Positions 1 to 64,000 of a stretch of 64,000 bases of DNA are shown here, in pieces. The position numbers and the translations under genes are program-made. The stretch lies in contig CAWFDC010000011.1 in assembly GCA_963814545.1 (NCBI GenBank), positions 208,928-272,927 on the forward strand, in the 5' to 3' direction. Positions within the stretch are counted from its first letter, which is position 1; each line of letters opens with the position of its first letter. The notes under the pieces are model-generated. The model was not told where the DNA came from. It searched no databases and saw only the letters and a list, made by a program, of their open reading frames with translations. Source of the stretch: an uncultured Thermoleophilia bacterium (GTDB lineage: Bacteria; Actinomycetota; Thermoleophilia; UBA2241).

Positions 1-779
1 CCATCGGCGTTCTTGAGCTGCGTGCTGACGAGCCCGGTCTCCTTGGCGTAGGCGTACTCGACGTAGCCGATCGCGCCCTTGAGCTGCTGCACGCTGGCGG
101 CCACGCCCTCGTTGCCCTTGCCGCCGACGCCGGTCGGCCAGGCGATCTCCTTGTCGCCGCCCAGCGTCCAGACGTCACCGGCCGCGGCCGCGAGGTAGTT
201 CGTGAAGATCCAGGTCGTGCCCGAGCTGTCCGAGCGGTGCACCACGTTGATCTTGGTGTCGGGGAGCTTGACGCCGTCGTTGTCGGCGGCCAGCGCGGGG
301 TCGTTCCACTTGTCGATCTCGCCGTTGAAGATCTTGGCGACCAGCTCGGCGGTGAGCTTGAGCTCGTTGTTCTCGACGCCGTCGAGATTCACGACGAGGA
401 CGACACCGCCCACGCACTGCGGCCACTGCGTGAGGCCGGCGGCCTGGAGCTCGGACGGCTCGAGCGGCGCGTCGGAGCCGCCGAAGTCGACGGTCTTGGC
501 CGAGATGGCGGAGATGCCGCCGCCGGAGCCGATCGACTGGTAGTTCAGCTTGACGCCGGTGAGGCTGTTGTACTCATTCCCCCACGCCGAGTAGAGCGGA
601 TAGGGGAAGCTCGCCCCGGCGCCGACGATCGAGTTCGCCGTCTCCGCGGCGGGGACCCCGCTGTCCTCGCTACCCTCGCCTTCATCGCCGCACGCCACGA
701 GCGCCAGCGCGAAGACCGCGAGGAGCACTGCGAGAGCGGCGGCCGCGATCGTGCGCCACCGGCGACTGGACTTCCTCAT
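1..779 (-). CDS. pstS: Phosphate ABC transporter substrate-binding lipoprotein PstS (C-terminal end runs off the window)
   Basis: Reverse-strand translation from ATG near 779 reads MRKSSRRWRTIAAAALAVLLAVFALALVACG (lipobox), then ANSIVGAGASFPYPLYSAW, TVDFGGSDAPL and INVVHRSDSSGTTWIFTNYL, the PstS phosphate-binding signatures. RBS AAGGAAGG lies upstream. The ORF is open to the window edge and so is absent from the ORF track. Confidence 0.85.
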   Translation of the reverse strand, partial: MRKSSRRWRTIAAAALAVLLAVFALALVACGDEGEGSEDSGVPAAETANSIVGAGASFPYPLYSAWGNEYNSLTGVKLNYQSIGSGGGISAISAKTVDFGGSDAPLEPSELQAAGLTQWPQCVGGVVLVVNLDGVENNELKLTAELVAKIFNGEIDKWNDPALAADNDGVKLPDTKINVVHRSDSSGTTWIFTNYLAAAAGDVWTLGGDKEIAWPTGVGGKGNEGVAASVQQLKGAIGYVEYAYAKETGLVSTQLKNAD

Positions 780-926
780 CCTGACCTTCCTTTCTCCACG
801 TTCCATGACCCGGAACTACGGCAGGCGCCGCACTCCGGAGGGCAACGCTACCGGCGTCGAGTTAGGGTTCGGTTAGCGCGCGGTCAACGGTGGGCGAGAC
901 GTGGCGCGGGGCCGTGAGGCAGGGCG

Positions 927-2723
927 CTAAGAGGCGGGGTGACGGCGCGGCAGGTGGATCCTGAAGGTGCTGCCGCGGCCGACGACGCTGTCGACCGAGA
1001 CGCGACCGCCGTGGACCTGCGTGACGTGCTTGACGATCGAGAGGCCGAGACCGGTGCCGCCCAGGTCGCGGCTGCGTGCCTTGTCGACCCGGTAGAAGCG
1101 CTCGAAGAGACGCGGCAGGTGCTCGCGCGACACGCCCTGCCCCTCGTCGCTGACGGCGATCACGACCTCGCCGTCGTCGGGCGCCGCGGTGACGCGCACC
1201 GTGGTGCCGTCGGGGCTGTACTTCACGGCGTTGTCGAGCAGGTTCACCACGGCCTGCTCGAGAAGCGGCGGGTTGGCGTCGACGTACATCTCCCGGGGGC
1301 ACTCGACGAGCAGGGTGATGCCCTTCGCCTCCGCCTTGGGGGCGCAGACATCGACGGCGACCGAGAGCACATCGCCGAGCCGCGTCTCCTGAAGATCCAT
1401 GCCCGCTCCCTTGCCCTCCTCGAGCGAAGAGAGGGCGAGGAGATCCTCGATGATCGAGTTCAGACGGTCCGCCTGCCCGGCGATGATCTTGAGGAAGCGC
1501 CGCGCCGCGGCAGGGTCGTCGATGGCGCCGTCGACGAGGGTCTCGGCGAAGCCCTTGATCGAGGTGACCGGCGTCTTCAGCTCGTGCGAGACGTTGGCCA
1601 CGAAGTCGCGCCGCACCGCCTCGAGGCGCCGCAGGCGGGTCACGTCGTTCAGGACGACGACCGCGCCCACGATCTCGCCTCCCTGCGCGTGCAGGAGCGC
1701 CCCGCTCGCCTGCAGGTACTGGTCGCGGCCGCCGACGTGGACGGCCAGGTCGACCTCGACCGGGCCCTGGCCGGAGACGGCGGCCGCGACCACGCGCTGC
1801 AGGTCCGGGTTGCGCACCGCCTCCTCGATCGCCGCTCCCTGCACCTCGACGGGGTCGACGCCGAGCAGCTCGGCGGCAGCCGTGTTCAGCGTGAGGATAC
1901 GAAGTTCGGGGTCGACCGCCAGCACGCCCTCGACCATGCTCTCGAGCACCGCCTCGCGCTCGTTGCGCTCGCGAGTGATGGCGCCCAGCTTCTCGTCGAG
2001 CTCGTCCGCCATGCGGTTGAGACTCTCGGCCACGCCGGCGAACTCCTCGGTCGCCGGTACCGCGAGCTTGAGCGTGAAGTCGCCGGCGGCGAAGCGCTCG
2101 GCGCCCTCACGCACCTCGCGCATCGGCCGCGCGATGCGCCGCGAGACGTACCAGCCGATGACGGCGGCGACCAGGGCGACGAGGACGGCCGTGAGCAGGA
2201 TGGAGCGGGAGAGGCCGTCGACGGCGTCGTCGACGCGACTCAGGCTCATCGCCGTGCGCACCACGGCTACCACCCCGCCGGCGCCCTCGACGGGCACGGC
2301 CACGTACATCATCTCCGTGCCCAGGGTGGCGCTCTCACGTGTCGCGCGCCCGACATCGCCGCTCACCGCCGCCTTGAACTCGGGGCGGTCGCTGTGGCGC
2401 TCGAGCTCCCCGGGAGCCGCCCGCGACTCAGCGACGACCTCGCCGACCGGGGCCCCGGGCAGTCCGTTCGAGATGACCGTGATCCGCGTGCCCGAGACTT
2501 CTCCGAGCCGCCGCACGGTCACCTGCACCGCGGCCTCGTCACCTGCCTCGAGGAGCGGCTCGATCTCGTCGCGCACCAGCGCGGCCCGCGCCTCGAGCTC
2601 GCGCGCCGTCTGGTCGCGATGGAAGTCACTGACGCTGCGCAGGGCGAAGAAGCCGACGCCCGCCGTGCAGAGCACGACGATGATCAGGTAGGTCAGGTAG
2701 ATGCGCCAGAAGAGGTGGCGCAT
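927..2723 (-). CDS. phoR: Sensor histidine kinase, PhoR/SenX3-like (TM, HAMP, PAS, HisKA, HATPase)
   Basis: The 927..2909 ORF contains the H-box VSHELKTPVTSIKGFAETL plus N/G1/G2 ATPase boxes (LLDNAVKYSPDGTTV, DEGQGV, GGTGLGLSIVK). The likely true start is MRHLFWRIYLTYLIIV at ~2723, leaving a 2-nt gap to the upstream regulator stop. It sits downstream of an OmpR-type regulator and next to pstS. Confidence 0.8.
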   Translation of the reverse strand: MRHLFWRIYLTYLIIVVLCTAGVGFFALRSVSDFHRDQTARELEARAALVRDEIEPLLEAGDEAAVQVTVRRLGEVSGTRITVISNGLPGAPVGEVVAESRAAPGELERHSDRPEFKAAVSGDVGRATRESATLGTEMMYVAVPVEGAGGVVAVVRTAMSLSRVDDAVDGLSRSILLTAVLVALVAAVIGWYVSRRIARPMREVREGAERFAAGDFTLKLAVPATEEFAGVAESLNRMADELDEKLGAITRERNEREAVLESMVEGVLAVDPELRILTLNTAAAELLGVDPVEVQGAAIEEAVRNPDLQRVVAAAVSGQGPVEVDLAVHVGGRDQYLQASGALLHAQGGEIVGAVVVLNDVTRLRRLEAVRRDFVANVSHELKTPVTSIKGFAETLVDGAIDDPAAARRFLKIIAGQADRLNSIIEDLLALSSLEEGKGAGMDLQETRLGDVLSVAVDVCAPKAEAKGITLLVECPREMYVDANPPLLEQAVVNLLDNAVKYSPDGTTVRVTAAPDDGEVVIAVSDEGQGVSREHLPRLFERFYRVDKARSRDLGGTGLGLSIVKHVTQVHGGRVSVDSVVGRGSTFRIHLPRRHPAS

Positions 2724-2725
2724 CC

Positions 2726-3427
2726 TCAGTCGTCCCGCAGCCGATACCCCACGCCGCGCACCGTCTCGATGTAGGCGCCGCAGGGGCCGAGCTTGCGCCG
2801 CAGGGAGACGATGTGGACGTCGACCGAGCGGTCGGTGACGAAGCGGTCGGCCACGTAGACGTCGTCGCCCTGCGCGGCGTCGACGATCTGCTGGCGCGTG
2901 AAGACCCATCCGGGCCTGCGGGCGAGGAAGACGAGGATGCGGAACTCGGTCGCCGTGAGGTTGACGGGTACGTCGCCGGCGAGGACCTCGTGCCGGCCCG
3001 GGTGGATGATCAGCTGCCGCACGCGCAGCACGCCGCCCTCGTCGGTCGACTCGGTGTCGCGCCGCAGCACCGCCTTGACGCGGGCGGTGAGCACCCGCGG
3101 GCTGAACGGCTTGGTGACGTAGTCCGACGCCCCGAGCTCCAGCCCCGTGACGATGTCAGCCTCAGTGCCCTTGGCCGTCAGCATGACGATGGGGATGTGG
3201 CGCATCGTCGGGTCGCTCTTCATGCGCCGGCAGACCTCAAGGCCGTCGACACCGGGGAGCATGAGATCGAGGACGACGGCGTCGGGCAGCTTCGTCCGCG
3301 ACGCGGCCAGCGCGTCCTCGCCGGAGGCGACCGCCACGACGGTGTAGCCCTCCTTGGCGAGGTTGTACTTGACCAGCTCGAGGATGTCCTCTTCGTCGTC
3401 GACGACCAGCACGGTCTCGCGTGCCAT
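2726..3427 (-). CDS. phoP: OmpR/PhoB-family response regulator, PhoP/RegX3-like
   Basis: Receiver domain LVVDDEEDILELV ... DAVVLDLMLPGVDG ... TAKGTEADIV with a winged-helix C-terminus (RVGYRLRDD). It is tightly coupled to the kinase. Confidence 0.85.
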   Translation of the reverse strand: MARETVLVVDDEEDILELVKYNLAKEGYTVVAVASGEDALAASRTKLPDAVVLDLMLPGVDGLEVCRRMKSDPTMRHIPIVMLTAKGTEADIVTGLELGASDYVTKPFSPRVLTARVKAVLRRDTESTDEGGVLRVRQLIIHPGRHEVLAGDVPVNLTATEFRILVFLARRPGWVFTRQQIVDAAQGDDVYVADRFVTDRSVDVHIVSLRRKLGPCGAYIETVRGVGYRLRDD

Positions 3428-3549
3428 CCTTCAGCTCCTTGACGCCCGGCAGTGATCCGGGCGAGCCTATCCCCGACAGGTTAGCGTTTCGTGAGCCCCT
3501 TGGCGACAGCGAGCCGGTCGCCGGCGGCCGCGCCGAGCAGGGAGAAGGC

Positions 3550-4911
3550 ATGAGCGAGCGCAGCGACGTGGTGGTCGTGGGCGGCGGCGTGATCGGCGCC
3601 TGCGTGGCGCAGGCGCTGGCGGCGAGGGGCGCCGCCGTGACCCTGCTCGAGCGCGAGTCCGAGGTGTGCCCCGCGGCCAGCGCCGTGTACGCGAACTGCG
3701 GGCTGCTCGTGCCCAGCGAGGTCGAGCCCCTGGCTCACCCGGGGGCCCTCGGCCAAGGGCTGCGCTGGCTCCTCGACGGGTCGAGCCCGTTCTACGTGAA
3801 GCCCCGGGCGAGCCTCGAGCTGGCACGCTGGCTCTGGCTCTTCCGCGGCGCCTGCGCGCCCGAGGTGGCCCGGAGGCACGCGCCGCTGCTCCACGAGCTC
3901 AGCGAGGTGAGCGCCGCTCTACACGACGAGCTCGCGGCGGACGGTGGCGCCGACGGCAGCGGCGGCGGCCGTGAAGGCGGCGGCCGCGGTGCAGGTGACG
4001 GCCTCGCGGACTGGCACTACCGCCGCAACGGCTGGCTGTTCGTGTACGAGACCGCCGCCGGGATGGCCGCCGCCGAGGTGGCGGCGGCCGAGACCCGCGC
4101 CCTCGGGGTGGCGGTGGAGGTGCTCGCGGCGGACGAGGTGCGCGAGCGCGCGCCCCAGGTGCGCCCCGGCAGCGTGGTGGGCGGCGTCCTGACGCCTGAC
4201 GACGGCCACATGGACCCCGCCGCGTTCACGCGCGCGATGGTCGCACGCGCGCGGCGGGACGGGGCCACGGTCGTGACCGGGGCCGAGGTCTACGGCTTCG
4301 AGACCGGCGGCGGGCGGGAGTCGGGAGCCCGCCTTGGGTGCGCGGGCGGCGGACACGTCCGCGCCGTACGTACGACGCGCGGCGTCTTCGGCGCCGGCCA
4401 GGTCGTGGTCGCCGCCGGGGCCTGGACGCCGATGCTGCTGCGCGAGCTCGGCCTCCGCCTGCCGATCGAGCCCGCCAAGGGCTACAGCATCGACGTCGCG
4501 CGACCCGAGGGCACGTCCGAGCTGCCGCTCTGCGTCGGCGAGGCGCACGTCGTCCTCACGCCGCTCGGCGACGCGCTGCGCCTCGGCAGCACGCTCGAGC
4601 TGGCCGGCTGGGACATGCGTCTGCGACCCAGCCGGCTGGCCGGCCTGCGCCGCGCGGCGGCGCGCGTCGTCGGCCTCCCCGAGGACGGACCCGTACGCCA
4701 GGTCTGGCGCGGGCCGCGCCCGCTGACCCCCGACGGCCTGCCCGTCATCGGGCGCAACCCGCGCCATCCGAACGTGGTGCTCGCCACGGGCCACTGCATG
4801 CTGGGGCTCTCGCTGGGGCCGGTCACCGGCCGGCTGGTCGCCGAGATGTGCGCCGGCGTGACGCCGTCGCTCGACATCGCCGCCCTCGCGCCGACCCGGT
4901 TCAGCCTTTAG
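3550..4911 (+). CDS. FAD-dependent oxidoreductase, D-amino-acid dehydrogenase / glycine oxidase family
   Basis: N-terminal Rossmann motif VVVVGGGVIGACVAQALAARGAAVTLLE. ATG at ~3550 is preceded by GGAGAAGG. C-terminal HCMLGLSLGPVTGRLVAE is typical of DAO family. A Gly-rich insertion (GGADGSGGGREGGGRGAGDG) is present. Confidence 0.7.
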   Translation: MSERSDVVVVGGGVIGACVAQALAARGAAVTLLERESEVCPAASAVYANCGLLVPSEVEPLAHPGALGQGLRWLLDGSSPFYVKPRASLELARWLWLFRGACAPEVARRHAPLLHELSEVSAALHDELAADGGADGSGGGREGGGRGAGDGLADWHYRRNGWLFVYETAAGMAAAEVAAAETRALGVAVEVLAADEVRERAPQVRPGSVVGGVLTPDDGHMDPAAFTRAMVARARRDGATVVTGAEVYGFETGGGRESGARLGCAGGGHVRAVRTTRGVFGAGQVVVAAGAWTPMLLRELGLRLPIEPAKGYSIDVARPEGTSELPLCVGEAHVVLTPLGDALRLGSTLELAGWDMRLRPSRLAGLRRAAARVVGLPEDGPVRQVWRGPRPLTPDGLPVIGRNPRHPNVVLATGHCMLGLSLGPVTGRLVAEMCAGVTPSLDIAALAPTRFSL

Positions 4912-5034
4912 GCAGCCCGGTCCCCGCGGCCCGCCCCGGTAGTCCGGCCCCGGCGGCCCGGCTGCGGCGCGAGCCGGGGCGCCCGCTGGGGTCCGTGCCC
5001 GCCCAGCCCCGCTCTCGGGGCGGCGCCGCAGCGC

Positions 5035-5721
5035 TCAGCCGAGGATCGCGGCCAGGGCGCGGCGCCAGTCCGAGAAGTCCTCGAAGACGTGGTCGGGATC
5101 GTACGCCGCGAGGTCCGCGACAGAGTGCCGCCCCGTCGCCACGGCGATGGCCTTGACGCCGAGCGCGGCCCCGCATTCGACGTCGGCCGGCGTGTCGCCG
5201 ATGACGACGATCTCCTTGCCCATGAAGCGCCGCCCCGTGAGCTCTTCGGCGCGCCGTACGGCGACCGCCGGCAGTTCCGGGCGCAGGCCCGAGTCGGACC
5301 CGTAGGCGCCGAGCGCGAAGTGCTCGCCGAGCCCGGTCGGCGCCAGCTTGATCGCCGCCCCCTCGGCGATGTTGCCGGTCAGCAGCCCAAGCACGACGTC
5401 GGGCTCGGCCGCCAGCGCGGCGACCAGCGCGGCCACGCCGGGCAGCGTGTCGGTCCGCCCCGCGCCGACCTCGTCGGCGAGAAGCCCGACGTACACCTCG
5501 AGGCACTCCTCGAGCCGGGCGTCGACCTCGTCCGCGACGGCGCCCCAGCGGGTCGCCAGGTCGCGGATGATGGCGGGGTCCGTGCGGCCGTGGAACGTGT
5601 AGCCGTCGAGGCCGCCGCTCACCCCGAAGACACGCTCCAACGCCGCGTAGATCGCGCGGCCGCCGGCGCCGTGGGCGTCGATCAGCGTGCAGTCGATGTC
5701 GAAGAGGACGAGGCGATCCAT
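5035..5721 (-). CDS. HAD-superfamily hydrolase, phosphoglycolate phosphatase-like
   Basis: Start MDRLVLFDIDCTLID carries the HAD motif I DxDxT. Later motifs KEIVVIGDTPADVECG match motifs III/IV. The M at ~5721 is more plausible than the ORF-track start at 5832. Confidence 0.75.
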   Translation of the reverse strand: MDRLVLFDIDCTLIDAHGAGGRAIYAALERVFGVSGGLDGYTFHGRTDPAIIRDLATRWGAVADEVDARLEECLEVYVGLLADEVGAGRTDTLPGVAALVAALAAEPDVVLGLLTGNIAEGAAIKLAPTGLGEHFALGAYGSDSGLRPELPAVAVRRAEELTGRRFMGKEIVVIGDTPADVECGAALGVKAIAVATGRHSVADLAAYDPDHVFEDFSDWRRALAAILG

Positions 5722-5841
5722 GCGCTGAGACAGTAGAGCCGCCCCGTCCCCGAGCGTCAACCCGTCACGGCGGCGAGCGCGTCGTGGTGCGCCGAGACCG
5801 ACCCGCCCGTCGGGCCCGGCCGGGACGGCCACCGGCCTCTT

Positions 5842-6247
5842 TCAGCCCTTGACGAGCAGCAGCGGGACGGAGCTGTGGTGTCGCACGTGCTCGGCCGTGC
5901 TGCCCAGCACGAGACGCTTCGCCCAACCGTGGCCGTGCGTCGCCATGGCGATGAGATCGGCGCCGAGCTCCTCCGCCTCGCGCACGATCACCTCGCCGGG
6001 CTCGCCGGCGACGAGCAGCGTCTTCACGTTCACGCCGCGGGCGCGCAGCTGTCTCGGCGGCGCGCTCGATGTCGCGCTCGGCGTCCTCGAGCTCGCAGGC
6101 GCGCTCGTCGCGGGTGTGGAAGTGCGCCACGCGCAGCAGGGTGACCTCAGCGCCGCACACCGACGCCAGCTCGGCCATGTGCTCCAGCACCGGCTCGTCC
6201 GTCCGGGTCCCCTCGACCGGAACGAGGATGCGCTCGTACAGTCCCAT
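5842..6247 (-). pseudogene. Universal stress protein (UspA family) interrupted by a 1-nt indel near 6052
   Basis: The N-terminal half MGLYERILVPVEGTRTDEPVLEHMAELA...DIERAAE is in one frame (5765..6247 ORF). The C-terminal half RQLRARGVNVKTLLVAGEPGEVIVREAEELGADLIAMATHGHGWAKRLVLGSTAEHVRHHSSVPLLLVKG is in another. The junction gagAcagctg has one extra nucleotide. Confidence 0.7.
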
Positions 6248-6251
6248 CGCC

Positions 6252-7541
6252 TCAGCCTCCGAAGACGGTCTGGTAGAGAAGGAAGACGTTCAGTCCGATG
6301 ATGATGCCCGCCAGCACTAGTCCCGTGACCGTCTGCACAGGACCCATGCGCTCGGCGCCCATCACCCGCCGGCTGCGCGACAGCCAGAGCAGCGGCAGGA
6401 TCGTGAACGGCAGCTGGATGCTCAGCATCACCTGACTGGCGATCAGCGCTCGGTACGTGTCGACGCCGAGCACGATCACGAACATCGCCGGCAGCGACGT
6501 GGCGATGAGCCCAATCCGGTACGCGCGGCTGCGCGGGTCTTCCGGCTTGCCCAGGTAGCCGGTGACGACGTTGGCCTCGGCCAGCGACGACGTGATCGAC
6601 GAAGCGAGGCCCGCGACGAGCAGCGCGAGGCCGAACATGAAGCGCGCCAGCGGACCGACGAGCGGCTCCAGCGTCTCCGACGCCTGCTCGATGCTCGTCA
6701 CCTCGGCGCCGTAGCGGTAGAAGACCGCCGCCGCGACGATGATCATCGCCGAGTTCACCAGCCACCCCATGCCCATGGCCAGCGTGGTGTCGATGAGCTC
6801 GAAGTTCATCACCCGCCGGCGCCGCTCCGGGGTCAGGTCCCAGTCCCGCGACTGGATGACGTTGGAGTGCACGTAGATGTTGTGCGGCATCACGATGGCG
6901 CCCAGCATGCCCAAGGCGACGAAGATGCTGGCGCCGTCCAGCGACGGGACCACCCAGCTGGGCGCCGCCGCCGCCCAGTCGGGGTCGACGATGAACAGCT
7001 CGACGACGTAGCAGCCGGCGATGATCGCGAGGAAGACGACGATCATCCGCTCGAGACGGTGGTAGGCCTGCCCGAGGATGGCGAGGAAGACGAGGCCCAC
7101 GGTGATCGGTGCCCCCAGCCAGAGCGGGATGCCGAAGAGGAGGTAGAAGCCGAGGGCCGCGCCGAGGTACTCGGCGATGTCGGTGGCGATGCAGGCCAGG
7201 ACGATGGTCACGCCGGCGACCCAGACGACTGGCCGCGGCAGGTTGGCGCGCACGTTGACGGCCAGGGAGCGCCCCGTGACGATGCCGAGCTTCGCCGAGA
7301 GGTGCTGCAGGAAGATCAGCATGAGCGTGCTGAGCGAGACGACCCAGAGCAGGTCGTAGCCGAACTCGGAGCCCCCGGCGATGTTCGTCGCCCAGTTGCC
7401 CGGGTCGATGAACCCGATGGTGACGATGAAACCGGGCCCGAGGTAACGCAGCAGCTCGCGCGAGAAGAGGTCGTGCAGGAAGCCCCCCGCCGGCGGGCCG
7501 GGGGGCGGGCTCACGGCGGGTTGTCCGGTACGGTCTGTCAC
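6252..7541 (-). CDS. mntH: NRAMP-family divalent metal (Mn2+/Fe2+) transporter MntH
   Basis: The intact 429-aa ORF has the NRAMP signature GPGFIVTIGFIDPGNWATNIAGGSEFGYDLLWVV and roughly 11 predicted TM segments. Confidence 0.85.
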   Translation of the reverse strand: MTDRTGQPAVSPPPGPPAGGFLHDLFSRELLRYLGPGFIVTIGFIDPGNWATNIAGGSEFGYDLLWVVSLSTLMLIFLQHLSAKLGIVTGRSLAVNVRANLPRPVVWVAGVTIVLACIATDIAEYLGAALGFYLLFGIPLWLGAPITVGLVFLAILGQAYHRLERMIVVFLAIIAGCYVVELFIVDPDWAAAAPSWVVPSLDGASIFVALGMLGAIVMPHNIYVHSNVIQSRDWDLTPERRRRVMNFELIDTTLAMGMGWLVNSAMIIVAAAVFYRYGAEVTSIEQASETLEPLVGPLARFMFGLALLVAGLASSITSSLAEANVVTGYLGKPEDPRSRAYRIGLIATSLPAMFVIVLGVDTYRALIASQVMLSIQLPFTILPLLWLSRSRRVMGAERMGPVQTVTGLVLAGIIIGLNVFLLYQTVFGG

Positions 7542-7666
7542 GCCGGTCCTTGATTCGCGGCAACTCTACCCCAAGCGACGGCGCGCGAGATTGAAAGAGC
7601 GGTGGTCGACGGGCCGTCTGAGAGGCCGGCCAGAGCCCGCGGCGCGACGAGTTCGAACACTGTGAC

Positions 7667-8062
7667 GTGATCGTCGTCGGCCGGCAACGCGTGCGGGCGG
7701 TCCGGGACCGCGTCGTCTCGACCGACGAGGCCGCCGGTGTCGCCGAGGTCTTCAGGGTACTCGGCGACCCGGACCGCTGCCGCCCGACCGTGACGCCGAT
7801 CGAGGCCGGCGAGCTCCGCGTCTGCGACATCACCGCCACCTGGGACATGACAGAGTCCGACGTGTCGCATCATCTGCGACTGCTGCGCGACCACGGCACC
7901 GTCAAGGGCCGGCGAGGGGGCCTAATGGTCTTCTGCTCGCCTGACGACGACCACATCAGCCTCTTGCCCAGGCCGGCTCGCGACCACCTGCGACACGGAG
8001 AGGACGCGTCGTGGGCGAGAACCCGCAACAGGACAAGGCTGCACTGCGACGGCGGCGTGTAG
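7667..8062 (+). CDS. ArsR/SmtB-family metalloregulator, degenerate C-terminus
   Basis: VFRVLGDPDRCR...ELRVCDITATWDMTESDVSHHLRLLRDHGTV is a match to the ArsR HTH with the CVC-like metal site. It is divergent from mntH. The TAG stop at 8060-8062 is in the same frame as the downstream ATPase fragment. Confidence 0.6.
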   Translation: MIVVGRQRVRAVRDRVVSTDEAAGVAEVFRVLGDPDRCRPTVTPIEAGELRVCDITATWDMTESDVSHHLRLLRDHGTVKGRRGGLMVFCSPDDDHISLLPRPARDHLRHGEDASWARTRNRTRLHCDGGV

Positions 8063-8329
8063 CGCCGGGAGATCGAGAGCCGTCACCGCGTCGTCGGGCG
8101 GCCCGAACTGCCCGGCGCGGCCGACGACCCGCGCCTGCACGAGGCATACGGCAGCGTGGCCATGGTCGGCGACGGCGTCAGCGACGCGCCAGCCCTCGCC
8201 ATGGCCATCAAGACCGTATCCCGCGTGTTCGCCCCGTTCGGCCTCACGAGCCCGCGGCGCGCAGTCTTCGCCACCATGGGCACGTCGCTGCTGGTGACCG
8301 CCAGCGGCCTGCGGCTGGCCCGCGGCTGA
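8063..8329 (+). pseudogene. Remnant (C-terminal ~90 codons) of a heavy-metal P-type ATPase
   Basis: The translation HEAYGSVAMVGDGVSDAPALAMA is the P-type ATPase hinge motif GDGxNDxPAL. It is followed by FGLTSPRRAVFATMGTSLLVTASGLRLARG, which resembles the final TM helix. There is no N-terminal domain, phosphorylation site or ATP-binding domain, and the frame continues from the ArsR ORF across a TAG. Confidence 0.6.
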
Positions 8330-8354
8330 CGTCGCCGAGTCACGGCACGAAGAA

Positions 8355-8384
8355 GGGGGAGGGCGCCATCCGGCGCCCTCCCCC
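8355..8384 (-). terminator. Perfect GC hairpin GGGGGAGGGCGCC-atcc-GGCGCCCTCCCCC downstream of PHP gene A
   Basis: A 13-bp perfect inverted repeat lies 30 nt after the 8416 stop. A U-rich tract TTCTTCG follows on the reverse strand. A paralogous hairpin follows gene B. Confidence 0.6.
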
Positions 8385-8415
8385 TTGGCTCAGTGCTTCG
8401 CTTGGTGAGTCGTGC

Positions 8416-10035
8416 CTACTCCACGTCCACGAAGATCGGGTTCGAGTAGAACCAGAGGTCGGCCCAGCAGCGCTCGTCGTCGTTGAGCGTCGGGTTCTCG
8501 GCCGTCCCGAGCGTCTGTGTCTCGTCCGACCACTCCAGGTAGTCGGCCAGCGGGTTGCCGAGCTCGTCGGTCTGGCCGGGCTCGTTGATGGGCTGGTTCG
8601 TGCCGCGCAGGCGGTAGTACGTGTCCTTGTCGGCGGAGGCCACCGTGTAGGTGACGACGTTCCAGCCGTACTCGTCGACCTCCCACTCATCGGCGTCGAA
8701 GCTGGCCACGATGGCCGTGGTGTCGTTCGTTCGCTTGGTCGTGTACTCCCGGTCCTTCGGTGTGTACTTCTCGCCGACCTCGCCGGCGATCAGGTCGACG
8801 TGGTCGACCTCCGGGTTGTCGCCGTGGTTGTTGAGCTCGTCGGGATCCCTGAACTTGATCGTGATCGTGTAGCTCTCATCCTCGTCGACCGCCAAGGTGC
8901 CGCCCATGGTCGCCGAATCCGCACCATAGCTCGCCCGGAAGTCGAGGCCGTCGATCAGCTGGCCCTCGACCGAGAACGAGTTGCCCGACCTGAGACCGGC
9001 GATGATGCCCTCCCAAGAGAAGTCTTCGACCCAGGTGTAGTCCTTGGAGTACTCGCCGGGCCAGAACTCCTCTTCGGTGTTGTGGAAGTCGGAGTCGCTG
9101 AACATCCACCACTCACGACCCTCGCCGAGCAGCGAGTCCCAGAGGCCGCCGACCTGGGCGACCATGTAGTCGGCGCCGCCGTAGGTGCGCGCCTCGAGCA
9201 GGATGCGGGGCCAGTCGATGACGCGGTCGGCCTTCTTGGTCTTCTTCGACGGCTCGACGTAGATGTCGTCGGCGTCGTAGCCGCCGCGCATCGGCAGCTC
9301 CTTCTGCGAGCCGGGGATGCCGCAGAAGCCGAAGGCGACGTCGGGAGCGGCGTCGTTGAACTCCCGGAGCTGGCCGACCGTCCACTTGAGCGCCCGCGAC
9401 GGATGGCTGGTGATGGCGTAGGTCTCGCCGGCGTAGTTCTCCTGCAGCCAGGTGACGGCGGCGATCGAGCCCGACCACTTGGTGTTCTGCTTGGTCAGCA
9501 GTTCGCCGGTCACCGCGCGGTCTCCGGCGCGGCTCGTGTCGAGATCGAGCTTGTCGAACATGTACTCGAAGTCGCTCATCGCGAACGGCTCATCGCCGAT
9601 GATGCCGACCTTGGCCTCATCCGCGGTGTGCACGCCCCACTCCAGACCCTGGAGGAGAAGCTTCTTCGGGTAGTCAGCCCGCAGGCCTTCCAGCACGGGC
9701 CAGCCGTAGTCGTACTCACCGGTCGGATCTGTCAGCAGCATCTCCCACATCCAGACCTGCACGGGCATGTGAGCCCCGAGCGCGTCTCTCCAGTGGTCGC
9801 CGCCGTGGTCGGCGGTCGCCATCCAGTCGAGCTCGCCGAGGGTGAACGCCTGCCCGAACGTCACGGGCATGGGCTCGTCGCCGTCCGACATCGTGGTGTG
9901 GTTGTGGTGGTCGCCGGTCACCCACTGGCCGAACGCCATGGCGTTCGGCGCCGCGGCCGCCAGCAGCAGCAGGATCAGCGCGGCGCCGAGCACCACCCAT
10001 CGCCACCTCAGAACGGATACGACTGACTCACTCAT
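8416..10035 (-). CDS. Secreted PHP-domain (polymerase/histidinol-phosphatase-like) metallo-phosphoesterase family protein, paralog A
   Basis: Start MSESVVSVLRWRWVVLGAALILLLLAAAAPNAMA is a signal peptide, preceded by RBS AAGGGGGT. It is followed by GDHHNHTTMSDGD (PHP motif I HxH...SDG) and MATADHGG (motif II). The protein is about 538 aa and ends ADLWFYSNPIFVDVE. It is 70-75% identical to the downstream paralog. Confidence 0.55.
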   Translation of the reverse strand: MSESVVSVLRWRWVVLGAALILLLLAAAAPNAMAFGQWVTGDHHNHTTMSDGDEPMPVTFGQAFTLGELDWMATADHGGDHWRDALGAHMPVQVWMWEMLLTDPTGEYDYGWPVLEGLRADYPKKLLLQGLEWGVHTADEAKVGIIGDEPFAMSDFEYMFDKLDLDTSRAGDRAVTGELLTKQNTKWSGSIAAVTWLQENYAGETYAITSHPSRALKWTVGQLREFNDAAPDVAFGFCGIPGSQKELPMRGGYDADDIYVEPSKKTKKADRVIDWPRILLEARTYGGADYMVAQVGGLWDSLLGEGREWWMFSDSDFHNTEEEFWPGEYSKDYTWVEDFSWEGIIAGLRSGNSFSVEGQLIDGLDFRASYGADSATMGGTLAVDEDESYTITIKFRDPDELNNHGDNPEVDHVDLIAGEVGEKYTPKDREYTTKRTNDTTAIVASFDADEWEVDEYGWNVVTYTVASADKDTYYRLRGTNQPINEPGQTDELGNPLADYLEWSDETQTLGTAENPTLNDDERCWADLWFYSNPIFVDVE

Positions 10036-10242
10036 CAGAACCCCCTTCTTGTGACGTACGCCCGCGTCCGACCACGCAACGCAGCGTTCGCGCCGCGGCC
10101 GTGACCGGCCGCATCCCCTCTGCCGCTCTTGTCGGCGAGCGACGTGCCCGCACTGCCACTCATGCCGCCCACATCTACTGGCGGAAGAGTTCGACAGTAC
10201 GCCCAATACTACGTCGCTACAATACCGAGACGCCTAGCCGAG

Positions 10243-10264
10243 TGTCAACACTTGACAGTAGACA
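10243..10264. promoter_or_regulatory. Operator-like palindrome site A: TGTCAACACTTGACAGTAGAC
   Basis: An inverted repeat TGTCAA-N3-TTGACA sits about 208 bp upstream of the PHP gene A start. It belongs to the GACTGTCGACAGTC motif family seen at seven other promoters. Confidence 0.5.
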
Positions 10265-10359
10265 CCGCGTGCCGGAGAGGGGTCGACCGCGTCGGGCGCG
10301 AGCAGGCCTTCTGTCGAGTCCAGCGGCGCCCTCTCGAACCGGGCCCGCGGGGGAGGCGA

Positions 10360-10391
10360 CGAGGGAGGGCGCCGTCCGGCGCCCTCCCTCG
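10360..10391 (-). terminator. Perfect GC hairpin CGAGGGAGGGCGCC-gtcc-GGCGCCCTCCCTCG downstream of PHP gene B
   Basis: A 14-bp perfect inverted repeat lies 30 nt after the 10422 stop. It is paralogous to the hairpin at 8355. Confidence 0.55.
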
Positions 10392-10421
10392 TCGTTCGAT
10401 GCTTGTTCGCTGGGGTCGTGC

Positions 10422-12008
10422 TCAGTCCACGTCCACGAAAATCGGGTTCGAGTAGAACCAGAGGTCGGCCCAGCAGCGCTCGTCGTCGTTGAGCGTCGGG
10501 TTCTCGGCGGTGCCGCCGTCCTCCAGGTAGTCGGCCAGCGGATTGCCGAGCTCGTCGGTCTGGCCGGGCTCGTTGATGGGCTGGTTGGTGCCGCGCAGGC
10601 GGTAGTACATGTCCTTGTCGGCTGCGGCCACCGTGTAGGTGACGACGTTCCAGCCGTCCTCGACCACCCACTCGCTCGAGTCGAAGCTCGCGGCGATGGT
10701 CGTGGTGCTGTTGGTGTCCTTGGTCAGGTACTCCTTGTCCCGCGGGATGTAGCGCTTGCCGACCTCGCCGGCGATCAGGTCGACGTGGTCGACCTCCGGG
10801 ACGTCGCCGTGGTTGTTGACCGCCGGGCTCTTGAACTTGATGGTGATCGTGTAGCTCTCGTCGTCGTCGACCTCGAGGGTGCCGCCCATGGGGGCCGTGG
10901 CCTCACCGTCGCTCGCCCGGAAGTCGAGGCCGTCGATCAGCTGGCCCTCGACCGAGAACGAGTTGCCGGAGCGCAGGCCGGCGATGATGCCCTCGGCCGT
11001 ATAGCTATCGACCCAGGTGTGGTCCTTGGAGTACTCGCCGGGCCAGAACTCCTCTTCGGTGTTGTGGAAGTCGGAGTCGCTGAACATCCACCACTCACGA
11101 CCCTCGCCGAGCAGCGAGTCCCAGAGGCCGCCGACCTGGGCGACCATGTAGTCGGCGCCGCCGTAGGTGCGCGCCTCGAGCAGGATGCGGGGCCAGTCGA
11201 TGACGCGGCTGGCCTTCTTGTTCTTCGACACGACGTAGATCTCGTCCTCGTCGTAGCCGCCGCGCATCGGCAGCTCCTTCTGAGAGCCGGGGATGCCGCA
11301 GAAGCCGAAGGCGACGTCGGGAGCGGCGTCGTTGAACTGCCGGAGCTGGCCGACCGTCCACTTCAGCGCCCGCGACGGGTGGCTGGTGATGGCGTAGGTC
11401 TGGCCGGCGTAGTTCGCCTGCAGCCAAGAGACGGCGGCGAGCGAGCCCGTCCAGCTCGTGTTCTGCTTGGTCAGCAACTCGCCGGTAACTGCGGACTCTC
11501 CGGCGCGGCTCGTGTCGAGATCGAGCTTGTCGAACATGTACTCGAAGTCGCTCATCGCGAACGGCTCATCACCGATGATGGCGACCTTGGCCTCGTCGGC
11601 GCTGTCGACACCCCACTCGCAACCCTGGAGGACGACCTTGTCCGGATACGCGGCGCGCTGGGTCAACAGCACGGGCCAACCGTAGTCGTACACACCGGTC
11701 GGGTCGGTCAGGAACATCTGCCACATCCACACCGAGGCGGGGAGCTTCACGCCCAGCGCGTCCTTCATCGACAGGCCACCGTGGTCGGCACTCGCCATCC
11801 AGTCGAGCGCGCCGATGCCGAAGGCGTGTTCCACCAACTCGGGGAACGTAGCGTCACCGTCGGACATGCGCGTGTGACTGTGGTGGTCACCGGTCACCCA
11901 CTGACCGGCCAAGGCGTCGGGAGCGGCCGACGCTAGCGCCACCAAGAGCAGCACCACTGCGAGGGCGAGCCATCGCCACCTGACTAAGGATGCTAACGAT
12001 TGAGCCAC
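10422..12008 (-). CDS. Secreted PHP-domain metallo-phosphoesterase family protein, paralog B
   Basis: A GTG start is preceded by the strong RBS AAGGAGGGGG. The signal peptide is MAQSLASLVRWRWLALAVVLLLVALASAAPDALA, followed by GDHHSHTRMSDGD and MASADHGG. The C-terminus ERCWADLWFYSNPIFVDVD is nearly identical to paralog A. Confidence 0.55.
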   Translation of the reverse strand: MAQSLASLVRWRWLALAVVLLLVALASAAPDALAGQWVTGDHHSHTRMSDGDATFPELVEHAFGIGALDWMASADHGGLSMKDALGVKLPASVWMWQMFLTDPTGVYDYGWPVLLTQRAAYPDKVVLQGCEWGVDSADEAKVAIIGDEPFAMSDFEYMFDKLDLDTSRAGESAVTGELLTKQNTSWTGSLAAVSWLQANYAGQTYAITSHPSRALKWTVGQLRQFNDAAPDVAFGFCGIPGSQKELPMRGGYDEDEIYVVSKNKKASRVIDWPRILLEARTYGGADYMVAQVGGLWDSLLGEGREWWMFSDSDFHNTEEEFWPGEYSKDHTWVDSYTAEGIIAGLRSGNSFSVEGQLIDGLDFRASDGEATAPMGGTLEVDDDESYTITIKFKSPAVNNHGDVPEVDHVDLIAGEVGKRYIPRDKEYLTKDTNSTTTIAASFDSSEWVVEDGWNVVTYTVAAADKDMYYRLRGTNQPINEPGQTDELGNPLADYLEDGGTAENPTLNDDERCWADLWFYSNPIFVDVD

Positions 12009-12206
12009 GAGATCCCCCTCCTTCTCCTGTAGGGCTCCTGCGACAGACCGCGCCGCGCAGCGTCGGCGCTGCGGTGGCGGTCGGCCGCACCCCCCCTGCC
12101 GCTCTCTTCCTGGGCGAGCGACATACCCACACTGCGCTGCTCAAGGCTCCACACTGCAGCAGGGACGCAAGAGTCGCGCGCTGCGCCCTCAGAGTGCGTC
12201 GCCACA

Positions 12207-13374
12207 CTACCGACTGGATTGTCGACTGTCAACACTCAGCCGTCGAACGGACGATCCGCGACGGGCGGGAGCGGGTGGATGTACCCCTGGCGCGGGGCAG
12301 TGTGACGACTCCCGACGCCGGACGCCAAAGAGGCAGGCCGGGCGGCGGCGCACGCTGCGCTGCGCCGCCCGGCCTGCCTGTTGGCGCAGTCTGATGCTCA
12401 TCTTGCCCGACTTGATGACGCCCCACATCCACTCCGTCATCGCCTGCTGCTCGGCGATCAGGTCGTACCGGGTCTCGCCGCTCACGACGAGGCCGCCACA
12501 CTCGTGGTCGACGGTAAGGACCTTGTCCCGGCTCAGGATGCCGAGGACCGCCTCGGTGAGCTGCGGCAGCATCGGCTGCTTGCGGACGGCCTCCTCTTCC
12601 TCACGGTCGAGCGTGTAGGCGAGGACGTTCTTGCCGATGATGCCGTACATCTTGTCAGGCCAGACGCCGCTTCTGAGGTAGGGCCTGAGTCCCCTGAAGT
12701 CGTTCACGTACGTGACGCCAGGCTGATCCATGAGGATCGACGACGAGCCCCAGCCGCCACTGAACAGCGCCTCGGTGCCCGGGTCGTCGGGGTCCGTGTC
12801 CTGGTCCCTCAGCTGCTCGGTGATAGACACGTCGCCGCCGTCCTCCACGAGGGAGGCGAACACCGCCGGCGTCGCGTCCGAGAGCTCGAGATCGGTGACA
12901 AGGCCGGTGGCCTTGCCGACCGACTCGGCGCGCTCGAGGACGGTCTCCCACTCCTCGATCTCGCCGCTTGCCGGACTCGGGCCCATCGCGACCCAGTCGT
13001 TCCATGTCGTCATGCCCGTCGAGAGCCGTCCCTCCGGCCGCGACGTCAGTGACTGCCGTGTCGTCGGACAGAGAATCGTCAGGGTCGCCGAGCGACCTCG
13101 TGTCGGTGTTGCCCTCGCCGCCCCACGGTATGTCGTCGATCAGCAGCGAGCCGCCGTTGAGTTGCCGGCCGACCTCGAGGTGGTCGACGGCCATGCCGTC
13201 ACCGATGAAGAGCATCACGTTGTCGACGCCCTCGAGCGGCGACGATTCCGGGACCGGGCCGGCAGCAGCCGCCTTGCCCTACCCGGCGGCCAGCCCGACG
13301 GCGGTGAGCAGTGCGAGGGAGGTGACCACCGCCACGACGACCCCGAGACCGGAACGCTGATGATGCCCGCTCAT
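12207..13374 (-). pseudogene. phoA: Alkaline phosphatase (PhoA family) decayed: in-frame TAG, frameshift, active-site Ser replaced, C-terminus truncated
   Basis: The signal peptide MSGHHQRSGLGVVVAVVTSLALLTAVGLAAG is followed immediately by TAG (~13279). Next come NVMLFIGDGMAVDH (the E. coli IILLIGDGMG region) and VTDVAAGGTAL where E. coli has VTDSAASATAW, so the Ser nucleophile is Val. A frame switch near 13015 leads to GKATGLVTDLELSDATPAVFASLVE and GDVSITEQLRD, which match PhoA. The ORF ends soon after LTVDHECGG. Confidence 0.6.
12217..12235. promoter_or_regulatory. Operator-like site B: GATTGTCGACTGTCAACAC
   Basis: Tandem TGTCGAC and TGTCAAC heptads lie about 210 bp upstream of the PHP gene B start and directly after the phoA remnant. 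Confidence 0.5.
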
Positions 13375-13578
13375 CGCTTCCCTCTTCCCCTTGGCGCCGC
13401 GCATCCGGCGAAGCGGCGAGCATAGGTTCACGACACTCGCAGCGCTACGCGCAGACTTCCGATTCGGCAAGGAACGCGACACCGGCGCCTCCTTCGGCAC
13501 CGGCACGACCCGCCGTGAGAATGTCACCCGCGCTGCCCTGAGCCGACCTTGGCCATCTCGCGGTGCCCGCCCCCGCCC

Positions 13579-14079
13579 TCAGGCCGAGGCCGCCTCCTTG
13601 TCCATCTTGTCGACCTTCAGGTCGACGGCGAGCACGTGCGGGTTCTGGCAGAAGGCGATGCACTGGGGCTCGCCGTCGCAGAGGTCGCACTTGAAGGCGA
13701 CCTGCCTGTCGGGGTGCTCGTGGATGACCCCGGTGGGGCAGACCTCGTAGCACTCGCCGCAGTTCGTGCACTTCGCCTCGTCGACCGTGAGCACGTAGCC
13801 CTTGACGACCTCGCCGTGCTTCGCCTTGCCCGGGTAGTCGCCCTTGACGGTGACCGTGATCTCCTTCGTCACGATGGCGTCCTCGGGGCAGGCCTCCTGG
13901 CACTTGGCGCAGGCGGTCTGCAGGCAGGTGTGACCGCGGATCTTGCCGGTCGTCGGGTTGACCTCGGAGAACAGGCGGGCGACCGAGGGCCGGTAGGCGC
14001 CCTCGTGCTGGGCCGAGCAGGCGAGCTCGCACATGTGGCAGCCGGTGCACTTCTTCGAGCTGATCATCACGTGAGGCAT
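13579..14079 (-). CDS. Poly-[4Fe-4S] ferredoxin-like protein, probable electron-transfer partner of the oxidoreductase
   Basis: Start MPHVMISSKK has RBS GAAGGGAAG. Four Cys clusters are present: CTGCHMCELAC, CAKCQEACP, CTNCGECYEVCP and CDLCDGEPQCIAFC. It lies immediately downstream of the oxidoreductase. Confidence 0.75.
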   Translation of the reverse strand: MPHVMISSKKCTGCHMCELACSAQHEGAYRPSVARLFSEVNPTTGKIRGHTCLQTACAKCQEACPEDAIVTKEITVTVKGDYPGKAKHGEVVKGYVLTVDEAKCTNCGECYEVCPTGVIHEHPDRQVAFKCDLCDGEPQCIAFCQNPHVLAVDLKVDKMDKEAASA

Positions 14080-14113
14080 GTGATCTTCCCTTCGTCTCTC
14101 GTGGACCGGCCGG

Positions 14114-15913
14114 CTAGAGGCGCACGTCGATGCCGAGCTCTGAGAGCTTGGCCTCTGAGGGGACGCCGTGCTCGTCCCAGCCGCGGAGGGTGTAGTACTC
14201 CTGGAGGACCCGGGCGAACTCGTCGCGATCGATGACCTGACCGGCGGCTGCGCCGTCCGAGAACGGCTGCACGTGCATGCGCTCCGGCACAGTGTCATCG
14301 GCCGACGTGAGCCCCTCACGCAGGTTGAACAGGCGCCCGAGGTTCCAGATGCGCTCACCGATCTGCATCAGCTCGTCGCGCGAGAACTCCCGGGCCCAGA
14401 GATGCCGCATGAGGATGCCGATCTGCTCGAGGTCGATGGCCCAGAAGTCGCACCAGATGCCGCTGAACTTGAGCGCGAAGAAGTTCTGGCCCCCAGCCTC
14501 GGCGTTGACGACCCAATCGGCCTTGCCCTCGAAAGTGGCGGCCGGCATCGAGCCCTCGACGATCTCCTGCCCGACGGGGAACGACCGCATGTGGCAGGCG
14601 CCTCGATCGGAGGTCGCGTAGCTGAGGGCCATGCCGAAGGCGCCGCGCGGGTCGTAGCCCGGCACCTCCATGTTCTTGACCTGCATGGCGAGCTCGGGGT
14701 GGCCGTACTTCGCGGCCAGGGCTTTGGCGCCCAGCGCGAGCTCGGCGCCGATGCCCTCGCGACCTGCCATCAGCTCCGCGGCTTCCAGGTACCCCCGGGT
14801 GTCACCAAAGGCGAGACCGAACTCGGCGTAGCCCTTCTCGCAGAGGTCCATGGCGAGACCCACGACCGAGCCCGAGGAGATGGTGTCCATGCCGAGCTCG
14901 TCACAGAGCTCGTTGAACTTCATCAGGGCGTCGATGTCGTCGATGCCGCAGTTCGCGCCGCAGAGGGCGATGGTCTCGTACTCGGGGCCCTCGCCGCGCA
15001 CCTCCTTGCCGGCCCACTTCGTGGCGTGGAAGTTGCGACAGGCGATCGCGCACTGGTAGCAGGCCCGCTTCTTGGCGCGGATCTTCTGGAACGACTCCGA
15101 GTTGATCTTGTCCGCGCCCTCGAAGACGCCGGCCGAGAAGTTGCGCGTCGGCAGAGCGCCGCCGCCGTTGATCACGTCGACCAGCACCGGCGTGCCCTCT
15201 TCGTGCGCCCACAGGTTGGTGTCGGTGAGGATGTAGTCCTCGTGCATCCTGTACATCAGGTCGAGGAACGCCTTGGCGTCGCCCACCGGCACCGAGCCCG
15301 TGCCGCGGATGGCCACGGCCTTCACGTTCTTCATGCCCATGAGCGCGCCGGCCCCGCCGCGGCCGGCCTTGTGGTATTGGTCGGTCGACAGGCAGGCCCA
15401 GGGGATCCTGCTCTCACCGGCGGGTCCGATCGACAGCACCTTGGCGTCGCGGTCCAGGTCGTTGCGCAACGCCTCCTCGACCGCGGACGTCATCATGCCG
15501 AGATAGCGCCCTGCCGGCCGGAACTCGACCCCGTCGTCGCAGATCCAGACCACCGTGGGCTCAAGCGCCTCGCCCGTCAGGATGATGATGTCGTAGCCGG
15601 CGAACTTCATCTCGGGGGCGAAGGATCCGCCCACGTAGGAGTCAAGGATCGTCCCGGTCGTCGGGCTCTTGCAGCCCACCACGAGGCGCGACGACGTGGT
15701 CACGTTGGTGCCGGCGAACGGCCCAGTGACGAGCAGCAGGGGGTTGTCGGGTGATGTGGGATCAAGCCCGGGAGCGACCTCGTCCCAGAGGTAGCGAAAG
15801 AGGAGTCCCTTCCCGCCCAGGTAGAGTCGTGCCCAGTCCATGTTCAGCGGCTCGACGGCGGCGCTCTGGGCACACAGGTCGATCCTGAGCACCTTGCCGG
15901 TGTAGAAGTCCAC
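14114..15913 (-). CDS. aor: Tungsten/molybdopterin aldehyde:ferredoxin oxidoreductase (AOR family)
   Basis: The approximately 600-aa ORF has the AOR N-terminal domain (FYTGKVLRIDL...YLGGKGLLFRYL) and the family-typical Cys-rich stretch KRACYQCAIACRNFHA. It ends SEAKLSELGIDVRL. A GTG start at ~15913 follows GGAAGGAG. Confidence 0.75.
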   Translation of the reverse strand: MDFYTGKVLRIDLCAQSAAVEPLNMDWARLYLGGKGLLFRYLWDEVAPGLDPTSPDNPLLLVTGPFAGTNVTTSSRLVVGCKSPTTGTILDSYVGGSFAPEMKFAGYDIIILTGEALEPTVVWICDDGVEFRPAGRYLGMMTSAVEEALRNDLDRDAKVLSIGPAGESRIPWACLSTDQYHKAGRGGAGALMGMKNVKAVAIRGTGSVPVGDAKAFLDLMYRMHEDYILTDTNLWAHEEGTPVLVDVINGGGALPTRNFSAGVFEGADKINSESFQKIRAKKRACYQCAIACRNFHATKWAGKEVRGEGPEYETIALCGANCGIDDIDALMKFNELCDELGMDTISSGSVVGLAMDLCEKGYAEFGLAFGDTRGYLEAAELMAGREGIGAELALGAKALAAKYGHPELAMQVKNMEVPGYDPRGAFGMALSYATSDRGACHMRSFPVGQEIVEGSMPAATFEGKADWVVNAEAGGQNFFALKFSGIWCDFWAIDLEQIGILMRHLWAREFSRDELMQIGERIWNLGRLFNLREGLTSADDTVPERMHVQPFSDGAAAGQVIDRDEFARVLQEYYTLRGWDEHGVPSEAKLSELGIDVRL

Positions 15914-15978
15914 GACTGACACGCTCCTTCCGATGGGTGGTCGTGACGCGACGCACTGAGCCGGCAGCGCCAGCGGTC

Positions 15979-17120
<1,142 letters not shown>

Positions 17121-17147
17121 TGTCGCCTCCTCGTGCACCGGCCGCAG

Positions 17148-18045
17148 CTCAGTCCAGCTGGTTGAGTTTGGTCAGGAAGTAGGCGATCACCGCGATCACC
17201 GCCATCGCCGCCGAGCATGAGCAGGCTCAGGGCGGATCCGGTACCCCAATCGCCGATGACGACCATGAGGTCGGCCACGGAGTTGCCGAGCATGTAGGAC
17301 GACGTACCGCCGACGAGGCCGGGGGTGGCGAAGTCCGTGAACAGCGGGATGTAGACGAGGATCACCGCCACGAAGATGCCGGGTGCCGCCAGCGGGAGCA
17401 GGATACGGCGCCAGCGCGTGAACCAGCTGGCGCCGAGATCGGTCGCCGCCTCGAAGAGGCTCGGGTTGATCGCCTTCATGGACGCGTAGATGGGCAGGGC
17501 GCAGTAGTTCACCCAGCTCGTCGACAGCACCAGGATCACCGAGAACTTGGTGAACAACAGCCAGTCGACCGGGACGTTGACGATGCCGGTCCACATCAGG
17601 AAGTCGTTGATCAACCCCTCCCGCCCCAGCAGCATGCGCCAGGCGTAGATGCGCACGATGGGGTTGAGCTCGTCGACGAGCACCAGCAGGAGCAGGAGCG
17701 GAAGCTCCCAACGGCCCGCCTTGAAGGCGATGAAGTACGCGAGAGGAAAGGCGATGACAAGCTGAACGGCCATCGCCGTGCTGGCCATGATCAGCGTGTC
17801 CCTGGCCACGCCGCGGTAGATCGGGTCGGTGAAGAGGTTGCGGAAGTTGTCGAGCGTCCAGCCGGTCTGGAACCCGTAGAGCGTCTCGTGCGGAAGCTCA
17901 TGATCAGCAGGATGACCAGCGGCGCGATGAAGAACAGCGCCAGGACCGCCAGCGGACTCGTCAGAAACGCCACCGGGCGCAGCGTCTTGACCGCCCGGGC
18001 GCGCAGGTGGCGGCCCTCGGAGACAGGCGGAGCCATGCTGGCCAT
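17148..18045 (-). pseudogene. potB: ABC transporter permease (PotB-like) with two single-nt frameshifts
   Basis: The N-terminus [51 protein letters not shown] switches frame (~17895, missing C in a CCC run) into [20 protein letters not shown]...[11 protein letters not shown]...[26 protein letters not shown]. The C-terminus [17 protein letters not shown] switches again (~17205) to the predicted end [19 protein letters not shown]. The ATG overlaps the potC stop (TGATG). Confidence 0.65.
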
Positions 18046-18962
18046 CAGCGGATCGTCTCCATGAGAGCGTCGGTCTTCTCCTTGGAGGTCCGGGCGCCGG
18101 CGCGCCAGGTGATCAGCACCCAAGCCCCGTAGACGAGCCCGACCTCGGCGATCGAGACGAGCGTGGAGATCGCGTTGACGACGGGCAGGTTCCTGGCGTG
18201 CCGCAGGGTGGAGTACACCCAGACCGGGAAGAGCCGGTCGAAGCCACCCACGAAGTAGGAGATCTCGAAGTTGTTGAACGACCACGAGAAGGCGAGGATG
18301 AAGGACGCGATGAGCGCCGGTGCGACATGGGGCAGCAGGACGTGGCGCAGGACCTGGAGTTGGGACGCCCCGAGGTCGATGGCCGACTCCTCCTGGGTGC
18401 GATCGAAGCGCGCCAGGCTCGCCGCGACGAGCACCGTGACCAGGGGGAACGTGACCACGATGTGCATGGGCACGACCGTGGCCCACGACAGCGCCAGTCC
18501 AACTTTGTTGAAGTAGATGAGCGCGCTGATGCCGATCACGAGCCAGGGCACGACGAGGGGCGCGGCCAGCACCATGGCGGCCGGGCCGCGCAGCCTGAAG
18601 CGCAGGCGCGTGATGGGGTAGGCGGCGAGGGTCCCCAGAAGGACGCTCACCGGCGCCACGACGCCCGCCACGAGCACCGAGTTGCGGATGGCCTCTCGGA
18701 GGTTCGCGTTGCCGAGGGCGTCCTTGTACCACTCCAGCGTGAAGCCGCTCCAGGGCAGCGAGAAGACGATGGAATCGTTGAACGAGAACACCGCCAGCAT
18801 GACGAGCGGGCCATAGAGCACGATGATGAACGCGACAGCGTAGATACGCCCACCGACGCCGTCCAGCCCGCGCGCTACACGGAGACCGAACGGCTTGCGG
18901 CCCTGAGGTGCGGAGCCGTCGCGCCGAGGCGGCGCGACGGCTCCCGGTGACACGGTCTCGGC
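18045..18962 (-). CDS. potC: ABC transporter permease (PotC-like), apparently intact
   Basis: A continuous approximately 300-aa ORF has six TM segments and the EAA-like motif [26 protein letters not shown]. The GTG start at ~18962 follows GAGGAG. Confidence 0.7.
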
Positions 18963-18964
18963 CA

Positions 18965-20087
18965 CTAGCTCCTCTTCACCTCTTGCCACACCTTGATCCA
19001 CTCGTCATACCCCTCTTCGGGAGGCGCGGCCGGCACGATGTTGGTCCAGTCCTTGACGATCCCGGCCTCTGCTTGCTTCTCAGGCGTCAGCAAGGGGATC
19101 GTGGTCGACAGTGTGGGGAGGTAATCCCACTCCGTCACCTCGAAGGCCTGGGCCTCGGGCGACAGGTAGTAGTCGATCAGGGCGTACGCGGCGTCGACGT
19201 TCTGGCAGGTGCTGCTGATGCCGTACCCGCAGGTCCAGACGATCTGCCCCTCTTCGCACGTCGTGAACTCCACAGGATCGCCCTCGTCCTGCGCGTTCTT
19301 CGCATTGCTGGGGTACCCGAGGCCGAGCGAGATCTCGCCGGTGTGGAAGAGCGCCACGATCTCCGAGTCGTTCGAGAAGAACGTGCGGAACTGGCCGCGC
19401 TGCTTCGCCTCGATGTACAGGTTCTTCACGTTCTCCAGCTGCTCGGAGCTCAGGTTGATCGGATCCTCATAGCCCAGGGCCAGCGCGCCCACCTGGATGG
19501 CCGTCATCGCGTAGTCGATCATCGCGACCTGGCCCTCGTACTTCGGGTCGAACAGGTCCATGAACGAGGTCGGCGTCTCCGTCACCTTCGTGGTGTCGTA
19601 GGCGATGCCGGTCACCCCGGCGTCGACGGGCGCCACGTAGTGCTGCCCGTCCCCCGACGTGACCCCCGGCAGGTCCGTCATCACGGGGAACATCTCGCCC
19701 CAGTGCGTCAGCCGGCTGATATCGAGCGGCACCACGAGACCGAGTCTCACGGCCCTCTCGGCGTTCTCTTCCACGCAGAGGTTGATGACGTCGGCCTCGA
19801 ACCCCGCACGCAGCTTGGCGACGGCGGCGTCGCCGTCTTCGTAGGCGCTGGCCTTGAGGTCGACATTCGGGTATTTCTCGTAGAACCCCGCGAGGTACTC
19901 CGGCACGAAGCCGTCCTCGTAGGCGAACACGGTGAGCTGGCCGGAGATGTCCTCGGGCTCCGGGGTGGCGCTGGTGCTCGGTGCCGGAGCGGCGGTCTCT
20001 TCGTCGCCGCAGGCACCGAGCAGCAGAGACGCCACCGACCAGGACGGTCACGAGCAACACAGTCCACAGGTGTGTCTTCGTGCTCAC
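18965..20087 (-). CDS. potD: Polyamine (spermidine/putrescine)-binding periplasmic lipoprotein PotD/PotF-like; 1-nt frameshift inside the signal peptide
   Basis: The mature part LLLGACGDEETAAP...QLTVFAYEDGFVPEYLAGF...KDWTNIV is a continuous 356-aa ORF. The signal peptide VSTKTHLWTVLLVTVLVGGVS (GTG ~20087 after AAGGAGG) is in another frame, with the junction near 20025. The lipobox is LLGAC. Confidence 0.65.
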
Positions 20088-20164
20088 ATCAAACCTCCTT
20101 GGAGGGGCGTCTTCGCCGCCCATGCGTGGCGCTGAACGAAGCAGGCCTGTGCATGCTACATAGT

Positions 20165-20184
20165 CAAGTGTCGACAGTCAACGG
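20165..20184. promoter_or_regulatory. Operator-like site C: CAAGTGTCGACAGTCAACGG
   Basis: It lies 80-100 bp upstream of the potD start, in the only sizeable intergenic gap of the pot operon region. Confidence 0.5.
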
Positions 20185-20221
20185 TATTGCGGCCCGGTCG
20201 CCGCGGTGCTAGCGTCGCTTC

Positions 20222-20912
20222 ATGATGAGTGGCGGTGACTTCACGGTCGAGCATGCCCTGGCGGTACTGATGAGTGCCCGCGGCGTGGACGCGTGGGGAG
20301 CGGCGGCGACCGCGCCAAGCTGGCCGGCGGCGCCGCCCCTGCCCACGGCGGTCTCGTTCGCCCTGGCGCTCCGCCCGGCCTCGCTCGAAGGCCTCGAGCG
20401 AGGCCCCAACGGACGCCGAGGTCGATGAATACCGCCGCGTCAACGACGAGCTGATCGAGATCGGCGAGGCGTGTGTGGCGCTCTTCCGTGCGCACGGCCA
20501 CGAGGGCGAGCGCGTCGACGACGACGCCCCGGACGGCCCGACGGACCCGGAGATCTTCGCCTCGAAGACGGCGGCGACGCAGGCGGGCCTCGGCTGGATC
20601 GGCAAGACCGCCCTTCTCGTGACCCCACGAGTTCGGCTCTGCCGTGCGTCTCGGCACCGTCTTCACGGACCTGCTGCTCCCCACGGGGACGCCGGTCACG
20701 GCCGGGCGCTGCGGCTCCTGCCGGGCCTGCGTCGACGCCTGCCCGGTCGATGCCGGACGGGACGTGACGTGGCAGCGCAGGTGTTCCACGGAGCACCCTC
20801 TACGACTGCGCTGCCTGCGATGCCTTCCAGCTCAGCTTTCCCGACCACGACGAGATCTGCGGCATCTGTATCTGGGTCTGCCCGTACACGAAGCGCGCCT
20901 TCCGTCGCTGAC
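20222..20912 (+). pseudogene. Epoxyqueuosine reductase QueG-like 4Fe-4S protein, fragmented by three or more frameshifts
   Basis: Pieces in three frames: TAATQAGLGWIGKTALLVTP (QueG hallmark GLGWIGK), RLGTVFTDLLLPTGTPVTAGRCGSCRACVDACPVDA, and TLYDCAACDAFQLSFPDHDEICGICIWVCPYTKRAFRR. Junctions are near 20400, 20640 and 20775. Confidence 0.5.
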
Positions 20913-20960
20913 GCCCGGGAGTCTGGGCGCGGCGGCGAGAGGCGGGGAAGGGGATCCGCG

Positions 20961-21716
20961 ATGAGGTTCCGCGACAAGGTGGCGCTGGTCACGGGCGGCA
21001 GCAGCGGGATAGGCCTCGCCACCGCGCGCCTGCTCGCGAGCGAAGGTGCGGCAGTGATGATCTGCGGCCGCGACCCCGACCGCCTGACGTCCGCCCTGCG
21101 GGCGCTCGAGGGGCTCGCCGGCAGCGTGGCAGAGGTGCGCTGCGACGTCAGTGACGAAGCCGCAGTGGACCGGCTCTTCGCCGAGATCGAGCGCCGATTC
21201 GGCAAGCTCGATATCTGCGTGTGCAACGCGGGCATCGAGACCGACGAGGGCTACGCTACCCTCGATCTGCCGAGCTCCGTGTTCGACGAGAACATGGCCG
21301 TCAACGTGCGCGGCGTCTTCCTGACGGCGCGCGGCGCGGCGCGCCTCATGACGGCGCGCGGTGCCGGCGCGATCGTCGCCATCGGCTCGTCGAGCGGCCT
21401 CGTCGTCGACCGCAAGGACCCCTCACCCGTCTACAACGCGACGAAGGCCGCCGTCCACATGTTCGCGCGCTCGCTGGCCGTCGAACTGGCACCGTTCGGC
21501 ATCCGCGTCAACGCGGTCGCACCTGGATGGATCGAGACCGGCATGACGGCCGAGGACGACGAGGACACGGTGGCGGCCGCACTGGCCGCGATCCCTCTGG
21601 GCCGCTACGGCAGAACGGACGAGGTCGCCGAGGCCGTCGCCTTCGCAGCCAGCGACGCGGCATCGTTCATGACCGGCGCGGTCCTCGTCATCGACGGCGG
21701 CGAGACGCTGAGCTGA
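20961..21716 (+). CDS. Short-chain dehydrogenase/reductase (SDR) family oxidoreductase
   Basis: ATG follows GGGAAGGGGA. Motifs: TGGSSGIG (cofactor), NAG, and YNATK (catalytic Y-x3-K). Confidence 0.8.
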   Translation: MRFRDKVALVTGGSSGIGLATARLLASEGAAVMICGRDPDRLTSALRALEGLAGSVAEVRCDVSDEAAVDRLFAEIERRFGKLDICVCNAGIETDEGYATLDLPSSVFDENMAVNVRGVFLTARGAARLMTARGAGAIVAIGSSSGLVVDRKDPSPVYNATKAAVHMFARSLAVELAPFGIRVNAVAPGWIETGMTAEDDEDTVAAALAAIPLGRYGRTDEVAEAVAFAASDAASFMTGAVLVIDGGETLS

Positions 21717-21774
21717 CTGCATCACCAGGTGCAGAGACGAGATCGTCTGGCCGCACGACGACCGATGAGTACCG

Positions 21775-22572
21775 TCACCCGTGGGTCGCGAGGTACGCCT
21801 CGGCGATCTCCAGCAGACGTGCACGGCCGAAGCTCGGGTCGTGACCGCCGTGCACGGTCGTCACCGGCAGCTCGCGCAGGCGGTGCATCGTCCGCACGTA
21901 GGCGCCGACGTCGCTGCCGGGCATCTGGTCGAGCAGCGGCCCGTCACGGTACACCGCGTCACCTGAGAAGAGGACGCCGGTCCTCTCCTCCCACAGCCCG
22001 ATGCTACCCGGCGAATGCCCCGGCAGGTGCAGCACGGTGAAGACGCGATCGCCGAGCGCGATCGCGTCGCCCTCGTCGACGGTGCGGGTCGCGATGGTCG
22101 CCCGGATCGCGAACGTCGCCGCATCGAAGCCGTCGTAGGGCACCGCCGTCACCAGGACCTCGGGCAGTTCCATGCCGTCGGCGGCGATCTCGCGCAGCAG
22201 GCTCTCAGGGAACTGCGCCGTGGTCAGACACGCCGCATCGGCGGCCGTCGCGAGCGTTTCCGCCTCGAGCCGGTGGACCAGGCGCTCAGGGAACTCGTGC
22301 ATGCCGCCCATGTGATCGGAGTGCGTGTGGGTGGCGACCGCGATCAGGGGCTTGCCCGGGCGCTCCTGCAGGGCTCGCGCCCTCGGCAGCAGCGGAGCGA
22401 TGCCGTTGCCGGTGTCGACGAGCAAGTCGCGGTCACGACCCTTGACCAGCCACAGGTTGGCGCGGAGGAACTCGTCGACCCAGGGTTCGGTCAGCAGCGT
22501 CACGCCGACGCCGACCGGCGCCGCGGAGAACCACTCGGCGGCGACGGGGAGTCTCGTCGCTCCGCCCCCCAT
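21775..22572 (-). CDS. MBL-fold metallo-hydrolase
   Basis: HTHSDHMGG matches the HxHxDH motif. Downstream residues HLPGHSPGS and HGGHD complete the family pattern. Start chosen at MGGGATRLPVAAEW. Confidence 0.65.
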   Translation of the reverse strand: MGGGATRLPVAAEWFSAAPVGVGVTLLTEPWVDEFLRANLWLVKGRDRDLLVDTGNGIAPLLPRARALQERPGKPLIAVATHTHSDHMGGMHEFPERLVHRLEAETLATAADAACLTTAQFPESLLREIAADGMELPEVLVTAVPYDGFDAATFAIRATIATRTVDEGDAIALGDRVFTVLHLPGHSPGSIGLWEERTGVLFSGDAVYRDGPLLDQMPGSDVGAYVRTMHRLRELPVTTVHGGHDPSFGRARLLEIAEAYLATHG

Positions 22573-22643
22573 CGTCGCTCGCCCGTTCACCGTCCCCTCA
22601 CCGCCTGTCGTCATCCGCCGCCTCGAGACGCCGCCGCCGACGT

Positions 22644-23444
22644 TCAGGGCTCCGGCACCGGTGGGTTGAGCGTCGGGTCGTACCACTCGCCGGTGAGCTC
22701 GCCACCGTCAACGATGATCGTCTCGCCGTTGATGTACGAGGCGTCGTCGGAGGCGAGGAAGAGGACCACAGCGGCCTGCTCGCGGGCCTGCGCCGGCCGG
22801 CGCATCGGCACGCGACTGCAGTACTCGACGAACTCCCGCCGGTACTCTTCAGGCGTGAGCTCGGCCGCGGCCTCTGGGGTGACCGTCTGCCCCGGCGCCA
22901 CGCAACACGCACGCAGGCCCACGTGTCCGAGCTCATGGGCGAAGCACCGCGTCATCATGACGAGGGCGGCCTTCGAGGTGTTGTAGTTGGTCGCCGGCGA
23001 CTCCACGCGAAACGCATTGGCGGAGGCGATGTTGATGATGACCCCGCCGCCCTGCTCCACCATGTGGCGCGCCGCCGCCTGGCTGGCGTAAAACGGCCCG
23101 TCCAGGTTGATCGCCATGGTGTCGCGCCATGTCCTCTCCTCCATCTCGAGGACGGGACCGTACGGCATGATCGCCGCGTTGTTGACCAGCACGTGTACGC
23201 GCCCCAGGGCGGCCACCGCGGCGGACACCATGTCACGAGCCTGCTCCGGAACGCCCATGTCGGCGACGGCAGTGTGGACGCGCTGTGGCGCACTGGATGC
23301 GGCGCGCATCTTCTCGAGCAGCGCACCGCGGCGCGCCACCGCGAACACGCCGGCGCCTTCGTCGACGAAGGCGTGAGCGATGGCCCAGCCGATGCCGCTC
23401 GAAGCCCCGGTGACGATCACGTTCTTGCCTGCGAAGCGTCCCAC
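22644..23444 (-). CDS. SDR family oxidoreductase
   Basis: TGASSGIG, NNAA and YNTSKAAL motifs are present. The 266-aa ORF is intact. Confidence 0.8.
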   Translation of the reverse strand: MGRFAGKNVIVTGASSGIGWAIAHAFVDEGAGVFAVARRGALLEKMRAASSAPQRVHTAVADMGVPEQARDMVSAAVAALGRVHVLVNNAAIMPYGPVLEMEERTWRDTMAINLDGPFYASQAAARHMVEQGGGVIINIASANAFRVESPATNYNTSKAALVMMTRCFAHELGHVGLRACCVAPGQTVTPEAAAELTPEEYRREFVEYCSRVPMRRPAQAREQAAVVLFLASDDASYINGETIIVDGGELTGEWYDPTLNPPVPEP

Positions 23445-23482
23445 GGCTCCTCCCTGGTCGGGTTCGTCCTCGGCGTGGCGCG

Positions 23483-24337
23483 CTAGCCGACTCTAGGGTA
23501 GAACAGCGGCGCGCCGCGAGCACCGACGTCCCCCACGAGAAGGTGCCACTCGCCGACGTTCGCTATCGCCAGGCGATCGAGCTCGGAGCCGACGAACGCG
23601 GCGTTCGTCGGCGTGTTGAGCTTGAGCCCTCGGGGATCGTCGGCGACGACGACGAGATCGCCGTCCGGGGCGAGACGGTAGACGCGGTCCGGGCGATAAC
23701 ACGCGATGTAGAGCGCGCCCTCGTCGTCGAAGGCGATGCCGTCGGGCACGTGGGCGTCCGGGAGCTCGACGACCAGCGCCGGCTCGCCGGCCGCGCCGTC
23801 CGCACCGACCGGCACGCGCCATACGCCCGGCAGGCTGGACTCGACGACGTAGAGCCAGCGCCCATCGGCGCTGAAGCAGCAGCCGTTCGGGTAACGCCGG
23901 AGGGCGGCCGTCCAGACGACCGTCTCCCCGCCGGGCGCGATGCGGTAGATCGCGCCGTTCTGCTCCTCCCAATCGGAGGAGTCCGTGACGTACAGGTTGC
24001 CGGCGGCGTCGAAGGCGCAGTAGTTCGGCTCGATCATGTCGCGCTCCACGCTCCCCGCAGAGTAGACCTCCACGTCGCCGGACCGCGGGTCCACGCGCAG
24101 CACCTCGGCACGTCCTTCATCGCAGGCGTAGACCGTGCCGGCTGCATCGACCGCGAGGCCGAGGATGCCGCCGCCGGTGTCGGCCACCTGGGCGACCTCG
24201 CCGTCGAGCGTGACGGCGTAGATCTGCCCCGCCTCGCCGCCGGCGTAGATGCGACCGGTCGCCGGGTCCCAGGCGAGGTCCTCGGGGTGATCCAGGTCCT
24301 CGGTCAGGATCTCGAACTCGCCGAGCATGTCGGTCAT
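23483..24337 (-). CDS. SMP-30/gluconolactonase/LRE-like beta-propeller protein
   Basis: It shows repeated blade motifs (GRIYAGG, GTVYACD, GNLYVTD, RWLYVVE, ALYIACY). The 284-aa ORF is intact. Confidence 0.6.
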   Translation of the reverse strand: MTDMLGEFEILTEDLDHPEDLAWDPATGRIYAGGEAGQIYAVTLDGEVAQVADTGGGILGLAVDAAGTVYACDEGRAEVLRVDPRSGDVEVYSAGSVERDMIEPNYCAFDAAGNLYVTDSSDWEEQNGAIYRIAPGGETVVWTAALRRYPNGCCFSADGRWLYVVESSLPGVWRVPVGADGAAGEPALVVELPDAHVPDGIAFDDEGALYIACYRPDRVYRLAPDGDLVVVADDPRGLKLNTPTNAAFVGSELDRLAIANVGEWHLLVGDVGARGAPLFYPRVG

Positions 24338-24367
24338 CGCCGCCCCTTCGTTTCGCTCGCCCGCTTC

Positions 24368-24826
24368 CTACTCCTCACCCCTGAGCTTCTTCATCGCCGC
24401 CTTGACGGCGTCGCTGTCGACCGCCAGCTCGACGAAGCCGATGCGCTCGTCGTAGATCGCCGGGTCGACCTGCTCGCGCAGGTCGTCCTCGAAGATGTGC
24501 ACCACGGGGAGTCCCAACTGGACCCCTGCCAATGGACCGACGTAACTCGGGTCGCCTTCGGTGACCGTCTCGGCGACCATCTCGAGTCCCTCGAGATCGG
24601 CCGCCCCGAGCACCACCACCAGGTCGTCAGTGCCGTACCGCTCCACCGTCGACTTGATGCGACCCTGGTTCTCTGGGTCCATCGCTCCCGCCGCCGTTCA
24701 GACGAAGCACTCCGTCTCGATCATGACGACGTCGGCGCCCGCCGTGCGGACACAGTCGGCGATCGCCTCTCCCGAGACGCTGTCGCGCTCGCCCAGGGCG
24801 ATCACCTTCTTGCCCTTGAGATCCAT
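24368..24826 (-). CDS. grdA: Glycine/sarcosine/betaine reductase complex selenoprotein A (GrdA); in-frame TGA at 24698..24700 read as selenocysteine
   Basis: From ATG ~24826 (RBS GGAGG): MDLKGKKVIALGERDSVSGEAIADCVRTAGADVVMIETECFV-TGA-TAAGAMDPENQGRIKSTVERYGTDDLVVVLGAAD...GPLAGVQLGLPVVHIFEDD...KLRGEE. This is colinear with GrdA (CFV-U-TAAGAMD). The ORF track shows only the post-UGA part (24368..24682). Confidence 0.75.
24661..24679 (-). other. Candidate bacterial SECIS hairpin for grdA: GACCC-AGAGAACCA-GGGUC on the mRNA
   Basis: A stem-loop begins about 19 nt 3' of the UGA codon, the position expected for a SelB-binding element. Confidence 0.4.
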
Positions 24827-25150
24827 CACTCACCTCCCTCCACCAGCCTGCCGACAGCGGCCTCCACCTCGGCCGCCGAAGGGTTCCCGCTCAGACGCTC
24901 GACTTCGACGCCGTCGCGGTAGAGCACGAACGTGGGCATGGCGATCGACCTTCAGGTCGCGAGCGATCTGACGGTTCTCGGCGGCGTTCACCTTGACCAG
25001 CGTGAACCTGCCCTCGCACTTCTTCTCGAGCTTCTCGACCGCCGGCATGAGCGCCAGGCACGGCACGCAGCGCGGCCCCCAGAAGTCGACCATCACGTTG
25101 CCCGACGCGACGAGCGCGGGGAACGAATCCACGGTTGCGTCGACTGCCAT
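24826..25150 (-). CDS. trxA: Thioredoxin (TrxA), with one frameshift near 24945
   Basis: The N-terminus MAVDATVDSFPALVASGNVMVDFWGPRCVPCLALMPAVEKL carries the WGxxCxxC active site and runs to ...IARDLKV. The C-terminus SIAMPTFVLYRDGVEVERLSGNPSAAEVEAAVGRLVEGGE is in the +1 frame. The stop overlaps the grdA ATG (TGATG). Confidence 0.7.
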
Positions 25151-26467
25151 TCACACCTCCACGATCACGGAGACCGCATCCCACATCTGGGTCATGCGGC
25201 CGAGGAACAGACTGCCCTTCGCCATCAGCATCGTCGACGTCAGCTCGCCACGCGCGAAGCGATCCAGGGCATGCGGGATCCAGGGCACCGCTGAGGCGAT
25301 ATGGCCCTGGGTCGGCGAGAAGCCGGGCAGGCCGCGACGACGACAGAAGTCGTTCATCTCGTCGCGGCCCAGCTCGCCGCGCGTCACGGCGAGGGCCGCC
25401 AGCAGCTTGTAGTTGCGCTCCGGCACGTCGTAGCCGCCGGCCGGCTCGGTGATCTCCGGGTTGTGGAGCTCCGTCGAGTACACGTCGATGTCGGCCACCT
25501 TGCGCCCGAGCTTGTCGAGCGGCACGCCGACGACCTCCTTGAGCAGCGACTGCTGCGAGGAGTCGCTGCCGATACGGTGCTGACCCACGGCGTCGAGCCG
25601 CAACCGGGGGCGTCGCCGCCGGCCGGCCCCACGCAGGACGGCCATGCCGGCGAGCACGTCCTCGAGCACGGGCACGCCCCGGTCGAGAGTGCCCTTGAAC
25701 TTCATGCCGAGCTTGGCCAGCGACCCGCCGGCGACCACCACGACGCGCTCGAAGGTGCCGGACTCGACGAGCGCGCCGGCCATGATGAGAGCGTGCACCG
25801 GGCTGGTGCAGAAGGCCTTCACGTCGCTGCCGTTGGCGTTCACGAGGCCGCAGCACTCGGCGATCGCCTTGGCGAGCGCGCCGCCGCCGCGGTTGTAGCG
25901 GTCTCCCACCGCCTCTTCGCCGGCGCCGATCGCGTACCGGATCGACTCGGGGTCGACACCCGAGTGGGCCAGCATGGCGCGCAGCGCGTGCACCCCGCCC
26001 GCCTTGCAGGAGAGGTTCTCGAGCAGGGCGTGGGCGCTGAGCGCCGCGTCCTCGTCGTGGGCGCGCACGAACGCGCCCACGACCTCGCCACCGTCGAAGA
26101 GCGTCAGATCGCCTCTGTCGGGGCGTGCCTCCTCGCCCAGGCGCACGAGGTCGAAGAGGTCGACCTCGTCCATCAACTCGTAGAAGGAGCGCTGGTCGGC
26201 GATGTCGCCGTACGGTCCGGCCGCCGGGGCGGAACCGTCGATCCCCTCCCACCAGGGCCGCTCGCGGCTCCACAGCTCCTCGGGCCTGAGGTTGCCGATG
26301 AACGCCTGGTTCGGGGCGTAGCCGCAGGCCTGCTCGAACGTTCGCAGCTTGTCCTGCACGGTCGCGAACTTCTCGGCCTCGCGCGCCGGCTTGGAGCCGA
26401 AGCGCACCAGGTCCGGCACGTGGTCCAACACGAACGACGCGGCTAGGATCCCGGCACGCCGCGTCAC
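25151..26467 (-). CDS. Putative glycine reductase complex protein C subunit (GrdC/GrdD-like, thiolase/KAS-like fold)
   Basis: A continuous 438-aa ORF sits between grdB and trxA. The thiolase-like segment DVKAFCTSPVHALIMAGALVESGTFERVVVVAGGS suggests protein C. Its stop abuts the trxA ATG. Assignment is by operon context and motif only. Confidence 0.45.
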   Translation of the reverse strand: MTRRAGILAASFVLDHVPDLVRFGSKPAREAEKFATVQDKLRTFEQACGYAPNQAFIGNLRPEELWSRERPWWEGIDGSAPAAGPYGDIADQRSFYELMDEVDLFDLVRLGEEARPDRGDLTLFDGGEVVGAFVRAHDEDAALSAHALLENLSCKAGGVHALRAMLAHSGVDPESIRYAIGAGEEAVGDRYNRGGGALAKAIAECCGLVNANGSDVKAFCTSPVHALIMAGALVESGTFERVVVVAGGSLAKLGMKFKGTLDRGVPVLEDVLAGMAVLRGAGRRRRPRLRLDAVGQHRIGSDSSQQSLLKEVVGVPLDKLGRKVADIDVYSTELHNPEITEPAGGYDVPERNYKLLAALAVTRGELGRDEMNDFCRRRGLPGFSPTQGHIASAVPWIPHALDRFARGELTSTMLMAKGSLFLGRMTQMWDAVSVIVEV

Positions 26468-26507
26468 GGTCCCACTCGCAGGTCCTCGCTCGCGCGGCCT
26501 CCGTCAC

Positions 26508-27788
26508 TCACTCTCGTTCCTCCCATACGGTCCGCGGCTGTACGTCCGTCTCGAGCATGGAGACGGCGCGCTCCACGATGCGGCGCCGCAGCACGCGCTC
26601 GTCGGCGGCGCCGAGACCGGGCTCGCCCACCGGGTTCGTGACGGCGACCCCGCGCAGCGTTCGGTTCGTCCCGACCATGGTCGCGATCGTCGGGAGCGCC
26701 GTGATGAACACCGTCGGTATCCCCGCACGCTCGATCTCCTTGCTCAGCGTTGCCCCGCAACGCGTGCCCGTCCCTCAGGTGCCCGTGAGGATCACCGCCT
26801 GGATGCCCGCGTCGCGCAGGCGCAGCGCGATCTCCTGTCCGAACTTCGCCGCCGTGGCCACCGGGGTCGAGTTGCCGGTCGTGGTGTAGAGCGTCTCGTG
26901 CAGCGCACCGATCCGTCCCTCGCCCAGCAGGCTGCGGACGGCGTCGAGCGGCACGAGACGGTCGGGGTCGGCGTTGGCGATGCTCGTGTCGTAGCCGCCG
27001 TGCACCGTCTCCCAGCTCTCCGGCTCGAGGCCGGCCAGGCCGTCGAGAGGGTAGGCGAACCACGCGTGCGCGCGGTTCGATTCGAGGCGGTCCGGGTTGC
27101 CCTTCGGCACCAGACCGGACTCGGTGACCAAGGCCACGGTCGCCGCGGCGACGTCCGCGAGCGGCGGCGGCGGCGGGACGTCGTCGAACGCCGCCGTCAC
27201 CTCGGTACGGACGTCCCCGGAGAGCTTGGCGAGCAGCAGTTCGACCGCGCGCTGTGCGCCGGTGAGCTCGGCGCGCTCGTTGCGCCGCAGGCCGCGGGGG
27301 AGATAGCCCTCCTCGTCGGGCGGCCCCAGAGTCTCTCCGGCCGCCAGCCGGCGCGCCAGGACCGCCATCCGCGGCAGCGCGTCGCGCATGCCCTTCACCG
27401 TGATGTCGGTCGGCACGATGTAGGCGGCGCCCTCGGCGGCGAGCACTCCGGGGCTCTCCGGATGCATGCCGCAGACCGCGGGTACGCCGCCGCGCGCCGC
27501 CTCGCGCGCGAGCGCGCCGCAGGCGTAGCCGTAACGGCCCGAACCGAACGACGGCCCGCAGACGAGCACGTCGGGCTGCTCCTCGCCGAGCCAGCGCAGG
27601 AGCTGCGCGAGCGCGTCTTCTTCGTGCTCCCCGAAATAGTCATCGCCGCACACGAGGGTGACGGCGACGTCGAGACCGAGACCCTTCCCGGGCCCAACGG
27701 CGCCCTCCCGGCGCACCGGCTCCGTGTCCGCAGCCTCCTCGCCGCCGAGACCGGCGAAGAACTGGTTCACGTAGTGCACGACCTTCAC
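26508..27788 (-). CDS. grdB: Glycine reductase selenoprotein B (GrdB); in-frame TGA at 26775..26777 read as selenocysteine
   Basis: A GTG start overlaps the grdE stop (GTGA). MKVVHYVNQFFAGLGGEEAAD is the canonical GrdB N-terminus. The frame continues across TGA: ...AVILTGT-U-GTGTRCGATLSKEIERAGIPTVFITALPTIATMVGTNR...WEERE. The pieces appear as two ORFs in the track (26775..27926 and 26508..26711). Confidence 0.75.
26747..26763 (-). other. Candidate bacterial SECIS hairpin for grdB: GCGUUGC-GGG-GCAACGC
   Basis: A perfect 7-bp stem with a G-rich apical loop starts 11 nt 3' of the UGA, matching bacterial SECIS spacing. Confidence 0.5.
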
Positions 27789-29065
27789 CACGACACCGCC
27801 CGCAGGTGCATGTCCCCCATCTGGCAGAGCGCCCCCAGGTAGGTGACCGTCGGCACCGGGCCGGCTTCGTCGGCCGGGCGGCCAGCCCAGGTGCGGCGCC
27901 CGCCGACCACACGCTGCGGGCGCCACTCCGGCACCAGTTCCTCCTCGTTGCCGACGCTTACGATGCAGTCCGCCTCGGGCACGTGGTCGGTGAGACCGCC
28001 GTTCGTCTCGGCGAAGAGCACGACGGTACGGATGCCGAGGCGTTCGCAGGCACGGCAGGTGAGCACGGTGTCAGTGTGCGAGTTGCCCGTCTGGAAGGTC
28101 GTCAGAACGGCCGCCTCGGCTCCGACCTGACGGGCGAGCTTGGCGGCCATCAGCGCCGAGCGCTCCTTGTCGAAGGCGGAGGGAAGGTAGCCGAGCGTGA
28201 GGATCACGCCGCAGAAGCACAGGTCGACTCCGTGTCGGCGCAGCAGTTCGCGCAGCAGGCTGCTGCGCTGGAAGAAGTAGGTGGGATCGCGCACTCCGGC
28301 CCAGTCGTACTGCCCCGCGGTGAGCGCGCCGTCGAGCACCTCGCGCGCGTCGAGGAGCGTCGGCACCAGGCCGTTGAGAGGCCGACCGTAGAGGTACGTG
28401 TCGACGAGCGGGCCCTCTGAGGCCACCTGCAGGATGACGCACACTCGCGGCAGGTCGCCGGAGACGGGCGGTAGGTCGAGAAGATCGACGCGGTCGGGCG
28501 GCGCGTCCAGCGTGCTCGCCGCCAGGTCGCGAGCGACGCGCAGGGTCACCCGTCGGAGCGCGGCGTCCGCTTCGGCCGGCGGCGCCGCGGGGTCGCACTC
28601 ATAACTCAACACGACGTTCTGGGTGGCCGACCAGCGGGTGAGCTCGGCAGCGGGACCTGCCATGTCGACGAACGAGTCGCCATCGGGATAGACGTCGAGA
28701 CTCGTCACATCGTAGGTGCCGTGGAAGTCGGCAGTCGCCAGAACGGCGACCCCCTCGAGGCGGTGGGTCCCCCCGGCGCCCGCCACCGTCAGTGCGCCGA
28801 GCGCACCGGGGAAGGTCGTCGCGGGCTCGTCCGTCTTGACCGTCGGCTCGACGGCGTCGAGGACGTTGAGCACACGCACGGACTCGCCCGGCCGCACGAG
28901 CGTGACGCTCATCCCGAGCAGGCCTGGCTCACCGGCCGCCGCCTCCTCGAGGCCGGCCGTATCTACGGTCAGGACGCCGTCGCGCCACGAGGTCTCGGCG
29001 CCCGCCACCACGTCGTTCACCGCGAACGCGGCGAGCTCCAACGGCGGTGCGGACGTGGTGGGCAT
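27785..29065 (-). CDS. grdE: Glycine reductase protein B proprotein (GrdE-like, alpha/beta subunit precursor)
   Basis: This 426-aa ORF is translationally coupled to grdB. It has the upstream position typical of grdE in grd operons, and RBS GGAGG before the ATG at ~29065. Called mainly by context. Confidence 0.5.
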   Translation of the reverse strand: MPTTSAPPLELAAFAVNDVVAGAETSWRDGVLTVDTAGLEEAAAGEPGLLGMSVTLVRPGESVRVLNVLDAVEPTVKTDEPATTFPGALGALTVAGAGGTHRLEGVAVLATADFHGTYDVTSLDVYPDGDSFVDMAGPAAELTRWSATQNVVLSYECDPAAPPAEADAALRRVTLRVARDLAASTLDAPPDRVDLLDLPPVSGDLPRVCVILQVASEGPLVDTYLYGRPLNGLVPTLLDAREVLDGALTAGQYDWAGVRDPTYFFQRSSLLRELLRRHGVDLCFCGVILTLGYLPSAFDKERSALMAAKLARQVGAEAAVLTTFQTGNSHTDTVLTCRACERLGIRTVVLFAETNGGLTDHVPEADCIVSVGNEEELVPEWRPQRVVGGRRTWAGRPADEAGPVPTVTYLGALCQMGDMHLRAVSW

Positions 29066-29086
29066 ACGGTCGCCTCCAGATGCAGA

Positions 29087-29110
29087 GCGTCGACTGTCGA
29101 CAGTCTACGG
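29087..29110. promoter_or_regulatory. Operator-like site D: perfect 14-bp palindrome GACTGTCGACAGTC (29092..29105) flanked by GTCGAC/GTCTAC
   Basis: It lies 27-40 bp upstream of the grdE ATG, in the 62-bp gap between ltaE and grdE. Confidence 0.55.
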
Positions 29111-29127
29111 GCGGCCTGCCGCCGCGG

Positions 29128-30174
29128 TCAAGCTGACGCCAGACGCGCCATCGTCGCCGTCATGATCGCCGCAGCCTCCTCGATGTCGGCGTCGTCGACG
29201 TCGAGGTGCGTGACGAACCGCAGGCCGTAGGGATTGGGGTCCACCAGCAGGCCCGCCGGCGCCGCGGCCTCAGCGACTTGATCGGCGGTCAGACCCGCCG
29301 GCCGTGGGTCGGCGAGCACCATGTTCGTGTGGACGCGCGCGACGTCGACGGCGAGCCCCGGCACGGCGGCCAGTCGCTCGGCAAGACAACGCGCACGGCG
29401 ATGGTCGTCCGCGAGACGCGCGATGTTGTGCTCGAGAGCATGGAGACCGCCGGCCGCCACGATGCCTACCTGGCGCATCGCGCCGCCGAACTGCAGCCGA
29501 TAACGCACTGCGCGCCTCACGAGACGCTCGCTCCCGAGCAGGAGCGAGCCGACTGGAGCCCCTAGCCCTTTCGAGAGGCAGGCGTTCAACGAGTCGAACG
29601 GCGCCGCCAGCTCGCGCAGGGACGACCCGGTCGCGACGTGGGCGTTGAAGATGCGCGCGCCGTCGAGATGGAGCGCCAGCCCGTGGCGGTCGCAGAACGC
29701 CCGCATCTCCAGGACCTTCTCCTGCGGGTACACGACACCACCGGCGGCATTGTGGGTGTTCTCGAGGCTGACGACGCGCGTCACCGAGTCGTCGGCCTCC
29801 TCGTCGGTGCGCACGTAGAGCTCGAGTTCGCCGGAGTCGAGTGTGCCGTCCGGCGAGTCGAATTGCCGCAGCTGCAGCCCCGACAGCGCCGCCGCGGCTC
29901 CCATCTCCCACTGCACGATGTGCGACCGGGCGTGGATGAACACCTCGTCGCCGGCATCGGCCTGCACGCGCAGCGCGACCTGGTTGCTCATCGTCCCGGT
30001 CGGGAAGAAGAGCGCGGCCTCCTTGCCGAACAGCTCCGCGGCGCGCTCCTGGAGGGCGTTGACGCTCGGGTCCTCACCAGACTCATCGTCGCCCACCGGA
30101 GCTGCCGCCATCACCCGGCGCATCTCCTCGTCGGGACACGTCTTCGTGTCGCTGCGCAAGTCGATGGTCTTCAT
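29128..30174 (-). CDS. ltaE: Low-specificity L-threonine aldolase (PLP-dependent)
   Basis: Start MKTIDLRSDTKTCPDEEMRRVMAAAPVGDDESGEDPSVNALQERAAELFGKEAALFFPTGTMSNQVAL (RBS GGAGG) matches the threonine aldolase N-terminus. The later segment HLDGARIFNA also fits. Confidence 0.75.
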   Translation of the reverse strand: MKTIDLRSDTKTCPDEEMRRVMAAAPVGDDESGEDPSVNALQERAAELFGKEAALFFPTGTMSNQVALRVQADAGDEVFIHARSHIVQWEMGAAAALSGLQLRQFDSPDGTLDSGELELYVRTDEEADDSVTRVVSLENTHNAAGGVVYPQEKVLEMRAFCDRHGLALHLDGARIFNAHVATGSSLRELAAPFDSLNACLSKGLGAPVGSLLLGSERLVRRAVRYRLQFGGAMRQVGIVAAGGLHALEHNIARLADDHRRARCLAERLAAVPGLAVDVARVHTNMVLADPRPAGLTADQVAEAAAPAGLLVDPNPYGLRFVTHLDVDDADIEEAAAIMTATMARLASA

Positions 30175-30242
30175 GTCAGTGCCTGCAGCGTTTGACCTCC
30201 TGCCAGCGGATCGGGCGCGCCGCCCCACCATCCACGCAATAC

Positions 30243-30264
30243 TACTGTTGACTGTCGACACTCG
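30243..30264. promoter_or_regulatory. Operator-like site E: TACTGTTGACTGTCGACACTCG
   Basis: It lies 70-90 bp upstream of the ltaE ATG. Confidence 0.5.
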
Positions 30265-30399
30265 CAAGCATCTGCGCCTTGCGCCGGCGACCCGCGTGCG
30301 GAGCCGAGCCCGCGCCAAGTCGAGCTCCCGGTCGTCTCGAGAGAGACGACCGGCCCCCCCGCTGCCCCGAGCCGCTCCCGGCGGCCCCCGTCACTGACA

Positions 30400-31518
30400 T
30401 CAGCCACGACCCTTCTTCACCGCGTACCAAGCCTGGATCCAGTCGATGTGCTCGAGTTCGGCCGCGCGGGCGACCGGGCGGCTCAGGTGCTCGAGATCGG
30501 CAAGCCCGAGGCGAGCGCGGTCGGCTGGTCCCATCAGCGCCGCGGCCTCGCGATTGGCGGCCATATCCCCGGAGGCGGTCGCAAGAAGGGCCTGCGTGGT
30601 CGGCCGCAGGCAGTACTCGATCAGCGCGTATGCGGCGTCGAGGTCGCGCGCCTGCGCCGTGATGGCGAGACCGCAGGCGGCGAGCGGCTGCCCTTCCTCG
30701 GCGAGCGCGAAGTCGACTGCCAAACCGCGGCGCTCGAGTTCGGACGCGGTGCGGCGGTCGCCCACGGCGATCGCCACGTGGCCGGTCCGAAAGGCGCTCG
30801 CCAGGTTGTCGAGGTCGTGCCAGAAGGAGCTGAAGTGGTCCTCGTAGTGCCTGAGGTGGGCCTTGGCGGCGACCACCTGCTCGGCCGTCAGTGCCTCCGG
30901 ATCGGGCAGACCGAGATCGAGGGCGGCGATCTGGAAGGCCAGGGCTGCGTCGTCGGCGAAGCCCAGACGGCCTTTGTAACGGGCCGCGAAGAGATCACCG
31001 AATGAGTCAGGCGGCTGCGCCGTCTCGGCCGGGTCGTAGACGATGCCCGTGACCGAGGCCGTCAACGGCACCATGTAGACCTTGCCGTCGACGATCACGC
31101 CGGGCAGATCCTTGAGGACGGGGTAGAGACGGTCCCACTGGGTGATCCGGCTTGTGTCGAGAGGCCGCAGCAGGCCTTGCCGTGCGAGACGCTCGGCGGT
31201 CTCGTTGCTGCACACCTCCACGACGTCGGCGTGCCGCCCTGCGCTCAGGTCGACGAGAAGGTCTTCACCGAACGCGTACGGCTCCACGCTGACCGCGACA
31301 GGGAACGGGACCCGGCCGGGCTCCGTGAGGCCCGCGGCCGAGATCAGCCCCGGCCGCGCGAACAGGACCAGGTCAGAGCCCTCCGAGGATGACGCACCGG
31401 CCTGCGGCGCTCCTTCGGGGAACGCCGTTCCCCCACACGCGGCGAGGACACCCAGCGCAACGGCAAGGATCGACTGCGTGAGGGCGATGGAGCGAAGATG
31501 CCTGCGCGAGACCTGCAT
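30400..31518 (-). CDS. ABC transporter substrate-binding lipoprotein (PotD/PotF-like, family 1 solute-binding protein)
   Basis: Start MQVSRRHLRSIALTQSILAVALGVLAACGG has a lipobox. It is a paralog of the potD-like gene at 18965. It sits immediately downstream of gntR and is probably co-transcribed. Confidence 0.6.
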   Translation of the reverse strand: MQVSRRHLRSIALTQSILAVALGVLAACGGTAFPEGAPQAGASSSEGSDLVLFARPGLISAAGLTEPGRVPFPVAVSVEPYAFGEDLLVDLSAGRHADVVEVCSNETAERLARQGLLRPLDTSRITQWDRLYPVLKDLPGVIVDGKVYMVPLTASVTGIVYDPAETAQPPDSFGDLFAARYKGRLGFADDAALAFQIAALDLGLPDPEALTAEQVVAAKAHLRHYEDHFSSFWHDLDNLASAFRTGHVAIAVGDRRTASELERRGLAVDFALAEEGQPLAACGLAITAQARDLDAAYALIEYCLRPTTQALLATASGDMAANREAAALMGPADRARLGLADLEHLSRPVARAAELEHIDWIQAWYAVKKGRG

Positions 31519-31537
31519 GACGCGGCCGCCGCACGGA

Positions 31538-32206
31538 CTACGGGCGATCGGGCAAGGCGTCGATGTAGGTGGCGACGAGGTCGCGAGCCTTGTCGACGTG
31601 CGCCTCGAAGCGACAGGCGGCGAGCGAAGTATCGCCGCTCTCGACGGCCTCCATGAGCGGCTCGTGCTCGACGGCGACGTCGTCCATCGATTGGTACAGG
31701 TACTCATCGAGCTTCATGAGGTTCTTGAGGACCGGCACATGACGGACGTAGACCTCGTGGAGGCGGCGGTTGCCGGTCAGCCGGCACAGCCCCTCGTGGA
31801 AGGCGAGATCGGCTCGCGACACCGCCGCCACGTCAGCGCTGTCGGCGGCTGCGAGCAAACGATCGAGCAGCTTGCGCAGCGAGCGCGCATCGGAGGCCCG
31901 TCCGCGCGCGGTCACCTGTCGCGCGGCGCGAGCCTCGAGGGCGGCGCGCAGGTCGTAGATCTCACGCACGTCGACGCCGGTGAGCCGCACCACGAACGTG
32001 CCTCGATGCGGCTCGTCACGCACCAGGCCCTCGGCGCGCAGCATCTTGAAGGCCTCGCGAACGGGGCCCCGGCTCACCCCGAGGTGCTGAGCGATCCCGG
32101 CCTCGACGAGCCGCTCGCCCTGGTGGAAGCCCCCGGTCAGGATCTCCTCGCGGATGCGGTCGGCGACGTCTTCGGCGAGGAGTTTTCTGGTTTGGAGAGG
32201 TCGCAT
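31538..32206 (-). CDS. GntR-family transcriptional regulator (FadR/FCD subfamily)
   Basis: The N-terminal wHTH is LLAEDVADRIREEILTGGFHQGERLVEAGIAQHLGVSRGPVREAFKMLRAEGLV. The C-terminal FCD-like helical domain carries His residues. Confidence 0.8.
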   Translation of the reverse strand: MRPLQTRKLLAEDVADRIREEILTGGFHQGERLVEAGIAQHLGVSRGPVREAFKMLRAEGLVRDEPHRGTFVVRLTGVDVREIYDLRAALEARAARQVTARGRASDARSLRKLLDRLLAAADSADVAAVSRADLAFHEGLCRLTGNRRLHEVYVRHVPVLKNLMKLDEYLYQSMDDVAVEHEPLMEAVESGDTSLAACRFEAHVDKARDLVATYIDALPDRP

Positions 32207-32307
32207 TTCGCCGACATCCTACCTTTCGAACCGTTCGCACCTCAACTGGCCGAGCGGGCGCGTCGAGAGACGCCGATCTGAATTGTCAGCATGCACGGTC
32301 ATTGATA

Positions 32308-32321
32308 GACTGTCAACAGTC
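32308..32321. promoter_or_regulatory. Operator-like site F: GACTGTCAACAGTC (near-perfect palindrome) in the gntR/aminotransferase divergent promoter
   Basis: It lies about 100 bp upstream of the gntR ATG and about 76 bp upstream of the aminotransferase ATG. A partial half-site TTGTCAGC lies at 32283. Confidence 0.55.
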
Positions 32322-32396
32322 GACGTGGAACTCGCCGACCCCGCATTCGGGCACTCACGGTGTGCGCGATACCTGGCTCGACGCAAGGAGGCAGCC

Positions 32397-33833
32397 ATGA
32401 GCGACGGGAGTACCGGCGTGAGCCGAGGGTTCCGCTTCCCGAATGTCGTCACTCGCCTCCCGGGACCGACGTCCACTCGCCTCCTCGCGACCGCAGACGC
32501 CCTGTTGTGCGGACCCTTGCGGGAGCACGTCGACGTGCCGTTCGTCGAGTCCCGCAAGGACGACTGGCTGATCGAGGACGTCGACGGCAATACGTTCGCG
32601 GACCACGTCTCCGCGTGGGGCTCGACACCGCTCGGGGGACACCCCTCGGCCGGTCGGGCGGCTGCCGAAGCGCAGGAGCGCTACGGCATGGAGATCACCG
32701 ACTACGTGATGAACGAGCCCGCGATCGCTCTGGCGCAGCGCCTCGTGGAGATAGCGCCCCCGGGCATCTCGCGCGCGGGGCCGAGCATCAGCGGCACGGA
32801 GGCGGTCGAGGCGGGCGTCAAGCTCGCTCGTGAGGCCACCGGGCGCCCCATGATCCTCGGCTTCCTCGGTCAGTACCACGGCGAGTCCACCTACCTGACC
32901 GCGGCCGCAAGCACCGACCTCTCGGAAGTGACGAGCAACAACGCGCAGTACGTCTCCGGTGTCGTCTTCGCTCCCTACCCGAACGCCTTCCGGGCGCCGT
33001 TCCACAAGGGCCCGGGCCCGTACGACGACACCCTGTACGTCGATTTCATCGAGGAGTACCTCCTCGTGCACCAGGTCGATCCCGAGCAGGTGGCCGGCGT
33101 CCTCATCGAGCCCGTGGCCGGCGAGGGCGGCATCCTGATACCGTCGAAGGCGTTCTGGTCGCGCCTCGAGGGTCTCTGCCGGCGCTACGGCTGGATGCTC
33201 ATCCTCGACGAGGTACAGACGTGCCTCGGGCGTTGCGGCGCCATGTTCGCCGCCGAGCTCTGGGACCTCGCCCCCGACATCCTCCTCATGGGGAAGGGCA
33301 TCGCCGCGGGATGTCAGCCGATCGCCGCGGTGCTCGCCACCGAGGAGGTGATGGCCGAGTCGGACGTGCACCCCGGGGGCACCTTCGCCTGGACTCCGGC
33401 GGCGTGCGCCGGGGCGCTCGCCGGCATCGACGCGATCTACAGCGAGCGCGCCCTCGAGAACGCGCGCGCCCTCGACCAGATGGCTCACGAGGAGCTGGAC
33501 CCGCTGGTCGACCGCTTCGAGCAGGTCGGGGACGTCCGCGTGATCGGAGCTTGGGTCGGGATCGAGTTCGTCACCGACAAGTCGTCCATCGCGCCGGCGC
33601 CGGCGTTCCACGCCGCGGTCCACCAGGCGCTGGTGCGCCGGGGAGTGCTCGGCATCACACAGTGGGGGAAGTGGGTCTACCGCCTGCAGCCCGCCATCAA
33701 CATGCCGCCCGAGTTGTTCCGGTGGTCCTGCCGGCAGGTCGCCGAGGCCATCGCCGAGGTGGCCGCCTGCCCGCCCGCCGAGCCCGGGCTGCTCGGTCGC
33801 TTCGACGACGGCCTCCGCCGACGCACCGGGTGA
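32397..33833 (+). CDS. Class-III (PLP) aminotransferase, GABA/putrescine/acetylornithine aminotransferase family
   Basis: ATG follows AAGGAGG. The segment ILDEVQTCLGRCGAMFA (the usual Gly of DEVQTGxGRTG replaced by Cys) and LLMGKGIAAG (Schiff-base Lys) identify the family. The 478-aa ORF is intact. Confidence 0.75.
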   Translation: MSDGSTGVSRGFRFPNVVTRLPGPTSTRLLATADALLCGPLREHVDVPFVESRKDDWLIEDVDGNTFADHVSAWGSTPLGGHPSAGRAAAEAQERYGMEITDYVMNEPAIALAQRLVEIAPPGISRAGPSISGTEAVEAGVKLAREATGRPMILGFLGQYHGESTYLTAAASTDLSEVTSNNAQYVSGVVFAPYPNAFRAPFHKGPGPYDDTLYVDFIEEYLLVHQVDPEQVAGVLIEPVAGEGGILIPSKAFWSRLEGLCRRYGWMLILDEVQTCLGRCGAMFAAELWDLAPDILLMGKGIAAGCQPIAAVLATEEVMAESDVHPGGTFAWTPAACAGALAGIDAIYSERALENARALDQMAHEELDPLVDRFEQVGDVRVIGAWVGIEFVTDKSSIAPAPAFHAAVHQALVRRGVLGITQWGKWVYRLQPAINMPPELFRWSCRQVAEAIAEVAACPPAEPGLLGRFDDGLRRRTG

Positions 33834-34300
33834 GCTCCCGGCCGCGCGTTCGTCACACGCTGGCGGGCGCCACCGCGATCATTGCGGCGGGCGTCGTCCT
33901 CGGACTGGTCGCCAACGGCGTCGCGGGCAGCGGCCTCCCTCTCGTGCGGGAGAGCGGACGCCCGGGGGAGACGGTGACCGTCGACGCGGCCCGCGGTGCC
34001 CAGCGGGCAGGAGCCGCCCTCATCGACGCTCGCCCTCGCGAAGATTACTTGAACGGACACATCGACGGCGCGATCAGCGTGCCCTTCGCCGCGCGCCAGA
34101 GCGAGCGCGATCGGCTTCGCAGTGAGCTGCCGCGGACCCGCCCGCTCATCGTGTACTGCGAAGGCGGCGACTGCCGGGCGGCCGGCGACCTGAGCGTGTG
34201 GTTGCTTGCCGGAGGTTGGCGCGACGTCCGCGTGCTGGAAGGAGGCTACCCGGTCTGGGAGGCGGCAGGGTTCCCGGTGCGCACCGGAGGGTCGCCGTGA
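33830..34300 (+). CDS. Rhodanese-domain sulfurtransferase, membrane-anchored
   Basis: A GTG start overlaps the upstream stop (GTGA). After an N-terminal TM helix come LIDARPREDYLNGHIDGAISVP and the active-site loop YCEGGDCRAA. Confidence 0.65.
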   Translation: MSSRPRVRHTLAGATAIIAAGVVLGLVANGVAGSGLPLVRESGRPGETVTVDAARGAQRAGAALIDARPREDYLNGHIDGAISVPFAARQSERDRLRSELPRTRPLIVYCEGGDCRAAGDLSVWLLAGGWRDVRVLEGGYPVWEAAGFPVRTGGSP

Positions 34301-34830
34301 CCGTGGCCGGCCAGAGCGGTCGCGGCACGCCCGTCGCCATCCGCGTGCTCCTCGACCGAAGACTGACGCTTGCGCTCCGCCTCGTCGTCGGGACGCTGTT
34401 CGTCTACGCCAGCTACGAGAGGGTGCTGGACCCCCAGCCCCTCGCCGACGCCATCGACGACTACCGGGTCCTTCCTCTCGCTCTCGTGAACCTTGCCGCC
34501 CTCACACTGCCGTGGCTCGAGATGCTCACCGGTCTCTGCCTCCTCGGCGGGCTCGGAGTCCCGGGCGCCGGCGCCGTGACGAGCGGACTCGCGGCCATGT
34601 ACTCGATCGCCATCGCCAGCGTCCTTGCGCGCGGGCTCGACATCGGCTGCGGGTGCTTCGGGGGCGATGCGCCGCTGGCATGGGACGACCTCTGGCTCCG
34701 CCTGGGCCTCCTGGCGGCGGGTTGCCAGATCGCGCTCACGGCGCCGATCGTCGACTGGCCGCTGACGGCGATCACACGCCGGGCCAGTCGTCGCCGAGGC
34801 GCCAGAGGTCCCAGGCCAGCCGGCGGATGA
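34297..34830 (+). CDS. DoxX/MauE-family membrane protein
   Basis: A GTG start overlaps the rhodanese stop (GTGA). The protein has four TM helices and the C-terminal GCGCFGG motif typical of MauE/DoxX. Confidence 0.6.
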   Translation: MTVAGQSGRGTPVAIRVLLDRRLTLALRLVVGTLFVYASYERVLDPQPLADAIDDYRVLPLALVNLAALTLPWLEMLTGLCLLGGLGVPGAGAVTSGLAAMYSIAIASVLARGLDIGCGCFGGDAPLAWDDLWLRLGLLAAGCQIALTAPIVDWPLTAITRRASRRRGARGPRPAGG

Positions 34831-35923
34831 CCAGCGCGCACCGGACGACCTCAGCCAGCGCGAGACGCTCGTCCGGACGGTGCGCGGTCGCCAGCCGCGG
34901 CCCGGGACCGAACACGACCGCCTCGGCGCCGGCCAGCTCCACCATGTTGTGAGCGTCGGTCCAGGCCGGGAACCCGAAGAGCTTCGGCTCCCGGCCGAGT
35001 GTCTCGCCGACGGCCCGCCGAACCGCGTGGACGAACGGTGCGTTCGCGGGCGTCTCCCACGCGTCGACGACTTCGATCGCCTGCACCTCGGCTTCGTGGC
35101 AGGCGGCCAGTTCCGAGAGCTCGCGCAGCACCACGCCCACAGGCAGACCGGGGGCGACGCGCACGTCGAGGTGCACGTCGGCCTGGTCAGGGACGACGTG
35201 CAGATCACTCCCGCCGTGCAGCTCCTGGACGAGAACCGCCGTCGAGACGAGCGGGTGCGCGTGACGCGCGAGTGCCAGGTCGTCCAAGGCAAGGACGAGC
35301 CGCGCCGCCTTGACCACGGCGTTGTCGCCCTGCTCCGGGAGCGACCCGTGGGCGGAACGCCCGCGCACGCGGATCATGACCTCGACCACGCCGGCCTCCG
35401 CGACGGCGAGATCGAGGCCGGTCGATTCCATGACCAGGCAGGATCGAGGGCGCAGCGAGCGCGCGAGCGCCATGGAGCCCGTCCCGCCCTCCTCCTCGTC
35501 GACGGTGAGCCCGAGGCTGAGCGGCAGATCGTCGACGGGCACACCGGCCGCTCGGGCGAGGAGCAGTCCTAGCAGCGCCGCGGTGACGCTTCCCTTGTCG
35601 TCCGCCGCGCCGAGGCCCCACACCTCCCCCCCGACGACGCGAGCCCTGCCGTCCCACCGCCAGGTCGGTCTGATCGTGTCCACGTGGGCGACGATCGCGA
35701 GACGAGGCCCGACTGGGCACCCGATGACCAAGTCGTCGCAGCCGCTTTCCACTGAAAGACGACGTGTCACCAGTCCGAGCTGGAGGGCGCGGGCCTCCAG
35801 GTAGTCGACGACGGCCTTCTCGTCACCCGACGGGGACGGGATCTCGATGAGACGCACGAGCTCCTCGAGCGCCCACGCCTCCGCCCGGGCCAGCTCATCG
35901 GCCTCGGGCGGCGGCAGGGACAT
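34772..35923 (-). CDS. M20-family metallopeptidase/deacylase (ArgE/DapE-like)
   Basis: MSLPPPEADELARAEAWALEELVRLIEIPSPSGDE, AHVDTI, GAADDKGS and EEGG are M20 metal-ligand motifs. The 383-aa ORF is intact. Its 3' end overlaps the convergent DoxX gene by about 59 nt. Confidence 0.7.
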   Translation of the reverse strand: MSLPPPEADELARAEAWALEELVRLIEIPSPSGDEKAVVDYLEARALQLGLVTRRLSVESGCDDLVIGCPVGPRLAIVAHVDTIRPTWRWDGRARVVGGEVWGLGAADDKGSVTAALLGLLLARAAGVPVDDLPLSLGLTVDEEEGGTGSMALARSLRPRSCLVMESTGLDLAVAEAGVVEVMIRVRGRSAHGSLPEQGDNAVVKAARLVLALDDLALARHAHPLVSTAVLVQELHGGSDLHVVPDQADVHLDVRVAPGLPVGVVLRELSELAACHEAEVQAIEVVDAWETPANAPFVHAVRRAVGETLGREPKLFGFPAWTDAHNMVELAGAEAVVFGPGPRLATAHRPDERLALAEVVRCALVIRRLAWDLWRLGDDWPGV

Positions 35924-35970
35924 CCCTGCCGCCTTCAGGCTCGGGTGTCCTTCCTCCTCGCACGCCTGCG

Positions 35971-36339
35971 TCACTCGGCCGCCGGCAACTCGATGTGATA
36001 CCCCTTGACGATCGTCTCGTGCACCGTCCACACGCTGCGATAACCGGCGGCGAAGACGCAGACATCGCCGGCCTCGACGTCGAACGGCGCGCTGCCGTCG
36101 TCGGGCGCGACCGTCATGCGCCCGGCGAGCACCACGAAAGTCTCGTCGCCGTCCATCACGTCGTGGAACACGCCCGGAGTCACGCTCCAGATACCGCTGA
36201 ACACGCGCTCGTCGGCAGAGACGTAGAGGTCGTGACTCATCATCCGCGGCGATCCTTCGATGACCGCCCCGGGCGCGAAGTCCTCGGGTTCCAGCGGTAC
36301 GCTGGCGGCGCTGCCGATCGCGGGCAGGGCACTCATCAT
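35971..36339 (-). CDS. Cupin-domain protein (cupin_3 / DUF861-like)
   Basis: The 122-aa protein has ATGATG overlapping the upstream stop. A small beta-barrel motif GDETFVVLAGRMTV...GDVCVFAAG is present. Confidence 0.55.
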   Translation of the reverse strand: MMSALPAIGSAASVPLEPEDFAPGAVIEGSPRMMSHDLYVSADERVFSGIWSVTPGVFHDVMDGDETFVVLAGRMTVAPDDGSAPFDVEAGDVCVFAAGYRSVWTVHETIVKGYHIELPAAE

Positions 36340-37991
36340 TCGCCACCCGAGGGCTTGCGCACGAGCTTCCTCTTCTTCGCGTCGCGAAGCACCTCGTTGG
36401 CGCAGTTCGTCCCATTGGCGCCGGAGATGCCGCCGCCGGGGTGGGTGCCGGCGCCGCACAGATAGAGGTTGCGGACGGGCATCCGGTAGCTGGCCCAGCC
36501 GCGTACCGGGCGCATGATGAACATCTGGTGATCGCCCATGTCGCCATGCAACGCATGGCCGCCTGTGGCGTTGAAGAGGCGCTCCATGTCGAGCGGCGAG
36601 AGCACCTGCCGGTGTTCGATCATGCCGTCGAGCCCGGGGAAGTACTCGCAGAGCTGCTTGACGCAGCGGTCGGCGACCTCGTCGATGATGTCGTCCCACT
36701 TCGAGCCGTCACGCAACGTGTAGGGCTGCGAGTTCATGTCGATCGTCATGATGTGCTTGCCCTCGGGCGCCATGGACGGGTCGAACACGGTGGGGAAGCA
36801 GCACTCGACGTGAGGATGCTCCCTGGCCGGGATCCCGGCGCGCGCCTCGGCCTGGTTCAGGTCCATCAGCTGGATCGACGAGGTCACCTCGATGATGCTG
36901 CGGTGGTAGCTCTGCACACCGTCTCCGTCGTTGAGGGCGGGGAAGGCCAGCTTGGGCAGAGCTCCCAATGCGAGGTTCACCTTGATGCTCGTGCCGTCGG
37001 TGATGAACGTCTTCAGGGAGCTGCAGAAGCCTGGCTCGAGGTTCGCCTCGCCGACGAGCCCGAGCATCGTCGTCTTGGGGTCGGCGTTCGAGACCACCAG
37101 GCCGGCCTCTATCACTTCACCGTCTGCCAGCAGAACGCCGGTCGCCGCCCCGCCGGTGACGATGACTTGTTCCACGGGGGCGCTCGTGCGGACCTCGCCG
37201 CCGGCCTCGCGGACGGCGTCTGCCATCAGCCGGCCCAGCGTGCCGATGCCGCCGCGCACGAAGCCCCACTTGCGGACGCCGCCACCCACCTCGGAGGACG
37301 CGTACTCGTGCAGGAGCGTGTATGCGGTGCCCGGCGTCGACGGCCCCGAGACCGAGTCGTTGATCGAGAACCACCCGAGACCCGCTTTGACCTCTTCGGA
37401 CTCGAAGTACTCGTCGAGGTAGGTCGCGCTGGACACCATCATGAGGTGGTAGGCGTCCAGCAACAGCTTCCGGTTCTTCAGCGCCGTACCACCCAGCCGG
37501 CCCATGCGGCCCCAGTCGGCGAGGCTCTTCATGCGGAGGTCGGGCGGCGTGAGTCCGAACAACGGCCCGAACCAGCGCGCGATCCGGGTCAGACCCTCCT
37601 CGAACCTGGGGTAGGCGGCGGCGTCCTTCTTCGAGAAGCGGCCTACCTCCCTTGCGGCCTCGGAGGCGTGCTCTTCCATCCAGAAGTGGGCTCCGCTCGA
37701 ATAGACGTTGAGATTGGGGCCGCAGGCGTCGACATACAGGCCGCGCTCGGCGAGCCGCATGTCGCGCCAGATGTGCTCGCCCAGCATGGCCAGCACGTAG
37801 GCCCCCGTTGATGCGCGAAAACCGGGGGCGAACTCCTCGGTGACGGCCATGCCGCCGACCATCTCGCGACGCTCAAGGACCAGCGTGCGGAGCCCCCCGC
37901 GGGCGAGGTAGAACGCCGCCACCAGACCGTTGTGGCCGCCGCCGATCACCACCGCGTCGTATCGCCGATCGGTCGGGGTCACGCTGCTCAT
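36336..37991 (-). CDS. FAD-dependent oxidoreductase, phytoene-desaturase/amine-oxidase (CrtI-like) family
   Basis: N-terminal YDAVVIGGGHNGLVAAFYLARGGLRTLVLE (GxGxxG). The 551-aa ORF is intact. Confidence 0.65.
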   Translation of the reverse strand: MSSVTPTDRRYDAVVIGGGHNGLVAAFYLARGGLRTLVLERREMVGGMAVTEEFAPGFRASTGAYVLAMLGEHIWRDMRLAERGLYVDACGPNLNVYSSGAHFWMEEHASEAAREVGRFSKKDAAAYPRFEEGLTRIARWFGPLFGLTPPDLRMKSLADWGRMGRLGGTALKNRKLLLDAYHLMMVSSATYLDEYFESEEVKAGLGWFSINDSVSGPSTPGTAYTLLHEYASSEVGGGVRKWGFVRGGIGTLGRLMADAVREAGGEVRTSAPVEQVIVTGGAATGVLLADGEVIEAGLVVSNADPKTTMLGLVGEANLEPGFCSSLKTFITDGTSIKVNLALGALPKLAFPALNDGDGVQSYHRSIIEVTSSIQLMDLNQAEARAGIPAREHPHVECCFPTVFDPSMAPEGKHIMTIDMNSQPYTLRDGSKWDDIIDEVADRCVKQLCEYFPGLDGMIEHRQVLSPLDMERLFNATGGHALHGDMGDHQMFIMRPVRGWASYRMPVRNLYLCGAGTHPGGGISGANGTNCANEVLRDAKKRKLVRKPSGGE

Positions 37992-39287
37992 AGGTTCCTC
38001 CTGGAATCCGGGGAGGTCTTGCCGCCGTTCGACGGGTCGACCCTGTCGTCGAAGTACACGGCCGGCGCTGGTGGGCGCAGGCAGTGGGGCATCTGCATGG
38101 CCTGGTTGTAGCCTCCGACGTTGATGCAGGCGACGATCTCACCCTCCTCGACCTCCGGGAATGGGTAGTCCTCGGCCCAGAGGTCGTCGCCCTCGTTGAT
38201 GTGGCCGGTGATCGTGGTCGCCACGGTGCGTGGGGCATCCGCGCGCCCGCAGACGACGTACTCGAACGGGGCGTCGTAGATGAAGCGGTCGTTCATGACG
38301 TTCCAGCCCATGTCGAGGCCGACGAAGCGCGAGCCCATGCGATCCTCGACCGTCACGACCTCGCCGAGCAGGACGGCCGCCTCCTTCACGAGGTAGTCGC
38401 CGGGTTCGACGATCACGGTCACGCCCAGGGCGGCGAGGTGCTTCGCCAGCATCGCCGCCCAGGCGTCCACGTCGAGAGAGACGTCGCCCGGCTGCCATGG
38501 GCACGCCGAGACCACCGCCGACATTCAGGTTCTGTATCGGGCAACCCTCGGCGCGTGCGGCGCGGACCATGGCGGCGGCACGCTCCACGGCGACTTCGAA
38601 CGCTGGCAGAGCCTCCGTCAGGTACCCGTCGCCGACATGGAAGTGGACCGTATCGACGATGAGTCCGTGGCGCCGGGCCAGCGCCACTGCCTCACCCAGC
38701 TGCTCCGGGTAGATGCCGAACTTCGTCGGGCGGCGACTGCTGTAGAGCGACTCGTTATCGCCGCGCCAAGCCGCGCCGGCGCGAGGGTTGACCCGCAGCC
38801 CGATGGTGCGACCCGGCGCACGCCTGCCGACACGCGAGATCTGGGTGAGGAGGTCGAGGTTCAGGTGCACGGCGTGCGCGAGGATGACGTCGAGATCGCG
38901 ATCGCTCAGATTGGTGCCCGTGTAGCTGATCTCGCCCGCGTGCCAGCCGTGCTCGAGGCCGTGCAGCAGTTCTCCCGGCGAGCAGACGTCGAGGCCTACG
39001 CTCGCGGCCGTGCCGGGCGCGCCGAGGGCGCGCACGAAGGCGAGCACTTCTGATTCGCGTTGTGCCTTCAGGGCGAGAAGCACCCGGCGCCGCAGGCCGG
39101 CCCGTTCGAGAGCGACCTGCAGCGAAGCGACCTGATCGCCGACGCGCTGCAGGTCGAACACGTAGACCGGCGTCCCCTGGGTGCGCGCGATCGACTCGGC
39201 GTCGCGGCCGGCGACCTGAAGCCGCCCGTCGCTCACTTCGAGACCGGGTCGCACCCAGAAGTCGCGCTCGCCTCCCGTGACGGCCAT
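37988..39287 (-). CDS. PLP-dependent Orn/Lys/Arg/DAP decarboxylase (fold-type III), one frameshift near 38508
   Basis: The N-terminus from ATG 39287 (RBS GGAAGGA) runs ...HFHVGDGY...NLNVGGGLGV. It then continues in another frame as PWQPGDVSLDVDAWAAML...EYVVCGRADA...CINVGGYNQAM (37988..38524 ORF). The junction has an extra C in a CCC run. Confidence 0.65.
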
Positions 39288-39334
39288 GCGTGGTAGCTCC
39301 TTCCCTGTGAACGCTCTTCACGCTAGAGCACAAG

Positions 39335-39353
39335 ACTGTCGACTGTCAACAAC
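39335..39353. promoter_or_regulatory. Operator-like site G: GACTGTCGACTGTCAACAA
   Basis: It lies 48-66 bp upstream of the decarboxylase ATG. Confidence 0.5.
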
Positions 39354-39443
39354 TGGCCCAGACGCGCCTCCCGCGTTGGAGCGATGCGCATCGCGCGCAC
39401 GACAGGACGGCCGTCATTGACGACGCAGCCGCTCGTTTTGTAG

Positions 39444-39462
39444 ACTGTTGACCGTCAACGGC
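39444..39462. promoter_or_regulatory. Operator-like site H: GACTGTTGACCGTCAACGG
   Basis: It lies 20-38 bp upstream of the larA-like ATG at 39482. Confidence 0.5.
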
Positions 39463-39481
39463 ACTGAGAAGCAGGGGAAGA

Positions 39482-40790
39482 ATGCCGCCGAACGATAGTG
39501 CGCAAGCCCTCGACGTACTCCTCGACCGAGCGGCTGCCCTCGCCCTGGATTCCGGCTGCGAGGTGAAGCGAGAGCTGCTGGAGAGTCCGCCTCCGCTCGA
39601 TACGCCGTCCGCCGTCAGGAGAGAGCTCGGAGCCCCGACCGGGTCGTCTCGCCTCGCGAGCCTGGCGCGTGGCCGCAGGCGGGCGGCCATCGTCACGAGC
39701 GACTCGACGCGGGCGGTGCCGAACCGCGAGCTGCTTGCTGGCGGTCCTGGACGAGCTCGCGCGCGCGCGGTCTCGCGGCCGAGGCCGTCACGCATCGTCG
39801 TCGGCGGCGGAGCGCACCGGCCGCTCGACCGGCGGGAGTTGCGCGACCTGGTCGGCGTGGAGCTCGAACGCACGGTCAAGGTGGTGGCCCACGACGCGCA
39901 CCGCAGCGACTGCGTCTCCGGTCGGGCGGACACCGCTCGGCAACGACGTGCGCATCAACCGGCGCCGTCGCCGACGCCGACCTGGTCATCGCCCTCGGTG
40001 TCGTCGAGGTCCACGAGTTCGCGGGGTTCACGGCAGGACGCAAGTCCATCCTGCCCGGAGTGGCCGCCTACGAATCGATCATCCACAACCACAGTCTGAC
40101 GCTCCTGGAGCACGCCGCGGCCCGCCCCGGCGTCCTCGCGGGCAATCCGATCCACGAGGAGATGGTGGCTGCCGCGAGGGCTGGCTGCGCTGCGAGTTCG
40201 TCGTCAACGTCGTGCTCGACGGACGCAATCAGGTGGTCGCCGTGGCCGCCGGTGACCCTGAGGCCGCTCACGGGCGGCTCGTCGAGTTCGTGCGCGCGAC
40301 GCAGACCCTGTCCACGACGTTCTGAGGCCGACATCCTCGTCACAGGCCCGGATCGTCCGCTCGACATCAACTTCTACCAGTCCGTCAAGTCGCTGGTCGC
40401 TCTCGAGCCGCTCGTTCGCGACGACACGACAGTGGTCTTGCTCTCGAGTCTGTCGCGAGGGCATGGGGAGCGACGAACTGCTGACTCCGTTCGCGCACGC
40501 CGGAAACCCGCAGGCCGTCATGCGAGCGGCGGCCGACGACTACACGGTGGAGAAGGATCACAGCTATCTCCTGGCGCGGTTCATGACTCGCGGGCCCCAC
40601 GTCGTCGCCTGGTGCCCGGGCGTCGCTCCAGATGACCTGCGGACGATTGGCCTCGAGGTCAGCCTCCACTCCGGAGGAGGCGATGACGCGCGCCGTCGAG
40701 CGGCAGCGGCTCCACCGCACGCGCCCGCGTGCCCTTCTCTTTCCCCGACCTCAGCGCGCGCTCTGCCTCGCTTGCCTCGTCTCGGATCAC
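39482..40790 (+). pseudogene. LarA-like (lactate racemase / DUF2088 family) gene fragmented by four or more frameshifts; 3' end approximate
   Basis: Pieces in several frames: RRAAIVTSDSTRAVPNRELL, VLDELARA, IVVGGGAHRPLDRRELRDLVGVELERTVKVVAHDAHRSDCV, EVHEFAGFTAGRKSILPGVAAYESIIHNHSL...GNPIHEEMVAAAR, FVVNVVLDGRNQVVAVAAGDPEAAHGRLVEFVRATQ and ADILVTGPDRPLDINFYQSVKSL...GSDELLTPFAHAGNPQAVMRAAADDYTVEKDHSYLLARFMTRGPHVVAWCPGV. Confidence 0.45.
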
Positions 40791-40819
40791 ACGTCAATCC
40801 CACCCGAAGGATGTCGTCG

Positions 40820-42130
40820 ATGAAGACTTCGATCACCGCCGTCCACGCCCGCCAGATCCTCGACTGCCGCGGCTACCCGACCGTCCAGGTCGACGTCTGG
40901 GCCGGCGCCGCGCCCGGCGAGCCCGGCGCCTTCCACGGCCGCGCCGCAGTACCGTCCGGTCGCTCGACCGGCGCCGCCGAGGCCGTCGAGCTGCGCGACG
41001 GCGGCACCGAGTACCGGGGCTTCGGCGTTACCCGCGCCGTCGGCAACGTCAACGAGGTCATCGGTCCGGCCGTGGCCGGCCGGGACGTCCAGGACCAGGC
41101 CGGCCTCGACGCCTTCCTCTGCGACCTCGACGGCACGCCTCGCAAGGCCCGCCTCGGCGCCAATGCCCTCGCCGGCGTGTCGCTGGCCGCGGCGCACTGC
41201 GCCGCGGCCGTCCGCGGCCTGCCGCTGCACCGCTCGCTGAACGGGCGCTCGCGCGTCCTCCCCGTGCCCCTCATCAACCTCGTCGGCGGCGGTCGCCTCA
41301 CTTCCAACGACCTCGCCTTCCAGGAGTTCATCATGATGCCGGTCGGGGCGCGCTCCTTCGCCGCGGCCATCCGCATGGCCAGCGAGTGTCACATGGCGCT
41401 CGAGGAGATCGTCGTCTCGCGCTACGGCAAGCTCTCCGCCAACACCGGGGACGAGGGCGACTTCGCGACGCCCATCGTCGACGTACGTGAGGCGCTCGCC
41501 GTGGTCCACGAGGGCGTCGCGGCTGCGGGCTACGCCGACGACGCCGTCTACGCCCTCGACTGTGCCGCGACCCACCTCTGGGACCCGGCGAGCGAGACCT
41601 ACGCCGTCGGCGGGGAGCGACTGTCCACCGCCGCGATGATCGACCTCTACCGCGAGCTCGTTCGCGACTTCGGCATCGCCAGCATCGAGGACCCGCTGCA
41701 CGAGGAGGACTGGGAGGGTTGGGCCGAGCTCACCGCGGCGCTGCCCGACACCCAGTTCGTCGGCGACGACCTCCTCGTCACCGACCCGGCGCGCGTGCGC
41801 CGCGGCGTCGAGGCGGGCGCCGGCAACGCGCTGCTCTGGAAGTTCAACCAGATCGGCACCCTGACCGAGGCCTTCGAGGCCGCGCACATCGCCGTGGGGT
41901 CCGGATGGGGCGTGTGCGTCAGCGAGCGCTCGGGCGAGACCGAGGACCCGAGCATCGCCGACCTCGTCGTGGCGCTCGACGCCGGGCAGATCAAGACCGG
42001 CTCGCCGGTGCGCGGCGAACGCACGGCCAAGTACAACCGCCTGCTCGAGATCGAGGAGTGGCTCGGGGCCGACGCGGTCTACGCCGGACGCGAGTTCCGC
42101 CATGCCCCGATCGCGGCGGCCGGCGACTGA
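40820..42130 (+). CDS. eno: Enolase (phosphopyruvate hydratase) paralog
   Basis: MKTSITAVHARQILDCRGYPTVQVDVW...AAVPSGRSTGAAEAVELRDGG, then SERSGETEDPSIADLVVALDAGQIKTGSPVRGERTAKYNRLLEIEEWLG, are canonical enolase N- and C-terminal motifs. The 437-aa ORF is intact. Confidence 0.8.
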   Translation: MKTSITAVHARQILDCRGYPTVQVDVWAGAAPGEPGAFHGRAAVPSGRSTGAAEAVELRDGGTEYRGFGVTRAVGNVNEVIGPAVAGRDVQDQAGLDAFLCDLDGTPRKARLGANALAGVSLAAAHCAAAVRGLPLHRSLNGRSRVLPVPLINLVGGGRLTSNDLAFQEFIMMPVGARSFAAAIRMASECHMALEEIVVSRYGKLSANTGDEGDFATPIVDVREALAVVHEGVAAAGYADDAVYALDCAATHLWDPASETYAVGGERLSTAAMIDLYRELVRDFGIASIEDPLHEEDWEGWAELTAALPDTQFVGDDLLVTDPARVRRGVEAGAGNALLWKFNQIGTLTEAFEAAHIAVGSGWGVCVSERSGETEDPSIADLVVALDAGQIKTGSPVRGERTAKYNRLLEIEEWLGADAVYAGREFRHAPIAAAGD

Positions 42131-42131
42131 C

Positions 42132-43488
42132 GTGGTGCGCTTCGAGGACGCCGCCGGGCTGACCGGGCACGGCCGCGAGGCCCTGCGCCGCGACGCGCTG
42201 GCGATCGCGGCGCAGGCTCTCGCCGCAGTCGACCCGGTGGCGGCGGCGCGGCGTCTGCTGCGCGTCGAGGGCGACGTGCTGCACATCGGCGACGACGCCT
42301 ACGACCTCGGCGGCCGCGACGTCTACGTGCTCGGCGCCGGCAAGGCGACGATCGGGCTCGCCGCGCTGCTCGACGAGCTCCTCGGCGCGCGCCTGCGCGC
42401 CGGCGCCGTCGTCGTCAAGCGCGGCCAGGGCCGCCCGCTGCGCCACATCGAGGTCATGGAGGCCACGCACCCGGTGCCCGACGCGGACAGCCTGCGCGCC
42501 GGCGAGCGCCTGCTCGAGCTCGCCGGGCAGACGCGGCCCGAGGACCTGGTGATCGCCGTCGTCACCGGCGGCAGTTCGGCCCTCGCCGTCGTCCCGGCCG
42601 AGGGCATCACCCTTGAGGAGAAGGCGACGACGAACCGGCTCCTGCTCGCCTCCGGCCTCGACATCGTGCGCATGAACGACGTGCGCAAGCACATCTCCCG
42701 CCTGAAGGGGGGACGCCTCGCGGCCGCCTGCGGCTGCGAGATCGTGAACCTCACCGTGTCGGACGTCGTCGGCGACCCGCCCGACTACTTCACCGACCTG
42801 ACGGCCGCCGACCGCTCGACGTTCGCCGACGCGACCGCGGCGTGCGACGCCGCCGGACTCTGGGAGCGGCTGCCGGCGGCCGTCGCGGCACACCTGCGCC
42901 GCGCCGACCCGGCAGCCGAGACGGTCAAGGTCCTGCCCCGCGTGCACGACCACATCGTCGCCACCTCTGGGATCATGTGCAACGCGGCCGCGGCGGCCGC
43001 ACGGGCCCTCGGCTACGCCGCCGAGGTGCTCACGCTCGAACTCGAGGGCGAGAGCGCCGCGGCCGGGCGGTGGATGGCCGATCGGCTGCGCGTGGCCGGC
43101 GCGGGCACCGCGCTGATCGCCGGCGGCGAGACGACGGTGACCATCGCCGATGCTGCCGGCGGGTCGCCGGGCGTGCCGGAGCAGACCGCTTTGGGCGGCC
43201 CGAGTCAGGAGACCGCCCTGGCCGGCGCCCTGGCGCTCGAGGGCGGCCCTGCCGCCTGCCTGCTCTGCCTCGACTCGGACGGCAGCGACGGGCCGACCGG
43301 GGCCGCCGGCGGATTGGTGGACGACCTGACGGCGGAGGCGGCGAGGGCGGCGGGCAGTCGACCTGCCCGCCGCCCTCGCCGCCCATCACGCCGGCCCCGT
43401 GCTGCGCGCGGCGGGCGACCTCGTCGTCACCGGACCGACCGGGACGAACGTCAACGACCTCAGGATCGGCCTCACCGCCAGGGACTGA
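42132..43488 (+). CDS. Glycerate 2-kinase (MOFRL family), one frameshift near 43350
   Basis: ALAVVPAEGITLEEKATTNRLLLASGLDIVRMNDVRKHISRLKGGRLAA matches MOFRL. After ...LTAEAARAAG the frame shifts to VDLPAALAAHHAGPVLRAAGDLVVTGPTGTNVNDLRIGLTARD (TGA ~43488). Confidence 0.65.
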
Positions 43489-43506
43489 CGGCGGGCCGGG
43501 CCCGCG

Positions 43507-43854
43507 TCAGTACGCGACCTCGCTCGCTTCGGACGTCTCGACGGCCTCGTACAGGACCTCGAACGGCCCGCTCGTGAGGATCGACTGCAGGGTCTCGTAG
43601 CAGCGTTGCACGCCCTCGCTGCCGAAGAAGGCATCGTGGGCCTCGAGCGACTCCCACTCACTCTCGAAGACGAAGTGCACGTCGCCGAGCGCCGCCTCGC
43701 GCCCCTCGTCACACAGGGCGCTGGCCAGCGGCGACATGCCGAACGAACGCAGGACGCGGTGACCGAGGTGGCCCGGCGCCTGGCGCTGAAGGCTCGAGAG
43801 CTCGTGAAGGACCCGGTCGCTGCGGTGCTCGGTGCCCTTGCGTACGCTGAACAT
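43507..43854 (-). CDS. Small ABM/Dabb-like (antibiotic biosynthesis monooxygenase fold) protein
   Basis: The approximately 115-aa ORF begins MFSVRKGTEHRSDRVLHEL...HDAFFGSEGVQRCYETL. Weak family call. Confidence 0.4.
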   Translation of the reverse strand: MFSVRKGTEHRSDRVLHELSSLQRQAPGHLGHRVLRSFGMSPLASALCDEGREAALGDVHFVFESEWESLEAHDAFFGSEGVQRCYETLQSILTSGPFEVLYEAVETSEASEVAY

Positions 43855-44136
43855 GGTCTGCCCGATGATCATCCCGCCCGCTCCTTCGATGGCATCGTGT
43901 CTAGCGTTTTCCCGCGACGGGGTGGAATGACACGGAGAGAGAAGCCGCAGGCGTGCTCAGAGCTGACAGCGTCTGGACCTACGCCGTCTCACCGGACCCG
44001 GGGCGGAAGGACCGGGGGTGCGCGCAGGCTCGCCGGAGACCCTGCGCAGGGATCGACCTCGGCGCGCGACCGCGCGCGACGGAGCGACCGACCCGACGGG
44101 CGTGTCGAACCGGCAGGAGCCGCGCTCGAGACGCGC

Positions 44137-44592
44137 TCAGCGTGCGGTCGCCCGCAGCGCAGCGAGCAACGCCGCCGGCTTGAGGTCGTCGTCGCCCTCG
44201 CCCATCCACACGACCTTGCCGGCGCGATCGACGATGACGGCGAGCGGCGGCGCCTGGCCGGCGACGGCGCGAGCGGCCCCGTAGCCGGCCGCGGTGGAGC
44301 CGTCGTCGCGGACGATGGGGAACGGCAGACCCTCGACGGCCGCCGCGAAGGCCTCGGGGTCGGCGGAGTCGCCGCCGGTCACTCCGACGAGCTGGCCGCG
44401 CAGGCCCCAGAAGGCGGACGACTGCCGCGCCAGCGCCTTGAGCTGCGCCGGCGCCGCGGCCGAGTCGGCGGAGAAGAAGACCAGCACCGGGAACCAGTCG
44501 CCCCGGTACTCGTGCAGGTCGATGACGGTGCCGTCGAGCGCGGCGAGCGCGAGGGTCGGCGCTTGACGGCCGACGCCGAAGTCGTAGCCCAC
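44137..44592 (-). CDS. Thioredoxin-fold AhpC/TSA-like protein lacking the peroxidatic Cys
   Basis: The 151-aa protein has GDWFPVLVFFSADSAAAPAQL where peroxiredoxins have FYPxDFTxVCTTE. No Cys is present. Confidence 0.5.
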   Translation of the reverse strand: MGYDFGVGRQAPTLALAALDGTVIDLHEYRGDWFPVLVFFSADSAAAPAQLKALARQSSAFWGLRGQLVGVTGGDSADPEAFAAAVEGLPFPIVRDDGSTAAGYGAARAVAGQAPPLAVIVDRAGKVVWMGEGDDDLKPAALLAALRATAR

Positions 44593-44949
44593 GAGGACCT
44601 CCTGCCGGCGCGCAGCCGGCCTCCGGATTGCGCCCGTGAGTCTATCAAAGGCCGTCGCCCCTCAGCGGACGATCACCTCGGCGTGCAGCGACTCCCGCTC
44701 CGCATGGAGCGGGCACGCGCAGGAGTACGCACCGGGTCTCTCGAACGTGCGCCCGAAGGACTCGCCGCTTCGCAGGGTGCCGCTGCCGAAGGTCTGGGTC
44801 GTCGCGGAGGACGCGCCGGCACCCCTCGGTCGAAGTCACCATGTGCGGAACGCCGCGATCGTTCGCCCACGTGGCGGTCGTCCCCTTCTCGGCGCCGGGG
44901 GCGGGCGGCGCTCCCGCGCCGCCCGCCCCCGCCAGGCGTCCTGCCGTCC

Positions 44950-45495
44950 TCAGAACGTCCTGTAGTACTGCTTCGTCGCCGCGCACACAGGGCACTTGTC
45001 GGGCAGGTCGCCGATGACGGTGTGCCCGCAGATCACGCACACGCTGACCGGCTGCTCGTCGACGTCCTTGCCCTCGAGGGCGCGCCCGCGCGCCTGCTCG
45101 TACATCCACTTGTGATCCATCTCGGCCTTGCGCGCGAACCTGAGGCTCCGTTTCGCCTGAGCCTGCTCCTGCGTGACCGCGATCTCCTCGTAGGCCGGAT
45201 ACATCTCGTCGACCTCGAACGACTCGCCGTCGAACGCTGCCTTCAGGTTGTCCGCGGTGCCGCCGATGCCCCCCATCACGCGCAGGTGGTTGCGCGCGTG
45301 CCGGGTCTCGGCGAACGAGATGGCGCGGAACAGCTTCGCGATCTGCGGCAGGCCCTCGTCCTCGGCCTGCTCGGCGAAGACGAGGTACTTCTCCGCCGCC
45401 TGGCTCTCGCCGGCGAAGGCCGCGGCCAGGCTTTCGCGCGTCATGGCCTTGAGGCCCTCGGGCTTGGGAAGGCGCTTCTCGAACTCGGCGTCCAT
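44950..45495 (-). CDS. rbr: Rubrerythrin
   Basis: MDAEFEKRL...AFAGESQAAEKY...ETRHARNH (diiron ExxH motifs) and C-terminal rubredoxin-like CVICGHTV...CPVCAA. The ATG overlaps the upstream rbr stop (TGATG). Confidence 0.85.
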   Translation of the reverse strand: MDAEFEKRLPKPEGLKAMTRESLAAAFAGESQAAEKYLVFAEQAEDEGLPQIAKLFRAISFAETRHARNHLRVMGGIGGTADNLKAAFDGESFEVDEMYPAYEEIAVTQEQAQAKRSLRFARKAEMDHKWMYEQARGRALEGKDVDEQPVSVCVICGHTVIGDLPDKCPVCAATKQYYRTF

Positions 45496-46040
45496 CAGAA
45501 CTCCCTGAAGTAGGAGCCGTCGGTGTAGCACTGCGAGCAGTAGCCGGGGCGCTTGCCGATCACCGTGTGACCGCAGATGGGGCAGACGTAGACGACGCTC
45601 TCGTCGAAGTCCTTCTTGCCCTCGACGCCCTTCATCGTGCTGTCGTAGATGTCCTGGTGGTCCATCTCCGCCTTGAGGGCGAAGCGGATCGTCAGCTGCG
45701 CCGACTCGTTGCCCTGCAGCTTGGCGACGGCGGCGTACGCCGGGTACATCTCATCGATCTCGAAGGTCTCGCCGCCCCAGGCGGCCTTGAGGTTCTCCGC
45801 CGTCGTGCCGATCTGGCCGAGCACGCTGAGGTGGTTGCGGGCGTGCGTGCTCTCGGCGTACGCGACCGCCTCGAAGAGCCGCGCCACGTTGGGGTAGCCC
45901 TCTTCGCGGGCGACGGCGGCGAACGCGAGGTACTTCTGCGAGGCCTGGCTCTCGCCGGCGAGCGCCGCCTCGATGTTGCCCCGCGTCATCGCGCCGCGCT
46001 CCTCGGGCGGCGGGGGGGTGTTGAGGTAGGGGGCTTCCAT
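45495..46040 (-). CDS. rbr: Rubrerythrin (second tandem paralog)
   Basis: MEAPYLNTPPPPEERGAMTRGNIEAALAGESQASQKY...ESTHARNH...CPICGHTV...CSQC. RBS AGGAGG. Confidence 0.85.
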   Translation of the reverse strand: MEAPYLNTPPPPEERGAMTRGNIEAALAGESQASQKYLAFAAVAREEGYPNVARLFEAVAYAESTHARNHLSVLGQIGTTAENLKAAWGGETFEIDEMYPAYAAVAKLQGNESAQLTIRFALKAEMDHQDIYDSTMKGVEGKKDFDESVVYVCPICGHTVIGKRPGYCSQCYTDGSYFREF

Positions 46041-46178
46041 CGTCCTGTGCTCCTCCTTTCGAGGGGGCACGGCCGTCAGCGCGCGACAGACCCGGCCCCG
46101 CCGTAGTCGTTCACGCAGGTGCGGGCACCCATCGTACCAGCGGTCTTACGGTGCCCGGCCGGCGTCGCGACGCCGGCC

Positions 46179-46607
46179 TCAGGCGGCACGGCCGTGCGAC
46201 GGCAGCGCGGGGATCAGGCCGTGCAGGACCTCGTGGAGACGGCGCGGGCTCGCGTGGTCGAACAGTGCGTAGTAGATCCCCGGCGTCGACTCGCTGCGCG
46301 TCAGCTGGGCGAGATCGACGAGCACCCCGGCGTCGGCCAGCTCGTGAGCCTGCTCGCGGTCGATGGCGAGCAGGGCGGAGGTCGCCGGGTAGGCGGCGTC
46401 GCCGCAGAGCTCGGCGACGTCCGTGGCCGAGCTCCAGAGGGAGAGAGCGATCGGCACGCCGCCGGCCTCGCTGAGCACGAGGCTCACGCCCGGAGCGACC
46501 TCGTCGCTGAAGTCGAAGTGCCGGCGCTCCTGCCCGCGGGCCACGTCGACCGCCCGCTGCACCAGACGCAGCTTGTCCTGGAACTTGACGGGGACATGAC
46601 GTGCCAT
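46179..46607 (-). CDS. Hypothetical protein (~142 aa)
   Basis: ATG ~46607 follows GAGGAGGGA. The protein begins MARHVPVKFQDKLRLVQRAVDVARGQERRHFDFSDEV. No family recognised. Confidence 0.5.
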   Translation of the reverse strand: MARHVPVKFQDKLRLVQRAVDVARGQERRHFDFSDEVAPGVSLVLSEAGGVPIALSLWSSATDVAELCGDAAYPATSALLAIDREQAHELADAGVLVDLAQLTRSESTPGIYYALFDHASPRRLHEVLHGLIPALPSHGRAA

Positions 46608-46719
46608 CGATCCCTCCTCGCCTTCACCGCGACGCGGAGACCAAGCGGAATAGCCCTTCGCGTGCGGCCGCAACCTTCCCGCCCCCAGGGGCAGGCAAAC
46701 CGCGCGGCCGCAGGGAGCG

Positions 46720-48650
46720 TCAGCCCGCCCCGCCGCCGCCCCCGCCGCCCCCTCCTCCGCCGCCCCCGGAGAAGCCGCCGCCCCCGCCACTGCCGCTCGA
46801 GGCGGTCCCGGCGGCGACGGCCCCCGACAAGCCCGAGCTCAGCGACGACAGCGGCGAGCTGCCGTGCGACGCGGTCACGAGGAAGGCGGTGGAGCCGAGG
46901 CGGTCGTCCTGCAGCACCTCGGGCGCGACCATCTTGAGGTCGTCCACGACCTGGTCGGCGATGCCGAAGACCACGGCCAGCACCAGGTAGTACCGCCAGA
47001 GCACGACGGAGTCCGGCGGCTTCTCGCCCATCCGGCCGAAGTCCTTCATGTAGTTGCGCATGCCGCGGTACTTCGCGTACAGCTCCGCCGCCTCGGGCGA
47101 GCGCCGCTTGATCGCGCGGGCGCCGATCAGGATCGCCACGCCGACGACGGCGCCGACGGCGTACCGCAGTTGCTCCGAGATCGACGACCGCGCCGACCGA
47201 GCCCGCGATGGCCAGCCCGCCGAGCGCCCAGGGTCCAGCCGTGGGCCGTGGTGCTGCTCTTCTCCAGGAGACCGCGGGCATTGGCCTCCCTCGTCACCGC
47301 GGCGCGCCACTCGGCCCACGCCGCGGCGAACTCGCTGCGATGCTTCTTGGCGAGATCCTTCATCTCGTCGACGTCGAGGGTGTCGCCCTCCGCCAGCACG
47401 TCGAAGAGCACCTCCAGCAGTCGCGCCTCGAAGCCGGACGCCTCGGCTCGGCGCTCGGGGCGCAGTCTCAGCAGGTAGCTCTCCTCGTCGCGCGCACCGA
47501 AGAGGCCGCGCTTCTCGCGACGTGGTCCGCTCGAGCTCGACGACGCCGCGGTCGATCAGGTCCATCAGCGTCGCCACCGCGTCCTCGTCCTTGACCGCGC
47601 CCATGCGCCAGAGCGAGCCGACGAGGGCCGGCGGCAGGGCCGGCTCGGGCAGCTCGCGGTAGTACTCGCCGGTGAAGCTCGGCCGGTACTCGCGCCCGTA
47701 GCGGCGGTACGCCCAGATGAAGACGACGAGCGCGGCGAGCGGCACGCCGACGCCGATCACGAGGCCTGCCGCCCGGCGAAGCCAGAGGAGTGCGCCGCTC
47801 GGCGTTGGCCTCGTCGGCCCACTGCTGCTCCTCGGCGAGCACGGCGTCCACGCGAGAGCCCGCCGTCGCCGGTGCATCGGCGAGCGCCTCCCGCGGGAAG
47901 AGGATCCGCGCCTCGACGAAGCGATACGCCGGGAGGTCCTCGACCGTCAGGCTGACCGACCCATCGGGCTCCCGCGTCACGACGCCGTTGAGCGGACCGT
48001 GGCCCCAGGCGCGGACCTCATCCTGCTCCGACGCCGGGAGGCAGCGTGATGCGGATGTCCACGCTGCCGACACCGTGATCCCAGTCGTCGCCGATGAACT
48101 TCCAGTACAGCTCGGCCGTGTCGTCCCACTTCGTCGCGGCGTCGCGGACGACGTACTCGATCGTGACCGGCACGAGCGCGTCGACCTGCCGGAAGTAGAC
48201 TTCGAGGCGCACGTCGCCGCCGCCCTCGCCGGCTGCCCACCAGGTCTGCGGCGGGCGGCTCGCCGGGTCGTCGGTGCGCGCGTACTCGCCCTCGGGGCCG
48301 CTCACGCGCGCGCACCTCGATGCCCGACGACCCGGCCCCCTCGAGGTCCCAGTAGACGAAGCTGAAGTCGCCGTCGAAGTCGAAGACCTGCGGGTCTCGC
48401 GCACGACCATGTCGCCGCCGGGGCGCACCGTCGCCTCGATCGTGACCTCCGGCATGCTGTACGACTTGGCCAGGACCGTCGCCGGCAGGCCGAACGAGAC
48501 CAAGGCGGCTGCGGCAGCAAGAAGCGCGGTGAAGAAGATCCGCGGGAGGATCCGCGGGCGGTGATCGCGTGGCCGCGCCGCGCGGCCACGCGGAAGCCAG
48601 ACCGTCCAGCCGAGTCCGACGGCCGCGGGCCCGGCCGGCCTCGCCGGCAT
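46720..48650 (-). pseudogene. DUF2207-family membrane protein broken into seven or more frame fragments
   Basis: The N-terminal beta-sandwich (SYSMPEVTIEATVRPGGDMVVRETR...QVFDFDGDFSFVYWDL...RVSGPEGEYARTDDP...LEVYFRQVDALVPVTIEYVVRDAATKWDDTAELYWKFIGDDWDHGVGSVDIRITLPPGV), middle (EQDEVRAWGHGPLNGVVTREPDGSVSLTVEDLPAYRFVEARILFPREAL; LLWLRRAAGLVIGVGVPLAALVVFIWAYRRYGREYRPSFTGEYYREL) and C-terminal part (MLFDVLAEGDTLDVDEMKDLAKKHRSEFAAAW; YLVLAVVFGIADQVVDDLKM...GGGGGFSGGGGGGGGGGGGGAG) are spread over different frames. Confidence 0.5.
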
Positions 48651-49300
48651 CAGGACTCCCTCCCGTTCGGGCCGGTCACGCCGCCTGTCGTCTGAGCGCC
48701 TGCGGCGAGCCCGAGGCGCGCGAGCTCGGCCGCGGCCAGCCCGTCGTCGTCGCCGCGTTCCAGCGCGGCCCAAGGGTCGGGCTCGACGGCGTGCAGCCGG
48801 TCGTACGGGAGCGCGACGACCGCCCGCAGGGCGAGCACGCGCTGCAGGGCGGGCGTCTGCCCGTCGCGCGCGCAGGGCCTCGCGCACCGCGGCGACGTCG
48901 CGGCGCCACGCGAGGCGCATCGGCAGGTACAGCGGAACGAGGACCAGGGTCGGGAGCAGACCGACGGCGATCGCGACCAGCACGCTCATCTCGCGGATCG
49001 CGTCGGCGCTGGCCCGGCCGCTCGCCTCGACCTCGGTGCCGGCGGTGACCACGCGCTCGGCGACGGTGCCGATGTCGTCGCCGACGAACGGGATCGCCGA
49101 GAGGGCCTCGAAGCCCTCGCCGGTGGCGCGCAGCGTCGCCCCCACGCGCGCGACCTGGTCGGCCAGGTCGACCTGCTGGGCGATGTCGCGACCGATCGCG
49201 ACCCCCAGGGCCGCCCAGACGACGACGTAGACGACGATGACGATGTCGAGGACGCGCACCGCGCGCGCGCTCGGGAACTGCCACCCCATGCGGCCCATCG
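48650..49300 (-). CDS. Hypothetical membrane protein, one frameshift near 48840
   Basis: MGWQFPSARAVRVLDIVIVVYVVVWAALGVAIG...LVLVPLYLPMRLAWRRDVAAVREALRARRAD continues in another frame as LRAVVALPYDRLHAVEPDPWAALERGDDDGLAAAELARLGLAAG. Boundaries are approximate. Confidence 0.35.
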
Positions 49301-49537
49301 GTCCTCCCGGGTCTCGATGCCTCCGGCGTCGCCGCATCGCAGAGCCCTCGGCGGCGTGCCTCCGGGTACTCTAGCAGCACGCCGCACGGCCCCGGCGTGC
49401 ACTTCCGCGTCGGCCGTCCGTGCCGGCGCGACAACGTCCGCGTCGCCTTCACCGCGGTCAACGGGTATGAACCGCTCGAGAGGTCAGCCGGCCCGGACCG
49501 CGCGGTCGCGGTCGGCCCACGTCCTGGGAGGGAGACC

Positions 49538-50347
49538 GTGGCGCACGAACTCCGCACGGAAGCGATCGACGTCGCCTACCCCGCCGTCGATCCCGTCACC
49601 CTGGTCCTTACGCTGAAGGCGCCGGGGGACGTCACGGCACAACCCGGCACCGGAGAGCAGCTCCTGGCCGGCGCCCTCGAGTGCGACGCGCCGGAGTGCG
49701 CGCCGGCCGTCGAGGTGCACGGCGGGGAGGTCCGCTTCACGCATCCGGAGGGCTGGCGCATCGACAGCCTTCTGGGCCGCGACCGGGTGAACCGGCTCAG
49801 CCTCGAGCTCGGCACGACGAGGCCGTACGCCCTCCACGTCAAGGGTGGCATCGGCCACGCCTCGTACGAGCTCGGCGGGCTGCCCATCACCGAACTGCTG
49901 GTGCAGGCCGGGGCGGCCGAGTCCACGATCGGCTTCGCGCGGCCGGTCCTGACGCCCATGTCGACCCTGCGCGTGCTCACCGGAGCCGGGTCGCTGCGCC
50001 TCGAGGGGCTCCTCAACGCCAGCGCCGAGCGCTTCGAGATCAAGGGCGCCGCCGGCAGCGCCCGCCTGCACTTCACCGGCGACGCGCTCAACCGCGATGC
50101 CAGGGCCGAGGTCACGGCGGCGCTCGGTTCGTGCGCGATCCTCATCAGCGCGGGCGTGCCGGCGCGGGTCAAGGTCAGCGGCGCCATCGCGCAGATGACG
50201 ATCGGCCCCGGCTTCGTGCGCAAGGACACCGGGGCGACCTTCTGGGGCGGCGAGTACGCGACGCCCGAGTACGAGTCCGGCGCCCAGCCCAGCCTCGAGA
50301 TCGACGTGACGACGGCGCTCGGCATGCTGAGCATCGAGACCGTCTGA
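49538..50347 (+). CDS. Hypothetical protein (DUF4097/toast-rack-like beta-rich)
   Basis: A GTG start follows GGGAGGGA. The protein begins MAHELRTEAIDVAYPAVDPVTLVLTLKAPGDVT. The approximately 270-aa ORF is intact. Confidence 0.45.
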   Translation: MAHELRTEAIDVAYPAVDPVTLVLTLKAPGDVTAQPGTGEQLLAGALECDAPECAPAVEVHGGEVRFTHPEGWRIDSLLGRDRVNRLSLELGTTRPYALHVKGGIGHASYELGGLPITELLVQAGAAESTIGFARPVLTPMSTLRVLTGAGSLRLEGLLNASAERFEIKGAAGSARLHFTGDALNRDARAEVTAALGSCAILISAGVPARVKVSGAIAQMTIGPGFVRKDTGATFWGGEYATPEYESGAQPSLEIDVTTALGMLSIETV

Positions 50348-50440
50348 AGAGGGCGGCGTGGGGTCCGCTCACGCGACTCCGCATCGGTCGCCGCCCGGGC
50401 TCGCGACCCGCGATGTCGCCACCGTGCCCTCGGTCTCGCC

Positions 50441-51073
50441 GTGAGGATCGCCTTCTACGGCGACAGCCTGACCGAGGGCTGGCCCGGGGCGGGCTTCATG
50501 CCCCTGCTGGAGCGGCGTCTGCCGCGGCACACGCTGCTCAACCGCGGCAGGGCGGGCGACACGACGGTCGACCTCCTCGCCCGCCTGCGCCGCGACGGCG
50601 TCGATCGCGCCGACCTCGCGGTGGTCTGGATCGGCACCAACGACGCCTTCACCTCCGCCGCCGGCGACTGGCTGCCCGAGGACGGCGACTGGCTGCTGGC
50701 CGGCGAGCCGCCGTCCGACTGGGGCGTCGTCTCTGCCGCCGTGGCCCATACGCTCGACCTCGTGCTCGAGCTGGTGGGCCCCAGTGCACCACGGTTGCTG
50801 GTCCTGCCCCCGGTAGCCCCGGACCGCGACCTCGGCGAGCCGTTCACGAAGCGACTCGACGAGCTCGCGCAGATCGTCGAGGCGGCGGCGAGGAGCCGGC
50901 CGCAGGCGCGCTTCGTCGACCTGCGGCCGGCCTTCGCCGGCGGCGGTGGACCCTTCACCATCGACGGCGTGCACCTCAGCGAGGCCGGAGCCGCGGTCGT
51001 CGCCGAGGCCCTCGCTGCCGCAATCGGTCAGGAAGAGGGGGGTGCATCCGCAGAACCCGGCCGCGCGCGGTGA
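50441..51073 (+). CDS. SGNH/GDSL-family hydrolase
   Basis: MRIAFYGDSLTEGW (GDSL block I), IGTNDA (block III) and the DGVHL catalytic His block V. Confidence 0.75.
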   Translation: MRIAFYGDSLTEGWPGAGFMPLLERRLPRHTLLNRGRAGDTTVDLLARLRRDGVDRADLAVVWIGTNDAFTSAAGDWLPEDGDWLLAGEPPSDWGVVSAAVAHTLDLVLELVGPSAPRLLVLPPVAPDRDLGEPFTKRLDELAQIVEAAARSRPQARFVDLRPAFAGGGGPFTIDGVHLSEAGAAVVAEALAAAIGQEEGGASAEPGRAR

Positions 51074-51227
51074 CCGCCGTGCGCGCGGCCCTCCGCGCGC
51101 TGTCGTGGCCGTCCTTGCCGCGGTGCTCCTGTTCCGGCCGGCGCACGGCATCATGGAGCCCGGGGTGCTTCGCGGCGTCAGAGCGCGGGCCGGACGGGCT
51201 GGCTGAACGACGCGGCGGCCACGGGCC

Positions 51228-51932
51228 TCAGCGGCCCGCTGAGCGGCCCGCGCTCGCCTGCGCCAACGCCCGGCCCACGATCAGAGCGAGCACGGCGACC
51301 GGGACCGTGAGCGCGCCACTCACCACGGAGAGCTGCCCCGCCGCCGGCACCCCGAGGGCGTGGAGGCCGAAGGCGACGATCGAGGTCGCGCCGCTGGCCA
51401 GCAGGGCCCAGGCCAGAAGCCGCCGGGTACCTCCCTGCGTGAGCAGCGGCCGGGCCAGCAGGATCGCGCCCGTGCCCCAGATCGCGTAGGCCAGCAGGTC
51501 GAAGGTGATGACCGCGCCGTGGTCGTTGCCGAAGTACCACGGCGCCGCCGCCGGCAGGTCGCGTGAGAGCAACCAGGTGAACACGGTGTACTGGGAGGCG
51601 TAGGCGGCGGCCGAGAGCGGCGCGTAGGCGGCGACGAGCAGGGCACCGGCCACGGCGTAGGGCCGCGCCGCCGGGCCGCCGCGGTCGGCGGCCACGGCGA
51701 TCAGCGCCATGAGCGGCACCATCGTGGCGGGGACAAGCGAGGCGAAGAAGAAGCCCAGCCGGTACACGGTGTCCTCGCGGGCGAGAGCGGCGAGGCGCGC
51801 CGCGACCGTGGCGCCCTCGGGCGCGCCCATCGCGCTCAGCACCGTCATCAGCACGAGCACGACGAGGAAGGCGACCGACGCCCCCACGAGCAGCCGGCCG
51901 AGACTTCTCTCCGCCTCACGCACCTCGTTCAC
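51228..51932 (-). CDS. Hypothetical polytopic membrane protein
   Basis: The 234-aa ORF has five or six hydrophobic helices. No motif recognised. Confidence 0.5.
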   Translation of the reverse strand: MNEVREAERSLGRLLVGASVAFLVVLVLMTVLSAMGAPEGATVAARLAALAREDTVYRLGFFFASLVPATMVPLMALIAVAADRGGPAARPYAVAGALLVAAYAPLSAAAYASQYTVFTWLLSRDLPAAAPWYFGNDHGAVITFDLLAYAIWGTGAILLARPLLTQGGTRRLLAWALLASGATSIVAFGLHALGVPAAGQLSVVSGALTVPVAVLALIVGRALAQASAGRSAGR

Positions 51933-52040
51933 GGACCCTCCCCCGTACGCCCAGCGGCCGCGGACCCCGTCGAGATCACGGGCGCCCGTCGTCCATGCAC
52001 TCGCGCGTCGCCACGCCGTCGGGGCCGCACCGCGAACGCT

Positions 52041-52722
52041 TCACGCGAAGTCCCTGAGGTCAACGTCGGCGCCGGGCTCCAGCTCGAGCTCGCCGCGCGC
52101 CACCCGGACGATGACCTCGGCGACGCGCGCGGGGTCCATGCCCTCGAAGTCGTTCATGCGCGTCGCGGTCACGGCCGGGTGCACGTTGTACAGGCGCAGC
52201 TCGGGGTGCTCCTTCGCCAGTGCCTTCGTGAAGCCGCGCAGCCCCCACTTGCTGGCGCCGTACGGGGCGAGGGTCGCCGACCCGTGCAGCGACGCCGTGC
52301 TGACCACGTCGATCACGGCGTCGCGCACGTGTGGCAGCGCGAGCCGGGTGAGCTTCAGCGTCCCGAGAAGGTTGACACGTATCTGGGCCTCGATCTCGTC
52401 GAGCGCTTGCTCGAGGAAGCGACGCCAGACGACGATGCCGGCGTTGTTGACGAGAATGTCGATGGCCTCGAAACGCTCGAGAACGGCGGACACGAAGGCG
52501 CGGACGCTGACCTCGTCACCAAGGTCGAGCGGCGCCGTCACGACCTCGGGTGCGCCGAGCTCGTCGCAGCGCTCGGCGACCGCACGGGCCTCTTCTTCAT
52601 GCTCGTGGTAGGAGAGTGCGAGGCGAGCACCCCCGGCCGCGAAGCCGAAGGCGCTCTCGCGGCCGATGCCGAGGCTCGCCCCGGTGACGACCACCACCTT
52701 GTCTCGCAGGTCGACGGTCACG
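52041..52722 (-). CDS. SDR family oxidoreductase
   Basis: VVVVTGASLGIG, NNAG and YGASKWGL motifs. GTG start ~52722. Confidence 0.7.
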
Positions 52723-52842
52723 TGGACTCCATCCCCCGAGTCGCCCTCGTGCGGCCACCGGCGCACGGCCGGCCGGCTGCGCGCGCACCGGCGGCTCGAC
52801 CCGGCCGGCAGCCCGCTCTCGCCGCCGCATACCCGATGGGCG

Positions 52843-54183
52843 TCACCGGCCCAGCTCGAAGCGCAGGGCCGCCTCGAGGTCGGGGAACAGCCAGTGGAAG
52901 CCGGCTGCCGTCAGGCGGGCCGGCCTGACGCGCTGGCTCGTCAGCAGCAGCTCGCGACCCATGTCCCCGAGGCCGCGCTGGAGCAGCCCCCGAGGTGCCG
53001 CGAACGGCGCCGGCCGCCGCACCACCTTCGCCAGCGTGCGCGTGAAATCGCGGTTGGTGACCGGCTCGCGTGCGGTCACGTTCACGGGCCCGGACAGCCC
53101 CTCGTCGCAGAGCGCCAGCAGCGCCGCGCCGAGGAGGTCGTCGACCGCGACCCAACTCATCCACTGCTCGCCGTCGCCGAGCCGCGTGCCCAACGCCGCC
53201 TTGAAGGGCATCGCCATCAGTGGGAGCATCCCGCCCGCCCCACCCCAGACGAGGCCGAAGCGCAGCGAGACCGTGCGGATGCCTGCCGCGCGCGCCGGCT
53301 CGAGGGAGTCCTCCCAGACCTTGCAGACCTCGGGGAGGAATCCCTGACCGGCCGCGCTGTCCTCGGTCAGCTCCTCGGCTCCGCGACTGCCGTAGAAGCC
53401 CACGGCGGAGGCCGAGATGACGACGCGCGGCGGCCGAGGCAGCGCGGCGGCCGCAGCCGCGACGAGGCCCGTGGTCTGACGGCGGCTCTCGAGGATGTCC
53501 CGGCGACGCGCCGGCGTCCACAACCCCGCGAGCGACGTGCCGGCCAGGTTCACGAGGGCGTCGACACCCTCGAGCGCGGCTTGGTCAACGATGCCGGCCG
53601 CCGGATCCCAGTGCACCCATCCCGGCCCGGGGTCGCGCCGGCGCGTCAGGCGCACGACCTCGTGGCCGCCGGTGGTGAGGAAGGCGGCGAGGTGAGAGCC
53701 GACGAAGCCGCTCGCCCCGGCGATCGCGACCTTGAGGCGCGGCCCGCCGGCGAAGGCGAGGTGGCGCTCGAGATCGTCCCGCGTCCGCTCGTGCCGGAAG
53801 GCGAACAGCCGCTCGAGCCGCCGCTGCGCGGCGCCCGCCCCCGCTCGTGTCACCGCCGGCGGACCCGGAAGCTCGTACTCGACCGTGTCGTGAAGCCTGC
53901 TCTGCCGCTCACCCTCGGGCTCGAAGGCGTGCCGATGACGCCAGAGGGCGAAGGGGCCCTTCTCCTGTACGTCCACGAACTGCCGTCCCGGCACGTGCTC
54001 ACGGTGCACGGCCACCCAGCGCACGTGGGCCGGCCCGACGGAGGCCTCCATCACCAGCCGGTCGCCGTCCTCGATCGTCCCGCTGCGCTCGACCACACGC
54101 AGGCGCTGCCAAGGGGGCGCCAGGCGCTCGAAGGCGCCCGGGCGCGCGTGCCACGCATACAGCTCGTCGGCCGGTACCGGCAT
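52843..54183 (-). CDS. SRPBCC (START/cyclase-like) domain fused to TIGR01777/YfcH-type NAD-dependent epimerase (DUF1731)
   Basis: The N-terminus MPVPADELYAWHARPGAFERLAPPWQRLRVVE precedes a Rossmann segment KVAIAGASGFVGSHLAAFL and a C-terminal DUF1731-like tail. Confidence 0.55.
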   Translation of the reverse strand: MPVPADELYAWHARPGAFERLAPPWQRLRVVERSGTIEDGDRLVMEASVGPAHVRWVAVHREHVPGRQFVDVQEKGPFALWRHRHAFEPEGERQSRLHDTVEYELPGPPAVTRAGAGAAQRRLERLFAFRHERTRDDLERHLAFAGGPRLKVAIAGASGFVGSHLAAFLTTGGHEVVRLTRRRDPGPGWVHWDPAAGIVDQAALEGVDALVNLAGTSLAGLWTPARRRDILESRRQTTGLVAAAAAALPRPPRVVISASAVGFYGSRGAEELTEDSAAGQGFLPEVCKVWEDSLEPARAAGIRTVSLRFGLVWGGAGGMLPLMAMPFKAALGTRLGDGEQWMSWVAVDDLLGAALLALCDEGLSGPVNVTAREPVTNRDFTRTLAKVVRRPAPFAAPRGLLQRGLGDMGRELLLTSQRVRPARLTAAGFHWLFPDLEAALRFELGR

Positions 54184-54460
54184 CGTGCTGCGACGCTCGT
54201 AGACGGGCACCTCGGCCACCCCCTCGCAACGGACCGCGGGGTCACTCCGCCCGACCGGGCGGGAGCTCGCGGCATCGGACGGCTGCCTTCTACCCGGGCG
54301 CGCGGACACGGAACCGCATCAGACTCACCGGCGCAGAGCCGCGCACGGCCCGCCGACGGCGTGCCGCGGCGAGCCCGCGAGCGGAGGACCGCGTGACATA
54401 ATCCGAGCACGCAGCGGCCGCGCCCGCGAGGCGCACCGCGATATCGCCCCGGGAGGTCAC

Positions 54461-54874
54461 ATGAGCGCTCCAGCGTCTGCCAAGCCCCAGGCCGGCACCC
54501 TCACCCCCGAGCAGCTCGATCTCGTGCTGCGCCACGTGTCGGTCGACGTCTCGTTCGCCGACGAGCACGGCACCCTGCTCTACTGGCACGGCGGCATCTT
54601 CGCCGACTGCGACGCGGCGTTCATAGGACGCCACATGAACGACTGCCACGCGCCGAAGTCGCGGGCGACGATCGACCGCATGGAGGCGGCCTTTCGCGAC
54701 GGCAGCCGCGACGAGGCCGTCTTCTGGCACCCCGAAGACGACGGCCGGCTCTACCTGTATCGCTACTCGGCGGTCAGGGACGCGGACGGCGCCTATCGCG
54801 GGCTGCTCGAGACGGTGCAGGACATCACCGACATCGTCGGCCTCGAGGGCGAGCGCCTCGAGCTCGACTGGTGA
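54461..54874 (+). CDS. PAS-like (DUF438-type) small domain protein
   Basis: The 137-aa protein contains LTPEQLDLVLRHVSVDVSFADEHGTLLYWHG...VFWHPEDDGRLYLYRYSAVRDADGAYRGLLETVQDITDI. Confidence 0.45.
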   Translation: MSAPASAKPQAGTLTPEQLDLVLRHVSVDVSFADEHGTLLYWHGGIFADCDAAFIGRHMNDCHAPKSRATIDRMEAAFRDGSRDEAVFWHPEDDGRLYLYRYSAVRDADGAYRGLLETVQDITDIVGLEGERLELDW

Positions 54875-54887
54875 GGAGGGGGACGAG

Positions 54888-56087
54888 ATGACTGACGACA
54901 CTGCGGGTTGGGGGCTGCCGTTCACCAGGGAGGAGTACGCGGCACGCCTCGAGCGCACGCGCGAGGAGATGGCGCGTAAGGGCGTCGAGCTGCTGTACGT
55001 GACCTCGCCGCCCAACCTCTACTACCTGCTCGGCCACCAGTCGGTCTGGTGTGACGGTCGCAACGTGACCGGGCTGGCCGTCCCGCTTGATGCCGCCGTC
55101 AAGCCGGTCATGTTCGACACCTGGGACCATGCCCCCGGCTGGTCACCGGTCGTCGAGGACGGCGTCACCTACGGCGAGGAGGGCTTCTACTACCCGGAGG
55201 GTCCCGAGGTCGTGGCGGCGACGCTGCGCGGCCGGGGGTTGCTCAAGGGGCGCGTCGGGCTCGAGTGGTGGAGCTGGGCGCCGGGCGGGCCGGCCCTGCA
55301 GGAGCTGGCCGGCCGGCTGGCCGGCGCCGGCGCCGGCGAGGTCGTCGACGGCTCGTGGATCGTCGACCACGCGCGCCTCGTGAAGTCGCCGAAGGAGACC
55401 GAGTACACGCGCAAGGCGCTCGAGATCGCCGACGCCGCCTACGAGGTCCTCGCCGCGACCCTCGCGCCGGGCATGACGGAGAAGGAGATCATGGGTCTCC
55501 TGTACTACGAGTGCGCGAAGCGTGGCGGCGACGAGCCCGGCATCCGCATGATGGTGCGCACCGGGCCCAACACCTTCAACTTCCACCACCCCGCGACCGA
55601 GCGGCGCATCGAGCAGGGCGAGTTGCTGATGATCGACATGTCGGCGGCCTACCACCACTACCACGGCAACACGGCACGGGCGCTCTCGCTGGGCGAGAAC
55701 CCGTTCTGGGCGGAGAAGCTGGCGAAGCTCGCCGCGGCACGCGACGAGACCGTGGCCCTGCTGCGGCCGGGCGATCCGACGCAGAGGCTGCAGGAGCTGA
55801 TGGACGCGGCGGTCGACGCCGCCGGAGGCCTGCGCGAGTACGTCTGGTGGGTCGGCGGCTATGTGCTCGGCGCGACGATGCCGCCGGACTGGGTCGGCCA
55901 CGTGTACCTGAACGACGAGGAGGGCTTCGAGAAGGGCGTCTTCGACCCCGGCTTCGTGGCCAACTGGGAGGTCCAGATCTGGGACATCCCGCGTAAGGAG
56001 GGTGTCGGCGTCATCGACACGATGATCGCGACCGAGACCGGGGTCGAGATCCCGGCCCGGTTCCCGGCGACGCTCACGGTGGTCTGA
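54888..56087 (+). CDS. M24-family metallopeptidase (Xaa-Pro aminopeptidase/creatinase-like)
   Basis: Creatinase N-domain followed by the pita-bread domain (LMIDMSAAYHHYHGNTAR; HGVGH-like VGGYVLG). The 399-aa ORF is intact. Confidence 0.65.
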   Translation: MTDDTAGWGLPFTREEYAARLERTREEMARKGVELLYVTSPPNLYYLLGHQSVWCDGRNVTGLAVPLDAAVKPVMFDTWDHAPGWSPVVEDGVTYGEEGFYYPEGPEVVAATLRGRGLLKGRVGLEWWSWAPGGPALQELAGRLAGAGAGEVVDGSWIVDHARLVKSPKETEYTRKALEIADAAYEVLAATLAPGMTEKEIMGLLYYECAKRGGDEPGIRMMVRTGPNTFNFHHPATERRIEQGELLMIDMSAAYHHYHGNTARALSLGENPFWAEKLAKLAAARDETVALLRPGDPTQRLQELMDAAVDAAGGLREYVWWVGGYVLGATMPPDWVGHVYLNDEEGFEKGVFDPGFVANWEVQIWDIPRKEGVGVIDTMIATETGVEIPARFPATLTVV

Positions 56088-57480
56088 TGGACAAGGCCGA
56101 GACCCGCGGCGGCGCGAGGAGCGCCGGCGCCGCGGACCGGCGGACGCACGGCTCCGGTGCACCTGCCGGACTGTCGAGCGCCCTCGAGGAGCGCGTCGTC
56201 GCGGCCGTGGCGGAGGGGCGCGACGAGTTGGTCGCGCTGGCGCGTGAGCTCGTCGCCCTCGACACCACGGCGCGCGAGACCGGCGACCCGCCGCGCGACG
56301 AGGAGCGCCTGCAGCGCCTGCTCGAGGCGCGCCTGCGAACGGTCGGCGCAGAGACCGACCTCTGGGAGCCTGATGACACCGGGACCGGCGACCGGCACGT
56401 GCCGGACGGGCTGACGTTCGAGGGGCGGCCGCAACTCGCGGCCCGTCTCGCGGGCCGGGGCGGCGGCCGCAGCCTGCTCCTCAACGGCCACATCGACGCC
56501 GTGTCGGCCGAGCCCAGGGAACTGTGGTCCAGTGACCCGTTCGCCGGCCGCAGTGCGCGACGGCCGCGTCTACGGGCGCGGCATCGCCGACATGAAGGGT
56601 GGGCTCGCCGGCATGCTCTTCGCGCTCGAGGTACTGCGCCGGCTCGACGTGCGTCTCGCCGGCGAGGTCGTCTACTGCACCGTCACCGACGAGGAGTCCT
56701 CGGGAGCCGGCGGCTGGGCGGCCGTGCGCCGCGGTGTCAAGGCCGACGCCGGGGTCGTCGCCGAGCCGACCGACTTCGACGTCTGGGTCGCCTGCCGTGG
56801 ATCGCTCACGCCGACGATCACCGTCGAGGGCCGCCCCGGCCACGCCGAGATGCGCCAGCCGCACTGGCGCGACGGCGGCGCCGTCAACGCCATCGAGAAG
56901 ATGAAGCTCGTGCTCGACGCGATCGAGAGACTCCGCGAAGAGTGGCGCGCGCGTCCCGACATGCAGCACCCGTACCTGAATGCCGGCGATATCGTACCGA
57001 CGGTGATCTCCGGCGGCGAGTGGGAGGTCACGTACCCGGCGAGCTGCCGCCTGACGTGCGAGGTGATCTATCCACCGGGGCAGGTCGGGGACGGACGGCA
57101 CGGCGCGCGGACTCGAACGCGAGATCGCCGAGACGATCGAGAGCGCGGCACGCGTCGACCCCTGGCTCCGCGAGCACCCGCTCAACTGGTTCTGGGACTG
57201 CGACGTCGTGCCCGCCGAAGTCGACCCTGCGCACCCCATCGTCACGACGGCGCTGGGGGCCGGCGCGGCCGCCGGCCGCGCCGGCCACATCAGCGGGTTC
57301 GACAGCTGGCACGACGGCGCGACCTTCACCAACTTCGGCGGCACGCCCAGCGTGTGCTTCGGGCCCGGCCCCGCCGACACACTGCACCGCATCGACGAGT
57401 GGGCGGGCATCGACGACCTCGTCGACTTCGCCGCCGCGACGGCGCTCCTCACGATGCGCTGGTGCGGCGTTATCGAGTGA
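56087..57480 (+). pseudogene. M20-family peptidase (ArgE/DapE-like) with two frameshifts (~56525, ~57085)
   Basis: The N-terminus ...LLLNGHIDAVSAEPRELWSSDPFAG shifts to AVRDGRVYGRGIADMKGGLAGMLFALEVL...CTVTDEESSGAGG...PTDFDVWVACRGS...ISGGEWEVTYPASCRLTCEVIYPPGQV. It shifts again to ...EIAETIESAARVDPWLREHPLNWFWDCDVVPAEVDPAHPIV...SWHDGATFTNFGGTPSVCFGPG...RWCGVIE. Confidence 0.6.
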
Positions 57481-57800
57481 CGGGGGCGCAGCGGTGACCG
57501 GGCGGCGGGCGGCGCGGCTCACCGCGCCGCCCGCCCCCTCCTCGCCCGAGCTTCAGGCGGCCGTCGCCTGGCGCCGGCGGCGTGCCTTCTTCGCGTCCTC
57601 GAGGACGATTCAGACGACCACGCCGACGACCCGTCCGATCCGGGTCTTCACAGCGCCCCCCTTCAAGACCCACGGACTCCGCTGGCGAGCGTGCGCCGGT
57701 GGGGGCGCCGCTGCGAGTCATGCCCCCGCGTCCGTTTCGCCCTCACGACCGCCGGGGAACGCTCCGGCAGTCCCGGTGAATTGAGCTCGAAGGAGACCGC

Positions 57801-58868
57801 GTGGCGGACGGGGATGGTCAGGTGACGACCAACGACGGCGAGGTCGACCGCAGCATCACCGCGACCGCGCTGCGCCGGGACTTCGGCAACCTGCGCGCCG
57901 TCGACGACGTCGACCTTCGCGTCGAGGGCGGCGCCGTCTTCGGGTTCCTCGGGCCCAACGGCGCCGGCAAGTCCACCGTCGTCAAGATGCTGACGACCAT
58001 ACTCCAGCCGACGGCGGGGCAGGCGCTGGTCGCCGGCTACGACGTCCAGCGCCAGGGTCACGAGGTCCGCTCGGCGATCGGCGTCGCGCTGCAGGAGGTC
58101 GGCCTCGACACGCTGATGACGGCGCGCGAGCTGCTCGTCCTGCAGGCGCGACTCTTCGGAGCCTCGGGGGCCGAGGCGCACCGCATCGCCGAGCGCCTCC
58201 TCGTGACCGTCGACCTGGCCGACGTCGAGGCCAAGAAGCGCGTCGGCGAGTACTCCGGCGGCATGAAGCGCCGGCTCGACCTCGCCCTGGCGCTGGTCCA
58301 CGACCCCCTCGTCCTCTTCCTCGACGAGCCCACCACCGGCCTGGACCCGGTGAGCAGAGTGGCCATCTGGGAGGAGGTCCGGCGGCTCAACCGCGAGCGC
58401 GGCATCACGGTCTTTCTCACCACGCAGTACCTCGAGGAGGCCGACCGCCTCGCCGACCGCCTCGCCATCATCGACCGCGGCAGGATCGTCGCCGAGGGGA
58501 CGCCGCGCGAGCTGAAACGCCGGGTCGGCGACGAGGTCGTCGAGCTGCAGTTCGGTGACGCGAGCGGAGCGGAGCGGGCCGCAGGCTTGCTCGCCGACCT
58601 GGCTCCACAGCGCCAGGTCTCGGGCGAAGAGGTACGCGTCTACGCCGCGGTCGCAGCCGAGCTCGTCCCGGCGCTGGTCCGCCGTGTCGACGATGCCGGC
58701 CTCGCCCTCCGCGGCCTCACCGTCGCTCAACCGACGCTCGACGATGTCTTCCTGCGCCTCACCGGCCGGCACGCCGAGACCGCCGGCGACGGCATCGACG
58801 GTGACGGCATCGACGGTGACGGCATCGAGGCCGACCCCGCCGGCACCGACGGGGCGGTGCCGCCGTGA
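57801..58868 (+). CDS. ABC transporter ATP-binding protein (ABC-2/DrrA-like exporter)
   Basis: Walker A GPNGAGKST, signature YSGGMKRRL and Walker B LFLDEPTTGLD. The C-terminal tail contains GDGIDGDGIDGDGIE encoded by three tandem 15-nt repeats. Confidence 0.85.
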   Translation: MADGDGQVTTNDGEVDRSITATALRRDFGNLRAVDDVDLRVEGGAVFGFLGPNGAGKSTVVKMLTTILQPTAGQALVAGYDVQRQGHEVRSAIGVALQEVGLDTLMTARELLVLQARLFGASGAEAHRIAERLLVTVDLADVEAKKRVGEYSGGMKRRLDLALALVHDPLVLFLDEPTTGLDPVSRVAIWEEVRRLNRERGITVFLTTQYLEEADRLADRLAIIDRGRIVAEGTPRELKRRVGDEVVELQFGDASGAERAAGLLADLAPQRQVSGEEVRVYAAVAAELVPALVRRVDDAGLALRGLTVAQPTLDDVFLRLTGRHAETAGDGIDGDGIDGDGIEADPAGTDGAVPP

Positions 58869-59626
58869 CCGACGTCTTCTTGCTGGTCCGGCGCTCGCTC
58901 ACCGGCACGCTGCGCGTTCCGGCGGCGATCATCCCGAGTATCGCGATCAGCGTCTTCTTCCTGTTCGTCTACAACAGCGGGCTCTCGTCGGTCGCCGAAC
59001 TCCCGGGCTTCCAAGGCTCGTACCTCGGCTTCATCCTGCCCGTATCGATCGTCTCGGCGGCGGTCAGCGGCGCCGGCATCGCCGGGCAGGCGCTGATCCG
59101 CGACATCGAGGCGGGCTACTTCACCAAGGTCCTGCTGACGCCCGCCTCGCGGCTGGCCATCGTGTGGGGCCCCATGGTCGCCAGCGCCATCCTGCTCGTG
59201 GCCCAGGTGCTCGCCATCCTGCTGCTGGGCCTGCTGCTCGGTCTCGAACCGGCCACCGGGTGGCTGGGCCTGCTCGCGGTCGTCGGCTACGCCTTCCTCT
59301 GGGGCATGGCCTTCGCCGGCTACGCCGCCTTCATGGCCCTGCGCACCAAGAACTCGGCCGCTACGCAAGCCGCGACGTTCGCGTTCTTCCCGCTCATCTT
59401 CCTCAGCGCGACCTTCGTGCCGCTCGAGTACATCGAGGCCGGCTGGCTGCGCGCTGCGGCCACCGTCAATCCGACGACCTACGTGTTCGATGCCATGCGC
59501 GCCCTGCTCAACGAGGGCTGGAGCGCACGACCGCTGCTGATCGGCCTCGCGGTGACGCTCGCCTTCGCCACGGCGACCGGCGCCCTCGCGCTCTGGGAGG
59601 CGCGCCGGGCGACGCGGTCGACGTAG
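58865..59626 (+). CDS. ABC-2 type transporter permease
   Basis: The 253-aa protein has six TM helices. Its ATG overlaps the ATPase stop. Confidence 0.8.
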   Translation: MTDVFLLVRRSLTGTLRVPAAIIPSIAISVFFLFVYNSGLSSVAELPGFQGSYLGFILPVSIVSAAVSGAGIAGQALIRDIEAGYFTKVLLTPASRLAIVWGPMVASAILLVAQVLAILLLGLLLGLEPATGWLGLLAVVGYAFLWGMAFAGYAAFMALRTKNSAATQAATFAFFPLIFLSATFVPLEYIEAGWLRAAATVNPTTYVFDAMRALLNEGWSARPLLIGLAVTLAFATATGALALWEARRATRST

Positions 59627-59729
59627 CGTCCGGGCGCCCTGGGGCGGGTGGCCTCGGCGTCGACCCGCCTGAATCCCGATCGCACAGCCGGCCAGGCACA
59701 CCCTCGGAGTCGCCATGTAGACTCGGGTC

Positions 59730-61037
59730 ATGGACGACGGCCCCTCGCGCTTCAGCCTGCGCGGCGCGCGCCTCGGCGTGCTGCGCCTGCCCAACTTCCG
59801 CAACCTGTTCGCCGCCCAGACCGTCTCGGTCATCGGCGACGGCATCACCCCCGTCGCGCTGACCTTCGCGGTGCTCGAGCTCACCGGGTCGGGGACCGAC
59901 CTCGGCCTCGTCCTCGCCGCCCAGAGCCTGCCGCTGGTGCTCCTCTCGCTGGTCGGCGGCGTGTGGGCCGACAGGCTCCGTCGCGAGCGCGTCATGATTG
60001 CCAGCGACCTCGTCCGGGCGGCCGTCCAACTCACCGCGGCCGCCCTGCTCCTGTCGGGCACCGCCCACATCTGGCAGCTCGCCCTGCTCGCCGCCTGTCA
60101 CGGGTCGGCCGAGGCCTTCTTCCGCCCGGCCGCGGGAGGTCTCATGCCGCAGATCGTCCCCGTTCCCAGGCTCCAGCAGGCCAACGCGTTGATGGGCATG
60201 AGCGACAACTTCGGGTGGTTCGTGGGCCCGATGTTCGCCGGTCTCCTGGTCGCCGCGTTCGGCACCGGCGGGGCGATCGCCGTCGACGGGGTGACCTTCC
60301 TCGTCAGCGCGGCTTTCCTCACCCGTCTCGCCGTGCCGGCCGTCGTGCGCGCCCGTGCGCCCGAGCGGTTCGCCAAGGAGCTCCACGACGGATGGCGCGA
60401 GGTGCGCTCGCGGACCTGGCTCTCGGTGATGCTGCTGCGGGCGATGCTCGTGCTCTGCGTCGTCATCGCCCCCTTCCAGGTGCTTGGGCCGATCGCCCTG
60501 CGCGACCAGGGCTACAGTCCGCTCGCCTGGGGCATCGTCTCGGGCGTCTTGAGCGGCGGCATGCTGCTCGGCGCAGGCGTCGCCCTCCGCTACCGGCCGC
60601 GGCGGCCGATGGTGACGGTGACGCTCACCGGCAGCCTCGCCGTCTTCGCGCCGCTGACGCTGGCCCTCGGCGGCGGCCCACTCGCCCTCGCCGTGGTGCA
60701 GGGTCTGCGCGGCATCGGGGTCGGCGTCCTCGTCGCCGTGTGGAACACGACGATCCAGTCCCAGGTGCCCCGCGAGGCACTCGGCCGCGTCACGGCCTGG
60801 GACTGGATGGCCTCGCTCGCCCTGTGGCCGGCCGGCCTGGCGGTCGCCGGCCCCGCCAGTGAGATCCTCGGCGTGACCGCGGCGAGCTGGCTCTCGGCCG
60901 GCCTCGGCGTCGTCGCCTCGCTCTGGGTGCTCCTCGTGCGCGACGTGTGGCGGCTCCGGCCGGCGGCCGCCCTGCGCCCGGCCGATCCCGAGCCGACTGC
61001 GGCGGGACCGCCCGGACGGGGCGCGGCGGAGGCCTGA
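59730..61037 (+). CDS. MFS transporter
   Basis: The 435-aa protein has about 12 TM helices and the MFS motif GGVWADRLRRERVM. Confidence 0.8.
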   Translation: MDDGPSRFSLRGARLGVLRLPNFRNLFAAQTVSVIGDGITPVALTFAVLELTGSGTDLGLVLAAQSLPLVLLSLVGGVWADRLRRERVMIASDLVRAAVQLTAAALLLSGTAHIWQLALLAACHGSAEAFFRPAAGGLMPQIVPVPRLQQANALMGMSDNFGWFVGPMFAGLLVAAFGTGGAIAVDGVTFLVSAAFLTRLAVPAVVRARAPERFAKELHDGWREVRSRTWLSVMLLRAMLVLCVVIAPFQVLGPIALRDQGYSPLAWGIVSGVLSGGMLLGAGVALRYRPRRPMVTVTLTGSLAVFAPLTLALGGGPLALAVVQGLRGIGVGVLVAVWNTTIQSQVPREALGRVTAWDWMASLALWPAGLAVAGPASEILGVTAASWLSAGLGVVASLWVLLVRDVWRLRPAAALRPADPEPTAAGPPGRGAAEA

Positions 61038-61406
61038 CCGGCGCCGGCCCAACCGGCGCCGGCTTAACCGCAGCCGGGCGGCACCTTCATCGTCCACTCA
61101 CATCGGTGCGCGACACTGGCGGCGTCATGAAGGACCGACGCCTCAAGCAGCGACAGCGACTCCGCCAGGCTTTTCTCGACGGCGGCGGCCGCGACGAGCT
61201 CGTGAGGGACGCGCGTGACACTCCCCCGCCAGCCGCGGGCATCCCCCAGTCCACAGGCCCGCGGCACATCCCTGCCGATGCCCTGAAGCCAGAGTGTCCC
61301 GATGACTCCCCCGACCAGCGCGCTCGTGCGGACCACGGCACCACTGCGGCCGCCGCCGCATCTCCGTCTCCTTCGAGGGTCCGGCTCGCGACACCGGGTC
61401 CCTCTT

Positions 61407-61449
61407 GCGCCGAAGGGCGCAGTCCGTGCCGGACTGCGCCCTTCGGCGC
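61407..61449. other. Long perfect inverted repeat GCGCCGAAGGGCGCAGTCC-gtgcc-GGACTGCGCCCTTCGGCGC
   Basis: The 19-bp arms lie in the 450-bp gap between the MFS gene and the zinc-ribbon ORF, about 45 nt upstream of its ATG. No U-tract follows, so this is a regulatory or structural hairpin rather than a classic terminator. Confidence 0.45.
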
Positions 61450-61491
61450 CCCCTCCCCCTACGGGCCGTGCCGGGCCAAGGATGATCCCTC

Positions 61492-61668
61492 ATGAGCGAG
61501 CACGTCGAGTTCGTCTGCTCCATCTGTGGCGAGGAGTTCGCGGTCGGCGACGACACGCTGCGCGACCCGACTCGCCTCCTGCTCTGCCCGTGCTGCGGGG
61601 CGACCGGGGTCGAGCCCTGGGACCCGTTCGGAGAACGGGCGCGCCCGGCGACCGGGCGCGCCGCCTGA
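61492..61668 (+). CDS. Small zinc-ribbon protein (58 aa, two CxxC pairs)
   Basis: MSEHVEFVCSICGEEFAVGDDTLRDPTRLLLCPCCGATGVEPWDPFGERARPATGRAA. The ATG follows AAGGATGA. It falls below the 60-aa cutoff of the ORF track. Confidence 0.5.
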   Translation: MSEHVEFVCSICGEEFAVGDDTLRDPTRLLLCPCCGATGVEPWDPFGERARPATGRAA

Positions 61669-61762
61669 GACGGGGACGCGCGCACCCGGGTTCCCCGCGG
61701 CGGCGCGGCGGCTGAGCGCCACGCGGCGTCGCGTCCCGGGGCGCCGCCCGGCCTCGCGCGGC

Positions 61763-62035
61763 TCAGTGCGCCGCCCGGCGGCCCCCGCCGGAGTAGGCGA
61801 GCACGTCCCCTGTGACGCCAAGCGCGAACCAGAGGATGCCGAAGCCCTCGAGACCGTCGTACCAGTTCGCCGCCACCATGTAGCCGAGCGTCGTCCACGG
61901 CAGCAGGAGGAAGCCGAGGAACGGCCAGATGAAGGTGTCGTAGGCCCGCTCGAGCCAGTCGCTGAAGATCCAGATGATGAACAGCGCGAAGCGCGGCCCG
62001 ATCAGGCCCAGCGCCAGAAGCGCACAGCACGGCAT
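61763..62035 (-). CDS. Small hypothetical membrane protein (90 aa, two or three TM)
   Basis: LLALGLIGPRFALFIIWIF...FLGFLLLPWTTLGYMVAANWYDGLEGFGILWFALGV. Confidence 0.5.
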   Translation of the reverse strand: MPCCALLALGLIGPRFALFIIWIFSDWLERAYDTFIWPFLGFLLLPWTTLGYMVAANWYDGLEGFGILWFALGVTGDVLAYSGGGRRAAH

Positions 62036-62178
62036 CGAGTACCTCCCCGGACGATCGGCGTCAGGTCGTCAACCTACCACGGCGCGCTCGCGTCGGCGTC
62101 GGGCGCCGTCGCGACGATGTCCGTCGACGGGCGTCGTGGCGACGACGTCGCGTGACCGACCCGTCGCCGGGGGGCGAC

Positions 62179-62952
62179 TCAGCCGGCCGCGGCTTCCGCC
62201 GGCCGGCCGGCCGAGCGCTCGGCCTGCCCGGGGAAGCGCAACGCCTTGTACCCGACGCCGCGCACGGTACGGATCGCACCGGGGCGGCCGAGCTTGCGTC
62301 GTACCTGGGCGATGTGGACGTCCACGGTCCGCGTCCCGCCCGGGAACTCCATGCCCCAGACGTCGGCGAGCAGGCGTTGTCGCGTCACGACCTGGCCGGC
62401 GCGCTCGGCCAGGTAGCGCAGCACCTCGAACTCGCGCGCCGTGAGCTCGACGTAGCGTCCGGCGACCACGACGTCATGCTCGGCCACGTGGATCTCGATG
62501 TCCTGAAGGACGAGGTCGCGCCGGGCACGGCCGCAGGTCCTGCGCAATACCGCGTCGACGCGTGCCACGACTTCGCGGGCGGTGAAGGGCGAGCGTACGT
62601 AGTCGTCCGCGCCCGCCTCCAGCCCGGCCACGCGCTCGGCCTCGTCGTCGAACGGGCTCACGACGATCACCGGCACGGTCGCCCGCGCCCTGATCGCGCG
62701 ACAGGCACCGATACCCGAGCTCTCCGTCAAGGCGAGGAGCACGAGGTCGTAGGGCCCGCGCAGGGCCGCGGCGACGCCCTCGTCGGCCCCCCGCACGCGC
62801 TCGGCGGAGAAGCCCTTCGCCCCCAGAGCTCGCGCCAGCGTCGCGGATGCGAGCGCACCGTCCTCGACGAGCAGCACGGCTCCGGCGCGCCCGGGATCAC
62901 GACCCTCTTCCGTTCGCTGGCTCCAGCGTCCAGGTCGTCCGGGAGCGACCAT
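62179..62952 (-). CDS. Atypical OmpR-family response regulator (orphan; phospho-acceptor Asp replaced)
   Basis: The receiver-like domain VLLVEDGALASATLARAL...YDLVLLALTESSGIGAC has Ala at the conserved phosphorylatable Asp position. The C-terminal winged helix is typical (LTAREFEVLRYLAERAGQVVTRQRLLADVWG...RTVDVHIAQVRRKLG). RBS GGGAGGAGG and a candidate promoter TTGACG-N17-TAGAGA lie upstream. Confidence 0.7.
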   Translation of the reverse strand: MVAPGRPGRWSQRTEEGRDPGRAGAVLLVEDGALASATLARALGAKGFSAERVRGADEGVAAALRGPYDLVLLALTESSGIGACRAIRARATVPVIVVSPFDDEAERVAGLEAGADDYVRSPFTAREVVARVDAVLRRTCGRARRDLVLQDIEIHVAEHDVVVAGRYVELTAREFEVLRYLAERAGQVVTRQRLLADVWGMEFPGGTRTVDVHIAQVRRKLGRPGAIRTVRGVGYKALRFPGQAERSAGRPAEAAAG

Positions 62953-63082
62953 GGGACCACCTCCTCCCGTGCACGTCTCTAGGACCGGTGTGGCCGGCGT
63001 CAATCGACGTGTTCCTTGCGTAAGGGCAGCGAAAACCGTTCACGCCCCCGTAGGCTCCACGCGGAGGGCTGGAGTGGTAATG

Positions 63083-63114
63083 AAGCCGGGGCCGCCCTGA
63101 GGCGGCCCCGGCTT
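63083..63114. terminator. GC-rich hairpin AAGCCGGGGCCGCC-ctga-GGCGGCCCCGGCTT, putative bidirectional terminator
   Basis: A 14-bp perfect stem is followed by TCTGCT on the top strand. It lies in the 400-bp gap between the msrB 3' end and the regulator promoter. Confidence 0.45.
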
Positions 63115-63351
63115 TCTGCTCGGCGGGCTCACACGGGCCGCACAGGAGGCCCGCTGACGGCCGGTGCTCGGTGGGGCCGCACCGACATTCGAGACCGGCC
63201 CGGCGATCTGGGGGGAGACCGCCGCCGCCTTCTCATGCCCCCCATTGCGGGGCGCATGAAGAGCTTGCCCGTTCGATATGAACGCGCCGTGAAGCGACGT
63301 TGCGTTTGGTCGAGAGCGGGTTAAGCCGCCGCTGGCCGGCCTGAGGCGCCG

Positions 63352-63894
63352 TCAGCCCTCTTCGTCGTCTTCGAACAGCGCCAGGTACTCCCCGCAGCCC
63401 TCACGCTCGAGGTCTTCGCGTGGTATGAAGCGAAGGGCGGCGGAGTTCATACAGTAGCGCTGTCTCGTCGGCGCGGGTCCGTCGCTGAAGACGTGGCCGA
63501 GATGCGAATCGGCGACGGCGCTGCGAACTTCGACTCGCGGGAGCACCAGCTTCCAGTCCCTCCGGGTGACGACGGCCGAGGGGTCGATGGGGCGGGTGAA
63601 GCTCGGCCACCCCGTCCCCGAGTCGTACTTGTCCTTCGAACTGAACAACGGTCGACCGGAGACGACGTCGACGTACAGGCCGTCGCGGTGCTCGTCCCAG
63701 TACTCGTTCTCGAAGGCCGGCTCGGTGCCCTCGCGCTGCGTCACCTCGAACTGGCGCCACGTGAGCCGGGCGCGGAGCTCGGTCTCGTCCTTGATGAAGG
63801 TGGTCGGCCCGGCGGGTCCTGCCCCGGCGCGGGTCGAGGGTGTGTCTTCGGTCACGGGTCCACTCCTTGATGGCACGGCAGGCGACACGTCCAT
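63352..63894 (-). CDS. msrB: Peptide-methionine (R)-S-oxide reductase MsrB
   Basis: [17 protein letters not shown] and RYCMNSAAL are MsrB signature motifs. The two CxxC zinc pairs are absent except a C-terminal C. The N-terminal extension makes the start uncertain. Confidence 0.8.
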
Positions 63895-64000
63895 GGTGCC
63901 CGGGCACCCGCGGCGGTACGCATCGGGCGCCGAGGGCGGCGGCGGCCGGGGCCCGATGGGGCGCGGCGGAGAACGAGCCGCACGCCTGCCCTGGAGGGGC

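Follow-up and report, generated by a model that had tools for sequence, protein, structure and literature searches.

The remnant of a PhoA-family alkaline phosphatase (AP) gene occupies the minus strand from 13374 to about 12392 of the 64,000-nucleotide stretch of DNA analysed here (the window), and to judge from its sequence this relic is very probably a non-functional pseudogene of a secreted PhoA-type AP in a Thermoleophilia metagenome-assembled genome. It descends from the AP found at the same position in sister genomes, where the gene follows an aldehyde:ferredoxin oxidoreductase (AOR)-ferredoxin pair and precedes genes for PHP-fold proteins. The AP relic, its former regulatory flanks and its PHP-fold neighbours are as follows:

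8416–10035, minus strand: second PHP-fold paralog, 539 aa, intact by comparison with relatives
10422–12008, minus strand: first secreted PHP-fold metallohydrolase paralog, 528 aa, intact, 91% identical to its counterpart in the related locus L001
12328–12382, minus strand: GC-rich terminator hairpin of the former AP gene, retained (inverted repeat I3)
12392–13374, minus strand: remnant of the secreted PhoA-family AP, about 327 recognisable codons versus about 437–473 in intact relatives
13375–13578, minus strand: upstream region of the former AP gene, from the alignment with relatives

The relic starts with an ATG at 13374–13372 and opens with a signal-peptide-like N-terminus (MSGHHQRSGLGVVVAVVTSLALLTAVGLAAG). 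The original reading frame runs for 31 codons to a TAG; past this codon LFIGDGMA and VTDVAAGG are found in the same frame, after which the frame switches. The three PhoA blocks named in the original prediction, LFIGDGMA, GLVTDLELSDATPAVFASLVE and GDVSITEQL, are all present on the minus strand. The profile search that it had proposed, run with the conceptually repaired relic, gave a match to Pfam PF00245 (Alk_phosphatase) of 72.8 bits (E 3.5e-20, cut-off 24.4 bits) that covers profile positions 3–122 of 423 only; on this score the assignment to the AP family is far beyond chance. A search of public proteins with the relic returned 77 AP relatives, which include the window's own 268-aa open reading frame (ORF) (P0001) and a set of 437–470-aa proteins. 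The closest intact relative is P0002 (437 aa, E 1e-107), encoded in L001, which matches the solved APs from Vibrio, Halomonas and Escherichia coli at E 1e-40 to 1e-29. The solved PhoA-type structures used for reference are those from Vibrio (3e2d and 6t26), Halomonas (3wbh), the Antarctic strain TAB5 (2w5v) and E. coli (1alk).

Two of the related loci, L001 (P0002) and L002 (P0014), were taken with their flanks, while L003–L005, from uncultured Thermoleophilia bacterium isolates (MFDxxxxx) of the Microflora Danica catalogue, came from a genome scan in which the PHP two-gene family was the query. L006 is a second contig from the sample of L002. The order ABC transporter, AOR, ferredoxin, AP, PHP, PHP, Nramp and Usp is common to the window, L001, L002 and L005. 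Six loci differ by 6–9% in their flanking DNA and are probably sister species. The state of the AP gene and the number of PHP-fold genes at each locus are:

L001: AP intact; two adjoining PHP-fold genes
L005: AP intact; two adjoining PHP-fold genes, both frameshifted in the assembly
L002: AP complete except for one TAG, at a codon other than that in the window (GGS*LIDD); two PHP-fold genes
L006: AP with the TAG of L002; at least one PHP-fold gene (locus cut short)
Window: AP heavily decayed; two PHP-fold genes
L003: no trace of AP between ferredoxin and PHP; one PHP-fold gene
L004: no trace of AP between ferredoxin and PHP; two PHP-fold genes, one at only about 55% identity

Across the sister species the locus captures different degrees of loss of one gene, from an intact copy through one with a single nonsense codon and a heavily decayed one to complete absence. 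A pseudogene should have intact counterparts in the corresponding place among its relatives; here these are the copies of L001 and L005, together with that of L002 bar its one TAG. With the gene intact in two genomes, carrying one nonsense codon in another, decayed here and absent from two, AP seems to be a dispensable accessory gene in this clade. The best-supported splits among the flanks join the window with L002 and L003 with L004, in an unrooted tree that has no outgroup and carries a mosaic signal; because the tree is unrooted, the absence of AP from L003 and L004 may be either a loss or the ancestral state.

L002, the closest relative of the window in the flanks, holds with L006 an AP at what looks like an early stage of inactivation. 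These copies share with the relic the MSGHHQR signal peptide, a DQxxDxxDPG insertion and the possession of an in-frame TAG; the TAG replaces another codon, however, and all catalytic motifs and the full length are kept. L006 differs from L002 by 1.4% in AOR and by only 1 nt in AP. The in-frame TAG is reproduced in both contigs and in one further run, where the truncated 362-aa ORF of L006 recurs. Since no lesion is common to the window and L002, the inactivating mutations are independent.

DNA and protein alignments with the relatives reveal at least seven independent lesions in the relic, given here from its 5′ to its 3′ end:

13279–13281, minus strand: in-frame TAG directly after the signal peptide, where L002 has TCG (Ser) and L001 has CCC (Pro)
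13054–13089, minus strand: net gain of 30 nt (10 codons) before the active-site motif, from the alignments with relatives
13042–13044, minus strand: nucleophile codon GTC (Val) for TCG (Ser), DSAAGG becoming DVAAGG, from the DNA alignment
13025–13027, minus strand: frameshift, a 2-nt deletion in an Ala codon (ACT GCG CTC TCG becoming ACG G CTC TCG)
12835–12849, minus strand: HVEDRD becoming LVED-GG with a 3-nt deletion, from the alignments; window-specific H185L and D190G (alignment columns)
12521–12522, minus strand: 156-nt in-frame deletion with its junction between 12522 and 12521, from DNA and protein alignments
12383–12392, minus strand: end of homology at KSGKMSI, a 3′ deletion in which about 280 nt (about 95 codons) are gone up to the old terminator

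At about 13089–13054 twelve codons, GDPDDSLSDDTA, stand where the relatives have the two codons for 'DG'. A local duplication was considered as the origin of the 30-nt insertion and rejected, as a repeat search gave no supporting repeat. The nucleophile codon is TCG in both L001 and L002, and Ser is found at this position in L005 and in all intact AP-domain sequences aligned; the codon in the relic differs from it at all three bases. An orphan G at 13026 is what the frameshift leaves behind; the 268-aa ORF begins 13 nt downstream of it, with the ATG at 13013. The 156-nt deletion takes out 52 residues, DGFFxMIExGSNDWGGHARD...GDTLI.

Most of the features described in the original prediction were recovered by these alignments. 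It had placed a TAG after the signal peptide (found at 13281–13279), had read the nucleophile position as VTDVAAG (codon GTC at 13044–13042 versus TCG in the relatives) and had put a frame switch near 13015, which corresponds to the 2-nt deletion in the Ala codon with the orphan G at 13026. Its estimate of about 100 missing C-terminal residues is close to the value of about 95 from the alignment. The ORF does not terminate shortly after LTVDHECGG as it had stated: homology runs to KSGKMSI (about 12392) and the open frame to 12207. Three lesions were absent from it, namely the 156-nt deletion, the loss of the Arg166 equivalent and the 10-codon net insertion before the active site.

Catalytic residues are named here by E. 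coli PhoA numbering, which we transferred to the relic by textbook motif spacing and not by direct alignment to E. coli PhoA. On this assumption, the change from HVEDRD to LVED-GG loses the equivalents of His162 and Arg166, the 52 deleted residues hold those of Glu322, Asp327 and His331, and the 3′ deletion includes the GDHT block with the His412 equivalent. Measured against the solved PhoA-type APs, Ser102 is presumably Val in the relic, Arg166 lost, and Glu322, Asp327, His331 and His412 deleted. The positions that we take to be kept are Asp51, Asp153/Thr155 and Asp369/His370, and the four deleted residues are presumably four of the nine metal ligands. With positions assigned by this numbering, six of the 11 catalytic positions are lost.

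The relic matches the family profile of PhoA-type APs (PF00245) and lacks the nucleophilic Ser of the D-S-A-A motif (its codon is GTC, for Val), the full set of metal ligands with Arg166, and a single uninterrupted frame with an export signal, which is broken by the TAG at 13281–13279 and the 2-nt deletion at 13026. With the TAG, a leaderless ORF, Val in place of Ser, the Arg gone and four metal ligands deleted, the relic cannot make an enzyme and cannot be a working member of the PhoA family.

The relic is like the AP of the sister genomes (P0002 in L001, and that of L005) in position, gene order and signal peptide type, and is 74% identical to them in protein sequence over 296–310 common columns, with the blocks LFIGDGMA, GLVTDLELSDATPAVF, LAYTLDREEE, DHECGGLVV and TEWMWG in common. 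By contrast, the sister enzymes keep DSAAGG, HVxDRD, MIExGSNDWGGH, GDHT and a full C-terminus, all of which the relic has lost, and the relic, unlike them, is broken by a TAG and a frameshift.

In global alignments the relic is 74–76% identical in protein sequence to the AP of the corresponding locus in L001, L002 and L005. Local tblastn had suggested strong divergence (56–60% identity), which was rejected as an artefact of indels. The intact copies are themselves only 74–83% identical to each other, the AP being fast-evolving and mosaic in this clade, and part of the divergence of the window copy is ordinary variation. Because the identity of the relic falls inside the range of the intact copies, the evidence for neutral evolution rests on lineage-specific changes and on their codon positions.

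Changes specific to the window were counted by codon position. In AP, 12, 20 and 16 nucleotide changes fall at codon positions 1, 2 and 3, respectively (67% at positions 1 and 2), whereas in the other AP lineages the first two positions account for 41–49% of the changes (Fisher p = 0.0115). Five flanking genes of the window lineage itself show 27, 16 and 75 changes over the three codon positions, which differs from its AP at p = 0.0005. With a single taxon set (the window, L001, L002 and L005) and 1,529 control codons, window-specific changes amount to 0.39, 0.07 and 2.81% per codon position in the controls and 4.05, 6.76 and 5.41% in AP; at the protein level the values are 0.33% and 7.43%, so that protein-level changes in this lineage are about 20 times commoner in AP than in the flanking genes. 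The 22 window-specific amino-acid changes in AP, with their flat codon-position pattern, fall in columns common to the other three genomes; examples are S-to-V at the nucleophile, H-to-L, TADHE-to-TVDHE and QPTLPQ-to-QPMLPQ. The even spread over codon positions and the raised protein-level change indicate that the gene has long been evolving neutrally, and the absence of purifying selection expected of a pseudogene is seen in the relic. In the AP of L002, too, the first two codon positions have changed more than in the controls (3.4–3.7% versus 0.3–0.7%), which fits a relaxation of selection that predates either lesion.

The account of a decayed AP gene given by the original prediction is upheld by the seven or more lesions, the neutral pattern, the intact relatives and reproduction in an independent assembly. 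These observations also bear on whether the decay is real. The Microflora Danica long-read catalogue was produced from Nanopore reads alone, with Flye assembly and one Medaka polish (PMC12313526), and L004 and L005, like the window, carry frameshifted conserved genes. To judge by contig names and a nearly identical gene order, the window probably belongs to this data set as well. Within the window, the conserved neighbours hold single-base indels, 11 insertions and one deletion without excess substitutions, distributed over the ABC ATPase (four insertions), permease 2 (one insertion and one deletion), a 244-aa gene (hyp244; five insertions) and Usp (one insertion). Given these indels in conserved neighbours, a lone frameshift in this data set proves nothing, and the 2-nt frameshift of the relic taken alone could be an error. 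Recurrence of the neighbouring frameshifts in other assemblies was sought by exact look-ups of the window's AOR protein and of a fused 527-aa transporter ORF; neither is on record, which probably reflects the choice of start codon.

That the AP of the organism is intact, and that the stop, the frameshift and the gaps are all errors of sequencing or of long-read metagenome assembly, is nevertheless highly improbable. The 156-nt in-frame deletion, the 280-nt 3′ deletion that ends at the terminator and the 30-nt insertion are beyond single-base errors, and indels leave unexplained both the three-base change from Ser to Val and the 22 amino-acid changes with their flat pattern. The flanking AOR, PHP and Nramp genes have zero indels. 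Moreover, the ORF boundaries recur in an independent assembly from other runs: a Logan contig of 1,891 bp, from another run and recorded in two samples, is collinear with the gene calls of the window and holds the ferredoxin stop (13579), an identical 268-aa ORF and a 41-aa ORF that the TAG closes, with spacings that match those in the window. The locus can serve as a worked example of how to tell real decay from assembly noise: the former leaves large deletions and changes spread evenly over codon positions, and it recurs in a second assembly, whereas the latter consists of single-base insertions with no excess of substitutions.

The 268-aa ORF runs from the ATG at 13013 down to 12207 on the minus strand, has no signal peptide and is listed as a protein in public records (P0001). 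The sequence 12207–12391 is not AP-derived coding sequence; here the open frame reads through the old terminator hairpin and intergenic DNA, and the last ~60 residues of the ORF are their translation. The hairpin (12382–12328) lies directly after the end of homology and has a folding energy of -63.5 kcal/mol (z -5.3). By eye, it resembles the hairpins GGCCGGGCGGCG...CGCCGCCCGGCC that L001 and L002 have after the stop codon of AP. In a consensus promoter and terminator scan of 11900–13700 nothing was found, the hairpin being without a U-tract of the required length. A candidate promoter in the upstream region of the relatives, TTGCCG-17-TAGGGT, would read TTGCCG-17-TAGCGC here, with the last T of the putative -10 element lost.

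This ORF could be imagined to serve as a leaderless, non-catalytic protein, or the whole relic to be expressed by read-through of the TAG combined with a shift of frame. The ORF is indeed open and publicly called as a protein, and the organism recodes a stop codon elsewhere: grdA and grdB, its glycine reductase genes, contain in-frame TGA. A useful product of either kind is, however, scarcely credible. The ORF ends in some 60 residues of translated hairpin and intergenic DNA, it is without the signal peptide and half of the fold core, and the window-specific changes look neutral. Selenocysteine is encoded by TGA and not by TAG, and the selenoprotein genes of the window use TGA. Recoding of TAG was itself rejected, as the conserved AOR, PHP and solute-binding-protein genes end at TAG where their homologues end, so that TAG acts as a normal stop in these neighbours. 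Were read-through to occur, its product would still lack the Ser, the Arg and the four metal ligands.

A non-functional pseudogene is consistent with the following course of events. Selection on AP may have weakened in the common lineage of the window and L002, after which the window copy would have suffered deletions and gathered substitutions as a neutral sequence does. At the 3′ end the loss appears to have halted at the terminator hairpin, which probably continues to protect the promoter of the PHP genes from transcription arriving from upstream. The relic is a common kind of pseudogene, far advanced in its decay, from an enzyme family already known, and matters little beyond annotation: P0001, the 268-aa leftover, ought to be annotated as a pseudogene and left out of the phosphatase capacity from which the phosphorus metabolism of these soil genomes is inferred.

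The original prediction spotted the relic correctly and over-interpreted it. It had set the relic in the middle of the PHP pair, whereas the two paralogs (10422–12008 and 8416–10035) both follow it on its downstream side and the ferredoxin/AOR pair takes the other side. The PHP neighbours carry the sequence GDHHSHT, and D41, H43 and H45 (D-x-H-x-H) are invariant in 38 relatives. The AlphaFold model of the PHP neighbour (pLDDT 89.8) has a C-terminal beta-sandwich domain, and the top Foldseek matches are the PHP proteins 3e38 and 2anu (probability 1.0, E 1e-6). From this model, the neighbours are predicted to have a PHP fold with an N-terminal His-x-His metal motif. Profile searches gave E 1.5e-16 for the NCBIfam CehA/McbA metallohydrolase family, at 60.7 bits below its cut-off of 80, and E 0.026 only for Pfam PHP. 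A sequence search of the family against solved structures returned zero matches, and the family has no relative characterised by sequence. Its more than 800 relatives are almost all annotated as "hypothetical", with "CehA/McbA family metallohydrolase" also occurring, and some clostridial members bear dockerin or cohesin modules.

It had further been proposed that loss of AP with retention and duplication of PHP phosphoesterases reflects enzyme replacement in the Pho regulon. It is unlikely that AP disappeared as a result of the two neighbouring PHP-fold hydrolases assuming the scavenging of phosphate. The proposal has in its favour that the PHP neighbours are secreted, intact and strongly conserved, that their fold is common to metal-dependent phosphoesterases, and that, at a distance of about 10 kb, the window encodes a PhoR-like kinase and a PstS-like binding protein. 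Yet L001 and L005 have both PHP copies along with an intact AP, and L002 has them next to a nearly intact one, while L003, which has no AP, holds a single PHP copy; the duplication is therefore not tied to the loss of AP. The family is mostly annotated as hypothetical, sometimes fused to cellulosome modules and without a member characterised by sequence, which also counts against the proposal. Membership of the Pho regulon did not find support either: actinobacterial PHO-box repeats are not enriched in the window (five versus 4.06 expected) and none lies near the AP or PHP genes, although the PhoP motif of Thermoleophilia may differ. The broader form of the idea, in which a secreted AP was lost repeatedly and independently among related soil Thermoleophilia because the two neighbouring secreted PHP-fold enzymes supply the same function, is quite unlikely; if true, the more than 800 members of this large PHP-fold family would gain their first assigned function.

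An intact phoA, phoD or phoX, which the original prediction had proposed to look for elsewhere in the genome, was sought by a Pfam survey of the larger ORFs in the 64-kb window. Within that scope no second PhoA and no PhoD or PhoX was found. The survey identified a PstS-like binding protein (3–815), a PhoR-like kinase (927–3155) and a HAD hydrolase. Upstream of each PHP gene are a conserved promoter and a leader of roughly 200 nt. An Rfam scan of the window, with the conserved PHP leaders and SECIS included, gave no match, and in an RNAalifold analysis eight PHP leaders showed conserved stems, with a compensatory change in 1 of 39 pairs only.

In the closest relative of the window, the alkaline phosphatase (AP) gene is complete except for one in-frame TAG (GGS*LIDD), at a codon that reads CTG in the others. 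This allele was found on two strain contigs from the same sample, L002 and L006, at the following positions:

L002 9668-11089, AP gene with in-frame TAG
L006 2668-4089, AP gene with in-frame TAG

The two contigs differ by 1.4% in the aldehyde:ferredoxin oxidoreductase (AOR) gene but at only 1 of 1,422 nt in the AP gene, which suggests either that the inactivated allele was recently transferred or underwent a recent sweep, or that assembly cross-talk is involved. The AP locus has a second variable or eroding gene, encoding an 802-aa heavy-metal P-type ATPase, which lies beside an ArsR-type regulator in three related Thermoleophilia genomes (L001, L003 and L004). The ATPase is reduced to fragments in L002 and is absent from the window (7622-8329 compared with L001 15727-18548), where a weak 111-aa similarity at 8132-8305 is all that is left.

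Comparison with L001, L002 and L003 revealed 11 single-base insertions and one deletion in window genes, located as follows:

16567, 16721, 16729 and 16849, ABC ATPase
17213 and 17889, permease 2
20404, 20628, 20774, 20909 and 20938, 244-aa gene
6050, Usp

The broken genes are otherwise well conserved, with no excess of substitutions, and the indels look like errors of long-read metagenome assembly. They are strongly clustered, a distribution that uniform error would not yield. Against the same three genomes the AOR and Nramp genes of the window have no single-base indels, and full-length alignments free of frameshifts were obtained for the PHP-fold metallohydrolase genes, the binding-protein gene and permease 1.

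Upstream of nearly all of the PHP-fold genes stands a conserved element resembling a promoter, made up of TGTTGACAGTCGACA, a 17-nt spacer and TAGTGT or TATTGT, together with a conserved GC-rich leader of approximately 200 nt, which contains several stems and ends at the ribosome-binding site:

window 12008-12240, minus strand, promoter-like element and leader
window 10036-10255, minus strand, promoter-like element and leader
L001 11865-12087 and 13836-14054, promoter-like element and leader
L002 14719, L003 9772, L004 8095 and L005 9786, promoter-like element and leader

The exceptions are the first PHP-fold copy in L002, which has a shorter, divergent leader, and the second copy in L004, which has none. 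The leaders had no matches in Rfam. RNAalifold analysis of eight close sequences indicated conserved stems, but only 1 of 39 pairs shows a compensatory change, so that the leaders are at most a possible, unproven regulatory RNA. The head of the PHP promoters, TGTTGACAGTC(G/T)A, occurs at two further window sites (motif starts 39351 and 32318, minus-strand coordinates) and, in inverted orientation, upstream of the L002 gene for saccharopine dehydrogenase; the motif is possibly a common strong promoter of this lineage, or else an operator.

The sole phosphate-regulon signal in the window lies about 10 kb from the AP relic, where a PstS-like phosphate-binding protein gene (PBP_like_2) adjoins that of a sensor kinase (HAMP-PAS-HisKA-HATPase):

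3-815, minus strand, PstS-like binding protein
927-3155, minus strand, sensor kinase of PhoR-like architecture

One weak PHO-box-like repeat (871-888) is located just upstream of the binding-protein gene.

The window also contains a glycine/sarcosine/betaine reductase gene cluster:

24368-24697 plus upstream, minus strand
25151-26503, minus strand
26508-28070, minus strand
27785-29104, minus strand

One in-frame TGA interrupts GrdA and another interrupts GrdB. The Pfam match of GrdA starts at profile position 42, immediately past a stop, while that of GrdB runs up to a stop with an 88-aa continuation beyond, a sequence pattern consistent with the use of selenocysteine codons by a member of the Thermoleophilia.

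Follow-up and report, generated by a model that had tools for sequence, protein, structure and literature searches.

A selenoprotein reductase of uncultured Thermoleophilia related to glycine and betaine reductases, sharing a putative operator with an aldolase and an aldehyde:ferredoxin oxidoreductase

Glycine reductase is encoded in Peptostreptococcales as GrdX-TrxB-TrxA-GrdE-GrdA-GrdB-GrdC-GrdD, for which the Acetoanaerobium noterae locus (L035) was our reference, and GrdD is the subunit forming acetyl-phosphate. For betaine reductase (GrdI/GrdH) the references were the Enterococcus gilvus locus (L039) and the biochemistry of Peptoclostridium acidaminophilum. A route from threonine aldolase to glycine reductase is described in C. 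sticklandii (PMC3091704). Recruitment of the family to a non-amine substrate has a precedent in the fluoroacetate reductase FarE/FarB of Cloacibacillus porcorum; FarE, like GrdI, lacks the pyruvoyl-forming cysteines and is not a proprotein (PMC10838667).

Here we analyse 64,000 nucleotides from an uncultured Thermoleophilia bacterium (the window), for which an earlier note had proposed a module turning threonine into glycine and acetaldehyde. All the genes it named are present at or very near where it had placed them (Table 1). The aldolase, the aldehyde:ferredoxin oxidoreductase (AOR), their common operator and their synteny withstood the analysis, and the glycine reductase assignment did not.

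Table 1. Features of the window, numbered from its first nucleotide
Feature	Position	Strand	Remarks
CehA/McbA-like metallohydrolase pair	12008-10422, 10206-8416	-	paralogous, 530-aa
Operator	12221..12233		upstream of the metallohydrolase pair
AorA-type Fe-S subunit	about 13579-14079	-	166 aa, four Cys clusters
AOR catalytic subunit	14114..15913	-	599 aa
PotABCD-like ABC importer	15979..20035	-
Importer ATPase with TOBE domain	15979-about 17120	-	frameshifted
Importer second permease	about 17150-18045	-	frameshifted
Importer first permease	18045-18965	-
Importer binding protein	18965-20035	-
Operator GTCGACAGTCAAC	20170..20182		divergent promoter region
QueG/reductive-dehalogenase-like Fe-S protein and second SDR	20225..21716	+	divergent pair
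Second SDR	20961-21716	+	3' of QueG-like gene
Metallo-beta-lactamase-fold (MBL) hydrolase	21775..22614	-	frequent companion, weak GloB/SoxH-like similarity
Short-chain dehydrogenase SDR1	22644..23444	-	conserved reductase companion
SMP-30/gluconolactonase-like (SGL) beta-propeller protein	23483..24337	-	conserved reductase companion
Five-gene cluster E'-B'(Sec)-C'-Trx-A(Sec)	29065-24368	-	glycine-reductase family
grdA, selenoprotein A	24368..24826	-	Sec TGA 24698-24700, ECFVUTAAG
Thioredoxin (CVPC)	24826..25150	-	frame broken
grdC', component C beta subunit	25151..26467	-	NF040746 513.9 bits (cut-off 450)
grdB', selenoprotein B homolog	26508..27791	-	in-frame Sec TGA 26775-26777
grdE', substrate-specific subunit, unprocessed type	27785..29065	-	Pfam Gly_reductase E=1e-84
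Double overlapping operator GTCGACTGTCGACAGTCTAC	29089..29108		upstream of grdE'; exact site 29089-29101
ltaE', PLP-dependent threonine-aldolase family, GntG subfamily	29128..30174	-	348 aa
Operator GTTGACTGTCGAC	30247..30259		73 bp 5' of ltaE' start codon
PotD/YdcS-like solute-binding protein	30400..31518	-
GntR/FCD transcription regulator	31538..32206	-	Pfam GntR + FCD
Operator GTCAACAGTCGAC	32312..32324		in the gap separating the GntR gene from the divergent class-III PLP gene
Class-III PLP enzyme (omega-aminotransferase or racemase fold)	32403..33833	+	about 476 aa; start codon inferred via homologs
M20 deacylase	about 35950-34772	-	decarboxylase/CrtI unit
Cupin	about 36200-35971	-	decarboxylase/CrtI unit
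CrtI-family flavoprotein	37991-36336	-	3' of decarboxylase, same operator
DAP/Orn-type decarboxylase	39287-37988	-	first gene of unit; frameshifted
Two operators	39338-39350, 39447-39459		upstream of decarboxylase unit

The reductase cluster and its active sites

Two subunits of the reductase were readily placed, with GrdA scoring 201 bits on NF040748 (cut-off 130) in addition to the GrdC' match listed in Table 1. The substrate-specific components were more divergent. The best NCBIfam match of E' was GrdG, at 185 bits where the cut-off is 780, and B', which reached 434 bits on TIGR01918 (cut-off 65), fell short of the equivalog cut-off for each of glycine, sarcosine and betaine (409 bits against 602 for glycine-specific GrdB). 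In both selenoproteins the Sec codon is placed in a canonical motif. That of B' reads LTGT-U-GTGTRCG, and a SECIS-type (GrdB-type) hairpin, GUUGC-GGG-GCAAC, lies 16-31 nt 3' of the UGA. A single inserted nucleotide near 24949, absent from three relatives, breaks the thioredoxin frame. Neither the window nor any of 33 related loci encodes GrdD, GrdX or TrxB, and a search for a glycine riboswitch found none; genes for GrdD, TrxB and the selenocysteine machinery may lie in other parts of the genome.

E' lacks both cysteines needed for the glycine-binding pyruvoyl group and has Tyr and Gly instead. The pyruvoyl-forming position itself, Cys in GrdE and GrdG and Phe in betaine-specific GrdI, is here the Tyr of a Tyr-Asp-Trp sequence, and across 117 E' homologs it was Tyr in 111, Phe in six and Cys in none. 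B' reads GTUGTGTRC where GrdB, GrdF and GrdH read STUGTCTRC; the first Cys of UxxCxxC is thus missing (UxxGxxC), and identity is 46% to GrdB, 44% to GrdF and 37% to GrdH. By sequence, glycine is disfavoured as the substrate. The earlier description of the operon as a glycine reductase making acetyl-phosphate is not supported, in view of the missing pyruvoyl Cys of E', the altered motif and sub-threshold scores of B', the absence of GrdD and the aldolase-free distant loci described below.

A common operator, the neighbouring enzymes and the relatives

A GTYRAC-N-GTYRAC palindrome occurs at seven exact sites against 0.08 expected. No fewer than six transcription units have it overlapping their promoters: ltaE' and grdE' (where it had already been noticed), the operon of the ABC transporter and AOR, the GntR/aminotransferase pair and two further units. 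Corresponding promoters in relatives carry it too. Within 13300-32500 we found three promoter-like sites, and all three overlap or abut an operator: the site at 32312-32324 follows immediately 3' of a sigma-70-like promoter (32283-32311, plus strand), the double operator overlaps the -10 box of a promoter-like site upstream of grdE' (29131-29102), and that at 20170-20182 contains the -35 box of the promoter-like site of the ABC/AOR operon (20181-20153). The binder is presumed to be the GntR/FCD regulator, whose best NCBIfam match, phnR_burk, was below cut-off (150 bits against 271.5). Two PLP enzymes, one a retro-aldolase of threonine-aldolase type and the other a class-III aminotransferase/racemase, belong to the regulon together with a PotD-like ABC importer, the five reductase genes with SGL, SDR and MBL, and the two-subunit AOR; both co-regulated importers are polyamine-type, neither betaine-type nor amino-acid-like. 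These data support a coupling of aldolase, reductase and AOR through one common, putative operator.

The assignment of ltaE' as a threonine aldolase was borne out by a GntG-family aldolase score of 372 bits (cut-off 230), a full-length match of 297 bits to L-allo-threonine aldolase 3wgb, Pfam Beta_elim_lyase (E=1e-93) and a PLP-lysine motif (SKGLGAPVGS), and a serine hydroxymethyltransferase-type paralog was rejected. On the LtaE equivalog it scored 290.5 bits, slightly below the cut-off of 312; it fits the broader GntG-family model best and could act on any beta-hydroxy-alpha-amino acid. The class-III PLP enzyme (Pfam Aminotran_3, E=1e-72) is 87% identical to its ortholog at locus L003 and, among solved structures, comes closest to alanine/serine racemase 9wqz and to GABA aminotransferases.

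The AOR has both expected domains (AFOR_N, E=6e-70; AFOR_C, E=3e-118) and aligns with 9mqx_D at 494 bits and Pyrococcus furiosus AOR 1aor at 411 bits, supporting, on sequence, its place in the aldehyde-oxidising AOR clade with an AorA-type partner, as first proposed. The closest solved structures of that partner are Fe-S subunits co-crystallised with AOR-family enzymes; a 259-aa ORF was rejected as its gene in favour of the 166-aa one. The AOR gene starts 65 nt 3' of the ATPase gene, and the gap holds no promoter- or terminator-like site. Its claimed nearness to the grd genes holds as shared operator system and synteny, but not as adjacency, since it lies downstream of grdA with about 8.3 kb and seven genes between. 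No tungstate-uptake or molybdopterin-biosynthesis genes were found among ~60 scanned window ORFs. In related genomes AOR paralogs adjoin class-III aminotransferases and quaternary-amine methyltransferase genes. The QueG-like protein, frameshifted here, has about 244 aa in relatives. Elsewhere in the window the tandem rubrerythrins reported earlier were located at 44953-45495 and 45498-46070 and are 53% identical to each other.

All full-length genome matches (25/25) were uncultured Thermoleophilia/Actinomycetota metagenome-assembled genomes. The E'-B'-C'-Trx-A core with SGL and SDR outlasts rearrangement and is retained in relatives whose E' identity ranges from 90% to about 52%, and MBL lies beside it in most closer relatives. 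Aldolase, importer and AOR persist in relatives at 95%, 78% and 77% AOR identity, aldolase-reductase-AOR synteny reaches down to 61% E' identity, and the three occur together in every locus where all are assessable. The aldolase lies directly 5' of grdE' in every close relative, whereas the remoter half of the family has none within 10 kb; that half retains the PotD-like importer, class-III PLP enzyme, GntR and SGL/SDR pair, and MBL less consistently. Our literature search found no description of this reductase family and no paper combining glycine reductase and Thermoleophilia. The reductase is an undescribed branch of the selenoenzyme family, from uncultured soil Thermoleophilia.

Substrate and pathway

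The reading we favour, with as much doubt as confidence, is a GntR/FCD-repressed catabolic regulon centred on an uncharacterised substrate class of glycine/sarcosine/betaine-reductase selenoenzymes, with the AOR handling aldehydes. A new class is proposed because E' lacks the cysteines, B' carries UxxGxxC and scores below every substrate-specific cut-off, and GrdD, GrdX and TrxB are absent. The PLP enzymes would cleave or transaminate a cationic amine or amino acid after its uptake, yielding an aldehyde and an alpha-substituted carboxylate. The AOR would oxidise the aldehyde to the acid, loading low-potential electrons onto its four-cluster Fe-S subunit, and the B' selenocysteine would displace the leaving group at the alpha-carbon with no Schiff base, E' offering its conserved Tyr-Asp-Trp site in place of a pyruvoyl precursor much as GrdI offers Phe. 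The carboxymethyl-type group would pass to the selenocysteine of GrdA, which thioredoxin would re-reduce, and GrdC' would take over the acyl group; with GrdD absent, no catalyst is assigned to the release of acetyl-phosphate. On this scheme free glycine is a less probable substrate than an N-substituted glycine, tertiary or quaternary, or another alpha-carboxylate whose cationic leaving group is ready-made. Against this reading, the aldolase directly 5' of grdE' in close relatives would produce glycine, the simplest substrate reading; tertiary or quaternary amines and other leaving groups fit the data alike; the transporters are polyamine-type, not betaine-type; and the scheme names no carrier for electrons between the AOR Fe-S subunit and thioredoxin.

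Glycine would indeed make an internally balanced Stickland scheme, in which threonine or allo-threonine yields glycine, reduced to an acetyl unit, and acetaldehyde, oxidised by the AOR to acetate with two electrons going to the reductase. The full-length aldolase, its place directly 5' of grdE' and the operator common to both suit this, as do the co-occurrence of all three enzymes, the canonical GrdA and GrdC', from which carboxymethyl chemistry is expected, a B' slightly nearer GrdB than GrdH, and the route from threonine aldolase to glycine reductase described in C. sticklandii (PMC3091704). We nevertheless consider it unlikely, given an E' unable to form the pyruvoyl group of characterised glycine and sarcosine enzymes, the Cys missing from B' and its GrdB score, acetyl-phosphate formation without GrdD, the aldolase-free distant loci, importers that are not amino-acid-like and the lack of a riboswitch. 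The AOR may instead act before the reductase: the class-III PLP enzyme or an SDR would turn the 2-aminoethyl or 2-hydroxyethyl arm of an imported amine into an aldehyde, and the AOR would oxidise this to an N-substituted glycine, which the reductase would then cleave, trimming a C2 unit off the amine. Here the most widely conserved set (PotD-like importers, class-III PLP enzyme, SDRs, reductase), the co-transcription of AOR and importer, the surroundings of the AOR paralogs and an unprocessed E' suited to a substituted nitrogen all find a place, but the scheme draws entirely on gene context, no such substrate is known and the aldolase is left without a role, making it rather unlikely.

Five regulon genes (thioredoxin, ATPase, permease, QueG-like gene and decarboxylase) are disrupted relative to intact orthologs. 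This could mean that the copy is in decay, but errors of assembly are the likelier cause. That the frameshifts are real and the cluster a remnant in this genome seems very unlikely to us, as the disruptions are scattered single-base indels in otherwise conserved genes, flanking sequence keeps 75-98% protein identity free of stop codons and deletions, and the genes are intact in the metagenome-assembled genomes of the closest relatives, the pattern expected, we infer, from assembly error.

Comparison with characterised systems

The aldolase resembles low-specificity L-threonine and L-allo-threonine aldolases, E. coli LtaE (4lnj) and the Aeromonas jandaei enzyme (3wgb), over its full length (269-297 bits) and in its PLP-lysine motif, but is slightly below the NCBI LtaE equivalog cut-off. 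The AOR likewise aligns full length with bacterial tungsten enzymes of two or three subunits (AorABC of Aromatoleum aromaticum, 8c0z; AOR 9mqx; 397-494 bits), keeps CxxCxxxC and, as in AorABC, is paired with a four-cluster Fe-S subunit homologous to AorA. Unlike AorABC, no FAD/NAD subunit (AorC) follows the Fe-S gene, and the AOR gene comes after those of an ABC importer, in a regulon of GntR type that also holds a selenoprotein reductase.

With glycine reductase (L035) the cluster shares selenoprotein A with its CxxU motif, the Sec position and SECIS hairpin of selenoprotein B, GrdC, an operon thioredoxin and translational coupling of the E and B genes. It differs in E' (31-32% identical, Tyr/Gly for the two processing Cys), in B' as described above, in lacking GrdD, GrdX and TrxB, in its gene order E-B-C-Trx-A, and in a high-GC actinomycete host with SGL, SDR and often MBL companions and an AOR in the regulon. 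Betaine reductase also has an unprocessed E-type subunit with an aromatic residue at the pyruvoyl-Cys position and uses shared GrdA, GrdC and Trx, but GrdH keeps STUGTCTRC and is 37% identical to B', E' is 32% identical to GrdI, and betaine clusters carry a BCCT transporter, GrdD and TrxB where the present regulon has polyamine-type importers. Against a cut-off of 675, the FarE model gives E' only 130 bits, and the Far operon depends on its organism's separate GrdA, GrdC and GrdD and differs in lineage and gene context; as in E' and B', though, the processing cysteines are missing from FarE and CxxC is altered in FarB (PMC10838667).

Architecture of the reductase cluster

We show that the window encodes a predicted glycine-reductase-family selenoenzyme in which canonical A and C-beta components are combined with a divergent, unprocessed substrate module. 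Genes in this stretch of ~70% G+C were selected by third-position GC and profile searches, and profile and homology searches found the gene calls and coordinates of the earlier note to be correct. Primed names denote the window's members of the threonine-aldolase and glycine-reductase families; AOR is its aldehyde:ferredoxin oxidoreductase.

Genes, operator sites and frame breaks of the cluster and its surroundings
Feature	Position	Strand	Remarks
GntR/FCD regulator	32206-31538	minus	Pfam GntR + FCD
PotD-like binding protein	31518-30400	minus	
ltaE' (threonine-aldolase family)	30174-29128	minus	GntG-family model 372 bits, cut-off 230
grdE'	29065-27785	minus	Pfam Gly_reductase E=1e-84
grdB'	27791-26508	minus	in-frame TGA 26775-26777; TIGR01918 433.7 bits, cut-off 65.45
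grdC'	26467-25151	minus	NF040746 513.9 bits, cut-off 450
Thioredoxin (CVPC)	25150-24826	minus	
grdA	24826-24368	minus	in-frame TGA 24698-24700, ECFVUTAAG; NF040748 201 bits, cut-off 130
SMP-30/gluconolactonase-like protein (SGL)	24337-23483	minus	
SDR	23444-22644	minus	
Metallo-beta-lactamase-fold hydrolase (MBL)	22614-21775	minus	
QueG-like Fe-S protein + second SDR	20225-21716	plus	
PotABCD-like importer	20035-15979	minus	
AOR	15913-14114	minus	AFOR_N + AFOR_C Pfam domains
Four-cluster Fe-S protein	14079-13579	minus	
Class-III PLP enzyme	about 32403-33833		divergent from GntR regulator gene
Operator	30247		upstream of ltaE'
Operator, doubled	29089		upstream of grdE'
Operator	20170		divergent promoter, importer/AOR operon and QueG-like/SDR pair
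Operator	32312		between GntR regulator and class-III PLP enzyme genes
Operator	12221		upstream of genes for two metallohydrolase-like paralogs of 530 aa
Operators	39338 and 39447		upstream of decarboxylase, flavoprotein, cupin, M20 unit
Frame break, thioredoxin	24949		single inserted G, missing from three relatives
Frame break, QueG-like gene	20225-20974		
Frame break, second permease	about 17866-18049		
Frame break, ABC ATPase	about 16568-16848		
Frame break, DAP/Orn-type decarboxylase	about 38496-38500		

GrdA carries the CxxU of selenoprotein A, and GrdC' scores above the model cut-off for the component C beta subunit. The canonical operon used as reference, that of Acetoanaerobium noterae, reads grdX-trxB-trxA-grdE-grdA-grdB-grdC-grdD. 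With its GrdD, the component C alpha subunit, as query (581 bits on NF040747, cut-off 350), tblastn gave no match at E<=1e-3 in the window and 33 related loci, and GrdX and TrxB likewise had no significant tblastn match in this set, where the TrxB search returned FAD-motif matches only. The operon thioredoxin is frameshifted in the window and intact in relatives, one of five window genes with frame breaks relative to intact orthologs, a pattern more suggestive of assembly indels in a genome derived from a metagenome than of decay. An Rfam scan of the window matched no family, neither the glycine nor the Moco riboswitch, and NCBIfam matches for SGL, the SDRs, MBL, the CrtI-like flavoprotein, the M20 deacylase and the decarboxylase were generic only and gave no clue to a substrate.

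The B subunit belongs to the superfamily described by TIGR01918, as seen in its model score, its in-frame TGA and the hairpin that follows, and falls below the cut-off of each substrate-specific model: 408.8 bits on the glycine-specific TIGR01917 (cut-off 602.2, on which A. noterae GrdB, run as a control, scores 738.8), 433.5 on the sarcosine GrdF model (cut-off 800) and 363 on the betaine GrdH model (cut-off 775). Its identity is 46% to GrdB, 44% to GrdF and 37% to GrdH, and it has diverged from GrdB as far as GrdH has. The selenocysteine motif, LTST-U-GTC-TRC in GrdB, GrdF and GrdH, reads LTGT-U-GTG-TRC in the window's B' and in three related loci (L002, L004 and L005), so that the UxxCxxC of selenoprotein B is not present (U-GT-G-TR-C). 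The hairpin after the grdB' UGA, GUUGC-GGG-GCAAC, is the same as that of canonical grdB and lies in the same place. With selenocysteine codons in canonical motifs and a grdB-type hairpin, the predicted decoding looks genuine; no tRNA-Sec was found in the window.

Subunit E' also departs from the glycine type. Three annotated records served as reference for the subunits, with GrdG and GrdF taken from Peptoclostridium acidaminophilum and GrdI and GrdH from the betaine cluster of Enterococcus gilvus. The pyruvoyl region is DGAI-SGN-C-V(S/A)(A/P)-C-DK in GrdE and GrdG, DGALTAGQ-Y-DWA-G-VR in E' and SGS-F-MPCSSK in GrdI; the SGN-C-xxx-C-DK of the glycine-specific GrdE proprotein is thus not found in the window's E'. 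Across 117 members of the E' family, the position of the pyruvoyl cysteine holds Tyr in 111, Phe in six and Cys in none. A GrdE-type proprotein needs its conserved cysteines to generate the pyruvoyl group autocatalytically; neither GrdI nor FarE has these residues, and neither is a proprotein (PMC10838667). A search for a solved structure of E' gave chance matches only, at E about 0.8.

Relatives of E' at 53% identity or more fall into at least 120 clusters. All 25 full-length matches among species-representative genomes come from uncultured Thermoleophilia, Actinomycetes or Actinomycetota MAGs, and the E' clade, with at least 117 distinct sequence clusters, is from uncultured soil Actinomycetota wherever the source is known. 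Relatives with E' identities as low as about 52% keep the core E'-B'-C'-thioredoxin-A with SGL and SDR, including those in which the companions now lie upstream of grdE'. MBL accompanies the core in most closer relatives and is often missing in distant ones. The GntR regulator gene, the PotD-like transporter and the class-III PLP enzyme are also retained, less uniformly than the core. These data point to a distinct reductase clade that has an active-site signature of its own, has no GrdD in the loci searched and is so far confined to uncultured Actinomycetota. Our literature search found no paper that links glycine reductase with Thermoleophilia or describes the E' clade. Behind the class-III PLP enzyme come genes for a rhodanese-domain protein and a MauE/DoxX membrane protein (33900-34830), a pair that is kept next to the cluster in relatives L001-L004 and on contig P0031.

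A putative GntR regulon with an aldolase and an aldehyde oxidoreductase

A palindromic operator common to ltaE and grdE had been proposed, and it held up well: both upstream regions contain TGTCGACAGTC(A/G)AC, and the generalised form GTYRAC-N-GTYRAC occurs at seven sites in 64 kb where 0.08 are expected. Of 35 orthologous loci, 28 have the motif in the equivalent place. There are three sigma-70-like promoter matches in 13300-32500, and each of them overlaps an operator or abuts one. A search of the gap between the ATPase gene and AOR found no promoter- or terminator-like site. On these sequence patterns the operator-bearing units, AOR included, are one putative repressor regulon, whose importers are of the polyamine type; this is stronger evidence for coupling of AOR to the reductase than the earlier note had. 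Two tandem ~530-aa paralogs (8416-12008), each ~77% identical to the other's orthologs and each with a weak match to a CehA/McbA-type metallohydrolase domain, would be members of the same regulon because they sit behind an operator. Just past the outermost operators lie a truncated LarA (lactate racemase N-domain) ORF at 39482-40099 and an enolase at 40262-42130, whose stop-to-stop frame extends ~190 codons upstream of the enolase domain. Farther along, the tandem rubrerythrins (44953-46070, 53% identical) are indeed anaerobe-type oxidative-stress genes, as had been thought, and adjoin an AhpC/TSA peroxiredoxin (44137-44661) and an ABM-domain protein. ARAGORN called a 95-nt 'tRNA-Ala' at 55040-55134, inside a creatinase/prolidase-type M24 peptidase gene (54639-56087); the call is probably spurious.

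The suspicion that ltaE might be a serine hydroxymethyltransferase paralog can be set aside, as LtaE' aligns end to end with L-allo-threonine aldolase 3wgb (297 bits) and with the low-specificity threonine aldolase LtaE of E. coli, 4lnj (269 bits). It has the PLP-lysine motif SKGLG and scores 290.5 bits on the LtaE equivalog NF007825, just below the cut-off of 312. Relatives at 74% identity or more, and one at 61%, have the aldolase immediately upstream of grdE'; a 64% relative has it elsewhere in the locus with its own operator, and neither the relative at 63% nor those at 57% or less have it within 10 kb.

For AOR, a different tungsto-enzyme family had been the concern, and the PDB ranking places it within the AOR clade. 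Its best matches are 9mqx (494 bits), 1aor (411) and 8c0z (397), against 312 bits for FOR, 189 for WOR5 and 159 for BamB; with AFOR_N and AFOR_C it is nearest to AOR proper, not FOR, GAPOR, WOR5 or BamB. Its CYQCAIAC aligns to the [4Fe-4S] cluster cysteine motif, and the nearest solved relatives of the four-cluster Fe-S protein are the partner subunits of the same AOR enzymes. The suggested look for tungstate uptake and pterin biosynthesis yielded no recognised gene for either among the scanned window ORFs. We dropped as uninformative the count of AOR in 0 of 29 loci centred on grdE', since these reach ±10 kb and end before the AOR position, 11.7 kb beyond grdE'. When loci were centred on AOR instead, the same arrangement appeared around each of its three closest homologs on long contigs, which are 95%, 78% and 77% identical to it: reductase, SGL, optionally SDR and MBL, QueG-like/SDR pair, importer, AOR and Fe-S protein. 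The 78% locus also has the aldolase. Homologs at 68-70% lie in unrelated contexts, which rules out AOR as a generic neighbour and makes the reductase linkage specific to orthologs at 77% or more. The window's sub-clade thus appears to add aldolase and AOR to the same putative GntR regulon.

The QueG-like protein (20225-20974; intact copy at 4959-5693 of L032) has 244 aa and resembles only the Fe-S half of epoxyqueuosine reductase and reductive dehalogenases (TIGR00276, 69 bits). Its gene always has an SDR partner and is transcribed away from the importer/AOR operon, and the protein is a candidate electron-transfer link. In L036 (12319-15857), from a related Thermoleophilia MAG, a 70% AOR paralog and Fe-S subunit are followed by a ThiS/MoaD-like gene and then radical-SAM, ATP-grasp/PylC-like and PylD-like genes, a set that looks like pyrrolysine biosynthesis; a B12-binding protein is encoded nearby. 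In L037 (1926-4085, 8393-9874, 17332-20274) a 68% paralog lies amid several genes of the MttB (quaternary/trimethylamine methyltransferase) family, some called as adjacent fragments that may reflect stop-codon read-through, together with three class-III aminotransferases and a second AOR; this context hints that aldehyde oxidation is tied to quaternary-amine metabolism in the lineage.

Candidate substrates and competing readings

To our knowledge, a carbonyl occurs in those of the four characterised classes whose substrate nitrogen is able to form an imine, and in no others. E' has a conserved Tyr-Asp-Trp triad, Tyr253 to Trp255, in place of the pyruvoyl site, which would suit an ammonium group, and the reductase would need no Schiff base to displace a cationic leaving group that the substrate already carries. 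GrdA and GrdC' would handle a carboxymethyl-type group, with acetyl-phosphate formation not assured without GrdD; the PLP enzymes would supply AOR with an aldehyde and the reductase with a carboxylate. To this general picture, a regulon around an unprocessed reductase module, PLP enzymes and AOR with a substrate other than glycine, we give an even chance of being right. We speculate that the substrate is dimethylglycine or another N-substituted glycine; we know of no reductase described for tertiary or quaternary compounds of this kind. A bolder form, tentative and on balance doubtful, is that soil Thermoleophilia run a self-contained, GrdD-independent Stickland-like loop with a new class of selenocysteine reductase driven by AOR. 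A tungsten AOR would oxidise the aldehyde released by the PLP enzymes, and electrons would pass from AOR through Fe-S proteins and the operon thioredoxin to the reductase without NADPH-dependent TrxB. The reductase would act on an N-substituted glycine with a tertiary or quaternary nitrogen, such as dimethylglycine or a different cationic carboxymethyl amine, and break its C-alpha-N bond.

The earlier note had read the cluster as splitting threonine to glycine and acetaldehyde and reducing the glycine to acetyl-phosphate. Its best argument is the glycine-producing aldolase immediately upstream in all close relatives, and in Clostridium sticklandii the coupling of a threonine aldolase with glycine reductase is textbook knowledge (PMC3091704), so that this model, if right, would place an established pathway in a host new to it. 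An adjacent glycine reductase is disfavoured by an E' without the pyruvoyl cysteine and a B' below the glycine cut-off, and the step to acetyl-phosphate by the failure to find GrdD in the window or the 33 related loci; we consider the threonine/glycine model improbable. It is also quite unlikely that AOR, placed in the same putative regulon, makes the reductase's own substrate from an amino- or hydroxy-ethyl amine. Phosphonate catabolism had some clues, namely a PhnR-like regulator score (150 bits, cut-off 271), weak PhnS2 and PbfA matches and a nearby alkaline-phosphatase fragment. We rejected it as the main reading, as all scores are far below cut-off, the related locus L033 does not keep the fragment and phosphite makes an implausible leaving group.

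Relation to the characterised family

The gene family and its chemistry are familiar; what would surprise a specialist is the lineage, the missing pyruvoyl site and GrdD, and the link to AOR. If active, the E' clade would add a substrate class to the family, bring selenium- and probably tungsten-dependent reductive C-N cleavage to a major soil lineage and offer a defined operator and putative repressor pair for finding the inducer. Automatic annotation as "glycine reductase" in such genomes is unsafe for metabolic reconstruction. Characterised selenoenzymes of this family are found mostly in strictly anaerobic Firmicutes and Synergistota, and five substrates are known: glycine, sarcosine, betaine, D-proline and fluoroacetate. 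In contrast to these, the active site of the E' clade is made up differently, the loci searched have no GrdD, and companion enzymes and a putative regulon are the clade's own.

Follow-up and report, generated by a model that had tools for sequence, protein, structure and literature searches.

The results point to a five-gene selenoprotein operon of the glycine reductase (Grd) family, located on the minus strand of the window, as the whole analysed stretch of 64,000 nucleotides is called here (Table 1). The operon, composed of a grdE-like gene, grdB, grdC, trxA and grdA, belongs to a distinct Grd lineage, common in uncultured soil Actinomycetota. With slightly better than even confidence, it is read as a Grd-family system with selenocysteine (Sec) in two proteins, a non-pyruvoyl E subunit, a B subunit with a UxxGxxC motif and no GrdD, which by analogy would act by direct attack on its substrate. 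The earlier note had named the operon a glycine reductase. The Grd family and the two Sec codons stood, given a TIGR01918 B subunit with Sec, a CxxU-bearing GrdA and a PF09338 E subunit encoded next to B, but the marks of glycine reductase proper were not found, namely the Cys pair of GrdE, a GrdB scoring as the glycine equivalog with UxxCxxC, and GrdC accompanied by GrdD. Since these three hallmarks are missing, the system probably has another substrate and another end product than true glycine reductase.

Table 1. Features of the Grd-family operon and its surroundings (window coordinates)
Feature	Position	Strand	Remarks
SMP-30/gluconolactonase/LRE-like (SGL) gene	23483..24337	-	PF08450; 30 nt past grdA, same strand
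grdA, selenoprotein A, 152 aa with Sec, motif CFVU	24368..24826	-	NF040748, PF04723
Candidate hairpin GAUGGACCC / GGGUC-G-CAUC	24656..24683	-	after grdA TGA; core given earlier 24661-24679
In-frame TGA of grdA, Sec codon	24698..24700	-	conserved in every grdA-bearing locus
trxA, thioredoxin, redox motif CVPC	24826..25150	-	frame broken near 24946-24947
grdC, protein C beta subunit, thiolase/FabH-like, 438 aa	25151..26467	-	NF040746
grdB-family selenoprotein B, 426 aa with Sec, motif GT-U-GTG-TRC	26508..27788	-	TIGR01918, PF07355
SECIS-type hairpin GCGUUGC-GGG-GCAACGC	26747..26763	-	begins 11 nt after grdB TGA
In-frame TGA of grdB, Sec codon	26775..26777	-	column conservation, Cys homologues
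grdE-like gene, 426 aa, substrate-specific B-component subunit	27785..29065	-	PF09338
Perfect palindrome ACTGTCGACAGT, putative GntR-type operator	29093..29104	.	overlaps -10 hexamer
Promoter-like site TTGACC-18 nt-TAGACT	29102..29131	-	upstream of grdE-like gene
GntG-family PLP aldolase gene (threonine-aldolase-like, glycine-forming)	29128..30174	-	directly upstream of operon
GntR/FCD regulator gene	31538..32206	-	98% identical to L004 GntR+FCD gene

The gene order proposed in the earlier note (grdE-like, grdB, protein C-like, trxA, grdA) is correct on the minus strand, and so is the GTGA overlap in which the stop of grdE falls in the start region of grdB. The TGATG overlap of trxA with grdA exists in the repaired frame of trxA and not in the raw one. 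The remark that ORF callers easily miss the two selenoproteins also proved right, as public gene calls split both of them (338 + 67 aa and 42 + 104 aa).

Both TGAs were found where the earlier note had placed them, and the HMM searches it had proposed on the readthrough translations gave nearly full-length matches: residues 2-423 of GrdB on positions 1-431 of TIGR01918 (433.8 bits, cut-off 65.45), and residues 3-151 of GrdA on positions 1-149 of NF040748 (201 bits, cut-off 130), PF04723 matching GrdA over 1-147 of 147. About 48 Actinomycetota MAG species representatives (Thermoleophilia, Gaiellales) show the same two TGAs and the order E-B-C-trx-A, and the retention of both TGAs in all of these loci makes chance or sequencing error impossible. 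At the Sec column of GrdB, the codon is TGA in all actinobacterial and other loci and TGC or TGT in the Cys homologues L092-L095; the grdA TGA is present in every locus holding grdA, including the operons of these true Cys-codon GrdB homologues. On the strength of conservation and of the Sec/Cys pairs, both TGAs are taken as genuine selenocysteine sites.

That the TGAs are instead true stops or errors, the frames beyond them being untranslated, is extremely improbable. Gene callers do end there, and selA, selB, selD and tRNA-Sec were not found in the 64-kb window by ARAGORN and Pfam, nor was tRNA-Sec in 60 related loci scanned. However, the TGA occupies the same column in all loci, the sequence downstream is conserved (GC3 is 0.90 after the grdB TGA) and matched by the models, homologues carry Cys codons at the site, and a conserved hairpin follows the grdB TGA. 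Moreover, TGA is still the normal stop of grdE, grdB, grdC and trxA, hence it has not been reassigned in this genome.

Of the SECIS-like hairpins described in the earlier note, both can be drawn at the positions given there, but only that of grdB is conserved. In this one, 97% of cells are paired across 30 distinct sequences, in contrast with 26-60% in slid controls; one pair covaries (UA in 19, CG in 11), a second alternates between GC and GU, and none of 500 shuffles reached this pairing and covariation. The hairpin is lost or weakened in two of the three Cys-codon lineages. The apical loop of bacterial SECIS elements is expected some 16-37 nt downstream of the UGA (bSECISearch model), and the grdB loop lies within that range, at 18-20 nt. 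The grdA hairpin, with a folding energy of -12.9 kcal/mol, showed 66% of cells paired across relatives, no covariation and no RNAalifold consensus, and within subclades only a weak, partly invariant stem was seen. The folding z-scores of the 40-50 nt following the two TGAs (-1.65 and -1.24) do not stand out in sequence of 70% G+C.

The E subunit matches its family model (PF09338, 284.8 bits, cut-off 22.2) and differs from canonical GrdE at the pyruvoyl site. The Cys pair of GrdE has been assigned a role in the proprotein cleavage that yields the pyruvoyl group (PMC10838667). At its positions the window protein has Tyr253 and Gly257, reading AGQ-Y-DWA-G instead of the canonical SGN-C-VSA-C, whose first Cys is position 242 in L084 and L064. 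In an alignment of 43 sequences of the actinobacterial clade with 23 canonical ones, the first column is Tyr in 42 of the former and Cys in all of the latter; a Cys at the second position occurs in none of the 43, nor do these share any alternative, universally conserved Cys. Judged by its residues, the E subunit cannot form a Cys-derived pyruvoyl group. FarE and GrdI likewise have been described as devoid of both processing cysteines and not proproteins (PMC10838667), and Phe occupies the Cys242 position in the GrdI of L067, considered bona fide since its partner GrdH scores 602 bits on the N-terminal 350 aa and adjoins a BCCT betaine transporter.

GrdB lies below every substrate-specific cut-off (GrdB, GrdF, GrdH), its score being 408.8 against the 602.2 required by the glycine equivalog TIGR01917. 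Its motif is UxxGxxC (U-GTG-TRC) rather than UxxCxxC, and it fails parts of the glycine-GrdB motif of Nobu et al. (GPSFGSGRYG, VHGG, RLVPLD). In Actinomycetota, Desulfobaccales and one spirochaete MAG, the UxxGxxC form goes together with a Tyr-type E. On the other hand, GrdB shares 46-50% identity with glycine GrdB and only 38% with bona fide betaine GrdH, and it retains the glycine-type element TxGNxTxV, which counts against the non-pyruvoyl reading. Other named reductases were rejected: sarcosine reductase (GrdFG), with scores of 433 against 800 for GrdF and 184.6 against 780 for GrdG and TTGNST in place of the TTGTGT motif; betaine reductase (GrdHI), with 363 against 775 for the GrdH model NF040795 and the low identity given above; and fluoroacetate reductase (FarEB), with 129.9 against 675 for FarE.

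As the earlier note had claimed, a single protein-C subunit is present, GrdC alone, which scores 513.9 bits against NF040746 (cut-off 450) and conserves the FabH-like Cys in the segment SDVKAFC. In 15 Firmicutes loci grdD follows grdC directly. A tblastn search at E values up to 10 found no grdD in the 64-kb window, and none was found in any actinobacterial locus, where the 10 kb flanking the operon on either side were covered. Compared with the Firmicutes proteins, GrdC has a deletion of about 34 aa and no C-terminal tail; this tail, of about 30 aa, is seen where grdD is present and is missing from GrdC of the grdD-free lineages. A grdD could lie elsewhere in the genome, a point against a GrdD-free system.

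The surroundings of the operon bear on its substrate. The aldolase gene upstream scores 372 bits against NF041359 (cut-off 230), its start having been set by comparison with L004. A consensus scan for promoters gave 2 sites where 0.4 were expected, and both hexamers of the promoter-like site are kept in five relatives. The palindrome overlapping it is invariant in six aligned sequences whose flanks vary, has 10 occurrences in the window where 2.5 are expected (0 of 100 shuffles reach 10), and is found at equivalent intergenic sites in L004. Putative operator copies of the aldolase gene lie at 30244-30262, and another copy, at 32309-32320, is in the divergent intergenic region by the GntR/FCD gene, whose product is the likely, sequence-predicted binder of the palindrome. 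The operon is placed within a putative regulon of GntR type, made up of genes for the catabolism of amines and amino acids. At its other end, the SGL gene is a frequent operon partner: about 17 actinobacterial loci have a homologue adjoining the operon or close to it, as do the Cys-type locus L092 and the spirochaete locus L052. A BCCT/OpuD betaine-type transporter was not found near the operon.

A glycine-forming aldolase that is directly upstream and shares the putative operator points to glycine as the physiological substrate, against the non-pyruvoyl reading. An ordinary glycine reductase would convert the glycine made by the aldolase into an acetyl unit and ammonia, with other genes of the genome, or some other route, providing the carbonyl group and GrdD. 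Every core Grd family is represented, and the affinities of GrdB noted above would agree with it. A balanced breakdown of threonine into glycine and acetaldehyde would be in keeping with an aldehyde:ferredoxin oxidoreductase gene present in the window, and with a second such gene that adjoins the homologous genes of L052. Nevertheless, we consider this alternative rather unlikely: of the 43 aligned relatives, 42 have replaced the first pyruvoyl Cys and all 43 the second, with no conserved substitute, GrdB falls short of the equivalog and has the UxxGxxC motif, grdD and the GrdC tail are missing, and the aldolase is linked to the operon in the closest relatives only (L003-L009).

Two defects, both absent from the earlier note, raise the question of whether the operon works at all. 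A 1-bp insertion near 24946 shifts the trxA frame, so that the raw frame matches Pfam Thioredoxin over residues 5-69 only; once repaired, it gives matches to NF047697 and TIGR01068 over residues 8-100. In grdC, two indels that compensate each other, at about 25634 and 25605, leave 10 residues out of frame over the conserved LVGP segment. Real decay of the operon into a non-working system would fit with the trxA insertion being unique among all relatives examined (it is not in L003, L004, L090 or L091, and the thioredoxin of L086-L089 is intact, with 107 aa), and with the exact products being on record in no other assembly. Neighbouring genes of the window are broken too, though, including a 244-aa gene in four pieces and three frames, a split permease and a split decarboxylase; the related long-read contig L085 is full of split genes; and same-strain short-read contigs match the window at 99.8-99.9%, gap-free where they overlap. 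These observations point to assembly indel errors, and the trxA frameshift is probably one. As grdE, grdB and grdA are intact and GC3 is still high, decay is improbable.

In the preferred reading, that of a non-pyruvoyl, GrdD-free system, the selenolate of B would attack the alpha-carbon of X-CH2-COO- directly, with no Schiff base, and X would leave, by analogy with GrdHI and FarEB. The carboxymethyl group would pass to the Sec of GrdA, and the Cys of the CxxU motif of GrdA would release the group, giving an acetyl thioester with the FabH-like Cys of GrdC; GrdA would be re-reduced by thioredoxin. Without a PlsX-like GrdD, the acetyl group would probably leave as acetate or acetyl-CoA, and not as acetyl phosphate. 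The lack of a nearby betaine-type transporter, the trxA frameshift in the assembly and the Sec machinery unseen in the window count against this explanation. A fuller proposal, which we put forward tentatively and with less than even confidence, is that the operon represents a previously uncharacterised class of Sec-containing Grd-type reductases in soil Thermoleophilia and Gaiellales which, having neither pyruvoyl group nor GrdD, would cleave not glycine but an X-CH2-COO- compound activated by N-substitution or in some other way, such as a methylated glycine; GrdC would yield acetyl-CoA or acetate, and the system would work for a GntR-controlled regulon of amine catabolism, in hosts that are not known to carry out Stickland-type metabolism.

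Enzymes of the glycine reductase type are considered a rarity, typical of anaerobes that ferment amino acids. A survey terms Grd "a rare catabolic enzyme" of anaerobic amino-acid-fermenting specialists (PMC9751293). In the present case, a related selenoenzyme operon is found in dozens of uncultured soil Actinomycetota species, with Sec kept in both proteins but with neither the cofactor site nor the subunit on which the textbook mechanism and its ATP-yielding step are based. If the proposal is true, metabolism dependent on selenium would be firmly established in abundant soil lineages. If the substrate differs, the names "glycine reductase" and "betaine reductase" given automatically to soil metagenome genes would mislead, and a reductive C-X cleavage of a new kind would be there to be discovered.

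The arrangement found in the window resembles several known systems. Like glycine reductase GrdABCDE (Clostridium sticklandii / Eubacterium acidaminophilum, EC 1.21.4.2), it has a CxxU GrdA, GrdC, a PF09338 E, a dedicated CVPC thioredoxin, two in-frame TGAs and a selenoprotein B that is 46-50% identical. It differs in the E subunit without the Cys242/Cys246 pair, in UxxGxxC as opposed to UxxCxxC in B, in having neither grdD nor trxB near the operon, in its order E-B-C-trx-A versus trx-E-A-B-C-D, in the absence of an Rfam glycine riboswitch match from the window, and in its host, a high-G+C soil actinobacterium. Betaine reductase GrdHI (E. acidaminophilum; L067:12028-14424), which also uses GrdA, protein C and thioredoxin, shares an aromatic residue at the Cys242 position, Tyr here and Phe in GrdI; this, together with the report that GrdI has neither processing Cys (PMC10838667), suggests a chemistry that needs no Schiff base. 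GrdH nonetheless keeps UxxCxxC, and the window E is no closer to GrdI than to GrdE (32% identity to each). In fluoroacetate reductase FarEB (Cloacibacillus porcorum MFA1), which borrows GrdA and protein C, the CxxC after the Sec of FarB is degenerate (PMC10838667); the window B retains one Cys of the motif, and its context is amine and amino-acid catabolism instead of dehalorespiration. Operons of Desulfobaccales MAGs (L066, L074) share the order E-B-C-trx-A, the N-Y site, U-GTG-TRC and the absence of grdD, and their E is the closest outside the Actinomycetota-like clade (40% identity, L052 being outside the comparison). They belong to another phylum, have DASS and SSF symporter neighbours and, unlike the window, possess a second B/E pair lacking both Cys (U-GSG-TRS).

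Five closely packed genes of the glycine reductase (Grd) family occupy minus-strand positions 24368 to 29065. Their order, E-B-C-trx-A, was found by tblastn in about 48 loci of Actinomycetota, with Thermoleophilia, Gaiellales and Gaiellaceae among them. When TGA is translated as an amino acid, TIGR01918, the model of the selenoprotein B subfamily, covers residues 2-423 of the 426 of GrdB, and the selenoprotein A model NF040748 residues 3-151 of the 152 of GrdA. Since both models align nearly end to end, the frames past TGA are homologous to the expected C-termini, and the readthrough of both genes, claimed in the earlier note together with this HMM search as its check, is confirmed. The overlapping start and stop codons described there were also recovered, GTGA where grdE meets grdB and TGATG where trxA meets grdA, and public gene callers do split grdB and grdA, as had been remarked of the automatic ORF track. 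Two metagenome contigs in ENA match the window at 92-94% identity across 21 kb, and the nearest species representatives are uncultured Thermoleophilia MAGs. Sequence searches among the solved structures of the PDB turned up nothing related to E or B and, for GrdC, only a weak match to KAS III.

Genes of the Grd-like operon and copies of the palindrome preceding it
Feature	Strand	Position	Description
grdE-like	minus		426 aa; GrdE/G/I family PF09338, 284.8 bits
grdB-family gene	minus	TGA 26775-26777	frame passes TGA
grdC	minus		NF040746, 513.9 bits against a cut-off of 450
trxA	minus		thioredoxin, redox motif CVPC
grdA	minus	TGA 24698-24700	frame passes TGA
Palindrome sites		29093-29104, 30244-30262, 32309-32320, 20167-20178, 39335-39346, 39444-39455, 12218-12236	

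Canonical GrdE is a proprotein whose cleavage at a cysteine yields the glycine-binding pyruvoyl group, and the cleavage site contains two conserved cysteines (PMC10838667; PMC9908766). All Firmicutes and Syntrophus loci have the site SGN-C-VSA-C-DKN, the first cysteine being residue 242 in the related loci L084 and L064; the E subunit of the window reads AGQ-Y253-DWA-G257-VRD. In an alignment of 43 actinobacterial-clade and 23 canonical E sequences, the first position is Tyr in 42/43 of the former against Cys in 23/23 of the latter, the second is Gly, Ala or Ser in 43/43 against Cys in 23/23, and no alternative cysteine is universally conserved among the 43 actinobacterial sequences. The E subunit of the window is, as predicted from these residues, unable to make a pyruvoyl group. 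At residues ~325-330 (TGNSHTD, window 28076-28093) an invariant Gly-Asn leads into a class-specific Ser329-His330, Ser329 being present in 42/43 and His330 in 41/43 actinobacterial sequences, where canonical E has Pro-Asp. It is conceivable that a Ser-based processing site has been relocated here, because G-N-S is reminiscent of the G-N-C at which canonical E is cleaved; the Desulfobaccales sequences of the Tyr type (Tyr at the first canonical Cys) lack the Ser of this GNSH loop.

GrdB of the window scores below the curated cut-offs for the glycine (408.8 against 602.2), sarcosine (433 against 800) and betaine enzymes (363 against 775), and partly misses the published motif of glycine GrdB, with the TxGNxTxV element retained. 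Tyr-type E co-occurs with the UxxGxxC motif of B (U, selenocysteine) in Actinomycetota, Desulfobaccales and one spirochaete MAG. The Desulfobaccales MAGs L066 (2285-4900) and L074 (near 5319) hold a second E/B pair, whose B reads U-GSG-TRS; in L066, whose copy was the one examined, the E of this pair is Tyr-type as well. In 15/15 Firmicutes loci covering the region grdD is next after grdC; it is absent from the window, where the earlier note had seen a single protein-C-like subunit, here matched to GrdC, and from every actinobacterial, Desulfobaccales, Syntrophus and Chloroflexi locus within 10 kb either side of the operon. A C-terminal tail of ~30 residues is found in Firmicutes GrdC only; actinobacterial GrdC lacks it, has a further internal deletion of ~34 residues and conserves the FabH-like cysteine.

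The label of glycine reductase, proposed from the sequence alone, therefore stands for the family, all five gene families being matched, and fails for the textbook enzyme, given an E subunit without the pyruvoyl-site Cys pair, a B subunit with UxxGxxC and scores below the glycine cut-off, and no grdD. The same points make a true glycine reductase with some workaround rather unlikely, but this alternative was kept as a serious one because the window GrdB shares 46-50% identity with glycine GrdB against 38% with GrdH, and because the operon has a threonine-aldolase-like gene of the GntG family immediately upstream. In the preferred reading, a Grd-like reductase working without a pyruvoyl group, the chemistry would resemble that of GrdHI and FarEB, with the B selenolate attacking the alpha-carbon of an X-CH2-COO- substrate directly. 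The carboxymethyl group would then be transferred to the Sec of GrdA and reductively released as an acetyl thioester on GrdC, and GrdA would be recycled by thioredoxin. Acetyl phosphate would be a doubtful product because the PlsX-like GrdD is absent; acetate or acetyl-CoA would be plausible.

TGA occurs at both Sec positions in every one of the ~48 Actinomycetota loci, and GrdB has a genuine Cys codon (TGC or TGT) in the related loci L092-L095, whose grdA retains TGA. Reassignment of UGA was ruled out because TGA normally ends grdE, grdB, grdC and trxA. The conserved TGA, the Cys-codon homologues and the use of TGA as ordinary stop constitute strong comparative evidence that both codons specify selenocysteine. 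One actinobacterial lineage, represented by L092 (6001-9495) and L093 (4971-8465), has TGC in GrdB (motif CGTGSRSG) and TGA in grdA, and has lost the grdB hairpin. ARAGORN scans of the window and of 60 related loci found no tRNA-Sec, and Pfam scans of ~50 window ORFs no selA, selB, selD or trxB. A Pfam "SelR" match was rejected as Sec machinery, the gene being MsrB, and a 95-nt ARAGORN "tRNA-Ala(GGC)" of tRNA-Sec length (55040-55134) lies inside a Pfam-supported creatinase/M24 peptidase ORF (54888-56087) and is almost certainly a false positive. A scan of the window for additional in-frame TGAs flanked on either side by coding signal picked up grdB and two ordinary gene junctions, and missed grdA, its upstream ORF being short. 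The peroxiredoxin, rubrerythrin and MsrB genes at 44140-46070 and 63355-63894 are not selenoproteins here, because in-frame TGA is absent from each.

SECIS-like hairpins had been proposed after both TGA codons; that of grdA is a candidate, and the proposal is supported for grdB, whose hairpin is conserved and covarying. This hairpin, GCG(U/C)UGC-GGG-GCA(A/G)(C/U)GC, begins 11 nt past TGA and is retained in 30/30 distinct sequences, with 97% of cells paired against 26-60% at most in slid controls; one pair is U-A (n = 19) or C-G (n = 11), and another alternates between G-C and G-U. Of three Cys-codon lineages, one has lost it, one has it weakened and one retains it. The grdA hairpin of the window is a fold common to its nearest relatives only; across the clade 66% of cells are paired with zero covariation, and no clade-wide hairpin emerged from the RNAalifold consensus or from an exhaustive stem search. 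Single-sequence folding gave z-scores of -1.65 and -1.24, which are uninformative at 70% G+C. Rfam at gathering threshold had 0 matches over the whole window, and therefore neither a glycine riboswitch nor a curated SECIS family.

One extra base near 24946 (24940-24950) in trxA, GGTCGATCGCC against GGTC-ATCGCC, puts the thioredoxin out of frame beyond residue 68. None of the relatives aligned over the site (L003, L004, L090 and L091) has it, and four further related contigs (L086-L089) have the thioredoxin gene called intact, with 107 aa. Two metagenome pattern scans for the insertion gave 0 matches and then only relatives of 83% identity without it. In grdC an insertion (~25634) and a deletion (~25605), 29 nt apart, compensate each other, leaving 10 residues out of frame and changing the conserved AVLVGPAGDDAP to AVLRGAGRRRRP. 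Look-ups of the exact products of the frameshifted Trx and of the window GrdC found no record. Compared with L004, frameshifts split or fuse the genes at 20225-20974, 17207-18049, 16229-17809 and 37991-39287; the broken neighbours include a 244-aa gene fragmented into four pieces that occupy three frames, a permease split between two frames, a fusion of a permease with an ATPase, and an Orn/Arg decarboxylase as two overlapping ORFs. These breaks suggest an indel-noisy assembly. A related long-read contig has similar gene breakage, and contigs assembled from short reads of the same strain align to the window gap-free in overlaps that stop short of trxA. The trxA and grdC indels are thus probably assembly errors rather than real decay.

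A promoter-like site, TTGACC-18 nt-TAGACT, lies ahead of the E gene, overlapped by the invariant palindrome ACTGTCGACAGT. Allowing up to 2 mismatches, the window contains 10 copies of the palindrome where 2.5 would be expected; conservation of the sites extends to L004. Copies precede the Grd-like operon, the threonine-aldolase-like gene and two further operons, one for a PotD-type ABC transporter and one for a decarboxylase and an amine oxidase, which places the Grd-like operon within an amine and amino-acid catabolism regulon; the palindrome also occurs in the divergent GntR/aminotransferase intergenic region. It is likely the operator, putatively, of the GntR/FCD regulator at 31538-32206. 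Shared by about 17-21 of the 48 loci are genes for enzymes (class-III aminotransferase, FAD amine oxidase and SDR), for a PotD-like binding protein and for GntR, as well as an SMP-30/gluconolactonase-like (SGL) gene, which in the window begins 30 nt past grdA. A tungsten-type aldehyde:ferredoxin oxidoreductase (AFOR) with a 4Fe-4S ferredoxin is encoded at 13582-16057, ~7.5 kb beyond the operon. In the spirochaete MAG L052, genes for AFOR, SGL, an M20 peptidase, an MttB-family methyltransferase and an amidohydrolase stand beside Tyr-type E and B, the AFOR gene (21-1958) directly adjoining those of SGL and Tyr-type E and B. The proximity of AFOR hints that aldehyde oxidation is coupled to the Grd-like reductase. 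The MttB-family gene of L052 (quaternary-amine/trimethylamine methyltransferase, 5279-6760) is two genes upstream of Tyr-type E, a hint that methylated amines may feed the Tyr-type enzyme. Gaiellaceae-like loci have tRNA-Gly(TCC) 1-6 kb downstream of grdA (L025, L027, L029, L034, L037-L039, L043, L045, L047, L049-L051), and a largely overlapping set has IclR upstream (n = 13) and the cytochrome oxidase assembly gene CtaG nearby (n = 12).

Sec-containing Grd genes of Actinomycetota MAGs are already in databases, since NCBI gives a generic name to one relative. The literature searched contained no paper linking glycine reductase with Thermoleophilia or Gaiellales, or dealing with Actinobacteriota Grd operons, and no description of Tyr-type E, UxxGxxC and lack of GrdD combined. 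The published motif filter for glycine GrdB would leave out the actinobacterial Tyr-type clade. Glycine reductase has U-GTC-TRC in GrdB, whereas the window has U-GTG-TRC. FarB of fluoroacetate reductase is described as having no Cys after Sec, and the second B of Desulfobaccales L066 and L074 reads alike. GrdI and FarE lack the two cleavage-site cysteines and are not proproteins (PMC10838667). In the genuine GrdI of betaine reductase, identified via its GrdH partner (602 bits, N-terminal part) and the adjoining BCCT betaine transporter, Phe occupies the position of Tyr253 in the window E.
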